Assembly (NCBI GenBank): GCA_030390025.1
Contig: CM059432.1
Coordinates: 19,160,001 to 19,224,000 of the forward strand
Reading direction: 5' to 3'
From: Squalus acanthias
Taxonomy: Eukaryota
DNA: 64,000 nt
Within the stretch, counting starts at the first letter, position 1. Each line of letters opens with the position of its first letter. Made by a program: the position numbers and the translations under genes. The notes beneath the pieces are model-generated. The model had not been told where the DNA came from and made no database searches. It saw only the letters and a list, made by a program, of their open reading frames with translations. Positions 1 to 64,000 of this stretch are shown here, piece by piece.

Positions 1-951
1 AGGCAGCTCGCTGGCGAAGCGGATTAAAATTTCAGGTCACGGTGTCGCCGTGTGGCAGAACACAGTCATGCCCTCCCTTATGTTTGCAGCCTCTGCTCAA
101 CTGATGTGTGTGATACAGATAGGTATGTGTGATACACGGCGCACCTCTGGTGCAGCATGAACTATCTGGCATTCCACTATTGGTCTTCATTTTCTTCCTC
201 CAAAAAAAGTAATGAAAAGTAACACTTAGAAACATAGAAGATAGGAGCAGGAGTAGGCCATTCGGCCCTCGAGCCTGCTCCGCCATTCAATGCGATCATG
301 GCTGATCATCCAAATTCAGTACCCTGTCCCTGCTTTCTCCCCATATCCCTTTTTCCCTTTAGCCTTAAGAAATATATCCAACTCCTTCTTGAATCTATTT
401 AATGAATTGGCCTCTACTGCCTTCTGTGGCAGAGAATTCCATAGGTTCACCACTCTCTGGGTGAAGAAATTCCTCCTCATTTCTGTCCTAAATGGCTTAC
501 CCCTTATCCTTAGACTGTGACCCCTGGTTCTGGACTCCCCGACCATCGGGAACATCCTTCCTGCATCTAGTTTGTCCTGTCCTGTCCTGTCCTGTCAGAA
601 TTTTATAAGTTTCAATGAGATCCCCTCTCATTCTTCGAAACTCTAGCAAATATAAGCCTAATCGACCCAATCTCTCTTCATACGTCATTCCTGCCATCCC
701 AGGTATCAGTCTGGTGAATCTTCGCTGCACTCCCTCCATGGCAAGAACATCCTTCCTCAGATAAGGCGATCAAAACTGCACACAATACTCAAGGTGTGGT
801 CTCACCAAGGCCTTGTACAACTGCAGCAAGACATCCTTGCTCCTATACTCGAATCCTCTCGCTATGAAGGCCAACATACCATTTGCCTTCTTAACCGCCT
901 GCTGCACCTGCATGCTTACCTTCAGCGAATGGTGCACAAGGACTCCCAGAT

Positions 952-1394
952 TTCGTTTAGGCACCCTACAGCCCTCTGGACTCAATATCGAGTTCAACAA
1001 TTTTAGATCATAACCTCAGCCCCTATCACAATTATATTTTATTTTTTCATCCACCCTTTTGTTTGACCCCCCCCTTTTTTTTTCCTCCTCGAAGCTGGCA
1101 GGTGTCCTTCATTCTGCCAGTGCATTTCACACTTCATTTAGCCTCAACCTGTCACATTAACACCTCCTCTTGCCTTGATCATCTCTTAATGTCTCTCAAT
1201 GTCTCTTAATCTCTCCTTTTGTTCTTTCATCCCCTCCCCCTTTTCCCAGCTTTATCCTTGCTTTAAATCTATTTCATTTCCTGCTTTTTCCAGTTCTGAT
1301 GAAAGGTCTTCGACCTGAAACGTTAACTCTGTTTCTCTCTCCACGGATGCTGCCTGGCCTGCTGAGTTTTTCCAGCGTTTTCTGATGTTATTTC
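952..1394 (+). mobile_element. Penelope-like element 3' fragment (family A)
   Basis: 12-bp TSD GGACTCCCAGAT at 940-951 and 1395-1406; begins with FRLGTLQPSGLNIEFNNFRS*, resembling a GIY-YIG C-terminus; hammerhead motif in 3' UTR. Confidence 0.8.
1292..1328 (+). ncRNA. Minimal type-I hammerhead ribozyme motif (family A)
   Basis: AGTT-CTGATGA-A-AGGTC ttc GACCT-GAAAC-GT-T-AACT: complete core, stem I 4 bp, stem II 5 bp, loopless palindromic stem III. Confidence 0.75.
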
Positions 1395-2122
1395 GGACTC
1401 CCAGATCTCGTTGCACTTCCCCTTTTCCCAATCTATTCTCATTCAGATAATAATCTGTCTTCCTGTTTTTTGCCACCAAAGTGGATAACCTCGCATTTAT
1501 CCACATTATACTGCATCTGCCATGCATCTGCCCAATCACCCAACCTGTCCAAATCATACTGGAGTTTCTCTGCATCCTCCTCACAGCACACACGCCCACC
1601 CAGGTTTGTGTCATCTGCAAACTTAGAGATATTACATCTAGGTCCCTCGTCTAGATCATTAATATATATTGTGAATAGCTGGGGTCCTAGCACCGATCCC
1701 TGCAGTACCCCACTAGTCACTGCCTGCCACTCAGAAAAAGACCCGTTTATTCCAACTCTTTGCTTCCTGTCTGCCAACCAGTTCTCTATCCAAATCAGTT
1801 TCTTACCCCCAATCCCATGTGCTTTAACTTTGTACGCTAATCTCTTACGCGGGACCTTATCGAAAGCCTTCTGAAAGTCCAAATACACCACATCCACTGG
1901 TTCTCCCTTATCTATTCTACCAGTTACATCCTCAAAAAATTCCAGTAGATTAGTCAGGCATGATTTACCTTTTGTAAATCCATGTTGACTTTGTCGAATC
2001 CTGTCACTGTTTTCCAAGTGCTCAGCTATTACATCTTTTATAATGGACTCTAGCATTTTCCCCACAACCGATGTCAGGCTTACCGGTCTATAATTCCCCA
2101 TTTTTACTCTACCAGCTTTTTG

Positions 2123-2381
2123 AAAAGTGAGAAGTCGCACAACACCAGGTTATAGTCCAACAGCTTTATTTGAAATCACAAGCTTTCGGAGCACTGCTCC
2201 TTCGTCAGGTGAAGTGAAGAAATACAAATGGGCACAGCATTGTATTTCTTCACTTCACCTGACGAAGGAGCAGCGCTCCAAAAGCTTGTGATTTCAAATA
2301 AAGCTGTTGGACTATAACCTGGTGTTATGCGACTTCTCACTTTTGTCCACCCCAGTCCAGCACCGGCATCTCCGCATCATG
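2123..2381. mobile_element. Fold-back Penelope-like insertion (family B)
   Basis: ~105-bp inverted arms 2123-2227 / 2240-2344, 12-nt loop, unique 3' extension to 2381; interrupts the CR1 ORF2. Confidence 0.8.
2176..2212 (-). ncRNA. Minimal hammerhead ribozyme motif (family B); the mirror copy at 2255-2291 (+) has GAAA changed to AAAA
   Basis: Minus strand TCAC-CTGACGA-A-GGAGC agt GCTCC-GAAAG-CT-T-GTGA. Confidence 0.75.
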
Positions 2382-3134
2382 ACCTTTTTTAAATAGTGGG
2401 GTTACATTAGCTACCCTCCAATCCATGGGAACTGTTCCAGAGTCTATAGAATTTTGAAAGATCACCACCAATGCATCTACTATTTCTAGGGCCACTTCCT
2501 TAAGTTCCCTAGGATGTAGATTATCAGGCCCTGGGGATTTATCGGCCTTCAAACCCGTCAATTTCCCTAACACCATTTCCCTACAAATACTGATTTCATT
2601 CAATTCCTCCCTCTCATTAGACCCTATGTTCCCCGACATCTCTGGGAGGTTATTTGTGTCCTCCTTTGTGAAGACAGAACCAAAGTATGTATTTAATTGG
2701 TCTGCCATTTCTTTCTTCCCCATTATAAATTCCCCTGATTCTGACTGCAAGGGACCTACGCTTGACTTCACCAATCTTTTTCTCTTCACATATCTATAGA
2801 GGCTTTTACAGTCAGTTTTTATGTTCCCTGCAAGATTACTCTCATATTCTATTTTCCCCCTCTTAATTAATCCCTTTGTCCTCCTTTGCTGAATCCTAAA
2901 CTGCTCCCAATCCTCAGGCTTGCTGCTTTTTCTGGCCAATGTATATGTCCTCTCCTTGGATCTTATGCTATCCCTAATTTCCCTTGTTAGCCACGGTTGA
3001 GTCACGTTTTTTGTTTTATATTTATGCCAAACAGGGATGAACAAATTCTGGTGCCACTACTTTGTGATCAGCAGCTTGCTGGTCCTCACCTGTGAGAGGT
3101 GCTTCGCTGGTCCTGTCTCTCCAGACTTGCTTTA

Positions 3135-4110
3135 AGGTGTCAGCTTAGCCAAGAGGTAAATCCCTTGCCTCTGAATCAGAAGGTCATGGGGGAAAAATTG
3201 GGTATTGCCCATTTTAGGGCGCTAATATCGGCCGGGCGCAAAGTTTAGCGCCCGGCGCCAATTATCGCCTCCGACTGCAAAATTCACCTCTATCGCCCCT
3301 GGAGGTGATTTGAGTGCTAAATCAGGCGCTACACACCTCTCTTAAGCGAGGCGCTACCTCAGAACGCTACCGAAGCTCAGGTGATGTCAGTTACCATGGA
3401 AGCCAGACAGACTGGCGCCGTCCAGTTCTTAAAGGGGAGGGGCCATCTTGCTGGCCAGCCACACCCTATTGATTGCTGCCTTGAATCTTGGCCTGGAGAG
3501 ACCGCAAAAGCAATTGTGTTGGAAGCACTAATGGATAGGCCCAGGGAAAGAGCTCGGCGCTTAGGAACCTCAAATGTGGTGCTGAGGACCAAATCTCCTT
3601 AGGACAGCGTTAAATCTCTCCAGATGTCTCTCTCCTTCTCAACCTGCGTGTACCAAAGATTTTGCTGACAAGAAAAGGCAGGAAGCACCCGCCTTTAAAT
3701 AGCGCTCCCCCAGCCCCTTCCCGACTTGAAAACGTTCCCCTCTACCTGTCGTTCCTTGCGGCAGGCGCTAAGGCAGGGGGCGCGACTCAATATCCGGTCC
3801 GGGGCGCTCCTGGGGCGTCACTGACGTCACGATCTGCAGGTGCAGGAGATCGTGACGGTAGTGTTTAGCCCCATCACAAAACGACTGGTCAATTTTCGCG
3901 AGCGGCGCTAAAATCGCCACGCTCGGGCGCTAAGTTCCTAGCGCCCCGGAGGCGCTAACAGGAGGCGCTAACCAACCGAATTATTCCCCCCACGAGTTTT
4001 AGCCCAATCCAGGACTTGAGCATGCAATCTGTGCTGACACTTCAATGAAGTGTTGAGAGAGTGTTGCATTGTCAGAGGTGCCATTTTCAGATGGGATAGT
4101 GCTTCAGCAA
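3135..4110 (+). mobile_element. Decayed tRNA-derived SINE split by a Harbinger MITE
   Basis: Head 3135-3187 and body 3991-4110 resemble the SINE at 57857-58288. Confidence 0.6.
3188..3990. mobile_element. PIF/Harbinger-type MITE (GC-rich, GGCGCTAA-rich)
   Basis: TIR GGGGGAAAAATT / AATTATTCCCCC; 3-bp TSD CAT/CAC; inverted homolog at 52282-53173. Confidence 0.85.
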
Positions 4111-4246
4111 AAGCTCCTGACTAAGTGGAAACAGAAAAAAGATAAATGGTAAAGAAATAGTGAATAATTTTCTGGCTTTGAGTTACTGGAGAACCTCACC
4201 TGCTAACAGTGCATCTCAAAAAAATCATAGGCAGCGCTCCTGGCCC

Positions 4247-4650
4247 ACAGCAACAACAAGACAACAACACTTGTATTTATATAGCGCCTTTAATGTAGTT
4301 AAACGTCCCAAGGCGCTTCACAGGAGCATTATAAAACAAAATATGACACCGAGCCACATAAGGAGATATTAGGGCAGGTGACCAAAAGCTTGGCCAAAGT
4401 GGTAGGTTTTAAGGAGCGTCTTGAAGGAGGAAAGAGAGGTAGAGAGGCGAAGAGGTTTAGACAGGGAATTCCAGAGCTTAGGGCCTTGGCAGCTGATGGC
4501 ACGGCCACCAATGGCGGAGCGATTAAAATCGGGGATGCTCAAGAGGCCAGAATTAGAGGAACGAAGAGATCTCGGAGGGTTGTAGGGCTGGAGGAGATTA
4601 CAAGGATAGGGAGGGGCGAGGCCATGGAGGGATTTGAGAACAACAATTGA
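4247..4650 (-). mobile_element. L2-clade LINE 3' fragment
   Basis: Minus-strand end GGCGCTATATAAATACAAG plus (TTG)n; near-duplicate at 29527-29825. Confidence 0.75.
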
Positions 4651-4805
4651 TAGATGTCAACATATTTGGCAACAGCAATACAACTTCTCCAAAAACAAGT
4701 CAGAAATAGGCTCAAAATTGATGTGATCAATGTCGGTGTTAGACTCTTCCACCTTTTGTCAAGCACCTAGCAACCCTGGCCCAGGCAAGAGGAATAGGCG
4801 GAGAA

Positions 4806-5186
4806 ACAGTTGAGTTTTAGACTCAGTTTCAGGACTTGAGCATACACTAGGCAGATGCTGCAGTGAAGTGTTCAGGAAGCGCTGCATTGCCAGAGGTGCT
4901 GTTTTCAGATGGGATGTCAAACCCTGTTTACTTATTCAGGTAGACATAAAAGATCCCGTGGCACTACTTAAAGAGGAGTAGGGAGTTCACCAACACCGCC
5001 AAAATAGATTAACAACTCATTTATCTTATTTGCTGTTTGTGAGACTTTGCTCTGCGCAAATTGGCTGCTGCACTTACCTACATAACAACAGTGACTACAG
5101 TTCAAAAATAATTAATTTGCAGTGAAGTACTTCAGGATGTCCTGAAGATGTGAAAGATGCTATATAAATGCACATTTTTTTTCTTC
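4806..5186 (+). mobile_element. Decayed tRNA-derived SINE with L2-like tail
   Basis: Similar along its length to 57857-58288. Confidence 0.65.
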
Positions 5187-5342
5187 TTTATGTAAATACC
5201 TTGGGCTTCTCGTACCAGGTGGAGCATCTGGTGCGATCTACCATGATGAGAACAACGTGTAGGAGAAAAAAGCGAAATATGTGTTACTATGGCTTCAGGA
5301 CAGAATACCTTGCTCCTGTAACAAAGGCCAATATATGCCAAA

Positions 5343-5487
5343 AATTTCCTCAGGGATTCTCCCGATCGGCCACCCTAATCTAGACGGAAGATTGATGGAA
5401 AACCCAGACGCGCCACGTAAACAGGTTTTCCTGCCAATCTTCCGCAGAATGTTCCAGCGGCCAATCGGAAGAATCCCTGAGGAAATT
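5343..5487. mobile_element. Short palindromic MITE
   Basis: 29-bp terminal inverted repeat (27/29 match) plus an inner inverted pair. Confidence 0.7.
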
Positions 5488-5609
5488 ATATATATTTTGT
5501 AAAATGCTTGCTGTAATTGTATAGCAAGTTTGCTTGGGAGCTTTGTGTGGTACATTCCTGAGGGTGCTACAACTTATAATTTTGGCTCATGCCATGGCTA
5601 CTATGGTCC

Positions 5610-5850
5610 AGTATTAATACTTGGGCACTCCTCCTGATTCCGTTAAACTTTTTCCTTATTTGTAACCATGTCCTACAGGCTTGTGATATTTCATTCACTT
5701 TCTCAGCTACTTCCATCCATGCAGCCACACTAGAAGGTGGCTTCCCACTCCAAACATTGTTACCATTCTCCATTGCATTCTCCTGCATTCGCACCTCCAA
5801 TGCATCTTTCTGAAAAGAGGCAGCTCTTCCCTCATTGCATCTGGGTTCAA
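5610..5850 (-). pseudogene. Myb/SANT-like (Harbinger DNA-binding gene) exon remnant
   Basis: AAWMEVAEKVN...RTWLQIRKKFNGI in ORF 5567-5944 parallels the Myb exons at 12970-13195 and 62860-63099. Confidence 0.65.
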
Positions 5851-6548
5851 TTGCAACTTCAACAAAAACTGTTCTCGAAATACTGAAAGAAGGATGCCCC
5901 TTTAAGGGTGAGCAGCAGCTGTTTAACAGTTGCTGCTTTCCCAATAATCCTTCCCTTCAGCCAAACACAATTCCAGCCTTGCTCCCAGCACCAGTTGGAA
6001 GCCAATTGCAATTATTAAAAGGGGGATAGCCTCTAGCCTCTAGCCTTTTCATTTTCAGCAAGGCCAGCCTCATTGTTACCAGCAAAGGTGCATCCTTGCC
6101 ATGCATAAGCACAGCTCCAAACATGTCAACATAACAAATTTGGATCTCATTAGTCAGGGGATGCCATTCTAAAACTGTAAGGTGCAATGGTTGGACCACA
6201 CCTTGAGTACTTATCCTAGTTTTGGTCATTTAAACACATGGGAAATATTCACGGTCTAGAGTGGTGCAGAGGAGAGTTTTGTAACTGATCTCCAGTGTCT
6301 GAGGGTGAATCTATGAGGGTAGACTCGAGAAATTAGGGCTCTTAGACTTTGAAAGAAAATAACTGTGAGGAAACCTAAATATGTAAGATGGCATGGAAAA
6401 GGTACATCCAGGTTACTGCTTTAAGGTAAACCGCGACAGTAGGACAGCCTAGTGAAAGGTGAATTTAGGTCAGATGTCAGGAAGAATTTCTTCACACAAT
6501 GAGTAATCAACCCTTGGAATAGATCAGATCAGTTACAGTAGTGGAGGT

Positions 6549-7328
6549 TGTTGTTGTTGTTTTGTATCTTCGTGTTCTTCCCTTGGAGAACAGCATGTAG
6601 TAATGAAAGGATTCACAGGCTGATTAACAGTCTGATAGACCATAACGATCTTTATACCAGCTGATAGGGTGGTTAATCCTATATAGCAGGTGAATTTTTT
6701 GGATTCCTACAACTCATATGATGACCGGGGTAGGGGGCACCACACCCACCAGATGTGACTACCCTGCTGGATGTCAAACCAGAATTCATATCTGGAACTC
6801 TTATCTCCTCCAGCTAGAGCTAGGGTACGGTAGCATAGTGGTTATGTTACTGGACTAGCAATCCATAAGACTTGGACTAATAATTCATGAGACGTGAGTT
6901 CAAATGGCAGCTGGGGAATTTTAAATTCAGTTAATTAAATAAATCTGGAATAAATAGCTAGTGTCAGTAATGGTGACCATGAAACGACCAGATTGTCGTA
7001 AAAACCCATCTGGTTCACTACTGTCCTTTTCAGGAAAGAAATCTGCCGTCCTTACCCGGTCTGGACTATATGTGACTCCAGACCCACAGCAATGTGTTTG
7101 ACTCTTAACCGCCCTCTGAAATAGCCTGAGGCAAGCCTTTCAGTTGTACCAAACTGCTACAAAGGAATACTGCAGCAGTTCAAGAGTGTGGCTCACCACC
7201 ACCTTCGCCAGGGCAATTAGGGATGGGCAATAAATGCTGGTCCTTGCCAGCAATGCCCACATCCCTTGAACGAATAAAAAATAAACATTCCGAGGCTGGA
7301 ATGCTACCATTAAGTCAAAGGCTCACTC
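6549..7328 (-). mobile_element. Short retroposon with (AAC)n tail, itself interrupted by an HE1 SINE
   Basis: TSD CAGTAGTGGAGGT at 6536-6548 and 7329-7341; (GTT)n at the left end. Confidence 0.65.
6823..7285 (+). mobile_element. HE1-type SINE, near full length
   Basis: tRNA-like head (GGTAGCATAGTGG; GAGTTCAAAT), conserved core, HER1-like 3' end with A-rich tail. Confidence 0.85.
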
Positions 7329-7847
7329 CAGTAGTGGAGGTGAAAATCTTGCAGTCATTCAAGATCCAACTTCCAGCATCCACCCATCTGCAGGCCCAAT
7401 GTTCTTGCATCTCCATTGCTCTCATTTTTTAAACCACCTTTTCTTTTTCTTTTTGATTTTGTGGGAGCGGGTTAGAGTTTTTTTCCCCCCCCCTTACCCA
7501 TATTTTCTTTCAAGAAAGTAAAGATTAAAGACAAGCAGATTACATGTTGCAGCAGGAAAATGAGCAAACAATCAATGAGGCAGGTAAAATCAATTTATTA
7601 AACTTAACGTTAAAAAAATCTTTTGTTACAAAAATGTTATGTACTGCTTTTCACACTGATGTGGTACTAATGTATATTTGCACGAAAATCAGGGAAGGCA
7701 CATCTAATTTAGTTGGAGCAAAACTTTTAAGCACTCAAGCAAAATAATTTTTTGTAACCACATCCTCTTAAGTGCTCCACTCATGCCACTACTCCTCCCA
7801 CGGGTATAAGTAACCAAAACCAGCACTGCGTTATATTTATAATTCCA

Positions 7848-8350
7848 AGTGTCAGCTTGTCTCAGTGGGAGCACTCTCACCTCCAAGTTAGAAGGTTGTG
7901 AGTTCAAACACAACTCCTGGAAGTTGAGCGTTCTATCTAAGCTGACATGTAAAGCAGCATTTAGGGAGTGTTGTATTGTGGGAGGTGCTGTATTTTGGAT
8001 GTAAAGTTAAGTCGACTCCTGGGTCCGGTGGCACTATTTGAAGAATGGCAGGGAGTTCTTCTGGTGTCCTTGGCCAACATCTGATGTCCTCTAAACCATC
8101 ATCACCAAACATTAGATTAACTGGACCTGGTCATATATCTGATTTGCTCTTTGTGGGCCTTTGCTGTGCAAAAATTGCCGACTTAATTTGTCTACATTGC
8201 AAGAGTGACTACACTTCAAAAGTACTTCACTGGCTGTAAAGCACTTTGGGACATCCGGTGGTCGCGAAAGGCGCTATATAAATCCAAGTCTTTCTTTTAC
8301 ATAACACCAGTGGCTACACTTCAAAAGCAATTAATTGGATGTGAAGTACC
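7848..8350 (+). mobile_element. tRNA-derived SINE with L2-like tail
   Basis: A/B-box head (GAGTTCAAAC); tail GGCGCTATATAAATCCAAGTCTTTC. Confidence 0.7.
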
Positions 8351-8620
8351 TATGCTTCTTCCTCACCCTGTCTCACTATGTGACTGAGCTTCTCTATCTT
8401 TTTACATCAGACTTGATCTCCATCTCTCTCCTTGTTTCGGAACCTTTCTATCGCCAAGTGTTTGTACAACTGTCTCGCTCCCTGTGTGTATGAAACATTT
8501 GGTTATAAGGAGAGACTTGAGATGCTGGGACTATTTCTGCTGCAGCAGAGAATGTTAAGAGATTTAATAGAGGTTTTTAAACTCATGAAGGATATTGATG
8601 AAGTGAATAGGGAAAGGTTC

Positions 8621-9175
8621 TAAGTGGAATTTTAGCTCCCTCTACCCATTAAAATCCAAGCAGTACACTTTAACGCCACTGTGTTCTTGGGCAGCTGAGA
8701 AGCCCACCTAAAATAGGTACGAGCCTCATAAATCTATGCAAATTGAGGTCCTACCACTTAGCTAAGACCCGGATGTTCTTTTACCTGCCTATTAAGCATG
8801 GCGCCGGCCGTGGACGCCCCTCTCAGTAAAACCTGGTGGACACCCAGCAGAGGCTTAGTGTAAAATTTATCTTTGTGGAGCCCAGAGGAGCAGCTGCAAA
8901 ACCCTGCCGAACAGCACCCCCTCCCCACCAACTCCCCACCGCCACCCACCCCCCCCCACATCCCCCCACCCCGTCCAGGCAAATTTACCCGAGTGCCTTT
9001 GGGTCGCCCAATCTTCGTAGGCCCAAAGCTGGCGAGCTGCCTCTGGAGGCCCATTTCAGGTGGCCAGGTGGCCGGAGGGATGCTAATAAGGCCCAACTGT
9101 TAAAATTAACCAGAACTCCCACTGGAGCTCCGGGCAGGCCATCCACACATCCCGCCTAGGAGTTAAAATGCCCCC
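8621..9175. mobile_element. Harbinger-type MITE inside an old CR1 fragment
   Basis: Imperfect TIR (GGAATTTTAGCTCC / GGAGTTAAAATGCCCCC); GC-rich interior; CR1 sequence at 8500-8620 resumes after it. Confidence 0.55.
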
Positions 9176-9205
9176 TTATTTCTTGTGGTTGGGAGTCAGT
9201 TTAAC

Positions 9206-9297
9206 ATGGATACAGTACTAGTGTACATTCTCACTCTGATATAGTACTGGTGCATATTCTCACACTGAGAGTACTAGCATATATTCTTAACATGGTA
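9206..9297. repeat. Imperfect ~30-bp minisatellite, about 3 units
   Basis: Repeated AGTACT(A/G)G...ATTCT units. Confidence 0.6.
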
Positions 9298-9311
9298 CAA
9301 ACCCTGCTGGT

Positions 9312-9870
9312 TAGCACTGGTTAGGCCACAACTGGAGTATTGCATCCAGTTCTGGTCACCACACTTTCGGAAGGATGTGAAAGCACTTGAGGGGGTGCAG
9401 AGGAGATTTACCAGAATGGTTCCGGGGATGGGGGATCTTAGCTACAAGGACAGGTTGGAGAAGCTGGATTTGTTTTCATTAGAGCAAAGGAGGTTGAGGG
9501 GTGATTTGATAGAGGTGTACAAGATTATGACGGGTTTGGATAGGCTAGATGGGGAAAGGCTGTTCCCACTAGTTGATGGTACAAGGACTAGGGGACACAG
9601 ATTTAAGGTTTTGGGCAAGAGATACAGGGGGGATGTGAGGGAAAACTTTTTTACGCAGCGAGTGGTGAGGACCTGGAACTCGCTGCCGACGGAAGTGGTG
9701 GAAGCGGAGACACTCAATGTTTTCAAGGGGAGACTAGATAGGCACTTGAGGGAAATAAACTTGCAGAGCTACGGGGATAGAGCGGGGGAATGGGACTGAC
9801 TGGATTGCTCTACAGAGAGCCGGCATGGACTCGATGGGCCGAATGGCCTCCTTCTGTGCCTTATGACTCT
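9312..9870 (+). mobile_element. CR1 3' fragment
   Basis: ORF 9377-9799 is the CR1 ORF2 C-terminus ([19 protein letters not shown]), followed by 3' UTR. Confidence 0.92.
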
Positions 9871-9872
9871 CT

Positions 9873-10010
9873 ATAAAAACAGAAAATGCTGGAAATACTC
9901 AGCAGGTCAGGCAACATCTGTGGAGAGAGAAACAGAGTTAACGTTTCAGGGCGATGACCTTTCATCAGAACTGGAAAACATTAGAGATATAACAGGTTTT
10001 AAGCAAGTGC
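9873..10010 (-). mobile_element. Penelope-like family A fragment with hammerhead motif at 9936-9972
   Basis: Minus strand AGTT-CTGATGA-A-AGGTC atc GCCCT-GAAAC-GTT-AACT; homologous to 1260-1390. Confidence 0.75.
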
Positions 10011-11542
10011 TTAACACGGTGTATTTGTACAATAATTTAACATGCTCTTGGTCTGAGGGGGAACAAGGGTTGGGTGCAGCACAGTTCTATAGGGGCCCGC
10101 AGAGGCTATTCCACTCTCTCCAGGGTATTTTTTGAATCATTTGTTACCACATTCATGATGTCAATCATTGAAAAGGATTTTTCTTAAATGGCTGTACTTT
10201 GGGAGAAACATTGGTGTAATTAAAAAGAATCCAATCAATTAATGGACGAATTTCTTGTGACCTGTTGGCCTTCTTTTAGCGCTACCTGGTTGTCAGTTGT
10301 AGACAGAGAGCATTTCTACAGTGACCTTACCGAATTAAACTGCCAAACAGAATCATCTCTGCCATATTAATGCCTCATTAATCTTTCTCCCCTTGGTGCA
10401 CGTTGTTCACTAATTCTTCTACAAAATCACCCTGGATTACATTTAAAATTTTAATTAATCGAAGAGTTAGAGGGTGGTAGCCTGCATCTTCTAATGCAAA
10501 TCAGTACTTCTATTTGAAAGCCAGCCACAGAGGAGAGATCTTTCTTCAGCCCTGGCTCGCGTACAAGTAAAAGATTAAAACATTAATTTTTGGGGCTTTT
10601 CTCAAATTTACTTCTGAGTGCTTGCAGTATCCCACAGCTATGAAGGAACTGCTGGCAGATTAGGCAAAAATGTTGTTTATTCACCTGCAAAATGGAAGGT
10701 TTCCTCAAGAGCTTTCAACAGGATTTTCCAAAATAAAAGGTTTTATTTATTGTGACAACCCGTTTTTCTATCATCGCCTTTTTTTTTTCCCCCCTGAAAA
10801 AGAAATCTGGCTTTGGAATAAATCCATTTAACAGACAGTCATATCTATAAGTACCAGGTCTGTCGGAGTCTTTCAGTGCAAAATTAAAATCTGAGCCACT
10901 GCCAATTTTCCATCAGCCCCATTATTCAGATGTCTGTGTTTTACTTTGAATTGTCGGTTCTAATTTAAAATATGATGTGTGAAATCAAAGACCTCCTAGA
11001 ATTAGTGACACGTGATTGGGGATGAATCTGAGAGAAAGGGAAAAAAAATCTGGAATATCTAGAACATTCTGAGAAGTGGTAGCAGGCAATGGGCTCTTTG
11101 ATTTAAAAAATAGCATAATTATTTGATTGTGGCTTGAAGGAAAAAGGACAGACTATATTTCCCAAATCGTTAATAACACAGTTTCATCTTAATCCAAAAT
11201 TAATTTGTTTTTGAAAGGTTAATATTTTACTTTAAAGATAACGAAAGTTCTATCATTACTTTAATAATAAAATTAAAAATGACTCTCATTCATCTTACTT
11301 TGGTGTCAAAAGACAGTGCCTGCTTATATTGTTCTGATGCACATTAGTGTATGCAGCTTTGATATTATGGCCCAGTGTAAACATTCTGATTATTAAGAGT
11401 TTTGATTGAGTGAATAGGGACAGACTATTTCCTCGAGATGGGAAGTCAGTGACAATGGGTCATCAATTTAACAATGTCACTAAGAGATTGCCTGAATTGT
11501 GTATGGCAGGTATTATAAGATAGGATATTTCTGAAACACTAA

Positions 11543-12506
11543 GGCCTGGATTTCCCGTCACCCCGCTGTTTGGGACACATCCCTTGGGGTGGGGGAGATT
11601 GCCAAATATGGAGTTGTCCACCTGCTTCTGGTAGGCCTTTCAGCTTCGGGTTCATTGGCATTTGGGAGGTCAACTTTCGGCCTCCACTGAGAAGTCACGG
11701 CGGACTGGTAACGGTGTCTTGTTCCCTGCAAATACACCTTTTATTAAAAAAAAATGTTGTCCTCTTTTTTAGCCTCTGCACAGCTGTGCTCTGTACGCAC
11801 TTGCACAAGTCCTGGCATCCAGCATTCAAATCATACTAATGATGGGAAGTACACTGGCAACTTAACGTGGGCCCATTCTGTGCCACCAGGTCCAGACACC
11901 AAGAAATTAGGAAGGCACAAGGTGGCAGGGAGAGAGCTGAGCACTTTCCCAAGCATTGTTCTGTCCTGTCCCACGCCAGATCTGCTGTTTGATGGGAGGG
12001 CGGCATGGGGTGACGGGGTGGGGGGTTGCAGGCAGAATGTCTAGTCCAGCAGACTGCAATAATCTGTGTCTTGTGAATTTCTACATCCTATGTTCCGGTG
12101 TAGAACAATTGGCTCAAGTCCAACAGAATTATTTTTTTTAAATCATCAAGAACAGTCAAGTAATTATTAAGATGTTGCAGATTTAATTTACTTACCTCTG
12201 TGTTATAAATCAATTACCACCACAGCTTATTCCCAGCACAGCTGGACACTCATTCCACTGGGCATCCCTTGAAAATGAAGCCATGCATTTCCAAACAGTG
12301 GGAAAAGGAAGCAGGACATTCCTGCCTCCAAATAATTATTAAGATTAAGCTCCAAGCTGTTTGAGTTGGGCACTGCTGACATGATGGCCCTCACTCCCCA
12401 GCAAATAAGACACAATGCAAAGTGGACGGATTTCCGGCAAAATGAAGCCCCTATCCCTTTTCTGCTCCCAGGTGGAATGGGTGGCCAGGAGAGGAAAATC
12501 CAGGCT
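11543..12506. mobile_element. Harbinger-type non-autonomous element
   Basis: TIR GGCCTGGATTT / AAATCCAGGCT; canonical TAA TSD at 11540-11542 and 12507-12509. Confidence 0.8.
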
Positions 12507-12678
12507 TAACTGTGTGAAATCATAAGAGACTTCTGTATGTCGAACTTGGACTGAGTGAGCATTTTATTACAAATGTGATGAATTTCCAGGAGTTGGTTAG
12601 ATAACACTCTGGCGCTTTGAGTTTCACCCACTGCATAAGGAAAACATTACTGTTAAATAGTCAGGAAGAACATTTTAT

Positions 12679-14629
12679 GGCCGCAATTTCACCAGCAGAG
12701 GCGGGATCGCGGCGGGAGAGGTGGTTGGCGGGTTCCGGTCACGGTCCCGGCTGCAGCCACTCTGTAAAAAGGATTTTCTGTTCTAGGGCTTGTTAAGTCC
12801 AACCTGCGGGGTTCCCAGCCAATTAAAAGGAAGCTGGTCTCCTGACGTCATTTGATGACACGTCATCAGCCGGTTTCCTTAAACGGACCATGGCCGCATT
12901 CATTTTGATAGTTGTGCTGTCAGTGTTCTACAGCATTGAGGTGCTGCAAACACTGACAAGCACTGCACAAAGGTGCATGGCTGCACTCAGGCTCTCGCAT
13001 GACTCCCTCCCTATGCTTAGGGAGGGAGTCACAGCACGCAGGGAGGTTCTCTTCCCTTCCAATGGGCGGAAGACACCTCCCCAGGACACCAACGCAGCCT
13101 GGTTGAACATTGCACAGGAGGACACAAGCAGGAATGTCGTCAGGAGGGCCAGGCTGCAGTGCCGCAAACCTTTCAATGGTCTCAGTAGATCATAAAACGA
13201 TACTGCAAAGCCACATCCAACCTCATCCTGCTGTGCCACTCATCACATCCCCATCACTCTGCCTTCCCTACCCTACTCCTGCACATCCTTACTCACACCA
13301 ACTTACCTTGTACCTCCACCCATTCCTTTCTATCTACATTATCACTTCCCCATCTCAGTAGCCACCCCTCACACTCACCCTCATCCTAGTCCAATCATAC
13401 CAACTAACAACACACAAGGGTAGGCACTTGGGTGTTTTATACAATGTTCTTGTAAATTTTCTGGTAATCTGTTATCAAACATTGAAATCTTTATTTTCAA
13501 CACTTTGCCTTATTGGACAGATCTGTGCTCACCAAACAGTGGGAAATGGAAGCAGGACATTTCTGCCTCCAAATAAATATTAAAATGAAGCTCCAAGCTG
13601 TTTGAGTTGGGCACTGCTGACATGCTGGCCCTCACGCCCCAGCAACTAAGACACAATGCAAAGTGGATGGATTTCCGGCAGAATGAAACCCCCATCCCTT
13701 TTCCACTCCCAAATAGAATGGGTGGTGTCTTAGTGAGTTGCAGTGAATGGTGAGACATAACGGTATCCCCCGCAATGGTGATGAGTGTGAAAGGAATGGC
13801 TTGGTCATTGTAGGAAAGCTTTATGGTGATGGTATTGGGTGGTGTTAACCTGGCACAGCATGTGGCAGCCAGGGTGTACAGCATCAAGTGAAGTAAATCT
13901 GGCCATGGTGATGCCATTGCTGGCCTCCCGGGCAGCAATGTTGTCGGGTGCTGATGCCCTGTGTCCTGTGCAGCATCAGATGATTGCGGAGAAGGTTGGT
14001 GATGTTGGTGTGCCTGGTGATGTTGGTGTTGGGGCTGATCGTGGAGGGATTCAGAGGACCAAGGTGAGATTTTTTTCAAGGGCACCGATGTTGCTGGAAT
14101 AGATGGCAGCTGAAGTTGAGATGACAGAAGCGATCTGTCAATGGTGAGAGAGCTTGCTCCAAGGAGGTGACAATGGATAGAGAGTTTACTCCAAACACTT
14201 TCAAACAGCATACAGCTCAAAAGTGTCTTCCAAGTCCTGAAGGCTCAAGCTTCTGCATTGGAAAGTGACCAGCTGTGAAATGGTAGCTTTCATACCACTT
14301 TTGCAGCTGCCACCTATTTACAGCAATGGGGAGACATAGAGAACCCAACATACTTACCTGATGTGATCTCCGAACGACGTGAACCCCGTTAAAAATGTGG
14401 CAAAATAGAAAAAGGCTGGCAAAATAATAGTTAACAAGCATAAACAAGCAGTTAAGTATCTTAAATGCCTCCCCCACCGCTTGGTGTCGGGTCTGTTCTG
14501 AAATCGCAGACCCGACACTTTGGAAACTTACATGTTCGCAGCGGGTTCCCAACCTGCTGTCAATCATTTCGATTTTGACAGCGGACCCGCCTCCAAACCC
14601 GCACTCTGAGCACCAGCAAAATCCAGCCC
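12679..14629 (+). mobile_element. Non-autonomous Harbinger element with Myb/SANT exon remnant (~12970-13195)
   Basis: TAT TSD at 12676-12678 and 14630-14632; imperfect TIR; ORF 12890-13195 contains AAWLNIAQE...LQCRKPFNGL. Confidence 0.8.
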
Positions 14630-17190
14630 TATCAGTCCGTTTCGCTGCTCAAAATGTCAGCATTTGTTTTGAAACAAATAACACGAGGTTATCAATTTAC
14701 AAACCCCTTGCAGTTATACAGTAGAAACATCTCAAACCACTTCACACAACAAATTACTTTTTGAAGTGCAGAGGCTGCTCTGTAGGCATTGCATCTTATG
14801 AGTTAAGTGTTTCTTAATATACACTGCATCAATATTTGATTAGATATTCTTCTGTTAATATTAATACTTGTGATGTCTCAGGAATGTGTTAATACAGATG
14901 TCATGTCTCCGTGCCTTTGGGTCTGCTGAACAGGTTGTAAGATAGAGCTTGACAGGCTTTTTTATTTTTTGCCATTTGTCATATCATACACTGTTCCCCA
15001 TCACAACCTTCATTTCTGAAGGATGTCTTATTCAAAGCACATTGTAGCAGTGATAATTATTACTGAGGTCCCTAGGGCATATAAGTACCTAATTGTACAG
15101 TTGTATCATGAAATTGAGAAAAATTAATTCAGACAATCACTGCCTAGCTGGTGGCTAACAGAGCTCACTGTGACCAACTTCAAAGGAAGCTCCTTGGATA
15201 ACAGAAGGTATGGAGCACACTGAATTTCTCAGCACTCCGATTACTAGTCTAATTAAAAGTGAACCAAACTGCAGCAGTAAAATCATGCCTTTCAGTGCAT
15301 TCCTCATTTGCCTTTCCCTTTAATAATATTTCTGAACCTTTCCCACTGTGTTCCTCACAGTGTTTCACATATTTAGGCCACTGTGCTGTCTGTGACCAAT
15401 TCGTTTTCTTTTCTCGTTGCTCTTTCCTTTTCTTCTGTGGTTGCTGACTTGACTCTCAGGTGCATAGGTTCACAAGCACCGAGAGCTCCCCCAGTGCTCA
15501 CCCAAGTGGTTATTCTTCATGTGTGAGCTTGAACAGTGAGTGCCTGCAGGCTGTTCACCACAGAGTTGATTAGAGCCAAATCTGCCCTCATCCAACATCC
15601 ACATCTAGAAGTTCCAGTGGGTTCTCTGGACCAGGAACCCTGTCTGATTCTCCCACTCACTATCCCAGGAGCACAGGAGATAGTTTCGCACAAATTGCTG
15701 CCCAGCCGCACTCAGTTAATTTAACACAGAACCGTCACTAACCCTTGGTCCTTCCAGGCCTGTATAGCTTGGTGCCACTATCAGACCCACTATGCTGTGT
15801 CAATTGAGATGTTTTTGTTTTTTTATTCGTTTTATGGGATGTGGGCATCGCTGGCAAGGCCAACATTTATTGCCCATCCCAAATTGCCCTTGAGAAGGTG
15901 GTGGTGAGTTGCCTTCTTGAACCGCTGCAGTCCGCGTGGTGAAGGTACTCCCACAGTGCTGTTAGAGAGGGGAGTTCCAGGATTTTGATCCAGCGACGAT
16001 GAAGGATCGGCGATATACTTCTAAGTCAGGATGATGTGTGACTTGGAGGGGAACTTGGAGGTGGTGGTGTTCCCATGTGCCTGCTGCCTTTGTCCTTCTA
16101 GGTGGAAGAGGTCATGTGTTTGGGAGATGCTGTCGAAGAAGCCTTGGCGAGTTGCTGCAGTGAATCTTGTAGATGGTACACACTGCAGCCACGGTGCGCC
16201 AGTGGTGGAGGGAGTGAATGTTTAAGGTGGTGGATGGGGTGCCAATCAAGCGGGCTGCTTTGTCCTGGATGGTGTCGAGCTTCTTAAGTGTTGTTGGGGC
16301 TGTACTCATCCAGGCAAGTTTTACTCTTATCTGGAAGGAGGAGAGCATGCCAGGGGATCTCAGAGATGCCGTAATCATGACCATCTTCAAGAAAGGTGAC
16401 AAGTCCGATTGCGGTAATTACAGAGGAGTCTCCCTGCTGTCTGCCACAGGGAAAGTCATCGCAAGAATCCTCCTCAATCTCATTCTCCTAGTGGCTGAAG
16501 AGCTCCTCCCAGAGTTGCAATGCGGATTCCGCCCACTAAGGGGCACAATGGACATGATCTTCACCGTGCGTCAACTATAAGAGAAATGCAGGGAACAGCA
16601 CCAACCACTGAACATGGCCTTCTTTGACCTCACAAAGGCCTTCGACACCGTCAACTGTGAGGGATTATGGAGTGTCCTCCTCAAATTCGGCTGCCCTCAA
16701 AAGTTTGGCACCATCCTCCGCCTGCTTCACGACGACATGCAAGCTGTGATTCTGAACAACGGTTCCACCACAGACCCAATTCACGTACGGACCGGGGTCA
16801 AGCAAGGCTGTGCCATCGCACCAACGCTCTTCTCGATCCTCCTGGCTGCAATGCTCCATCTTACCCTCAGTAAGCTCCCCAATGGAGTGGAGCTAAACTA
16901 CAGAACAAATGGAAAACTGTTCAACCTCCGTCGCCTCCAGTCCAGATCCAAGGTCGTCCCATCCTCTGTCATCGAATTACAATATGCAGATGACGCTTGC
17001 GTCTGCGCACACTCTGAGGCCGAACTCCAAACCATCGTCAACACCTTCACTGGGCCTTACACTAAACATCCGTAAGATAAAGGTCCTCTACCAACCTGCC
17101 CCCGCCACACAGTACTGCTGCCCGATTATTAAAATCCATGACGAGGCCTTGGACAACGTGGACCACTTTCCATACCTCGGAAGCCTACTG

Positions 17191-18838
17191 TGTAGAATTC
17201 GCAAATTATCGCGATTTAGAAATAATGAGAAAGAGACATACAGTTTCGTAAACACAGCTTTATTTCAGCAAAATGCTGTCAGGTTTCAAAACGGACACAA
17301 GCAGCCTGTAAAATGCCCGCCACGCCTCGTGGCAGAAGTTTCTAGACTTTTCAGCAGGCAGACAAGATGGCGTTTCAATAAACATTTCAGCAAGATCGGA
17401 CAGGACTCAGCATATTGAGATAAGACAAGATGAGATCGTTTTGCATTTTAAACACCCAAACAAGGAATATAAGTGCTGGAATCGGGTTTTCCATGCGCAA
17501 ATAAGAGCTATTGTACTGGACAATTAAGGGCCCATCCAAAAGACATTGATACGCAAATTCCCCACGGCTCTACGATGAGAGAGCCGTTCGCAGGTACTCA
17601 CAGCAAGAATTCGAAGGCCCCCAAAACCCCTCCAGGGAGACTCTTAGCCGGTTCCACAAGGGGAGAAATATTAACGGGTACTCAGACAGTTACAAGTATC
17701 ACCGAAACCCATTAACGACAAGTACCACCCCATACAAGAAGTTTGAGCGCCAAAACATGACAAAAGATGGACATTAAAGATTGGGCGGGAGATAAGGAAT
17801 TACAGTACTATAACTGTAGTGTCCATACGTCCATCTTTCTCTTATTCCTTTGACTCGCTAGAGAACTCTTGACTCTTATTCTCTGATCCGCTGATTTTCC
17901 GGGAGTCAACCTCGTGGCTTGCCGCGAAGATCTGTGGAGAGCTGGTCTGCGAAGGCCGGTAATCGGGCGCACCATCCCGAGAAGTCGGTAAACGGTGTTG
18001 GAACCGAAGGCCCGAGAGGAGATGAGATGAGATGAGATGAGATGAGATGAGAAGAGAAGAAGACGACTACACGTGCCGCCGCGGTCAGTAAACCCCGACC
18101 GCGCCTGAAAATCGATTAACTACTTCTTCGAATTCTATCGGCTACTCCACAACTGGCCCTGGAAGACTTTTCTTCGAGTTCTACCGACAACCGGTGTAGG
18201 GCACAGGAAGACTCTTTTTCGAGTGGTATCCGAACTCCGAGGTCAACACAGATCTTCATGACAGCAGACGGTCCAGCCTGCTAGCCGGAGCAAAGCGAGT
18301 AAACAAGAGGGGTACAGGGACCCCTGATCAACACATGAATAGTCAGGTGTTGTGGTGAAAACATCCGAGCAGCGTTTCGGAATTCTCCGAGTTATCACGA
18401 GTGGTGAGCATGAGTCTCGATCCTACAGATCTAGATTAGGACAGGTATTGATAGGGGAGGGTTTATGTTTTAAGGATAATTATAATGTGTGTCCCCTTTT
18501 ACGATGTGTCGTGCGCTCCTCGTTTCCCTAAACCTAGTTGCATAGATGTATGTAAGTTTGTACTGTCATTAATCTGTGCTTATGACATGTATTTCGTAAT
18601 CTTGAATAATATGCAATAAAGATTTTCCATTTCGTACTATTCAACGGGGTCTACCTGAGTTTTCTCTGCATTATTGCTCTCGCACCTAAGTCCAGTGTCA
18701 GAACCGTAAGGGCGAGTGGGTCGAACCACTCACAAGTGTTTAGTGTCACCAGGCTGGCTGGAGACCAGAACAGGCAACAAGGCCTAACCCCGCACTAGCA
18801 CCCAGGCTAAGCACAGAGCCACGGCGAAACCCCTTACA
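17191..18838 (+). mobile_element. Solo LTR (1648 bp) inserted in the RTE
   Basis: TGTA...TACA termini; 4-bp TSD ACTG at 17187-17190 and 18839-18842; TATA-like 17809; AATAAA 18615; RTE frame resumes after it. Confidence 0.88.
18021..18062. repeat. (GATGA)n/(GAAGA)n microsatellite inside the LTR
   Basis: Direct reading. Confidence 0.9.
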
Positions 18839-19829
18839 ACTGTCAACAAGGGCAGACGTTGATGACGAAGTCCAACACCGTCTTCAGTGTGCCAGTGCAG
18901 CCTTCGGTCACCTGAGGAAGAGAGTGTTTGAAGACCAGGACCTCAAACCCGGCACTAAGCTCATGGTCTACAGAGCAGTAGTGATCCCGCCCTCCTGTAT
19001 GCTTTAGAGACATGGACCATGTACAGCAGGCACCTCAAAGCACTGGAGAGGTACCACCAACGCTGCCTCCGCAAGATCCTGCAAATCCACTGGCAGGATA
19101 GGCGCACCAATGTCAGTGTTCTCGCTCAGGCCAACATCCCCAGCATCAAAGTTTTGACCACGCTCGATCAGCTCCGATGGACGGGCCACATCATCCGCAT
19201 GCCCGATACGAGACTCCCAAAACAAGTACTCTACTCGGAGCTCTGACACGGCAAGACAGCCTCAGGTTGGCAGAGGAAACGCTTCAAGGACACCCTCAAA
19301 GCCTCCTTGAAAAAGTGTAACATCCCCACCGACACCTGGAAATCCCTGGCCCAAGACCGCACAAAGTGGTGGAGAAGCATCGAGGAAGGCGCCGAACACC
19401 TTGAGTCTCTTCGCCGGAGCAAGCGGAAGCCAAGCGCAAACAGCGGAAGGAGCGCACGTCAACCCAAGTACCCCACCCACCCGCCCCTTCAACCACCGTC
19501 TGCCCCACCTGTGACAGAGACTGTAGGTCCCGCATTGGACTCATCAGTTACCTGCGAACTCATTTTTAGTGTGGAAGCAAGTCATCCTCAGTTCCGAGGG
19601 ACTGCCTAAGAAGACTCATCCAGGCAAGTGGAGGGTATTCCATCACAATTCTTACTTGTGCCTTGTAGATGGTAGAAAGGCTTTGGGGAGTCAGGAAGTG
19701 AGGCACTCGCCGCAGAATACCTAGCCTCTGACCTGCTCTTGTTGCCACAGTATTTAAAAAGGAGCCAAATAACTGCCTGGTTAGGAATAGGAATAAAACG
19801 ATTAGCACAAATAGAGATAATAGATAATA

Positions 19830-20445
19830 AAGCATTTGCGTTTATAGAGCTCGCTTCACATCATCTGGATGTCGCAAAGCTCATGGTCTACTTCCTACCA
19901 ACAAGTTACTTTTTTAAAGTGTGACCACTGTTGTTACAGAGGCAAACATGTCAGCCAATGGCATGCAGGCAAGTCCCACAAACAACAATATGATAAGACA
20001 AAAGCAAAATTCTGCGGATGCTGGAAATCTGAAATAAAAACAGAAAATGCTGGAAATACTCAGCAGGTCAGGCAGCATCTGTGGAGAGAGAAACAGAGTT
20101 AACGTTTCAGGTCGATGACCTGTCAGGTCGAGGAAAGGTCCTCGGTCTGAAACGTTAACTCTGTTTCTTTCTCCACAGATGCTGCCTGACCTGCTGAGTA
20201 TTTCCAGCAATTTCTGTTTTTATAGCAATAAGATAAAGACCCTTTAATCTGTTTTGTGAGGTGCTGGTTTAGGGACGACTGTTGGCAGGACACTGAGAAA
20301 AAGCAATGCTTTCCTTTGAAAAAGTGCTGTGGGATCTTTTCTATCCAGACAGACGGGATCTCGATTTAATGGCTCCAACAATGCAGCACGCCCTTAGTCT
20401 TTGTACTGACGTGTCAACCTGTCTCAAATGTGCTCAAATCCTGGA
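19830..20445 (-). mobile_element. tRNA-derived SINE split by a Penelope-like insertion
   Basis: Reverse-complement similarity to 57857-58288. Confidence 0.6.
19997..20223. mobile_element. Fold-back Penelope-like insertion (family A)
   Basis: Inverted arms ~20034-20121 / 20136-20223 meeting inside the hammerhead motif; imperfect TSD CAATATGATAA / CAATAAGATAA. Confidence 0.8.
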
Positions 20446-20924
20446 GCACCACAAATAAGTGCCTCATGAAATGTATCAGCTTGGCTTAGTTGGTAGCACT
20501 CTCACTTCTGAATCAAAAGATTGATGCACTGTCTGCCCAACAGAACTGATGAATCCACATTCAACAATGACTATATTTTTAAATTGTCACATTTTTTACA
20601 TTAGTACAGCAAGCGACTACTGATTTTTAATTTGGCTTTTGACTTTGATACCTGCAGCAATACAAATTACTAGCTGGCAATCAGTATGGGGTTAATGGAA
20701 TGCAGGTAGCACAGCTTCCAAGGATTTCATTTGCTTTTATTTTAAGTGTCAGCTGGTGCATTTGGGAGCACTCTTGCCTCTTATTTAGCAGTTTCGGTGT
20801 TCAAGACCCACTGTGCAGTTCAGCACATAATCTCGGCTGACACCTCATTGCAGTATTGAGAGTACTGTTGCATTGTCAGAGGGCTCTCCTTTGGATGAGA
20901 TGTTAAATAGAGGCCATCAGCTCA

Positions 20925-21400
20925 TGGAATCATAGGATTGTTACAGCACAGTAGGAGGCCATTCGGCTCTCTGCAAGAGCAATTCAGCTAGTCCCACTCC
21001 CCCTCCTATTCTCCGTAGCCCTGCAAATTTTTCTTTCTTTCAGGTACTTATCTAATGCCCTTTTGAAAGCCACGATTGAATCTGCCTCCACCACACTTTC
21101 AGGCAGTGCATTCCAGATCATAACCACTCGCTGCGTAAAAAAGCTTTTCCTCATGTCGCCTTTGGACCTTCTGCCAATCACCTTAAATCTGTGTCCTCTG
21201 GTTCTTGACCCTTCCGCCAATGGGAACAGTTTCTCTCTATCTACTCTGTCTAGACCCCTCATGATTTTGAACACCTCTGTCAAATCTCTTCTCAATCTTC
21301 TCTGCTTTAAGGAGAACAACCCCAGCTTCTCCAGTCTATCCACGTAACTGAAGTCCCTCACCCCTGGAACCATTCTTGTAAATCTTTTCTGCACCCTCTC
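20925..21400 (-). mobile_element. CR1 3' fragment, inserted in a SINE
   Basis: ORF 20984-21394 is the CR1 ORF2 C-terminus. Confidence 0.9.
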
Positions 21401-21685
21401 TAATCTATCTGTTCTGATGGTTCAGATGAACATTAAAGATCCCTTGGTTTGATTTGAAAATGTGAGGTGCTGGTTTAGGAACCTGCACAACATTCCTCCT
21501 GAGCCAACACCACTGAAACAGATTAACTGGTCGTTCATCTCATTACTGTTTGTGGGATCTTACTCGGCCACACTGTCTACTTAACAACCGCAATTCCAAT
21601 TCATTCTATGTGACGTGCAGCGAGATGTGATCAGGAGTTTATGCAAGATGTACCTTCTTTTAGTCTGTCAACACCTGAAATGATA

Positions 21686-21912
21686 GAAACATAGAAAAAT
21701 AGGAGCAGGAGTAGGCCATTCGGCCCTTCGAGCCTGCTCCGCCATTAAATATGATCATGGCTGATCCTCCATCTCAATACCATACACCCGCTCTCTCCCC
21801 ATACCCCTTGATACCTTTTGTGTCTAGAAATCTATCTATCTCCTTCTTAAATATATTCAGTGACTTGGCCTCCACAGCCTTCTGTGGTAGAGAATTCCAC
21901 CCTCTGAGTGAA
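21686..21912 (-). mobile_element. CR1 3' UTR fragment
   Basis: Matches 228-460. Confidence 0.85.
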
Positions 21913-21952
21913 GGTTAACATTTTGAGTATAGTCCCTTCCTCAGTATGATGA

Positions 21953-22132
21953 GGGCCGATTCTCACTCCCAGTGGGAGCCATGAAGGTTGGGCCTCAATA
22001 ACATAATTGGAGCCTGATCTGCAAATTTAAAGAAGAACCCAACAGTGCAGTTTAAGATTGAAACCAGCAGGAACTGTGCGGATAAGTCACTGCGGCCATT
22101 TAACTGCGGGCGAGCAGGGTTAGAATAGGCCC
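21953..22132. mobile_element. 180-bp Harbinger-type MITE
   Basis: TIR GGGCCGATTCT / AGAATAGGCCC; TSD TGA/TGT. Confidence 0.65.
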
Positions 22133-22391
22133 TGTAGGTTCTCAGTTGTGGGGGTGGGGACAGAGAAAGGTTATACCAAGGATGGCACCTGGTTAAAGAT
22201 ATTTAATGTAAAATGTGAGATTAGATAAATATCCTGAAGTTTTGCTTGATTCACCGTTTTAAACGAGAAGAGGGCAGGATGATTATTTGGCAGACTCTAC
22301 TCTGAAGTGGTTAAATAGGTGAAATCAGTTGAAGCAATCATATTATATAACACGCGGAAGGAACATGCTTATTTGGCCACATGGTCTTGTT

Positions 22392-22642
22392 TCATTTCAA
22401 GCATTCATATAAGGGAAATGTTCTGAGTTGGCGCTGCTGCTCAAAGTCCATCGGCTGTGTCCATTGGGAAGTGGTGGGCATACTGCCCATAATTTTCCAT
22501 CGTCTTGATGGATGGGAAATTGAGGGCAGAGCCTCTGCCATTGTGACCACGGGAGATAGGGGCTCTGTCGGCAGCATGAACTCAGTAGATTGGCCTATGC
22601 TCTGTTCTGTGTTTTTTTGAAATCTCTGGGAAGGATATATGC
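22392..22642 (-). CDS. Candidate terminal coding exon of an unidentified host gene
   Basis: Apparently non-repetitive sequence; acceptor TGTTCTTTTTAAGTAG followed by an ~83-codon open frame ending LRTFPLYECLK*; no recognised homology. Confidence 0.25.
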
Positions 22643-23322
22643 CTACTTAAAAAGAACAGTCTCACATTTGAAAGTACATAAAATATGGATAGCACATTGC
22701 GGCAAGATCCCATTTGTTCCTACCGACTGGCTGTCGGACCTGATTTTAATTTGTTACTGTATTTATTAATCATTAATACATGGTTTACATTGACATTGAA
22801 AATGAGAAATCATTACAGTCTTTGCTGCTGCGACATTTTGGCAAAAAATTGTTAGTCGAGCAAAAAGAAGCACATTTCCTTTCTGTGTGAGAGGAATCCA
22901 TCAACTGCATTATCCTATAATGAGATAATCTACATAGTTACATCAGGTGCTGAATAGACTTCAGTCACTTTTTACATGTCGCATGAGACTTCATCTTGCT
23001 ATCTTATAATGATACAATACACTTATAATAGTGTAACGAGTGCCATTAGTGAAGCAGAATTGTATCCCAAAACATCACATGCAATTAACTGTCAGCTAAT
23101 GAGCAGATGTTTTTATATTAATGATAGCTTTAACATCTGTTAGCCTTCATAGCACACAGTAAGATGTCACCAAAAATACTTGGAATTTAGGAGTTTATAG
23201 TTTTAACCTTCAACTGCTTTCCACAGTGGAATTTCCTAAATATTTCAAGCAACAGAAGGTTATTAAAGATTGAACTTAATGTAATAAATGTATAAATAAA
23301 ATAATAGACACCAATAATTGAT

Positions 23323-23451
23323 ACAAAAGCAAAATACTGCGGATGCTGGAAATCTGAAATAAAAACAGAAAATGCTGGAAATACTCAGCAGGTCAGGAAG
23401 CATCTGTAGAGAGAGAAACAGAGTTAACGTTTCAGGTCGATGACCGTTCGT
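23323..23451 (-). mobile_element. Penelope-like family A insertion, truncated within the hammerhead core
   Basis: 11-bp TSD CAATAATTGAT at 23312-23322 and 23452-23462. Confidence 0.85.
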
Positions 23452-23819
23452 CAATAATTGATTTCTGCTTTGCATAGGTCTTGTGATAGCAGGCCAGCTG
23501 AGCTGGGCGCCACACGGGCAATCTGATAATCTCTGTTCCCGAGATTATTTTTCTAGCAAGCTAAAAAGAAGTAAATGATGCTGGATGATATACAAAAAGA
23601 TCATCTCAGTCAGGCTAGGAAACGGCATTGAAAAGACTAAAGGTGAGGAAATCATCTCCAAAATGGTTGGGAGCACGGGAAATAGGAATGCATGGAATCG
23701 GCAGGAAAACCGAGGAGAAAACCAAAGTGTGAGGTTGAAGGTGTAAACTGAACTTCTCCAATCTTTCCATAGGCAGAACTGATGAGCACTCTGATAATAT
23801 TTCAAAAAATTAAACAAAT

Positions 23820-24405
23820 GCTCCATCAAGCAGCACCTGCTCACCAATAACATGCTCACCAACGCTCAGTTTGGATTCCGCAAGAAATTCTCGGCTCCAG
23901 GCTTCATCATATCCTTGATCCATACATGGATGCAAGAGCTGAATACCAGATTAGAGGTAAGAGTGGCTAGGCTGAACAGCAAGGCAGAATTTGATGGAGC
24001 ATAGCACGATGGAGCCACAGCAAAACTGAAATCATTAAGGGTGAAAGGCATAAACTTCCACCAAGGACAGAGCAGTTAACTTGATTCATGCCCATGCTAC
24101 TGGACCCAATATTCACTCCCTCCACCATTAGTGCACTGTGGCTGCAGTATGCACAATCTACAGAATGCATTACAGCAATTCACCAAGGTCACTTCGACAG
24201 CACATCCCACCCCTGCAACCTCAACCATTGAGAAAGACAAGAGCAGCAATGTTGTGGAAACAGCATCACCGCCATGTTCCCCTCCAAGTCACATACCATC
24301 CTGACTTGGACACATATTCCTTCATATTTGCAGGGTCAATATCCTGGAAATCCCTATCGATTTGGGAACACCAAAACCACAAGGACTTCAAGGAGGAGGC
24401 CCTGT
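23820..24405 (+). mobile_element. Decayed HER1-like LINE fragments
   Basis: Similar to 25800-26000 and 26700-26850 (AAVCTIYRMHYSNSPR). Confidence 0.7.
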
Positions 24406-24414
24406 AGGCCAAGC

Positions 24415-25295
24415 TTTAAACCCCACATCCTATCAGTCATCCAGAAGCATATTTCCATCAGTGCACCATTGCCTATCTTCACTCCAGCCATACGTCTCCA
24501 TGCTCACACATAATCCTATCGACAATTTTGGCACTTCTGGACTGATTATTTTAATCCTCCACCCTGTACAAATTTCAACTTGTTCAAAATGCAGACATCC
24601 ATATCCATCCCACTTGCCCATCGCCCTCGCCCTCTCTGACCAACAATGGCTCCTTGCCCCCCAGTATATATAATCTGACAATCTTGTTCTCATTTTGAAA
24701 TCCCTCTATGACCTTGTCCCTTCCTATCCTCTGCAACCTCCTCTCCTCTTATATCCCCTCAATCCCATTACTTCTCTGTTGCTGGCCTTTTGTCTGGCTC
24801 ACTTCCCTTTGCCCCAGCATTAATAGCAGTCACATTTTTTAAATTTACTCTCCAGGCAGCATTTATTGCCCATCCCTAATATAGTCATGTAGGCCAGATC
24901 AGGTAGGGGTGGAAGGATCGCCTCTCGATGGAACCTTTCGGATATTTAACAACAATACAGTCTTTTTTTTCTGGTACTAGCCGACCTATTACCAGATTTA
25001 TTCAGTTTCACAACTTGCCATGGAGGGATTTAATCTCAAATTCACTGGATTGCTACTCCAGGACCACAACCACTAGGTTACGACACCCAACTTGGTCTCA
25101 CCTTCTGCATCTCCATGACCCTCTCCTCCTTTAAAAGCTTTCTCAAAACCACTCTTTTCGACCAGGCATTTAGTCATTCCTCCAAACCATGGAGGGAGGT
25201 GCATTGTTCAGGCTATGTTTTTTTGTCTATATCTGTTCATGAAGTGCCTTGTGAAGCTTTTTATGTTAAAGGTGTTACATAAATGCAAGTTGTTT
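24415..25295 (+). mobile_element. Decayed L2 3' region, with an HE1 fragment (~24850-25090, minus) inside
   Basis: L2-like C-terminal sequence and tail GGTGTTACATAAATGCAAGTTG. Confidence 0.55.
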
Positions 25296-25404
25296 TGTTA
25301 ATTTTAAACTCAATTGGGTTTTTTCTAAGGAACGGTCATGTGTTTTCTCCCTTTCTTTCTCTCATGCCTAAACAGCATGGTATTCATTCTGGGTCTCTTT
25401 TTTG

Positions 25405-26855
25405 AAGCGTTTGCAAACATCCTTAGTCAGAAGTGACGAGTGGATGATCCATATCGGCCTCCTCCTGAGGTCCCCAGCATTACAGAAGCCAGTCTTCAGC
25501 CAATTCAATTCACTCCATGTGACATCAAGAAACGGCTGAGCGCACTGGATACAGCAAAGACAATGGGCCCCGACAACATCCCGGCTGTCGTGCTGAAAAC
25601 TTGTGCTCCAGAACTAGCCATGCCTCTAGCCAAGCTGTTCCAGTACAGCTACAACACTGGCATCTACCTGACAATATGGAAAACTGCCCAGGTATGTCCT
25701 GTCCACAAAAAGCAGGACAAATCCAATCCAGCCAATTACCGCCCCATCACTCTACTCTCAATCATCAGCAAAGTGATGGAAGGTGTTGTCAACAGTGCTA
25801 TCAAGCGGCAATTACTCACCAATACCCTGCTCCCTGATGCTCAGTTTGGCTTTCGCCAGGAGCACTTGGCTCCAGACCTCATTACAGCCTTGGTCCAAAC
25901 ATGGACAAAAGAGCTTAATTCCAGAGCTGAGGTGAGAGTGATTGCCCTTGACATCAAGGCAGCATTTGACCGAATGTGGCATCAAGGAGCGCTAGTAAAA
26001 TTGAAGTCAATGGGAATCAGGGGGGAAAACTCTCCACTGGCTGGAGTCATACCTAGCACAAAGGAAGATAGTTGTGGTTGTTGGAGGTCAATCATCTCAG
26101 CCCCAGGTCATCGCTGCAGGAGTTCCTCAGGGCAGTGTCTTAGGCCCAATTATCTTCAGTTGCTTCAGCAATGACCTTCCCTCCATCACAAGGTCAGAAG
26201 TGGGGATGTTCACTAATGATTGCACAGTGTTCAATTCCATTCATAACTCCTCAGATAATGAAGCAGTCCGTGCCTGCATGCAGCAAGACCTGGACGATAT
26301 TAAGGCATGGGCTGATAAGTGGCAAGTAACATTCGCGCCACACAAGTGCCAGGCAATGACTATCTCCAACAAGCGAGAGTCTAACCACCACCCCTTTACA
26401 TTCAATGGCATTACCATCGCCGAATCCCCCACCATCAACATCCTGGGGATAAGCATTGACCAGAAACTTAACTGGACCAGCCACATAAATACTGTGGCAA
26501 CAAGAGCAAGTCAGAGGCTGGGTATTCTGTGGTGAACCTTCTTACTCCCCAAAGCCTTTCCACCATCTACAAGACACAAGTAAGGAGTGTGATGGAATAC
26601 TCTCCACTTGCCTGGATGAATGCAGCTCCAACAACATTCAAGAAGCTCGACACCATCCAGGACAAAGCAGCCCGCTTGATCGGCACCTCATCCACCTTAA
26701 ACATTCGCTCCCTCCACCACCGGTGTACCGTGGCTGCAGTGTGTACCATCTACAAGATGCACTGCAGCAACTCATCAAGGCTTCTTCAGCAGCACCTCCC
26801 AAACCTGTGGCCTCTTCCACCTAGAAGGACAAGCGCAGCAGGCGCATGGGAACAA
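25405..26855 (+). mobile_element. HER1-like LINE RT region (pseudogene); 3' end at 27183-27468
   Basis: ORFs 25440-26174, 26074-26535, 26529-26912: [32 protein letters not shown] mutated to FTND. Confidence 0.92.
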
Positions 26856-27684
26856 TTTTGTATCCATGCTGCCACTGTCCCTTTTATTCTGTTCTACTCC
26901 CTCACAAACTGAACTGTTCCCTATATGCATCACTGTCCATGTAAACTAGTTATATTGAAATTTAAATTGTCTGTTTCACCTCTCTCTCTCTCTCTTCGAG
27001 CCTGAGTCTATTGCTACCTATTTCTATGCCACCTGATGAGCTTTCCAGTTATCTTCACCAAGTTATTAACGATTCACATCAGATGTAGCCATGACAACAG
27101 GGAAGCCATTTGTTCTCAAGAAATATATTATAATGGGACAGCAATGTAATACCAGTTTCATAAAATGCCATATACTGGACACACCTAGAAGGACAAGGGC
27201 AGCAGACGCATGGGAACACCACCACCTCCAGGTTCCCCATCAAGTCACACACCATCCTGACTTAGAAATATATCGCTGTTCCTTCATTGTCTCTGGCTCA
27301 AAATCCTGGAACTCCCTCCCTAACAGCACTGTGGGAGTACATTCACCACACAGACTGCAGCGGTTCAAGAAGGCGGCTCACCACCACCTTCTCAAGGGCA
27401 ATTAGGGATGGGCAGTAAATGCTGACATTGCCAGTAACGCCCACATCCCATGAACGAATTAAAAAAAATTACAGCATTATTTCTGCTATTAAAACGCTCA
27501 TCCCGAGTTCCTACGCAATTTTGGAGATTTCCCTGATCCACTTGCCATTCAGCCCAACAAGTCAGTGTTGGTGTTTCTCCTCCACATGAGCAGTACTCCT
27601 CATCCTATGTATCTTCCCTGTTCCCCTATCTCTTCCACCCACGCCCCCAACCCGCCCCCGGCCCCCCATTTTCCTTCAGTGGTC

Positions 27685-28135
27685 CTTATGCTGACCCTGC
27701 GGAACACCACTCTATACTTCCCTCCAGTCTGAAAAACAACCATTCATTACCACTCTCTTCTTTCTGTCCCTTAGCCAATTTTGATCCCATGAGCTTTAAT
27801 TTTGCTAACAAGTCTATTATGTGGTACCTTGTCAAATGTCTTTTGAAAGTCTATATACACAACATCAACTGCACTATCCTTATTAACGCTCTCCGTTAAT
27901 GCATTAAAGAACTCGTTCAAGTTAGGCAAACACGATTTGCCTTTAACAAATCCATGCTGACTTTCATTTATTAGTCCATTCTTTTCTAAATGCCATTAAA
28001 TTTTGTCCCGTATTATTATCTCTAAAATTTTCCCCATCACCAAAGTTAGGCTGACTGGCCTGTAGTTGCCCTGTTTTAGACATGGATGTAGCATTTGCCA
28101 TCCTCCAGTCCTCTGGAACCACCCCCATATCCATA
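27685..28135 (-). mobile_element. Old CR1 RT fragment; CR1-like 3' tail (+) at 28135-28265
   Basis: GNYRPVSLTLVMGKILE in ORF 27996-28364. Confidence 0.75.
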
Positions 28136-28374
28136 AATACATGAGAGAGAAAGGAATAGAAGGATATGTTGATAGGGTGAGATGAAGTAAGGTGGGAGGA
28201 GGCTCGTGTGGAGCATAGACCAGTTGGGCCGAATGGCCTGTTTCTATGCTGTAAATACTATGTAATATTATATAATTATGATATACCCCTTTTTTGACTG
28301 GCTCCCTCACTGGTTGCTGCATAATTATTACTTGCTGTCCCTTAATAGTTTGACTCTGCCTCACTTGACATGAT

Positions 28375-29117
28375 GGGCTGAATTTTGTGACCCCTACGGA
28401 TGCGTACGAGGTGTGTACGCGCCCTTAGTGGCTGTGCAAGTTCCGGGTTTAGGCATGCGAAGCGAACTTGCGATCTGTCAAGAATCTTCTTGACAGATTC
28501 TCCGCATCCCGGGAGAAGGGCCTCTGCGGGTGGAGAATTGCGCTATTTGCCCAACTTCCGCCCGCTGAATGCCTGTGAAATTCTTACGCCTGGTAAAAGC
28601 AGGTGTAATGCCTGCTTTTACCAGCATAAGAGTTTTAAAAAGTAGGAAAAAAATTTTTTATCACTCATTTATACATTAAAAACCCGGTCCAATAAGGTAA
28701 GTTTATATATAGCCCCTTTAAAACAATTTTTTCAAAAAATTTAATTTTCGTTTAAAATATGTAATTAAATGGCATTTTAATTAATTTTAAATATGTAATT
28801 TAAAAAAAAAAATCTTTCATGTGTTTGTGTATTTTTTAAGTGATCCCATTCATACTTATGGGGATTCCGTACGTACACAACTCCCATAAGTATGAATGGG
28901 GATGCCCTTCTTTTATTGGTTGGGCCGGCCCACGTGATCCCAGGGGCACTGGCGAACCGCCTGCGCCCCTGGGATACGTGGGGCTCTGTCCGCGCGGACC
29001 CGGAGAGGTCCAGGATCACAAGCCTCCGTATCTCCCGGGCCACCAGGTAAATGCGTAGATTTTTTACAGGTCGGAAGCATCCGCCCGCAGGAAGCCTCCG
29101 ATCGCAAATTTTGGGCC
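28375..29117. mobile_element. Harbinger-type MITE with internal hairpin
   Basis: Imperfect TIR GGGCTGAATTTTG / CAAATTTTGGGCC; inverted relative of 40835-41590. Confidence 0.75.
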
Positions 29118-29526
29118 ATTGGTTTATTAAAGGTTAACTCAGGGTCTGACTCAGACAGTTTCTTGTCTCATAGGCCCACTGCAATAGAATCATGAATCAT
29201 TCTGTCATGCAATGTACCATAGGCACCGTGTTAGTCCAAACAGTATAAGGCTGATAAAACCATCCACTGAATCGGTTTCTTCCTGTTTCCTTTGATTGAA
29301 TTTAATTGTTTAAAAATGAAATCTAATTTCTGGGACACTACAACATTCTTTTCAATTCAATCTCGTACTGATTGATAAATGTCTCCAACATTCTCAGACA
29401 TAGGAAACGAGCACAAAATATCTTCCACTTCATCACCCATCCAATATATCAGTGTATTGATCAGATTCAGTTCTGCTTTCTTAATTACATTTTAAATCTT
29501 TCAAATTAATTGATCTTGACCATTTT

Positions 29527-29825
29527 GCAACAACAACAACTTGTATTTATATAGCGCCTTTAAAGTAGTAAAACGTCCCAAGGCACTTCACAGGAGCTTT
29601 AGTAAACAAAATTAGACCTGAGCCACATAAGGAGATATTGGGACAGATGACCAAAAGTTTGGTAGGTTTTAAGGAGCGTCTTAAAGGAGGAGAGAAAAAT
29701 AGAAAGGAAGAGAGGTTTAGGGAGGGAATTCCAGAGCTTAGGGCTAGTCAGCTGAGGGCATGGCCACCAATGATTGCTCAAGAGGCCAGAATTAGAGGAG
29801 TGCAGAGATCTCAGAGGGTTGTACT
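29527..29825 (-). mobile_element. L2 LINE 3' fragment
   Basis: Homologous to 4247-4650. Confidence 0.75.
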
Positions 29826-30834
29826 ACTGGCTTACTGCTATCAAACTTTCTTGCTGGGCTTATATGGAAAGAAACCATTTTTCTCTGCAATTCTTTTCTA
29901 TTTATTTGTAGGCCTCTTCAGCTATTCTAAAACTTTTCTCCACTTTGTTCCTTGGCAAGCTTGTTCCCTCAGTTTTTCATAGTCTCTGCATGACTTTTGT
30001 TTTAAACAAAGAACAATGATCATTGCCACCATGATGCACTATAGGTTCTTTTTAAAATGCACTTGGGAGGCAATGAAACAGAGCCTTTTTTGATGTTTCA
30101 AGACTCTTAATAGCTTCCCACTGAATTATGTAAAGACCCCTGTTGCACTCTCCGCCCTAAACGGGATTATTCTGGATTCCTCTAGCATTGTAGTGACTCA
30201 ACACTCCCTCTGCTGGCATTTTATTACATTACACGAAAAGAACTAGTTTACCGCAACTAATCCTACATGTACAATTTTGTTGAAAGACCAACATAGCCTT
30301 AACACTGAGAGTGCTTGTCTTTATGCTTATGGCTGTGAATTTGTTCAGAGTTTGCTAAAATCAACGGGATTTCCACCGCACTTCCAGTGAAATTACGGTG
30401 GTGGAGTGGAAGTAGCTCTGAGGAAATTCCCAGCCTACGTATCGAGGCCAAGAAAAGGCCGTCAGGCCTATCTGTGTTTAACTCCACCTGTTGATTTCAT
30501 CCCCATGTACCAACTCTCCTCCCACCCTCCTCCACCTCCTGGGAGAGACAAACAGAAATGTCTCTCCAACCTTTCATGAACGATCAGGCAAGTTCCAGGA
30601 GGCCCCCAAAACCATTAATTCTTATTCAAAATGATTTTCTCTTAACTTCAAATGAATGCCATTACTGTTTCCCAGAAGTCCATATTGCCTTCTTGAAAAA
30701 TTGTAAAGAATCAGTCTCTCTCCTGGAATCCTGTTCTAAGCCCCAACACACTATAGGAAAAATAATACATCTGGATATCGAACTTCACTCTCTGCTCCCT
30801 CTGTTTATGTAGGTGGCTCCCACTTAGACATAAC

Positions 30835-31696
30835 AGATAAATCAAGGACAGTTAGCATGGTTTTGTTAAGGTAAGGTCGTGTCTGACTCACTTGATTGAA
30901 TTTTTTAAGGAGGGTCGATGAGGGTAGATGTTTAATATAGTCTACATGGATTTTAGCAAGGCTTTTGACAAGGTCCCACAAGCCAGACTGGTCAGAAAAG
31001 TAAAAGCCCATGGGATCCAAGGGAAAGTGGCAAGTTGGATCCAAAGTTGGCTCAGTGGCAGAAAGCAAAGGGTAATGGTTGACGGGTGTTTTTGTGACTG
31101 GAAGGCTGTTTCCAGTGAGGTTCCACAAGGCTCAGTACTAGGTCACAGCTAGAGTACTGCATACAGTTCTGGTCACCACATTACAGTAAAGATGTGATCA
31201 TACTAGAGAGGGTACAGAGGAGATTTATGAGGATGTTGCCAGGACTGGAGAATTTTAGCTATGAGGAAATATTGGATAGGCTGGGGTTGTTTTCTTTGGA
31301 ATGGAGGAGGCTGAGGGGAGATTTAATTGAGGTGCAAATATTATGAGGGGCCTAGATAGAATGGATAAGAAGGACCTATTTCCCTTAGCAGGGAGGTCAA
31401 TAATCAGGGGGCATAGATTTAAAGTAATTGGTAGAAGGATTAGAGGGGAGTTGAGGGGAAATTCTTTCACCCAGAGGGTGGTGGGGGTCTGGAACTCGCT
31501 GCCTGAAAGGGTGGTAGAGGCAGAAACCCTCATCTCACTTAAAAAGTACTTGGATATGCACTTCAAGTGTCGTAACCTACAAGGCTACGGACCAAGAACT
31601 GGAAAGTGGGATTCGGCTGGATAGCTCTTTTCCGGCCGGCATAGACACGATGAGCTGAATGGCCTCCTTCTGTGCCGTAAATTTCTACGATTCAAT
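30835..31696 (+). mobile_element. Internally deleted CR1 3' fragment
   Basis: ORFs 30928-31152 (YMDFSKAFDKV) and 31343-31624. Confidence 0.9.
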
Positions 31697-32477
31697 GGGG
31701 GTGATTTTGCCAATGGGGGCGCGTTGGAGGCGGGACTGCTGCTTGTCGGGTTTTAGTCCCGCCTCCATCGACTTGTGGCCAACCCACGCTATTTTCCCTT
31801 GATTGACCTTGTTAAGCCTGCCCAGTGGGCTTAGCAGGTCAATTAAGGAGAAACCGGTTACAGAGAATGTCAGCGTATGACGTTTCATCTGTCAAAAATT
31901 TTTGATGAGTCCTTGTATTCAAGACTCATCAAACCTCTTTTGTGAGCAGAAATTAGATGGTTGTTGCATCTGGGAATGCAGCAGCCATCTGTCATCTCTG
32001 CCGGTGAGATGCGAGACTCTCCGCATCCCCAACTGTTGAAGCCTGCAGGAAGAAACAAAGGTAAGTAAATATTTTCTGTCACTTTCCACTCACCTCACAT
32101 ACTTACCTCTCCACACTTGCACCCATCACTTACCTCCACAGCGCACCTTTGGACCCCCTCCGACCCCCGCAGACCCACTGCTCGCCTCGGTGATCCTGGC
32201 GGGGTTTCCCGACGTCGGGAAGCCCGCGCCTCTGGTGGAAAAATGGGGATAATCCTCTTAACTGCCTGTTAACTACCTGTTAACAGGCAGTTAAGTGGCT
32301 GTAATCCCCTTCCTGCCTCCAGGAGATGGGATCCGGCGCGGGTCGGCTACCCGCCTCCTGGGAAGATGGCATGGAGGCGGGTTGGGGGCGGGATGGTTAC
32401 CCGCCCCCAGATTCTGCCATTTTCCTGGCAGTCCCGCCTCCAAACCCGCCTCCCCCAGGGCTGGCAAAATCCAGCCC
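31697..32477. mobile_element. Harbinger-type MITE inserted in a CR1 tail
   Basis: TIR GGGGGTGATTTTGCCA / TGGCAAAATCCAGCCC; TSD AAT/TAT. Confidence 0.8.
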
Positions 32478-32671
32478 TATGGTTCTCTGACCTTTGCTTC
32501 CTGAAGCTTTTGATGAATACCTCCTATAAACCCTGTAAGTTCTAAATGCTCATTAATAGCACCCCTCATGATACTTTCTATTATCTTTCCCGCTGCTGAG
32601 GTTGGACTCATTGGTGCAAAGTTCCCTGGATTTGATTGTAATTATGTTTTGAATAAGGGGGCTATGTGTAC

Positions 32672-32926
32672 TAAAAACAGAAAATGCTGGAAATACTCAG
32701 CAGGTCAGGCAGCATCTGTGGAGAGAGAAACAGAGCTTTCGTCAGAACTGGAAAAAGTTAGAGATGTAACAGATTTTAAACAAGTACAAAGGCTGGGAAA
32801 GCGGGGAAGGGAGGAAAGAACAAAAGGGAAGGCCTGTGACAGGGTAGAAGGCAGGAGAGACGAAATGACAAACGGGATGATCGTGCGAGGCAAAAGATGG
32901 TAATGGGAAAAGTAAAGAAACAAAAG
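32672..32926 (-). mobile_element. Penelope-like family A fragment with most of the hammerhead deleted
   Basis: Homologous to 9873-10010 but lacking stem II, GAAA and stem III. Confidence 0.75.
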
Positions 32927-32929
32927 ATT

Positions 32930-33215
32930 TTTTTTATTCATTCACAGGATAGGCCAGCATTTATTGCCCATGAGAAGGTGATGGTGATCTGCCTTATACA
33001 ACTGAGTGGCTTGCTTGGCCATTTCAGAGGGTAGTTAAGAGTCAACCACATTGCTGTGGGTCTGGAGTCACATATAGGCCAGAACGGGTAAGGAGAGTAG
33101 ATTTCCTTCACCTAAAGGACATTAGTGAACCAGATGGGTTTTTAACAACAATTCAGTAGTTTCATGGTCACCATTACTGATATTAGCTTTCTATTCCAGA
33201 TTTATTTAATTAACT
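32930..33215 (-). mobile_element. HE1-type SINE fragment
   Basis: Reverse complement of 6925-7285. Confidence 0.8.
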
Positions 33216-33225
33216 GCAATTAAGG

Positions 33226-36200
33226 ACATGGGTAGAAAGAGGGATGAGGTCCTGCAACAAGAATTTAGGGAGCTAGGTAGCAGATTAAAAAGCAGGACCT
33301 CAAAGGTTGTAATCTCTGGATTACTCCCGGTGCCACATGCTGGTGAGTATAAGAATAGGAGGATAGAACAGATGAATGCGTGGCTAAAGAGTTGGTGCAG
33401 GAGGGAGGGCTTTAGTTTCCTGGATCACTGGGTCTGCTTCTGGGGAAGGTGGGACCTGTACAAGTCGGACGGGTTGCACCTGAACCGGAACAACATCCTT
33501 GCAGGGAGGTTTGCTAGTACTGTTGGGGGGCGGGGTTTAAACTAACTTGGCAGGGGAATGGGATAGGGAGTGGAGCTATAGTAGGGGTTGATGCACAGCC
33601 AAATATAGAAGAAAAAACAAGTCAGCCTGGAAGGCAGAGCAAATATGTAATGGCACAACGGAGTATGGCAAGGCTGGATGGCATTTATTTTAATGCAAGG
33701 AGTCTTGCGAGTAAGGCTGATGAATTGAAGGTGTTGATGAACACATAGGAGTACAATATTGTTGCTATCACAGAGACATGGTTGAGGGAGGGGCAGGACT
33801 GGCAGCTCAATATTCCGGGGTATAGAATCTTCAGGCGAGATAGAGGGGGTTTTAAAAGAGGAGGGGGTGTCGCAATATTAATCAAGGAGTCAATTACTGC
33901 TGTAAGGAGAGATGATATCTTAGCAGGTTCCTCTAATAAGGCCATATGGGTAGAACTTAAAAACAAAAAGGGGGCAAGCACTTTGCTGGAAGTGTACTAT
34001 AGGCCCCCAAACAGTCAGGGGGAGATAGAGGAACAGATATGTAGGCAAATCTCAGAGAAGTGTAGAAATAATAGGGTAATAATAGTAGGGGATTTCAACT
34101 TCCCCAATATTAACTGGGATAGTCAGAGTGTGAAAGGCTTAGAGGGTGCGTAATTCTTAAAGTGCATCCAGGAGAGCTTTTTGAGCCAGCACGTAGAAAG
34201 TCCTACAAGAGAGGGGGCGGTACTGGACCTAATTCTAGAGAATATAGCCGGGCAAGTGGTAGAAGTGTCAGTAGGAGAGCATTTTGGTGACAGTGACCAT
34301 AATTCGGTGAGATTTAAGGTAGTCATGGAAAAGGACAAAGATGGACCGGAAATAAAGGTTCAAAATTGGGGGAAGGCCGATTTTAATATGATAAGGCAGG
34401 ATCTGGCCAAAGTGGACTGGGATCAGCTACTTGTCTTTCAGAAAGGAAATAGAGAGAGTACAACGCCAACATGTTGCCGTAAAGGTCAAGGGTGGGACAA
34501 ACAAGCCCAGGGAACCCTGGATTTCAAGGGATATACAAGAATGGATTAGGAAAAAAAGGGAGGCTTTTGGCAGATACAAAGGACTAAAAACAGTGGAAGC
34601 CCTAGAGGAGTATAGAAAGTGCAGGGGGGTACTTAAAAAAAAAATAAGGAGAGCGAAGAGGGGGCATGAAAAAACACTGGCGGGCAAAATAAAGGAAAAT
34701 CCCAAGGTGTTTTATAAGTATATTAAGGGCAAGGGGATAACCAGGGAAAGAGTAGGGCCCATTAGGGACCAACGTGGCAATCTGTGTGTAGAGCCGGAAG
34801 ATGTGGGTGAGGTTTTAAATGAATATGTTGCATCTGTGTTCACTATGGAGAAGAATGATGTAGGCATAGAAATCAGGCAGGGGGATTGTGGTATACTTGA
34901 ACAAATTAGTATTGAGAGGGAGGAGGTACGAGCGGTTTTAGCGGGCTTAAAAGTGGATAAATCCCCAGGCCCAGACGAGATGTATCCCAGGCTGCTGTGT
35001 GAGGCAAGGGAGGAGATTGCAGGGGCTCTGACACAAATTTTCAGATCCTCTCTGGCCACAGGGGAGGTCATGATGCGGAGATGCCGGTGTTGGACTGGGG
35101 TGGACAAAATTGAGAGGTCGCACAACACCAGGTTATAGTCCAACAGTTTTATTTGAAATCACAAGCTTTCGGAGCTATCGATCGCCCCTTCCTCAGGTGA
35201 AGTAGCTACTTCACCTGACACAGGGGAGGTGCCAGAGGACTGGAGGACAGCTAACGTAGTACCATTATTCAAGAAGGGTAGTAGGGATAAACCAGGGAAT
35301 TACAGGCCAGTGAGCCTAACATCAGTGGTAGGGAAATTATTGGAAAAAATTCTGAGGGACAGAATTAGTCTCCATTTGGAGAGGCAAGGATTAATCAAGA
35401 ATAGTCAGCATGGCTTTGTCAGGGGGAGGTCATGTCTAATCAATTTGATTGAATTTTTCGAGGGGGTGACTAGGTGTGTGGATGAGGGTAATGCAGTTGA
35501 TGTAGTCTACATGGACTTCAGTAAGGCTTTTAAGCATGGGAGACTGGTCAAGAAAGTAAGAGCCAATGCGATCCAGGGCAATTTGGCCCATTGGATCCAA
35601 AATTGGCTTAGTGGCAGGAGGCAGAGGGTGATGGTTGAAGGTTGTTTTTGTGACTGGAAGCCTGTGTCCAGTGGTGTACCGCAGGGATCGATGCTGGGTC
35701 CTTTGCTGTTTGTAGTGTACATTAATGATTTAGATATGAATGTAGGAGGTATGATCAGTCAGTTCGCAGATGACACGAAAATTGGTGGAGTGGTAAATAG
35801 CAAGGAGGGAAGCCTCAGGCTACAGGACGATATAGACAGGTTTGTCAGATGGGCAGAACAGTGGCAAATGGAATTTAACCCTGAAAAGTGTGAGGTGATG
35901 CATTTTGGGAGAACTAACAAGGCAAGGGAATACACAATGAATGGTAGGACCCTAGGAAGGACAGAGGATCAGATGGACCTTGGTGTGCATGTACATAGAT
36001 CCCTGAAGGCAGCAGGACAGGTAGATAAGGTGGTTAAAAAGGCATATGGGATACTTGCCTTCATTAGTCGAGGCATAGAATATAAGAGCAGGGAGGTTAT
36101 GATGGAACTGTACAAAACGTTAGTTAGGCCACAGCTGGAATAATGTGTGCAGTTCTGGTCGCCACACTATAGGAGGGATGTGATTGCATTGGAGAGGGTG

Positions 36201-36677
36201 CAGAGGAGATTAACCAGGACATTACCTGGGCTGGAGCGCTTCAGCTATGAAGAGAGACTGGACAGGCTGGGGTTGTTTTCCTTAGAGCAGAGAAGGCTGA
36301 GGGGGGACCTGATTGAGGTGTACAAAATTATGAGGGTCATAGATAGGGTAGATAGAAAGGAACTTTTCCCCTTAGTAGAGGGGTCAATGACCAGGGGGCA
36401 TAGTTTCAAGGTAAGGGGCAGGAGGATTAGAGGGGATTTGAGGAAAAACTTTTTCACCCAGAGGGTGGTTGGAATCTGGAACCCACTGCCTGAAAGGGTG
36501 GTAGAGGCAGGAACCCTCACAACATTCAAGAAGCATTTAGATGAGCACTTGAAATGCCATAGCATACAAGGCTACGGACCAAGTGCTGGAAAATGGGATT
36601 AGAATAGATAGGCCTTGATGGCCGGCGCGGACACGATGGGCCGAAGGGCCTCTTTCTGTGCTGTATAACTCTATGAT
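33226..36677 (+). mobile_element. Long CR1 LINE: ORF1 esterase-like C-terminus, ORF2 APE + RT (disrupted), 3' UTR
   Basis: 33228-33545 (ISGLLP...DGLHLN); APE motifs ITETW, GDFNFP, SDHN; RT ORF 35229-36143 with FADD; C-terminus 36147-36602. Confidence 0.95.
35069..35218 (-). mobile_element. Penelope-like family B insertion with hammerhead (35159-35200) and terminal 26-bp palindrome
   Basis: 12-bp TSD CACAGGGGAGGT at 35057-35068 and 35219-35230; minus strand TCAC-CTGAGGA-A-GGGGC...GCTCC-GAAAG-CTT-GTGA. Confidence 0.85.
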
Positions 36678-36800
36678 ATGAATTTAAATTCCCCAGCTAC
36701 AATGGGTGGGATTTGAACTCACGTCTCCAGATCATTAAGTCCAGGATCATAACCAGATTTCTAGTCCAGTACCTCTAACCACTATGCTACCGTACCCCAT
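36678..36800 (-). mobile_element. HE1 SINE tRNA-like head
   Basis: Reverse complement of 6823-6930. Confidence 0.75.
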
Positions 36801-37418
36801 ATGGAGCTAGAGGAGGTGTAAATGGGAATGGCAGAATCATCAGCAACTTTTCTTCAATCCTCTAGCACTCTAGGAGCTAATGTCCTGGATTCAACTACAA
36901 CAGGATGCAGGATGAACCAATCTGAACTAAGCATTAGGAACCTCAGTTTTAGTTGTAATTAAGGACCCACTGAAAACGAACAGCTCACTTTCAACCCAAT
37001 CAAACAGTTTGATGTTGATAAGCAATTACTGCTTCAAATGCTTAGGCCTCTGCCCTTGTCATTAATACCGTGGGACTTGAGGTTTAAACCTGAGATTGCC
37101 TTTCAGGTCTGAAATTTTATAGGAAAATCTATATTGTAATCTTCTGTGGCTTTTCAGTGTTAAAACGAATGGTCAATACCTCGACTCTTGAGTCAAATTG
37201 CCGAGTCAATGTTATTTTAATTGGATACCTCATCTTAAAGGAGACTGTAAAAATAGATTACATTTTCTTTTAGATGTGACAGTAAAGGTACATTACTTTG
37301 AAATTTAGAAGCAATTTATTTTCCTAACCCTCTCACTGTCTGCAAACGTTTTATACGCTGCTAACCTTTTACCAAAATAAAGGATAGCACTTCACATCCG
37401 TTAAGGTTACAAATATAG

Positions 37419-37943
37419 GGTGCGATTTTCAACCGCCTGAAAAATGGCCAATTAGTTATTAAAAACCGGGGTGGGAGGCGGGGGGTTCACCTTGGTCACC
37501 ACATTGGCGGCCAAGGACCGTCTGATGAAATTTTCATGCGGCCTATAAATGGGCAAGCAGCCCGCCCACCTGAAACAGGCAGGAGGCTGCTGAGATAAGC
37601 ATATCGGGCTGCTACACCCGATTTACAGGTACAAATGGGCAGAGCAGCACTGCCTATGCTCTGCTCATTTTTATCCAGGCGGTGAGCGGCCTAACCAGCG
37701 GTCCTGAGAGGGGTCGCTCAAAAAACGGCCCAGGAAGGATACCATTTTTTTTTTGGTGGGCCCAGAAGGAGCCGTTTGCCCGCCCTCCCAGAACCGGCGA
37801 GCTGCAGTGGGGGCCGCCACCTGATGCCCACAGCTCGCCTAGGTCGCAAAGTGTCTCGGAACGCGTGCCAGCATTAACGGGCGGGCAGAGCGGTCGGCCC
37901 ACGGACTTGCCATCCATTTTGAGTGCTACCTCAAGACTGCCCC
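37419..37943. mobile_element. Probable Harbinger-type MITE
   Basis: GC-rich island in AT-rich DNA; weak TIR; TAG on both flanks. Confidence 0.45.
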
Positions 37944-38671
37944 TAGGCTATGTATTCTTTAAATTGATGGTTTCTGTTTCAAACATAAGCACAACTGCAA
38001 AAAGTGTTTGTACTGTTGGAACAGGGTTGTCAAAGCAATCTTCTATCCCAGAATAACTTATCAATCAGTCAGTTGAAAGCTTTAGTACTTGAGGCCTCTT
38101 CATAGGTCCCAATATGCTTTTCCACAATGCTTTAGAGATCAGCATAAAAAAATGTTTTTTATTGCTGGAAGTTCAGAGAGCCCTTGTAGTGATAAATATT
38201 TGTCATAATGAGTCCAGTGGGCTAACGGAGATAAAAAAAATATTAGGGATGTCCAAGATGCAGTTGAATGCTATAATGGGAGACTTAGGGTACTCGAGGG
38301 GTGAGATTCAATGGGCCAGGTAGCCTTTTCTGATCCGTGATTTTAACTGTGTTCTCAATCTTTCATTAAAGTTTCAGTGCAGCTCCACATGAAGAACTCT
38401 ATTTATCAGAAAGAACGACATGTTTAGCATACACAGTTAAAGCTTATATCCCTGTAATAAAATCACCAATATTTCCGCACAACACTAACTGCTTAATCTC
38501 TGCAGCAGAATATTTCGTCCTTATTTAAATTTGCTCTGTTTAATTGGGCACCTTTTGTTGTTTGTTAGCAAGAGAAACAATAAGCCGTTCATCTCACCGG
38601 TATTTTGTTTCATTTTTTATGTGTCATGATTTGAGACACAGTTACTATTTGTACAGGGAGTGATGCGATGA

Positions 38672-39135
38672 CCCCAATTTTAAGGTGGTGTGCCCGAGGC
38701 CCAAAGTGGGTGGCACGCCCGGGGAGTCCGGGGACGTGGAGGCCCAGTTGTTAAGATTGCCAGTGACATTCTCGGTGGACCGTCCGTGGGGGCGGGAATT
38801 TGGCAGCAGGAAGCCATAGCCGGGGACCCACAGGATCGGTCCCCTCGCTAGCCAAATAAATGGTGGTGGGGGCTGGTAGGGCGGTTAAAACCTATGACCA
38901 GGAAGGCCCGAGGCTTCCTTGTGGGGCCCGCTGGATCACTCCTGCTCCTCCTGGCCCACGTGGACACCTAAAAGCAAATTAAAAACTTAGCGGCCTGGGC
39001 CTTTTCTGACCCACGATCTCCCTCCCGACAGGTCTGGCCTGACGGGGAAGCCGTCACTGCTCCCCCTGCTCAGGCCTCTAATTGAAATTGCAGATCGCAT
39101 CCTGATGATATCATCGGGCCCTGATTTGCATATCT
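38672..39135. mobile_element. Truncated GC-rich MITE-like fragment
   Basis: Composition and motifs like 8621-9175; only one end recognisable. Confidence 0.4.
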
Positions 39136-39136
39136 G

Positions 39137-39657
39137 CTTAGGAAAGATATATTGGCCTTGGAGGGAGTGCAGCATAGGTTTACCAGAATGATACCCAGAC
39201 TCCAGGGGTTAAATTGCCAGGAGAGATTACACAAACTAGGGTTGTATCCCTTGGAATTTAGAAGGTTAAGGGCCAGGGTGATTTGATCAAAGTTTTCAAG
39301 ATATTAAGGGGAACTGATAGGGTAGATAGAGAGAAACTATTTCCACTGGTTGGGGATTCTAGGACTAGGGAGCATAGTCTAAAAATTAGAGCCAGACCTT
39401 TCAGGAGTGAAATTAGGAAACACTTCTACACACAAAGGGTGGTAGAAGTTTGGAACTCTCTTCCACAATCAGCAATTGATGCTAGATCAATTGTTAATTT
39501 TAAATTTGAGATTGATAGATTTTTGTTAACCAAAGATATTAAGGGATATGGGGTAAAGGAGAGTATATGGAGTTAGGTCGCAGATCAGCCATGATCTCAT
39601 TAATTAGCGGAACAGGCTTGCAGGGCTAAATAGCCTACTCCTGTTCCTATGTTCCTA
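39137..39657 (+). mobile_element. CR1 3' fragment
   Basis: ORF 39283-39576; TGTTCCTA tail. Confidence 0.9.
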
Positions 39658-39699
39658 TTTAAAAAAAGACCTCGCCAACTTGGGGCGGGTTTCCTCCAG

Positions 39700-40725
39700 A
39701 CAATGACCTTCTCCAATAAGAGAGTTTAACCACATCTCCTCACATTCAATGGCATTACTATTGCCAAGTTCCCCACCATCCTGGGGGTCACCATTGACCA
39801 GAAACTGAACTGCACCAGCCACATAAATGCAGGTTGGCAGGTGGGTATTCTGTGGCAAGTAGCTCACCTCTTTACTCCCCAAAGCCTTTCCACCACCTAC
39901 AAGGCCCATGTCAGGAGTGTGTTGGAATGCTCTCCACTTGTCTGGATAGATGCAGCTGCAACAATACTGAAGAAGCTCGACACCATGCAGGACAAAGCAA
40001 TCGCTTGATCGGCACTTCATCCACTAGCCTAACATCCACCCCCTTGTAAGATATGTAATACCTGGTTATGCTTTAAAACCGTAGCTCTTTAATAAAAGCC
40101 TTACAACTTCTAAAACCCTTTTGGGTAATCTGTGTGTGGCCTGTGATCCGGATCTTACACCCTCCTTCACCAGCATACCATGGCTGCAGTGTATACTGTC
40201 TGCAGGATGCACTGCAGCAACTTGGCAAGGCTTCTTTGTAGCACCTCCTAATCCTGTGACCTCCACTACCTAGAAAGAAAAGAGAGAGAAGTCGCACAAC
40301 ACCAGGTTATAGTCCAACAGATTTATTTAATTTTACAAGCTTTCGGAGCAGTTCGCTCCTTCGTCAGGTAAGTTAGCAGTGAGAGAATCTCCCAGAATTC
40401 ACAATTCAAACACAGACAAAATCTATTCACATCTTTCCCTACATCAAAGAGCACAGCCAAGACAATGAGATGTGTCCCAGGGGGTCCAACGTGTCAAACC
40501 ACCTGCTGGCTGCATATCCTGTCAATCTGTGTAGGTTCTTGTGTTAGTCTTAAAAAAAAACACCTCCAAGATTTTTGTTCCAAGTCACATACCATCCTGA
40601 CTCAAATATATATCACTATTCCTTCATTGTCACTGGGTCAAAATTCTGGAACTCCCTACCTAATAATATTGTGGGAGCACCTTCACCACACATATTGCAG
40701 AGGTTCAAGAAGAAGGCCCACCTCC
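39700..40725 (+). mobile_element. Decayed HER1-like 3' region with insertions
   Basis: Similar to 26355-26830 and 27220-27390. Confidence 0.7.
40282..40555 (-). mobile_element. Penelope-like family B variant with hammerhead at 40333-40371
   Basis: Minus strand TTAC-CTGACGA-A-GGAGC gaact GCTCC-GAAAG-CT-T-GTAA. Confidence 0.75.
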
Positions 40726-40834
40726 CAAAATTATTTTTTAAGAAATGTAAACCATTGGTCTGGAGGTCTCATGTATTGTATCAGATTAAACAATCAGTCC
40801 TGTTGAATGTTGGCAGCAGGTCAGTCACTATAAT

Positions 40835-41590
40835 GGGCCAGAAATTCGGGTCGGAGGCTTCCCGCGGGTGCAAGCCCCCAACCTGCACTTACCTAGCGCG
40901 CCTGCCGCTGTGCTGTGGGCCCGCGTGGGATTCTGATCCTGGGCCTCCTCCAGCTGCCGGTGTGCAGTGCTTGCATATCCCAGGGGCACAGTTAGTTCGA
41001 AGCGTCCCCTGGGATCACGTGGGCCATGGAGAGCCAATCGGAGCAGGGAATCTCCATTCATAGATTTGACAGGAAGACCTGTCAAATCTATGAATAGAGA
41101 TCGGCCCCAAAACATAACTAAAACTTCAAATAATTTTTTTTTAAAATCACATTTTTAAAATAACTGTAAATTACATAAATTAACTATTTTAAACAAAAAT
41201 TTAAATTTTTGAAAAAATGTATTATTAACGGGGCTAAAAATAAACTTACCTTTCTTTAAAGTATTTAAAAAGTTAAACCTATGGAAAAAATGTTTAAATT
41301 TTACTTAATTTACCACTTACCTTGTTAAAAGCAGGCCTTGCACCTGCTTTTTCCCCACGCAGCTGCTGGAGACTTACCCTCACGGAGAAACCTGAAAAAA
41401 AACCGGAAGTTAGCTGCATGCGCGCTGCCTCTCCGGTGCACGCGTTTGACCTCCGAACCCCTTCCTTCAAAGGAACGGAAGTTCCGGTTTCCAGCGCACG
41501 CGCAGTGCATGCGCGAAACCGGCACTTTCGTTGGGTCTACGGGTGAGTACACAGCGTATACGCACCCGTGGAGACCCGAATTTCTGGCCC
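40835..41590. mobile_element. Harbinger-type MITE with perfect TIRs and internal hairpin
   Basis: Perfect 18-bp TIR GGGCCAGAAATTCGGGTC; TSD AAT/ATT. Confidence 0.88.
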
Positions 41591-42650
41591 ATTTTTTGCT
41601 TCTTGTAAATGAAAGAAGAGAAAGACTTGCATTTATATAGCACCTTTCACGACCACCGGACGTCCCAAAGCGCTTTACATCCAATGAAGGACTTTTTGAA
41701 GTGTAATCACTGTTGCAATGTAGGCCAAAGCTGCTGTATAAAGACAATTGCTAAGAAGTGCTGGCATAAGGAGTCGAAAATCAGATCCTAATGACTCTGT
41801 TCATAAATGTGCAAATGAGCCAAATAGGCCTGGAAGGTCCCAGCAGGATTAACCCTGATCTGTACTTAGTTACCTTATCTGAAACTGATGATAGTTAAGT
41901 GCGTCAGAGCCCCTATACTTGGGATGGGGGAAAAAAGCAGCTCGGGCATCCACTGCTGATCAATACCAGCAACTCCTGCTCGTGAATATGTATGTGTAGG
42001 CATCCGTTAGGATTAGGTGCGGCTATGGTGCCCACATGGTAAAAGTGCCTGCTGACACTTAAGGGATGACATGAGTCACTGCTGCCGATGGGGACCTTGT
42101 CTGCCTGCAGATCACAGGTGGGGGGGCGGAGGGTGGGGGGTGGAGGGAGGCGCGGCCCACAACTTTCCAACTTTTACAATGAACGGTCAGAAAAATGTGG
42201 ACAGCTCAATTCCAAACTTTTATTTCGTGCTGATGGCGAGCGAGACTCCCTTGCTGGTAATATGGACACCTAAAATGACTCCTTTACTGACTAGGCTCAG
42301 ACATGAAGGTGAGTGGCACCTGTAGAACCAGGTTTCCAGAAGAGAAAAGGAGATAAGCTGGAAGTAAAAGAAGATAACAGGGACTCAACACCACCAGCAA
42401 TATTGACTAAACAGCGCACATGAACCGAAACATGAATGAGAAAGGAAATCCTATTTACTGAACTAAATAGCAGTTATTGGAAAGAATTAAATATATGGAG
42501 CACCACTCAAAGTGCAAATGCTGAGGGAAGGTTTCCTTTGTGTACTATGTGTAACAAAATTGGAATATAATGTGGAGAAATGTGAAGTTATCCACTTTGG
42601 TAGGAAAAATAGAAAAGCAGAGTATTTTTTAAATGGTGTGAGATTGGGAA

Positions 42651-44938
42651 ATAAGAACATAAGAACATGAGAAATAGGAGCAGGAGTAGGCCATTCGGCC
42701 CTTCGAGCCTGCTCCGCCCATTCAATAAGATCATGGCTGATCTTCTGCCTCAACTCCATTCACTGGCCCTATCGTCATATCCCTTGATGCCCTTACTAGT
42801 CAGAAATCTATCAACTTCTGTTTTGAATATACCCAATAACTGAGCCTCCACAGCCCTCTGGGGTAGAGAATTCCAAAGATTCACCACCCTCTGTGTGAAG
42901 AAATTTCTTCTCATCTCAGTGCTGAATGGTTTACCCTTTATCCTGAGGCTGTGGCTCCTGGTTCTAGACTCCCAGCTAAGGGAAACATTCTCCCAGCATC
43001 CACCCTATCAAGCCCTGTAATAATTTTGTATGCTTCAATGAGATCACCTCTCATTCTTCTGAATTCAAGAGAATACAGGCCTAGTTTACTCAATCTCTTC
43101 TCATACGACAGTCTTGCCATCTCAGAAATCAATCTCATGAACCTTCGTTGTACTCCCTCTATGGCAAGTATATCCTTCCTTAGGTAAGGAGACCAAAACT
43201 GTATACAGTACTCCAGGTGTGGTCTCACCAAGGCCCTATATAATTGGAGTAAGACTTCTTTTCTCCTATACTTGAATCCTCTTGTAATGAAGGCCAGCAT
43301 ACCATTTGCCTTCCTAATGGCTTGCTGCACCTGCACATTCACTTTCAGTGACTCATGTACAAGGACACCCAGGTCCCTTCAAGCATCTGCATTCCCTAAT
43401 CTTTCACCATTTAGGAAATACTCTGCCTTTCTGTTATTTCTACCAAAGTGGATAACTTCACATTTATCCACATTATATTCCATCTGCCATGTTCTCGCCC
43501 ACTCACTGAGCCTGTTGAGTTCCCCTTGAAGCCTCTTCACATCCTCTTCGCAACTGACACTGCCACCTAGCTTTGTGTCATCAGCAAATTTGGAAATGTT
43601 ACATTTATGCCCCTCATCCAAATCATTGATATAGATTGTGAATAGCTGGGGCCCAAGCATCGATCCTTGCGGTACCCCACTAGTCACAGCCTGCTATCCT
43701 GAAAAAGACCGGTTTATCCCTACTCTTTGTTTTCTGTCTGTTAACCAATTCTCAATCCATGCTAGTATATTACCCCCAATTCCATGTGCCCTAATTTTGT
43801 TCACCAACCTCTTGTGTGGGACCTTATCGAAGGCCTTCTGAAAATCCAAATACACCACATCTACCGGTTCCTCTTTGTCTACTCCACTAGTTACATCCTC
43901 AAAGAACTCCAATAGGTTTGTCAAACAGGACTTCCCTTTCGTAAATCCATGTTGACTCTGCCCAATCTTACTATTAGTTTCTAAGTGCCCAGTTATTGCA
44001 TCCTTTATAATAGATTCCAGCATTTCCCCAACTACTGGTGTGAGGCTAACAGGTCTGTAGTTCCCCATTTTCTCTCTCCCTCCTTTCTTAAATAGCGGGG
44101 TTGCATTTGCTATCCTCCAATCAGCAGGAACCGTTCCAGAATCTATAGAATTTTGGAAGATGACAACCAATGTGTTCACTATTCCAATGGCCACCTCTTT
44201 CAAAACCCTAGGATGTAGGTCATCTGGTCCTTGGGATTTAGCGACTTTTTGTCCCATTAATTTTGCTAGTACTGTTTTTTTACTAATAATAATTTCTTTA
44301 AGTTCCTTATTCTTGCCACACCTTTGGTTTTCTCGTATTTCTGGGAGGTTTTTTGTGTCTTCCTCCGTGAAGACAGAAACAAAGTATTTATTTAATTTCA
44401 CTGCCATTTCCTCATTCCCCATTATAAATTCTCCCGTCTCTGACTGTAAAGGACCTACATTTACCCTCGCCAGTCTTTTCCTTTTCACATACCTATAGAA
44501 GCTTTTACAATCCATTTTTATATTTTTATATTTTTCGCTCGTTACTAGTCATATACAGTTACTGTGCTCATATTCCATTTTCCCTTTCTTTATCAATTTC
44601 TTGGTCCCCCTTTGCTGATTTCTAAAAAGATCCCAATCCTCAGGCTGACTGCTTTTTCTGGCAACTTCATAAGCTTTCTCCTTTGACCTAATACTAGCTT
44701 TAATTTCTTTTGTTAGCCATGGTTGGATCACTTTTCCTTTAGGGTTTTTATGCCCTAGAGGAATATATGTTTGTTGCAAATTATGCATTATTTCCTTGAA
44801 TGTTAGCCATTGTATGTCCACCTTCATACCTTTTAGTGTAGTCTCCCAATCTACCATGGCTAACTTGTCCCTCATACCCTTGTAGTTTCCTCTGTTTAGA
44901 TTGAAGACCTTAGTTTCAGATTGGACTACATCACTCTC
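42651..44938 (-). mobile_element. CR1 LINE ORF2 remnant inserted into another CR1
   Basis: ORFs 44549-44875, 43694-44515, 43379-43687 (FADD), 42938-43342; tail at ~42651. Confidence 0.95.
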
Positions 44939-45675
44939 ATGTTGGTGTTCAGAGGGACCTGGGTGTCCTTGTACATGAACCGCTGAAAGTTAATATGCAG
45001 GTACAGCAAGCAATTAGGAAAGCAAATGGTATGTTGGCCTTTATTACAAAAGGATTTGAGTATAAGAGTAAATACGTCTTACTACAATTATATATGGCCT
45101 TGGTGGGAGCACATCTGGAGTATTGTGTACAGTTTTGGTCTCATTACCTAAGGAAGGATATACTTGCCATAGCGGGAGTGCAACGAAGGTTCACCAGACT
45201 GATTCCTGGGATGGGGGGATTGTCCTATGAGGAGAGATTGAGTAGACTAGGCCTATATTCTATTGAGTTTAGAAGAATGAGAGGTGATCTCATTGAAACA
45301 TACAAAATTCTTATGGAGCTTGACAGGGTGGATGCAGGGAGTATATTTCCCCTGGCTGGGGAGTCTAGAACCAGGGGTTACTGTTGCAGAATAAGGGGTC
45401 GGCCATTTAGGACTGAGATGAGAAATTTCTTCACTCAGAGGGTGGTGAATCTTTGGAATTCTCTACGCCAGAGGGCTGTGGATGCTCAGTCGTTGAGTAT
45501 ATTCAAGATAGAGATCAATAGATTTTTGGCTATTAAGGGAATCAAGGGATATGGGGATAGTGCAGGAAAGTAGAGTTGAGGTAGAAGATCAGCCATAATC
45601 TTATTGAATGGCGGAGCAGGCTCGAAGGGTCGAATGGCCTACTCTGCTCCTATTTCTTATGTTCCTATATTCCTA
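44939..45675 (+). mobile_element. CR1 3' fragment (continues from 42560-42650)
   Basis: ORF 44995-45573; contiguous with 42560-42650 once the inverted CR1 is removed. Confidence 0.9.
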
Positions 45676-46325
45676 AAAGCATAAACTTATTTGTAAGAAA
45701 TGAGTTTAGGATTTTCTATAGTGAGTGGACAGAGGAAATCTTCCCTCAATGTGTACATCTCCTACTAAGCAGTCCTAGTTTAAGAGATGAAGTGCGGAGT
45801 TTAAACATCAAAAGATGTTAGGTTATACATAAATGCTAGTAGGACATGAGCAGGAATCAATTAAATGCTCCAACTGGCACAACCAAGGGGCAGTCTGATC
45901 TATTATTTAAATCACATTCAATTTAAACTGAACTGAATAATTTAGTTTGGTGAGAAGATAAATAAATAGTGATTCCTGTTATTATCATTCTTCTGGTTAT
46001 AGATCTAGAATGGTTTATGCATGAACCTTGTTGGAATAAAATTACAATACAGAAGGTCAGTTCTGCCAGTCACTGCTTTTGTATTCTTAAACTGGTTTTG
46101 ATTCTATGGGCAATTCAGAAAGAATGGTATGGATTGCATTTGATTGGTTTACTAACAAATATTAAAATACAGCATACATATGCATTGAAGATTCATCACA
46201 GGGCAAAAATTGACAATGAAGAGTGACATCATCAGATAAAACAAAAGCTGACTAGTGCCAACTAATGGTTTTGTTTGGCCAATGGTACACCCCTGTTCAG
46301 AAAGGGGAAGAGGATAAGATAGCTT

Positions 46326-47450
46326 TGTTCGTCCTTTGACATCGAAGAAGACGACCAAAATATCATCTAATTTTCTGCAGTGAGTTCTCTGATGACTTAT
46401 GAGATCGATTTTTGCTCCGAATGAGCATCCGCCGATTGAACAGTGGATCCCGGAGATACCAGGTTGGGGATCGTGTTTTTTTCAGCCGAGACTTCAGCCT
46501 TAATGGATGGTTTTTCGGCACGTTTTCTTATTTCCACTTACGGACGTCTATTTAGCACTGTTTCAGAGATTTTAAGCAGTCTTTATATCACTTTTGCTAT
46601 CCACCATGAGATTGCTTCCCAGTTGTCAATGCGCCATAAAAGATCTTCTTTGGGATTCGTTCATCAGACATTCGCACCACATGACCTGACTATTGTAGCC
46701 GTGCCTTCATGGTCAGAGGATCAATGCTTGGCTTGTCAGCTTTTTTAAGAACTTGTCTTGACATCTGATCCTCATTATTCATCTCCGGCATCTTAGGTGA
46801 AAGTGATTCTGTTTCTTAGTGTGGTGTGCATATGTTGTCCAAGTTTCACCAACATAAAGCAAGGTCGTCGGAACGGCAGCCCTGTATACTTTGAGTTTGG
46901 TCTGCAGGGTGATGCCTCTCTTGTCCCAGAGGGACTTTTGGTATTTGCCAAATGCTAAGCTGGCTTTGGCAATTCTGCAGGATTCTTCTGTATCGATATG
47001 GACTTCGCCAGACAGAGTGCTACCCAGATAGGTGAATCTTACCGCAGCCTGAAATGTGTGATCACCGATAATGAAGGTGGTGGTGTGTAATCCTTGCCTG
47101 GGGCTGGTTGGAAGAGTACCCCGTCTTTTTAGGCTGACAGTCATGCCAAATTGCAGGCATGCTGTTGTGAAGTGGTTCATGATTGTTTGTATACTATTCT
47201 GGGAGTGGGCCACGAGAGCACAGTCCTCAGCAAATAGGAGTTCACAAACAAGTTCTTCCAATACCTTTGCTTTAGCTGGTAGTCTTCTAAGATTGAAGAG
47301 CAGCCCATCTGTCCTGAATCTGAGCTTGACTCTGATTTTGGGATTATTGAAAGCCACGAGAAGCATAGCCATAAACAAAACGCTGAAGAGGGTGCAAGGA
47401 CGCATTCTTGCTTAACATCTGGTTGTTTTCACTTGGGAAGGCATCTGGTT
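46326..47450 (-). mobile_element. Old RTE-clade LINE fragment
   Basis: ORF 46779-47405 (ELLFAEDCALVAHS, FTYLGSTLS, TKLKVYRA). Confidence 0.88.
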
Positions 47451-48288
47451 CTAATGCTATCCCAGCTGACTCTGTGACTCTTTAACTTAGCCATTAATCA
47501 CTAATGTAGAACCTTGTCAAAAGCCTCCTGAAAATCCAAATATATATTCACCAGGTCAGCAATGTCATTGTAAACCTACTAAGTTGGTTAAACATAACCT
47601 CTCTTTCCTCAATCTACACTGACTGCCCTTTAACACATTCGCCTGGAATTTCTGCTGGGGTTGCCCCAATTGTCCACCATAACCTGGTGGAAGATCAATG
47701 GCAACCCCAGAGCAATTGCCACTTACATTGTTTACATAGAAAGTATTACATAATATTTACAACACAGGTCCATGCCGGTGTTTATGCTCCACACGAGCCT
47801 CCTCTCGAGCCTCCTCCCACCCTTTTTCATCTAACCCTGTCAATATATCCTTCTATTCCTTTCTCCCTCATGTGTTTATCTAGCTTCCCCTTAAATGCAT
47901 CTATGCTCTTCAACTCAACTACTCCTTGAGGTAGCAAGTTCCATATTCTATCTATTCTCTGGGCAAAGAAGTTTCTCTTGAATTCCCTATTGGGTTTATC
48001 AATGCTATCTTATATTTATGGCGGAAGTGGAAATATCTTCTCTACCTTTACCCTATCAAACCCTTTCATAAGCTTAAAGACCTCTATCAGGTCACCCCAC
48101 CCCTCAGTCTTCTCTTTTCTAGAGAAAAGAGCCCCAGCCTGTTCAATTTTTCCTGATAGGTATAACCTCTCAGTTTTGGTATCATTCTTGTAAGTCTTTT
48201 TTGCACCTTCTCCCGTGCCTCTCTATCCTTTTTGTAATATGGAGACCAGAACTGTTCACAGTACGCCAAGTGTGGTCTAACCAAGGTT

Positions 48289-50110
48289 ACATAGATACAT
48301 AGATACATAGATACATAGAAAATAGGAGCAGGAGTAGGCCATCCGGCCCTTCGAGCCTGCTCCGCCATTTAATGAGATCATGGCTGATCCTCCAATTCAG
48401 TATCCCGTCCCCGCCTTCTCTCCGTAACCCTTAACCCCTTTTGCCTGTAGAAATATATCTAATTCCCTCTTAAATATATTTAATGAGCTGGCGTACACTG
48501 CCCTCTGTGGCAATGAGTTCCACAGGTTCACCACCCTCTGAGTGAAGAAATTCCCCCTCATTTCTGTCCTAAATGGTTTAGCCCTTATCCTTAAATGATG
48601 TCCTCTAGTTCTGTTCTCACCCGCCAAGGGAAACATTCCTTCTGCATCTAGTCTGTCTAGACCTGTCAGAATTTTATACACTTCTATGAGGTCCCCTCTC
48701 AATCTTCTAAACTCCAGTGTGTACATCCCTAAACTACATAGTCTCTCCTCATAGGTCAATCCCGCCATTCCTGGTATCAGCCTGGTGAATCGCCGCTGTA
48801 CCCCCTCCATGGCAAGAACATCTTTCCTCAGATGAGGCGACCAAAACTGTACACAGTACTCGAGGTGTGGTCTCACCAGTGCCCTGTACAGCTGCAGCAA
48901 GGTATCCCTGTTCCTGTATTCCAACCCCTTTGCTATGAAGGCCAGCATACCGTTTGCCTTCTTGACCGCCTGTTGCACCTGCATGCTCGCCTTCAGTGAC
49001 TGGTGTGCAAGAACACCCAGGTCTCTCTGTACTTCCCCTTCTCCCAATTTATTGCCATTTAAATAATAATTTGCCCTCCCGTTCCTGCACCCAAGGTGGA
49101 TAACTTCGCACTTGTCCACATTATAGTGCATCTGCCATTTATCCGCCCAATCACCCAGTCTGTCCAAATCGCTCTGGAGCTTCCTGGTCTCCTCCTCTGA
49201 GCCCACCCCCCCTCCTAGTTTAGTGTCGTCTGCAAATTTGGAAATGCTGCATCCGACTCCCTGATCCAGGTCATTAATGTAAATTGTGAACAGCTGGGGA
49301 CCCAGGACAGATCCCTGTGGTACCCCACTTGTTACTGCCTGCCATTCAGAAAATGAGCCGTTTATTCCAACTCTCTGTTTTCTATCTGACAGCCAGTTCT
49401 CTATCCACGTCAATACTTTCCCCTTTATCCCATGAGCTTCAATTTTCCATGCTAATCTTTTATGTGGGACCTTATCGAAGGCCTTTTGGAAGTCCAGGTA
49501 CACCACATCTACTGGCTCTCCCCCATCTATTTTACCAGTTACTCCCTCAAAAAATTCCAATAGATTAGTCAAGCACGATTTACCCTCTGTAAATCCATGT
49601 TGACTCTGTCCTATCCTGTCCCCATTTGCTAAGTGCTCCGCTATTTCATCCTTAATGATGGACTCCAGCATTTTGCCCACAACTGATGTAAGGCTTACAG
49701 GTCTGTAATTACCTGCTTTTTCCCTACCCCCCTTTTTGAATAGTGGGGTAACGTTAGCTACCCTCCAATCCATGGGCACTGTTCCCGAGTCTAATGAATT
49801 CTGAAAAATCATACTTAGTGCATCCGCTATCTCTAGGGCCACCTCCTTCAGTACCCTAGGATGCATGTTATCAGGCCCTGGGGATTTGTCCGCCTTCAAT
49901 CCCTTTAGCTTCCTTAACACCATATCCTTAGAGATATTGATTTGCGTCAGTTCCTCCTTTGCCAATGTCCCTATTTTTCCCGATATCCCAGGGAGGTTTT
50001 TTGTGTCTTCCTTCGTAAAGACTGACCCAAAGTATGCATTTAGTTGGTCTGCCATTTCCTTATTTCCCGTTATATATTCCCCCGTATCTGACTGCAATGG
50101 GCCAACTTTA
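48289..50110 (-). mobile_element. Young 5'-truncated CR1 LINE
   Basis: (ACATAGAT)n 8-mer tail at 48289-48320; uninterrupted ORF. Confidence 0.95.
48397..50097 (-). CDS. CR1 ORF2 reverse transcriptase + C-terminal domain, 566 aa, lacking the endonuclease
   Basis: Intact [32 protein letters not shown]. Confidence 0.9.
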   Translation of the reverse strand: MQSDTGEYITGNKEMADQLNAYFGSVFTKEDTKNLPGISGKIGTLAKEELTQINISKDMVLRKLKGLKADKSPGPDNMHPRVLKEVALEIADALSMIFQNSLDSGTVPMDWRVANVTPLFKKGGREKAGNYRPVSLTSVVGKMLESIIKDEIAEHLANGDRIGQSQHGFTEGKSCLTNLLEFFEGVTGKIDGGEPVDVVYLDFQKAFDKVPHKRLAWKIEAHGIKGKVLTWIENWLSDRKQRVGINGSFSEWQAVTSGVPQGSVLGPQLFTIYINDLDQGVGCSISKFADDTKLGGGVGSEEETRKLQSDLDRLGDWADKWQMHYNVDKCEVIHLGCRNGRANYYLNGNKLGEGEVQRDLGVLAHQSLKASMQVQQAVKKANGMLAFIAKGLEYRNRDTLLQLYRALVRPHLEYCVQFWSPHLRKDVLAMEGVQRRFTRLIPGMAGLTYEERLCSLGMYTLEFRRLRGDLIEVYKILTGLDRLDAEGMFPLAGENRTRGHHLRIRAKPFRTEMRGNFFTQRVVNLWNSLPQRAVYASSLNIFKRELDIFLQAKGVKGYGEKAGTGY

Positions 50111-50305
50111 GTTTTCTATACAAGTTTAACATAACTTCTCTGCTTTTCAATTATATCCCTCTAGAAATGAACCCCAGTGCTTTGGCCTTATTAACCTGTG
50201 ATTTGTGTATCTGTAACCCCAGATCCCTCTGTTCTTCTGCCCCATTTACAGACTTAGGCCCTGATATTTATTGAGGCAGCACCATATCACAGGCGATGCA
50301 AACGG

Positions 50306-50806
50306 ATGGCCACATGCACGGAGCAACTAATGTGCCAGTCAAATGAAAACATGTTTGCTGTGAACAACAGCTTGCAGACTCTGATTGCAGTCATCTCTAG
50401 AAGAGATAGCAACATAGACTTGGGCATTCATCGCCCCACTGATGTGCAGCAAGGTGCTCTCCAGCTCCTTGGTAGCAGTAAAGTGCGGGTGGCCCATGAG
50501 AGGGTTGATGGTGAGAGGACATATGGAAGTGGGGGCTCTGCTCAAAGCGCTCCCACTTCTCTCCCGTTGCCTCCCCCTCAGTCAGAGCCCCACATGCTGC
50601 CTCGGATCCTGATGGCCGAGTCTGCCCCTGCACAGTTGCAGGAGGAGCAGTCTTTGGCGAGGCCCTCACAGGCTCCAAAGCCCAGAGGACGTACGCCAAA
50701 AGTGTCTAAGCAGTCAGAGCAGGGAAGTGAGCAGCCTGCCTCTACCTCTGCTGAATCCACAGGGGGTGCACCTCGTAGAAGCACTCGGAAAAGAAAAATG
50801 ACATAA
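50306..50806 (+). pseudogene. C-terminal exon of the Harbinger Myb/SANT-like gene
   Basis: PSQAPKPRG...APRRSTRKRK matches 61167-61367. Confidence 0.75.
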
Positions 50807-51499
50807 CCGTAGATGCACAAGGGTATGCACATGGGTGTTTGCCAAAATGTTAGTGTTAAGCTTCAGTTATATTTATGACACACGTAAATTTATTTCTTCG
50901 TCCCACTTTCCCATCTTGTCCATTTTTGCCTGCTACCTGGGAAGTGGCCTTGTCACTTGAAGTGAATGGTGAGACATTATTTAACCTCGAGCAATGGGTG
51001 TGTGTGACAGGAATGGTTTGGTAATTTTCGGACTGCTTTGTGGTGTTAGAGAGTGCAGTGGGGAAGTTGGTACAGCTTCTGGGAGCCAGATGGGTGCACT
51101 GGTGGAAGTTAACTAAATCGTGCCATTATGCGGCCATCCTGGGCCTCCAGGGCAGCAATGTGCATTGCTGCTGGTGCCATGTCCACCTCAGGTTTCTCCT
51201 CCTCCTCGTCCTCTGGTTCCACCTGCTCCTGCTCCTCCTCCTCTTCCTTCAAAGAGACTGTGCGCTCTGCGCCTTGCTCCTCCTGCAGCTCCAAACCTTG
51301 CTACTGTGCTATGTTGTGCAGTGTGCAGCATACGGCGATCATTCTGGAGACTTTGGCTGGTGTGTACTGAAGGGCTCCTCCAGATTTGTCAAGGCAGCTG
51401 AAGTGCATCTTCAGCATGCCGATTGTTCACTCTGTGACACATCTGGTCATCATCTGGCTTTCATTATAGCACTCCTCTGCCTCATTGCTTGGCCTCCTC

Positions 51500-53719
51500 T
51501 GTGAAGGAATAAGCCATATTCAGAAAAATACACCATTCTATGAAAGAATTCTGGCCTTTGTAACATGACAAACTGGGCTTGAAAATCTAAAAACCTAACA
51601 ATGGAGAAGCTGTAAACAGCAAACAGGCTATTGAGATAAGATAAGTTGTTGACACTGAATCAATAGTCTTATTGAAACAGGAGGTTAGAGGCTCCTGAAG
51701 TGTGCAGCATTGGAAAAAAGATAATGGTACACCCTGTTAAGGTGTTCTAAAGTACATTTTGTAAACAGGCACATAAAAGAAGAAGAAACATATGCCTTCG
51801 TCAAAATGACATCAAGTAAAAGAAACACCTGCCGTCAAATCATTTTTATGTTAAACTTAGAACACCTACAGACAGGAGACATGATTCTGTGTTGCAACCA
51901 GCTGAGGTAAATAAGAATTGCATAGATCACCCTAGTTGAGGTGTTTTAAATTATACGTCGTAAAAAGACACAAACAGTAGACCTTGGTAAGAATGACATC
52001 AAATAGATGCACTGCTGTTACACTGTTTTTTATGATAAGCTTCAAACACCTAGGGTAGAGACACAAGTCTGCATTGCTACCAGCTGAACTGACTGTAAAA
52101 ATAGCAGGGGTCAGCAGAAAAATGACTAGAGATAATTAGCTTACATCAGCAGAAAACTTCAAAGGAAATACCAATGCAAAAGGGTTTAAAAATTTAACTT
52201 TCAACTGGGATTATAGATTCGCTGTGAAGGGGCAAAGCGATTCTCAGCTTCAGAGCTAGCTCAGTAAGTCTTCAACTCTTTGGGGGAAAATTCAGTTGGT
52301 TGCGCCTCCCGTTAGCGCCTTAAGAGGGCGCTAATGGGGCACAAAGCAACTAGCGCCCGGGTGCGGTGATGTTTGCGCCGCTTGCGCAATTAACTAGACA
52401 TTTTGCGGTGGCGCTAAACACTACTGCCACGATCTCCTACGCCGGCAGATCGTGACGTCAGTCGAGTGCGCAATGCCCCGGTAGCGCCCCGGAGCAGATA
52501 TTGAGTGGCGCCCCCTGCCTTACCACCTGCTGCTAGCAATGACAGGTTGAGGGGAGCGTTTTGCAGTCAGGAACGGACTGGGGGAGCGCTATTTAAAGGC
52601 GTCCGCTTTCTGCCAATTTTTGTTGGTGACATTTTTGAACCACGCATTCTGAGAGAGAGCGAGAGAGACTTCTGGAGAGATTCAATGCTGTGTGAAGGAG
52701 TTTTGGGTACTGAGCAGCATTTTGCAGGTTCATTTTGATTTGCCCTTCCTTGTATCGATTTAGAAGAGACTTTGGGGGTTGCACTCTGAGCTCTTTCCCT
52801 GGTACTCTCCATTGTTCTTTCCAGCAGATTTGATGTACAGGTCTCTCCAGGCCGAGATTCAAGGCTGCAATGAGCAGGATGTGGATGGAAAGCAAGATCA
52901 ACCCTCCCCTTTAAGAACTGGCCGGCGCCATTTTGTCTGTGTTCCATTGCTGACTGACATCACATGAGCTTCGCCAGCGCTCTGAGGTAGCGCCTCGCTC
53001 CTCGGCCTTTGCGCCTTAAGACAGATGTGTAGTGCCTGAGTTAGTGCTCCAATCACCTCCAGGGGCGATAAAAGTCAAGTTAGCAGTCGGAGGCGATAAT
53101 TAGCACCAGGCGCTAATCTTTGCGCCCGACCGATAATTGCGCCCCAAATGGGGCGATACTGAATTTCTCCCCCTTTGTATCTCGGGGATCAAGGTATTGT
53201 ATTTAATTTTGGTGGATATCTGGAATAAAGACTAAGAACTGTAAAAATATAACGAAGTTAAGATTTGAGAATAAGGATCTCTGATAATAGAATTGTAAGA
53301 TTTCTGTTTTTGGAACTGTTAATGTTGCGAATGAATCACCAACTGTAAATTACATGTCGGTTCTTTAATAAATCTTTATATTTTTAGAATTGTCTCACAT
53401 AATACTTCTGTATCAAACTCATGAACTCAATCTCTGTACACTCTTTGGTGTGGAGATGCAGAATTCTGGGGGAGTTTTCCGGACCCTCATAATATCCGGA
53501 ACATTACAGTCTAGCTAAACTTATTAAAAGTGCTATCTGGAGGATGGTAACATCTTCGGGTTATTCCTTTCCTTTAGGGAGAGATAGTCTGGACCTTTAG
53601 ACCCAATTAAGCGTCTTTAGGACTCGGCTACCTCAAACTTTAGTTGAAAGTGAACATCTGGGGAATACGCCTGATCCGGGGTAGCCCTAAAGGGGCTAGG
53701 ACTAGTAATTATCCCTTCA
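51500..53719 (+). mobile_element. Solo LTR containing a nested MITE
   Basis: TG...CA; TSD CCTC/CCGC; removal restores the transposase frame; AATAAA at 53367; homolog at 56295-57741. Confidence 0.85.
52282..53173. mobile_element. Harbinger-type MITE (same family as 3188-3990, inverted)
   Basis: TIR GGGGGAAAATTCAGT / ACTGAATTTCTCCCCC; TTT TSD. Confidence 0.88.
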
Positions 53720-56294
53720 CCGCAAGAGTGTCATCAGCCACGTCTTCAGTGGATAGCCCTTGCCTCCAAGCAGCCAGGCAGTAAGTCTGTTCGGAGGTGC
53801 AAAGAGCTGAGGGAGGGTGGACTGGCGCAGGACAAAAGAGTCATGACAGCTCCCTGAGAATCGGGCACACACATGCATGATGATCTTTTTGTGGTTGCAG
53901 ACAAGCTGCACATTGAGGGAGTGGAAACCCTTACGGTTCACAAACACTCCTGGGTGATCTGGGGGGGGGGGGGTGCCTTGATGGGCACATGTGTGCAGTC
54001 GATGATGCCCTGCAACTGTGGAAAGCCAGCCAGAGCTGAAAAGCTGAGCACCCACTCAGTAACACCGGCTTCATCAGTGGCAAAGTGTACATAAGTGACT
54101 GACTTGTCAAACATGGCATCAGTCACCTGGGTGATGCATTTGTGGGCGGCCGACTGCGAGATCCTGCAAATGTCTGCTGCAGATCCCTGGAAGGAGCCTG
54201 AGGCAAAGAAGTTGAGGGTGGTGGTGGCTTTGACAGGCACTGGTAAGGCGTGTCCACCAGGTCCTCTGGGCAGCAGGTCTTCTTCCAGCAAGCTACAAAT
54301 GTCTGCGATGACCTGGCGTGATAGTCTGAGCCTCCTGAAGTACTGCTGTTCAGTCATGTCCAGGAAGCTCATCCTCTGCCTGTATAGCCTGTGTTGGGGG
54401 TATCGCCTCCGGCGTGGTGCACCCCTGTGCTGATCCCCTCCTGTGGAGCATCAGGTCGGTGAGGAGAAGGCTGCTGGTGTTGTTGCTGCTGTTAGCTGGT
54501 GTGGCTGGTGTTGTTGGTGCTGGGGCTCATCTTGGTCCGAATCTGAGGTCCAAGGTGAGACAGCATAAGTGGCAGCCATACTGATCTGATAGATGGCAGG
54601 TAAAGTGGAGATCAGAGGCACAATCCTCCAATGTAGTGAGATTGACTTATAATGTGGTGAGAGTGGCTTCCAAGGTTGCAGAAATCACCTGCAAACTCCT
54701 GAAAGCAAAATCCCAGCACAAAATGGTGTCAGCAAGAGTCTTTCCCTTAGTCAGGGAAGCAGGTGTAAGGTGTGTGTATTTATGTGTTTTTTTCAGCTGT
54801 CACTTAATGAACTAGCACAATGGCCATGGTGCTCCCACATCCCCTTCACAGGCGAGCTTCACGAAGTCTGTGAATCCTGTGCACAAGAAAGATGAAACCT
54901 CAGATTAAAAAGCCTCTTAAGGGTCTCTCAACGAGCTGTTAAGCACTTCAATAAGGTCGCCCGCCTCTCTCATGTGGGTCCATGGCGTGCTTCGAAACGT
55001 GCTCCAGTTAAATGCGGAAGTCGGCGGGATGAAGGCGGGTTCCCGACGCGCTGTCAATTTCAGCGCTTTTGACTGCCGATCCACTCCCAAACCCACACAC
55101 TCTGCAAGGAGAAAATTCCGGCCAGGATGTCTATTGTATTCCCCTTTCTGTTACTTCTTCAATGACCTCTTTGGGATTTCTGCCGATCTTCCACCACTGT
55201 TACAGCGAACGATCGGAAGGACCCCCGTGGAAATTCTACGCTGTTATGCTTTTCAAGTGTGCAGTCACTAGGTCTCACGATTGTTTCAAGGACTCTCACA
55301 ATAGCAGCGGTTAAACTGACTGGTTTATAACTTCTAGACGTGTATCTTGATCCTGTTTTAAATAATGGAGCTACTTTGACCATTTTCAACTGTTTGCAAA
55401 TCGCTCGCAAATTTAGCAATGCTCAGCAATGACAATCAAAGCTTCGCTGATTACAGTCTCCATCTCCTGGACTTGATTTGCAAATGGTAGGAACCAGAAT
55501 CTTGGCCCATTTTAAGAGCATTATATGTGCAAATTACATGGTATACTGACATTTTAGGCTAGTTACATTACCAGGAGTTCCAGTTTGATATTCTGTGTGG
55601 TTAAGATAATGTCACGCTGCGCAGTGAGAACATTCAAATGCCATTCAGATATATCAAAGCTAAACCACCAACATTGGTGGAGGTAGAGTACTTTTGTAAG
55701 TTGAAAAAATAGTTGGTTTCTTCACAATGGGGCAAGGTTTTATAGCTCAAGCTTGCTGAAAATATTGTGAACTTTATGATGATATTTCCCTTATATTTAC
55801 TGAGTGACCCGCTAACTTCTTTATATTGATTGTAGCAGCTCAGCTAAAACTCAGCGGTGGCATTTTAATGTGAATGCAATGCATTGATTGGTTTCCATTA
55901 CTCCTTGATATTGAAAAATATGGTCTCGCTATGCAAAATACAAAACATGATACAAAGGTTCTGACTTAAACCTTCAGGTGCAACAACGTGCCAGAGTGTC
56001 AAATTAGCTCTGGCAGGATGCACTGAAACACTGAATTTTGTTGCTGAAATTTCATCAGCGTAAATTAGGAATTTTCAAAGATCTGGCTGGCATTTTGCTA
56101 GTTGCCAATGGTGGATCAAATCACAAGATACATATAGATGAGGAAGGCCAGTAAGCCCATCTTACATCTTCCATCCGGAACAACCCTACATTGCTGTATC
56201 TAATTGTTTCCCGCTGGGCGGGTTAGGGTAAGATGTTCCACTTAGAGTCTTACTACAGTGTATTATAATGATGTATGATGTGAAGAGTTGACCT

Positions 56295-57741
56295 TGAAGG
56301 GATAATTACAAGTCCTAGCTCTTTCGGACTACCCCAGATCAGGCGTATTCCCCAGACGTTCACCTTCAACTAAAGTTAGCAGTAGCCGAATCCTAGAGAC
56401 ACTTAATTGGGTCTAAAGGTTCAGACTATCTCTCCCTAAAGGAAAGAAACGGCCTGAAGATGTTACCGTCCTCCGGATAGCACTTTTAACAAGTTTAACT
56501 AGACTGTAACCTTCCGGTTATTATGAGGGTCCGGAAAACCCCCAGAATTCTGCAACTCCTTACAAAAGAGTGTACAGAAATTGAGTTCATGAGATTGATA
56601 CAGAAATACTCTTTGAGACAATTTTAAAAATATATAGATTCATTAAAGAACCGACATCTAGTTAACAGCTGGTATGGCAATCGCAACTTTAACCGTTCAA
56701 AATACAAATAGTTTACATTTCTTATCAGAGATCCTTATTCTCAAATCTTAACTTCGTTACATTTCCACACTTCTACTTATTTCTTAATCCAGAATATCCA
56801 CCAAAATCAAATACCTTGATTACCTGAGACCCAGAGTTAAAAGCTTACAGAGCGTGCCTGTGAAGTTGAGAAACGCTTGCCCTTCCAGCGACTTCTGACT
56901 CTCTATCTGAAAAGCTCTATTTTTATACCTTTTTTTAGTGGTATTTTCTTTGAAGTTTCCTGCTGATGTAAGCTAATTATCTCTAGTGATTCTTTATTGA
57001 ATTCTTTTCTATTCTTACTGTCATTTCAGCTGCCAACTTTTAGAATTCTGTCTCTACCTTTAGGTGTTTCAAAAACTATCATAAAATGGTTATTACAGAT
57101 TTATCTTTTGATGCTATTCTTAGGAAGTCTTTCTATTGAATTCTTAATATCACTTAACTGCTTGTAAGCCAGATGTCATGACTCCGTGGTGTTCCAAGTT
57201 CAATACAAACACAATGTAATTGCTTGGTGTCATCTATTGATATTATATCTTCAAAGCCTCTCTGTAGGTATCTTTTACAATATGTAAATCAAAACCACTT
57301 CTCTTAGGGTGTTTACTTGTTTTCTTGCTATCTCAATTGGTTGCATATTTAATCGTGTTTCCTGTCTTATTTGATGTTACTTTATGAAGGCATATGGTTG
57401 TTTAATGTTCTAACTTTCTGTTTCCCTGAGTGTTAGCTTATAACACTTTACTTGGGTCATTCCATTGTGTTTCTCCCAAACTCCAGACCTTCTGGAAGCG
57501 CCAATGGTTTGCTTCAATAGGGGCATTGTTTTTGTGTTTACAACCATCTCCCATTTCAAAGCTTGTGGTGTTTTACAGCTTTTGTGTTAACACTTCACCT
57601 TATCTCAGAAGCCTGTATTGTGTTTGCAACCTGTGTCGCCAAGGCTTTCCAGACTTTTAAACTCAGTATGTCTTGTATTAATAATATCAAAATCTGTTCA
57701 TAGGATGATGTATTTCTTGGAATATGGCTTATTCCATTACA
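56295..57741 (-). mobile_element. Solo LTR (1447 bp), same family as 51500-53719
   Basis: TG...CA; perfect 4-bp TSD ACCT at 56291-56294 and 57742-57745; TATAAAAA on minus strand ~56920-56927. Confidence 0.88.
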
Positions 57742-57856
57742 ACCTATTGTAGGTGAGTTGTAGTTCCTGATTTTGCTCTGCAACTTAGAGAGTGGGGTCC
57801 TGAATTTCCTTGATATCATAAGCACCATTTTGTGTCTGTGCTGGGAAAGTTGAGAA

Positions 57857-58288
57857 GTCAGAAAGCTGTGGGTTCATAGTCCCACTCCAGGGAATTCAGC
57901 ACATAAATCTAGGCTGACACTCCAGTGCAGTGCTGAGGGAGCGCAGCACTGTCGGAGGTGCATTCTTTCAGATGAGACATTAAACCGAGGCCCCATCTGC
58001 TCTCTCAGGTGGATGTAAAAGATCCCATAGCACTATTTCGAAGAAGAGAGGGGAGTTATCCCTGGTGTCCTAGCCAATATTTATCCCTCAATCAACATCA
58101 CTAAAACAGATTATCTGGTCATTATCACATTGCTGTTTGTGGGAGCTTGCTGTGTGCAAATTGGCTGCTGCATTTCCTGCATTACAACAGTGACTACACT
58201 TCAAAAAAGTACTTCATTGGCTGTAAAGCACTTTGAGATGCCCAGTGGTCACGAAAGGTGCTACATAAATGCAAGTCTTTCTTTCTTT
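57857..58288 (+). mobile_element. tRNA-derived SINE with L2-like tail (SacSINE1/DeuSINE-like)
   Basis: B-box-like GGTTCATAGTCCC, conserved core, tail GGTGCTACATAAATGCAAGTCTTTCTTTC. Confidence 0.75.
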
Positions 58289-59557
58289 GCCCAAAAGGCA
58301 GTGCATACGTTTCTCCCTTGTAGTTCTTACTCGGTCTTCTCAACTTTCCCAGCACAGACACAACAGCCCAAATGGCCTCCTTCTGTGCTGTAAATTTCTA
58401 TGATTCTATGATAATCATCATATAACTCTTGACAGAAGCTCTTTCCAAAGGTCTGTTCTTGGGTGCATAAGGTGATTATAAACCCTTAAAACTAAAACAT
58501 ACTTTGCAATAATTCAATCAATTATAATAGCCCAGCAGAATACAGCAATTTAATCCCGGAGATTGGAGTGAACCTCAGATTAATCAATCACCTTAAAACA
58601 TTTATTCATTTAATGTCGGGTAGCATTAACAGAAATGTTAAGAACCAATAATTGCAATGGTGGAAGCGCATTTGCTCATTTATTTTTCAAAGGAAAAATT
58701 CAAAGAATAACAACAGCAAGCATTAATGAGTTAATTTGATTTCACAGGGCAATAAGCTCTAGAAACCAGTCTTAACAGCCTTCATTTGTTTAATTTCATG
58801 CAATAGTATGGACCTGGGGGAAAGTTCAGATTAGAAATATTAATAACGCATTTCATTTACTGGTTGAATTAGCTTGGTGAAGACGGGTAGTAAATTCTGA
58901 AGAATAAACTGGAAATGTGGGAAATCCTTACAAATACAGTTTGATTAAGGCACAGATATTTTCATTATCACATGTCTGTGAAGCAGCAGCATATCATAAA
59001 GAAGAGAGAAAATATACAGTTTTATTAAATAATCACATAAAACTGCATTCTAACAGTAATCAGAGAGTCGAAAACTCTGTGTTCAGTGGGTCTCTGGTCT
59101 GCCAGTTTTAATAAGTCCCAGCAGTTTAACATTCAGCTTGCAACTTACTACATTGTAAATTGCTGATACTTGCACAGTGCAAAAAGCAGCACCTGGCCTT
59201 CTGGTGAGCCATAATGATCTTGGCAATGAGGCTGAGACTGCACAAGCCAGAGCCATGACATAAAGACAAGCCTCCACCATGAGCTGCAGCCCTGCTCCCC
59301 AACCACTGGAAACCTCCTGCAACACGTGTTGGGAAGCTCACAATGATCCCACCTCAAACAAGGCCATCATCGTCAGATGATGAGTCCGGCTGGGATTGAA
59401 GATTACGATTCAAACCGGGGTGGGGGGTGGGGGGGGGATAATTTTCTCAAAATTACCATTGGGGAGCAGTTGCATCCGGACTCCTCCAAAATCAATACTT
59501 GTGTGATTTATTTAAACTGAGCATATGAGGGCGACCGCCAGACATAATGAAACCTGG

Positions 59558-59960
59558 TTCGCTAGAGTTTCGAAGAATGAGAGGGGATCTCATTGAACCT
59601 TATAAAATTCTAACAGGACTAGACAGACTAGATGCAGGAAGGATGTTCCCGATGGCGGGGGAGTCCAGAACCAGAGGCCACAGTCTAAGGATAAGGGGTA
59701 AGCCATTTAGGACTGAGATGAGGAGCAATTTCTTCACCCAGAGAGTGGTGAACCTGTGGAATTCTCTACCACACAAGACAGTTGAGGCCAATTCATTAAA
59801 TATATTCAAGAAGGAGTTAGATATATTTCTTAAGGCTAAAGGGATCAAGGGATATGGGGAGAAAGCAGGGACAGGGTACTGAATTTGGATGATCAGCCAT
59901 GATCTCATTAAATGGCGGAGCAGGCTCGAGGGGCCGAATGGCCTACTCCTGCTCTATCAT
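59558..59960 (+). mobile_element. CR1 3' fragment, same subfamily as 228-650
   Basis: ORF 59547-59882 nearly identical to 316-555. Confidence 0.92.
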
Positions 59961-60132
59961 CTTCTGTGCTTCTGGTAAACTGAAGTGGTCAGGGCCCGAA
60001 ATGGTCTGAATTGGGAAAAAAATGTTGCAACTCAGAATTTCGAATTAAATGATCACATTTGGGAATGGCAGCATAGTGGTAATGTTACTGGACTAGTAAT
60101 CCAGAGGCCTGGACTAATGATCCAGAGACATG

Positions 60133-63100
60133 GGGCTCAATTTTAATAGCCCTGAGGAGGCGGGTTTGGAGGCGGGTCTGTTGGGAAAATCGGGAAAAAT
60201 GGCTTCAGACACCCAACTCGCCTCCATCCCACCCCCACCCGATTTCCGTGAGTGTCTGTTTAGCCGCTCCCAAACTGACCCATCTCCAACCGGTGGGACA
60301 GATAGTTAAGGCGGTTAACAACCTGTTAACTGCCTTGCTAATCCTATTTTCATAGTGGTTTCCCATTTTCGTGCTTCTGGCTCCTGTTTCCCGACTTGTC
60401 AGAAACAGACCAGGTTCAAGGAGGCGAGTTGCTGGAGGACATGATTTGTATGCATTGGTGGAACGCTTTAAAAGCGCCCCTGAAACATGGTTGACATTCA
60501 AATGCAGCAACTTTGCTGTTGTAGGTAAGGGATAACATTTTGCTCATCTACTGACCTTCTGACTGTTCATGCTGACACCCATCTGCAGTGTGTCATGAAT
60601 GGAAATATTTCAGGCCACTCCGACTGTGCGCTTGCAAGATTGTTACCTCAAATGAAATCTATAACAAGGGGATGGGAAACATTTATGCCCTCTCATCCTG
60701 GTCCTCATAATTGGGGGAGTAGCAGCTGTGTGGCTCAGCACAGATCTTCCTGGGAAGAGGAGTAGGAGGAGGATGAGGGGAGCCTTGCATGCCCTGTTGT
60801 GACCAATGCAGCATCCCTCCAGTTCACTGCTGCCCGTCAACCAGGGTATGCACACTGCCATGCCACATTACCATAAGCTTACTCTTCAACCATAGGTGGT
60901 CACCATATGGCTCTGTAATTGCAGGCGACACTTGTCCAACATCATACTTCATCTCTGCTATACCCTCTTATTTCCTATCACTTTTACCATCAGCATTATA
61001 AATGCAAGTCGCCCTGAGCCCTCAATGCGCTTTTGCCACTTCCCATAACACATAGGACACACAATCAACTGTTTGACATAATTTATCTTTAACACATGAC
61101 AAAAGGATAATATACCATCAAGAGTCAGAAAAAAAAGATACATCACCCAAGTGAGTCCCCTTGTGACTATAGGTGCTTAATCTTTCTCTTACGCGTGCTT
61201 CTACGTGGTGCTTCCCCTGTGGCTTCAGCAGAGGTAGAGGCACCTTGCTGACTAGGATGCTGCACCTGCTTAGACACCTTTGGTGGGTGTCCTCTGGGTT
61301 TGGGAGCCTGGGAGGGCGCTTCAACAGTTTGCTCTTCCTGTGGCTGTGCAGGGACTGAAACGGCCATCTCAGTTGTCTCTGCAAAGTCTCTGACCGAGGG
61401 CTCTGCAGTGGCATGGTCATGTGAGCGCTTTGAGAGGAGCCCACACTTCCTTCTGTCCTGCCAACAACATCCCTCTCATGGGTCAGCCGCACCTCAGTGC
61501 TGGCAAGTGGCTGGAGAGCACCTTGCTGCACTTCAGGGGGCCCATGAGGACCCGTATCTGCACTGGCAGTCCTCGTCACAAGGACGTCCATGAAGCTCTG
61601 GTCTCTCTGCTCAATAGCTGCCCATCACTCCTCCAGAGATGTCATTCTATTCTGAACAGTCACCATGTTTTCCTGACTCTGGCGACGTATTTCCTGCATG
61701 GCCGTAGCCATCCTTTCCACTGAGGTAGCCATCCTTTCCACGGAGGTTGCCATCCTATCCATGGTGGTGCGTTCATGCGCCATTGCCTCCACCATGGCAG
61801 TGCTGATGATAGAGATGGACTCCTCCATTCTCTCCATACTCGCACTAACCCTGGAGGCAAACCCTTCCAGAGACACCTGCACTTGTTCCTGTATTTCACA
61901 AACCGCTCTTTTTCTGGTAGGCTCCAGAGGCACAGCGTTTGCATGCAGCTCAGCAGAGCTAGGAGATTGCTGCGATCTCCACCGAGGACTCTCCACTGCT
62001 GTCGCTGTCTCCACCATCTGCTGATGCTCACTTGTGCACTGTGATAGACTATGTGGCAACACTACGCTAGCTCGCGAGGGCCCCACCGAGGTGTGCGTTG
62101 CTGCACTGGTGCTGGGTGCACTGAGTCCTGGTGACGCTGCTCCATCAGAGGTTTCAGATTCCTCTGAGGAGATGTCCGGGTCTTCGTCCTGGATCGTGGG
62201 GAGGGGGGTGCTCAATGGTCCTGTGGGAGAGTAAAGGCTTGAAGTCGACATCTGATATTGATGTAGCAGACACATCCTTTTGAGCAGATGATACAAAGCG
62301 ATTCTCTATGAACATCATATTCCATTGCTTTCTGAGAGGGATGAAATTCTATTATGTCACCAGCTTCCTCTAGTGTGCCCGTCTCTCTGTCGCCCACTTC
62401 CAGATCCTCGCCACCCCCAACAATCTTGTTTGATGCCTCCTCAGCACTGGTCAATGTTGCAACGGTAGGTGTTCCTCCTCCAGTCATTGCTCTCTCCCTC
62501 TTATTGTGGGCTATCTTTTCCTGCAAGGAGGGACACAAGCAGTGTTTCAGTCACAATGATGGAGTGAGTGTAATTAATCCCTACCATCGAAGCTTTGAGT
62601 GAGACGAAGATGGGGTAAGGTCCCAAGAGGAAGCTCCCTGTGCGTTGTTAGTTGTTGTCACTGCATGACAGTGAGAGCGAGTCTAAGGGGTGCATAGGCA
62701 GGATGCTGGAGTGATTCAGTGCAGAGACAGAGATGGATAGGAAAGGGTGCAAGGGAAGTAAGAGTAAGGTGGGATGTGAAGGAGAGGCTTCCAACGCAGA
62801 GTGCTGGTGATGAGAAGAGAAGGGAAGCAGAGTGAAGGCAAGTGAGATGGGATACTCACTTTTGATGTTCTCACAAGATCATTAAGCCTTTTGCGGCACT
62901 GGATCCATGACCATGCATATATGGACCTAGTGCTCACCTCCTGAGCAATGCACAGTCAGGCTGCCTTGGTCTGCTGAGGAGGCTTCCTCCAGCCGTCCGG
63001 AGGGAAGAGAATCTCCCTGCACCCTCTGACAGCATCCACAAGAACTTGAAGGGACTCATCATTAAAACGAGGAGCTGCCTTGCCTCTGGAAGAAGTCATA

Positions 63101-63359
63101 GCTTTGAAAAGAAGTGCAGGAAACCACAATAGAAAGGCTCAGACTGGACGGCAGCTTTAAAAGCAGCTGCTATTATGACGTCATCAGAGGTGGCCAGCCG
63201 ACCCGATCCCACTCATTGGACGAGCCAACGCACCCCCATGAAATTAACAAGGTACTTGAAAAAATCGCAACTCTGCAGCTGTTCCCGCCGGAAGCGGCTC
63301 CCGAACCCGCCCACCACGCAACCCGACTCCAACCCGCCTCGGGAATTAAAATCGAGCCC
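60133..63359 (-). mobile_element. Non-autonomous Harbinger element (3227 bp) carrying a Myb/SANT gene
   Basis: TIR GGGCTCAATTTTAAT / ATTAAAATCGAGCCC; ATG TSD at 60130-60132 and 63360-63362. Confidence 0.92.
61167..63099 (-). pseudogene. Three-exon Myb/SANT-like DNA-binding gene (exons 63099-62860, 62520-62361, 62220-61167)
   Basis: GT/AG sites with consistent phases 0 and 1; APRFNDESL...WIQCRKRLNDL; premature stops and a frameshift. Confidence 0.85.
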
Positions 63360-64000
63360 ATGAATTCAAATCCCACCACGGCAGCTGGGGAATTTAAATT
63401 CAGTTAATTAAATAAACCTAGAATATAAAGCTAGTATCAGTAATGGTGCCCACTGAAACTATCGGATTGTCGTAAAAGCCCATCTGGTTCACTAATGTCC
63501 TTTAGAGAAGGAAATCTGCCGTCCTTACCTGGTCTGGCCGATATGTGACTCCAGACCCACAGCAGTGTGGTTGACTCTTAACTGCCCTCTGAAATGGCCT
63601 AGCAAGCCACTCATTTGTATAAGGTGGCTCACCATCATGTTCTCAAGGGCAATAAATGCTGGCCTTTCCAACAACACCCACATCCCATGAACTAAAAATA
63701 AAAATGACTTAATATACACATATATAAAATAATTGGCTTCTACTGACTTAACAGGAGTCAAAGTTTTCAACGCTAACCACTTAAGTTAGCTAAACTTATA
63801 TTTTGAAATGGTAACAGACTTTTCTACAGGAATTATTTTTTCAGTACTATACAATGTCATATTAACAGTGAATAATAAATTTAAACCATTAATTTATAGG
63901 GATTTTTCTGGCAGAAATAAGTGAAAACCTCTTTGCTATAAGACTACTGGATCTTGACTTTCTATCCTTTTTAATTCATAGGAACATCACAATGTAAAGG

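Follow-up and report, generated by a model that had tools for sequence, protein, structure and literature searches.

Do the hammerhead motifs scattered through this part of the Squalus acanthias genome act on host transcripts, or do they serve the mobile elements that carry them? A sequence-only reading of the window (the whole stretch of 64,000 nucleotides analysed here) had described five intact hammerheads in two Penelope-like families, A and B. All five CUGANGA-A...GAAA-NN-UU cores are present, at 1292-1328 (+), 2176-2212 (-), 9936-9972 (-), 35159-35200 (-) and 40333-40371 (-), with the stem I, extra A, palindromes (AACGUU or AAGCUU) and GUU or CUU triplets that had been described, and each has the C3U4G5A6N7G8A9 ... 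G12A13A14A15.1 ... U16.1H17 core. As complete hammerheads four of them stand, passing a base-pairing descriptor that the copy at 9936 fails; stem II of that copy (AGGUC/GCCCU) has a U.C mismatch, and stem II of the copy at 35159 is GGGGC/GCUCC, with a G.U pair and a loop of 8 nt. The window holds 10 hammerhead copies in total, the five broken ones, absent from the earlier reading, being family A copies at 20125 (-), 20130 (+), 23453 (-) and 32757 (-) and a family B copy at 2255 (+) with a G12A change. The copies are distributed as follows.

951..1394, + strand, 5'-truncated family A Penelope-like copy with the end of the GIY-YIG ORF plus pseudo-LTR
1292..1328, + strand, family A minimal type I hammerhead with intact core and stems; 10.1-11.1 is A-U
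2124..2376, unstranded, family B1 inverted (fold-back) insertion
2176..2212, - strand, family B1 hammerhead, intact in sequence
2255..2291, + strand, family B1 hammerhead with G12A (a CpG-type change), predicted dead
9873..9995, - strand, short family A pseudo-LTR copy containing the hammerhead at 9936-9972, core intact, stem II mismatched
20021..20223, unstranded, inverted pair of family A ends, each truncated within the core
23346..23453, - strand, family A end truncated at the core start
32672..32831, - strand, family A copy lacking 21 nt, so that most of stem II is gone together with GAAA and the cut site
35069..35218, - strand, family B1 copy with tail; hammerhead at 35159-35200
40286..40562, - strand, family B2 pseudo-LTR copy; hammerhead at 40333-40371, stem I UUAC/GUAA

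The first of these copies opens with the end of the GIY-YIG ORF (951-1013; 20 codons and the stop), is 88% identical over 445 bp to the full-length element L171, and is flanked by a 12-bp direct repeat (940-951 and 1395-1406) that is likely to be a target-site duplication; its hammerhead is predicted to be cut between 1324 and 1325. The insertion at 2124..2376 consists of two pseudo-LTR ends joined where they are 5'-truncated, with a tail on one arm only. A 12-bp direct repeat (35057-35068 and 35219-35230) also flanks the copy at 35069..35218, which interrupts an ORF that we take to be that of a CR1-type LINE. The family B2 copy is 93.6% identical over 280 bp to the full-length B2 element L183.

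Chance matching, or an artefact of assembly, is a vanishingly improbable source of such motifs, and this explanation is already refuted. It could draw on the Rfam scan of the window, in which none of the 13 matches at E<=5 is to a hammerhead family; we read this miss as due to the motif having no closed stem III. The descriptor, however, found 28 matches in 1.064 Mb (the window plus 100 random 10-kb stretches), each belonging to family A or B, against none in seven of eight Markov shuffles and one in the eighth, and reversed-pattern controls gave no matches genome-wide. An artefact is further opposed by a full-length family A element of which up to 0.74 of the sampled words occur in public runs from several organisms. 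The extra A after position 9 is present in all 28 matches and 15.2-16.2 is palindromic in 24; no third hammerhead family was found by the descriptor in the 1.064 Mb. Genome-wide, four disjoint exact patterns together match no fewer than 65,760 cores, so the very large population proposed from five cores does exist; extrapolation gives about 79,000, although the density in the window is about three times that in the random stretches.

It is virtually certain that the motifs belong to Penelope-like elements, as had been proposed, and full-length copies encoding reverse transcriptase (RT) and GIY-YIG domains and bracketed by two hammerheads are present for both families. In family A, a hammerhead on the same strand precedes the ORF start by 139-141 nt at 21 of 30 such loci; among 12 regions picked from those loci, 11 have two hammerheads 3.19-3.21 kb apart and seven have a 1004-codon open frame, the product of which matches RVT_1 (E-value 2.6e-5) and GIY-YIG (6.8e-4), both under the Pfam cut-offs. 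In L183 the hammerheads are 3,046 bp apart around a 919-codon frame with an RVT_1 match above the cut-off (2.3e-8); a family B GIY-YIG motif is visible in the sequence, with no Pfam match. The hallmarks of endonuclease-bearing (EN+) Penelope-like elements are all found, namely a single ORF that ends in the GIY-YIG domain after RT, partial tandems of pseudo-LTRs, inverted 5'-truncated copies and an optional 30-40 bp tail. Both proteins have a Neptune-type zinc linker, CX4CxxC, between RT and EN, a CX2-5CxxC feature that, in the part of Craig et al. (2021) compared, is shared by Neptune and Nematis. The A and B proteins share 31% identity across 897 aa, and the pseudo-LTRs cannot be aligned (best E-value 0.87), yet the hammerhead core is common to both. 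The family A frame runs through the hammerhead, where a pyrimidine-rich YAG overlaps stem I, and the first ATG of family B lies directly past the tail.

The claim of covarying stems is upheld in family B, where 206 of 207 cells are paired over 23 recurrent haplotypes, two pairs are doubly compensated and the covariation score was reached in 0 of 500 shuffles, although these represent about five inherited events and not 23 independent ones. The UUAC/GUAA stem I at 40333, described as a double compensatory change, is indeed a compensated pair, but it is an inherited subfamily trait and not private to this copy: it occurs in 5,907 exact copies, beside 278 of the single-sided form UUAC/GUGA and 120 of UCAC/GUAA. 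The only stem change in family A is A-U to G.U at 10.1; the closing pair 10.1-11.1 is thus A-U or G.U in this family and G-C in family B. A subfamily of 2,578 copies carries the core change U4C, which is reported to reduce activity in vitro. Recurrent variation lies at N7, loop II, H17 and the compensated pairs, as hammerhead rules allow, and H17 is U or C, with G in none of 158 copies.

The class to which these motifs belong has been known since 2014, when minimal hammerheads were described in metazoan Penelope-like elements (Cervera and de la Pena, 2014; PMC4209133). In the parts of that paper compared, the likeness extends to the type I topology, CUGANGA with one extra nucleotide, a 4-bp helix I, the absence of loop III, a palindromic 15.2-16.2, a site in both pseudo-LTRs, and mostly single dispersed copies with inverted pairs on opposite strands. 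Its alignment includes UCAC/GUGA in lamprey, GC-UU in turtle and A-U at 10.1-11.1 in coelacanth family 2. Family A departs from the consensus described there in having no G10.1-C11.1 pair (more than 80% consensus), and U4C is absent from the part of the alignment compared. The copy numbers given there are about 9,000 (Xenopus) and 4,000 (coelacanth), so that the spiny dogfish count is several times the largest 2014 figures. For the small hammerhead variants of Penelope-like elements reported by Lunse, Weinberg and Breaker (cited in PMC6765202), the title and a review's description point to dimeric cleavage and a stem III that is short and palindromic, in both of which ours would resemble them. 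Animal non-LTR retrozymes (Li, Clavereau, Pollet 2026; bioRxiv 10.64898/2026.07.22.740005), for which the accessible part gives one chondrichthyan species as positive, likewise have type I hammerheads related to those of pseudo-LTRs, but they form tandem non-coding arrays, whereas the copies of families A and B are scattered, truncated derivatives of autonomous elements, and none of the five sites in the window lies in a tandem repeat. Naiad elements, according to the literature seen in part, spread without hammerheads. The part of supplement file 2 of PMC4209133 consulted has no shark entries and our literature search found no pertinent report on shark Penelope hammerheads, although Lunse et al. 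or the supplements may already list these families.

Another close system in architecture is PAc of Anolis carolinensis, an element of Poseidon type (Frangieh et al. 2024; PMC11167929). As far as the available part of that account goes, PAc also has a hammerhead at the junction of pseudo-LTR and ORF, RT with a C-terminal GIY-YIG, and two 3' ends with a 30-40 bp tail between them, and the overlap of frame and hammerhead is like that of family A. Families A and B differ from it in the CX4CxxC linker, which Poseidon does not have (Craig et al. 2021, in part), and family B in the position of its first ATG, just beyond the tail.

The suggestion that this population is able to cut host transcripts is not supported, and it is very unlikely that dispersed hammerheads cut host pre-mRNAs, in cis or as intermolecular dimers, with effects that matter to the host. 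The number of exact cores would favour such a role, as would a palindromic stem III that lets any two copies of the same family pair; moreover, the copy at 40333 is the one among the five for which folding in context predicts both stems, and 5.2 kb from it lies another family B copy on the same strand. Folding predictions for the other copies are less favourable: in a context of +-150 nt the copy at 1292 forms stem II (P 0.8-1.0) but not stem I, that at 2176..2212 is predicted to pair wholly with its antisense arm (unpaired-core probability 0.0), and a 12-bp fold-back at 35194-35217 is predicted to mask stem I and C3-A6 of the copy at 35159. Of the five copies, three are predicted to be broken or sequestered. 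Among 26 intact copies in the 1.064 Mb, an inverted partner lies within 3.5 kb of 13 and a same-strand partner within 5.5 kb of six, stretch edges limiting both counts. In the published work seen in part (PMC4209133, PMC11167929), single motifs are inactive or dependent on element protein, and dimers are weak.

The decay of the copies also argues against host cutting. Genome-wide, G12A occurs in 1,206 family B copies and a control CpG change in 1,279, against 49,397 intact, in a test that covers one base in family B1; catalytic G12 thus decays at the control-CpG rate, and net selection for or against catalysis is not detectable. Rare differences are no scarcer in the core than downstream (0.012 against 0.007 per site in 61 family A copies, and 0.005 against 0.004 in 97 family B copies). 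The scattered copies are very probably passengers in neutral decay, and any selection seems confined to master copies that transpose.

Taken as a whole, the explanation that we think probable is a ribozyme that serves transposing elements, the scattered copies being passengers. The motifs are minimal hammerhead sequences in the pseudo-LTRs of 5'-truncated copies of two young Penelope-like retrotransposons, and selection would retain them only in full-length transposing elements. There the two repeat-borne hammerheads may pair, probably aided by element protein, and excise a unit RNA that would be re-joined to a circle and serve as a template for reverse transcription, while the scattered copies would remain neutral passengers. 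We would put the cut-and-circle step itself at a little short of an even chance; dimer dependence, low activity, protein assistance and an RT start at the tail are taken from papers on other species, seen in part, and cleavage in Squalus acanthias, ligation to a circle and rolling reverse transcription are inferred. Several results weigh against this explanation. The active dimer is not preferred thermodynamically: ViennaRNA, the model of which ignores core tertiary contacts and protein, gives it -9.7 kcal/mol for 1292, where the cofold minimum is -19.3 kcal/mol, and for 2176 the two values are -19.1 and -33.2 kcal/mol. The 45 nt downstream of the core are conserved across subfamilies to about the same degree as the core, so that within a family conservation by itself does not mark out catalysis. 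The spread of Naiad elements that have no hammerhead, the insertion of anole hammerhead mutants in vitro and the success of the U4C subfamily count on the same side.

The pairs of repeats bear on this step. Among 24 full-length family A elements, 22 private substitutions are common to both repeats and N7 is the same in both in every element; a further 18 are confined to one of the two repeats, and two elements have lost a 10-bp unit from the 3' repeat alone. The shared variants fit the published cut-and-circularise model without proving it, and template jumping or gene conversion might account for them too. Only one of 106 family A copies and two of 121 family B copies have their 5' end at the cut site; in the absence of a peak, linear RNA that has been cut leaves no visible sign of acting as a template, and it was rejected as such. 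Copies that start at GTTAACT were likewise rejected as ribozyme products, as they adjoin the end of another repeat. A tentative reading is that in an intact element the hammerheads cut out a unit RNA of 3.0-3.2 kb and that, once this RNA has been circularised, reverse transcription continues across its junction, which would give private mutations shared on either side of the cut site and no copy starting there.

It is also possible, if somewhat doubtful, that what preserves the fold is an optional or non-catalytic function, as a protein-binding or folding element near the RT start or in splicing or translation control of the overlapping frame, with an uncut linear tandem transcript as the RT template and the repeats kept identical by RT jump-back or gene conversion. 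In the part of PMC11167929 available, hammerhead mutants of the anole element insert in vitro without reduction and RNA-seq has no ends at the cut site. Here, every copy that extends upstream continues across the cut site, where 5' ends do not accumulate, the U4C subfamily has reached its high copy number, and the family A frame crosses the hammerhead with its pyrimidine-rich YAG. Against this role, two families with such divergent proteins and unalignable repeats share the catalytic core, and their recurrent variants keep to hammerhead rules; as for splicing, no GT..AG joint at the YAG is found among the joints listed for eight contig sets, and none of 102 genomic copies lacks the putative intron that would end there.

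Since the literature still describes the part played by the hammerhead in Penelope-like elements as unclear, the intact elements are useful material. What is added to the known class is the genome-wide count, young intact elements of both families that can be used in assays, a genome-wide test in which G12 of scattered family B copies is without detectable selection, and repeat-pair evidence that agrees with the circular-template model. A population that cut host RNA would matter far more if true, but the evidence points against it. If the circular reading is true, the young intact A and B elements, including the U4C lineage, would make the 2014 hypothesis directly testable in a vertebrate whose hammerhead load is among the largest on record.

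Two minor features of the window may be added. Rfam matches to miRNAs at 2147-2320 and 20080-20177 were rejected as such, both being fold-back insertions, and the long ORFs resemble what we take to be fragments of LINEs and DNA transposons.

The five hammerhead cores claimed by the sequence-only reading are all present in the window, on the strands it assigned (copies are named by their start coordinates):

1292 (+), hammerhead
2176 (-), hammerhead
9936 (-), hammerhead with a U.C mismatch in stem II
35159-35200 (-), hammerhead of subfamily B1
40333-40371 (-), hammerhead of subfamily B2

In each, the 5′ strand of stem I (4 bp) is followed by CUGANGA, one additional A, a stem II of 5 bp, GAAA, CG or GC, and UU, and the motif closes with the 3′ strand of stem I. 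A base-pairing descriptor requiring 4 bp in stem I and stem II was passed by all except 9936, which fails through its mismatch, and found 28 matches, every one to family A or B, in 1.064 Mb (the window plus 100 stretches of 10 kb, 20 of them neighbouring and 80 spaced evenly); eight Markov shuffles gave 0 to 1 match each. An Rfam search of the window returned no hammerhead match. When copies were sought by the sequence that follows the motif, ten emerged in the window, six of family A and four of family B, and five of the ten are broken. Copies 35159 (B1) and 40333 (B2) lie on the same strand, 5.2 kb apart, and a mixed dimer of the two would pair with a U.G wobble in one stem I and a C.A mismatch in the other.

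The very large ribozyme population that had been predicted is borne out by exact-pattern counts over the 3.71-Gb genome, with 22,953 cores of family A with AGGUC, 12,476 of family A with GGGUY, 24,424 of family B ending GUGA and 5,907 of the B2 pattern. These four disjoint patterns, of which A-AGGUC and B-GUGA fix little or nothing of the stem I 5′ strand, sum to 65,760 cores, and longer loops and other variants escape all four. The 17 intact copies in a random 0.8 Mb (~21 per Mb) extrapolate to ~79,000 in the genome (Poisson range ~46,000-126,000), hammerhead density in the window being ~3 times that of the random sample. The accessible text of Cervera and de la Peña (2014; PMC4209133) gives ~9,000 copies in Xenopus and 4,000 in coelacanth.

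The end of a GIY-YIG domain is found upstream of both families' motifs, and copy 1292, which has a 12-bp direct repeat on its flanks, keeps the final 20 codons of this frame. A search for the beginning of the family A ORF identified 2,163 candidate loci (identity ~100 % in the 40 scored), with a same-strand hammerhead 139-141 nt upstream of the ORF start in 21 of 30. Among 12 regions chosen from those loci, 11 carry paired hammerheads 3.19-3.21 kb apart and seven a 1004-codon open frame that continues through the hammerhead. The full B2 element at locus L183 has 3,046 bp between its hammerheads and a 919-codon frame, with the first ATG directly past the tail. Pfam matches RVT_1 in the proteins of both families and GIY-YIG in A alone, the family A matches scoring below curated cut-offs. 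Over 897 aa the two proteins show 31 % identity, and they share a CX4CxxC linker, the Neptune/Nematis type in the available portion of Craig et al.; the pseudo-LTRs do not align to each other. Copies bear the known Penelope-like signatures of 5′ truncation, inverted arms and two 3′ ends ~35 bp apart. Every structural feature of Penelope-like minimal hammerheads in the accessible text of PMC4209133 is matched by the A and B motifs, and its alignment contains precedents for UCAC/GUGA, GC-UU and A-U at 10.1-11.1. The motifs are real and belong to this already known class. No paper on these shark-like families was found in a literature search whose reach stopped short of the Lunse paper and some supplements; the available part of a 2026 preprint (bioRxiv 10.64898/2026.07.22.740005) reports retrozymes in one chondrichthyan.

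The UUAC/GUAA pairing of copy 40333, read earlier as a double compensatory change, is indeed one, but it is an inherited subfamily trait and not a change of that copy. Genome-wide, stem I occurs as UUAC/GUAA 5,907 times, UUAC/GUGA 278 times and UCAC/GUAA 120 times, and most of the listed single-sided forms have B1 loops, as expected of sporadic mutants. In 23 family B haplotypes, each seen at least twice and chosen by a pattern in which the core, G10.1 and three positions in the stem I 3′ strand are fixed, 206 of 207 stem cells are paired (17-49 % in slid controls); double compensation is seen in two pairs and a change to G.U in three, and the covariation represents about five inherited events. 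The only stem change in family A is A-U to G.U at 10.1-11.1. Variation is free at N7, in loop II and, between U and C, at H17; the subfamilies of family A differ from one another immediately upstream of stem I. The core stands out against the upstream flank and between families, but conservation is about equal in the 45 nt that follow the motif, so that the comparison of core with flank fails on that side. The catalytic core carries U4C in one family B lineage (for example at loci L120, L128 and L303-L312), which numbers 2,578 exact copies genome-wide, its 10.5-11.5 pair being compensated or wobble. This lineage has at least four loop II variants and thus stayed mobile through several masters; U4C weakens activity in vitro yet permits viroid infectivity, as far as the available text of Perreault (2011) describes.

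In family B1, G12, described in the accessible literature as the general base in hammerhead catalysis, lies within a CpG. Counted with one common pattern, intact copies number 49,397, those with G12A 1,206 (2.4 %) and those with G-to-A at a control CpG ~50 nt downstream 1,279 (2.6 %). Family A copies chosen without regard to the core (61 of 65 kept) show 0.012 rare differences per site in the core vs 0.007 downstream; for 97 family B copies chosen likewise the figures are 0.005 vs 0.004, the search biasing the downstream figure low. Half of the 26 intact copies in the 1.064 Mb (13) lie no more than 3.5 kb from an inverted partner; six lie no more than 5.5 kb from one on the same strand, and four of the six belong to two full-length elements. 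When the window motifs were folded with ±150 nt of context, 2176 was predicted to be buried in a long hairpin, 35159 to have its 5′ half concealed by a 12-bp fold-back, 9936 to lose stem II, 1292 to form stem II and not stem I, and 40333 to form both. Published single motifs did not cleave and dimers were weak (PMC4209133, accessible text), and the anole motif (PAc) required the element's protein (Frangieh et al., 2024; PMC11167929, accessible text). The proposal that the ribozymes cut host transcripts is therefore not supported: the large count is right, but the decay of G12, the core changes, the scarcity of same-strand partners, the predicted folding and the published inactivity count against a general cutting of host RNA, as distinct from an effect limited to sense-strand intronic copies.

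In the anole element, according to the same portion of PMC11167929, the tail, which lies downstream of the hammerhead, is where reverse transcription starts, so that every copy reaching upstream was templated by RNA continuous across the cut site. Among 106 A and 121 B copies, one and two respectively have their 5′ end at that site. Truncation points bunch 29-45 nt upstream of the stem I 3′ end, at the hammerhead's 5′ edge (20/106 A, 23/121 B), perhaps through reverse-transcriptase pausing, or fold-back, at the structure. In 24 full-length A elements (11 initial ones plus 13 out of another 14 pairs tried), N7 is identical between the two repeats in all 24, and the repeats have in common 22 private substitutions, which fall on either side of the cut site and a few of which stem from the way homopolymer changes align; a further 18 private changes are confined to one repeat, and a 10-bp unit is missing from the 3′ repeat only in two elements. 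The shared variants and N7 agreement indicate that the pair is usually copied from a single template segment, or homogenised soon after. They fit the 2014 proposal, as set out in the accessible text of PMC4209133, that the paired hammerheads of one element would cleave as a dimer, the cut RNA would be ligated into a circle and the circle would undergo more-than-unit reverse transcription. They also fit a jump of the reverse transcriptase on uncut RNA, or gene conversion. Speaking against the circle are anole hammerhead mutants that still insert in vitro (PMC11167929), Naiad elements without hammerheads (both from the available text of their sources) and nearest-neighbour energies, by which the active dimer is predicted not to be favoured. 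We consider the circle step slightly less probable than its absence.

In every family A upstream variant examined (window 1276-1294 (+); L181:3110-3128), the stem I 5′ strand is overlapped by a run of pyrimidines and a YAG, a site resembling the end of the intron reported for Drosophila Penelope; no joint spliced there was seen among those listed, and no intronless copy was found. Several family A copies (L203, L208, L220, L221, L066 and L172) are interrupted within 1-4 nt of the cleavage site and adjoin a repeat end, AAAAT...GCCC/GGCC, which we take to be possibly that of a Harbinger-type DNA element often landing at this spot; at L221 a stretch that may represent a 5′ half lies ~1 kb upstream. 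In the family A element at L171:2500-6300, 0.63-0.74 of sampled words are common to sequencing runs of several different organisms, which implies near-identical copies in more than one species, perhaps through close kinship or horizontal transfer. At L180 a full-length family A insertion splits a long ORF (7021-9393 (-) and 1003-2760 (-)), presumably an LTR-retrotransposon gag-pol. Window ORF fragments at 53938-54450 (-), 50258-50806 (+) and 61118-62305 (-), which we assume to represent a Harbinger-type transposase and its partner protein, lie amid many LINE fragments, presumably CR1/L2/RTE-like.
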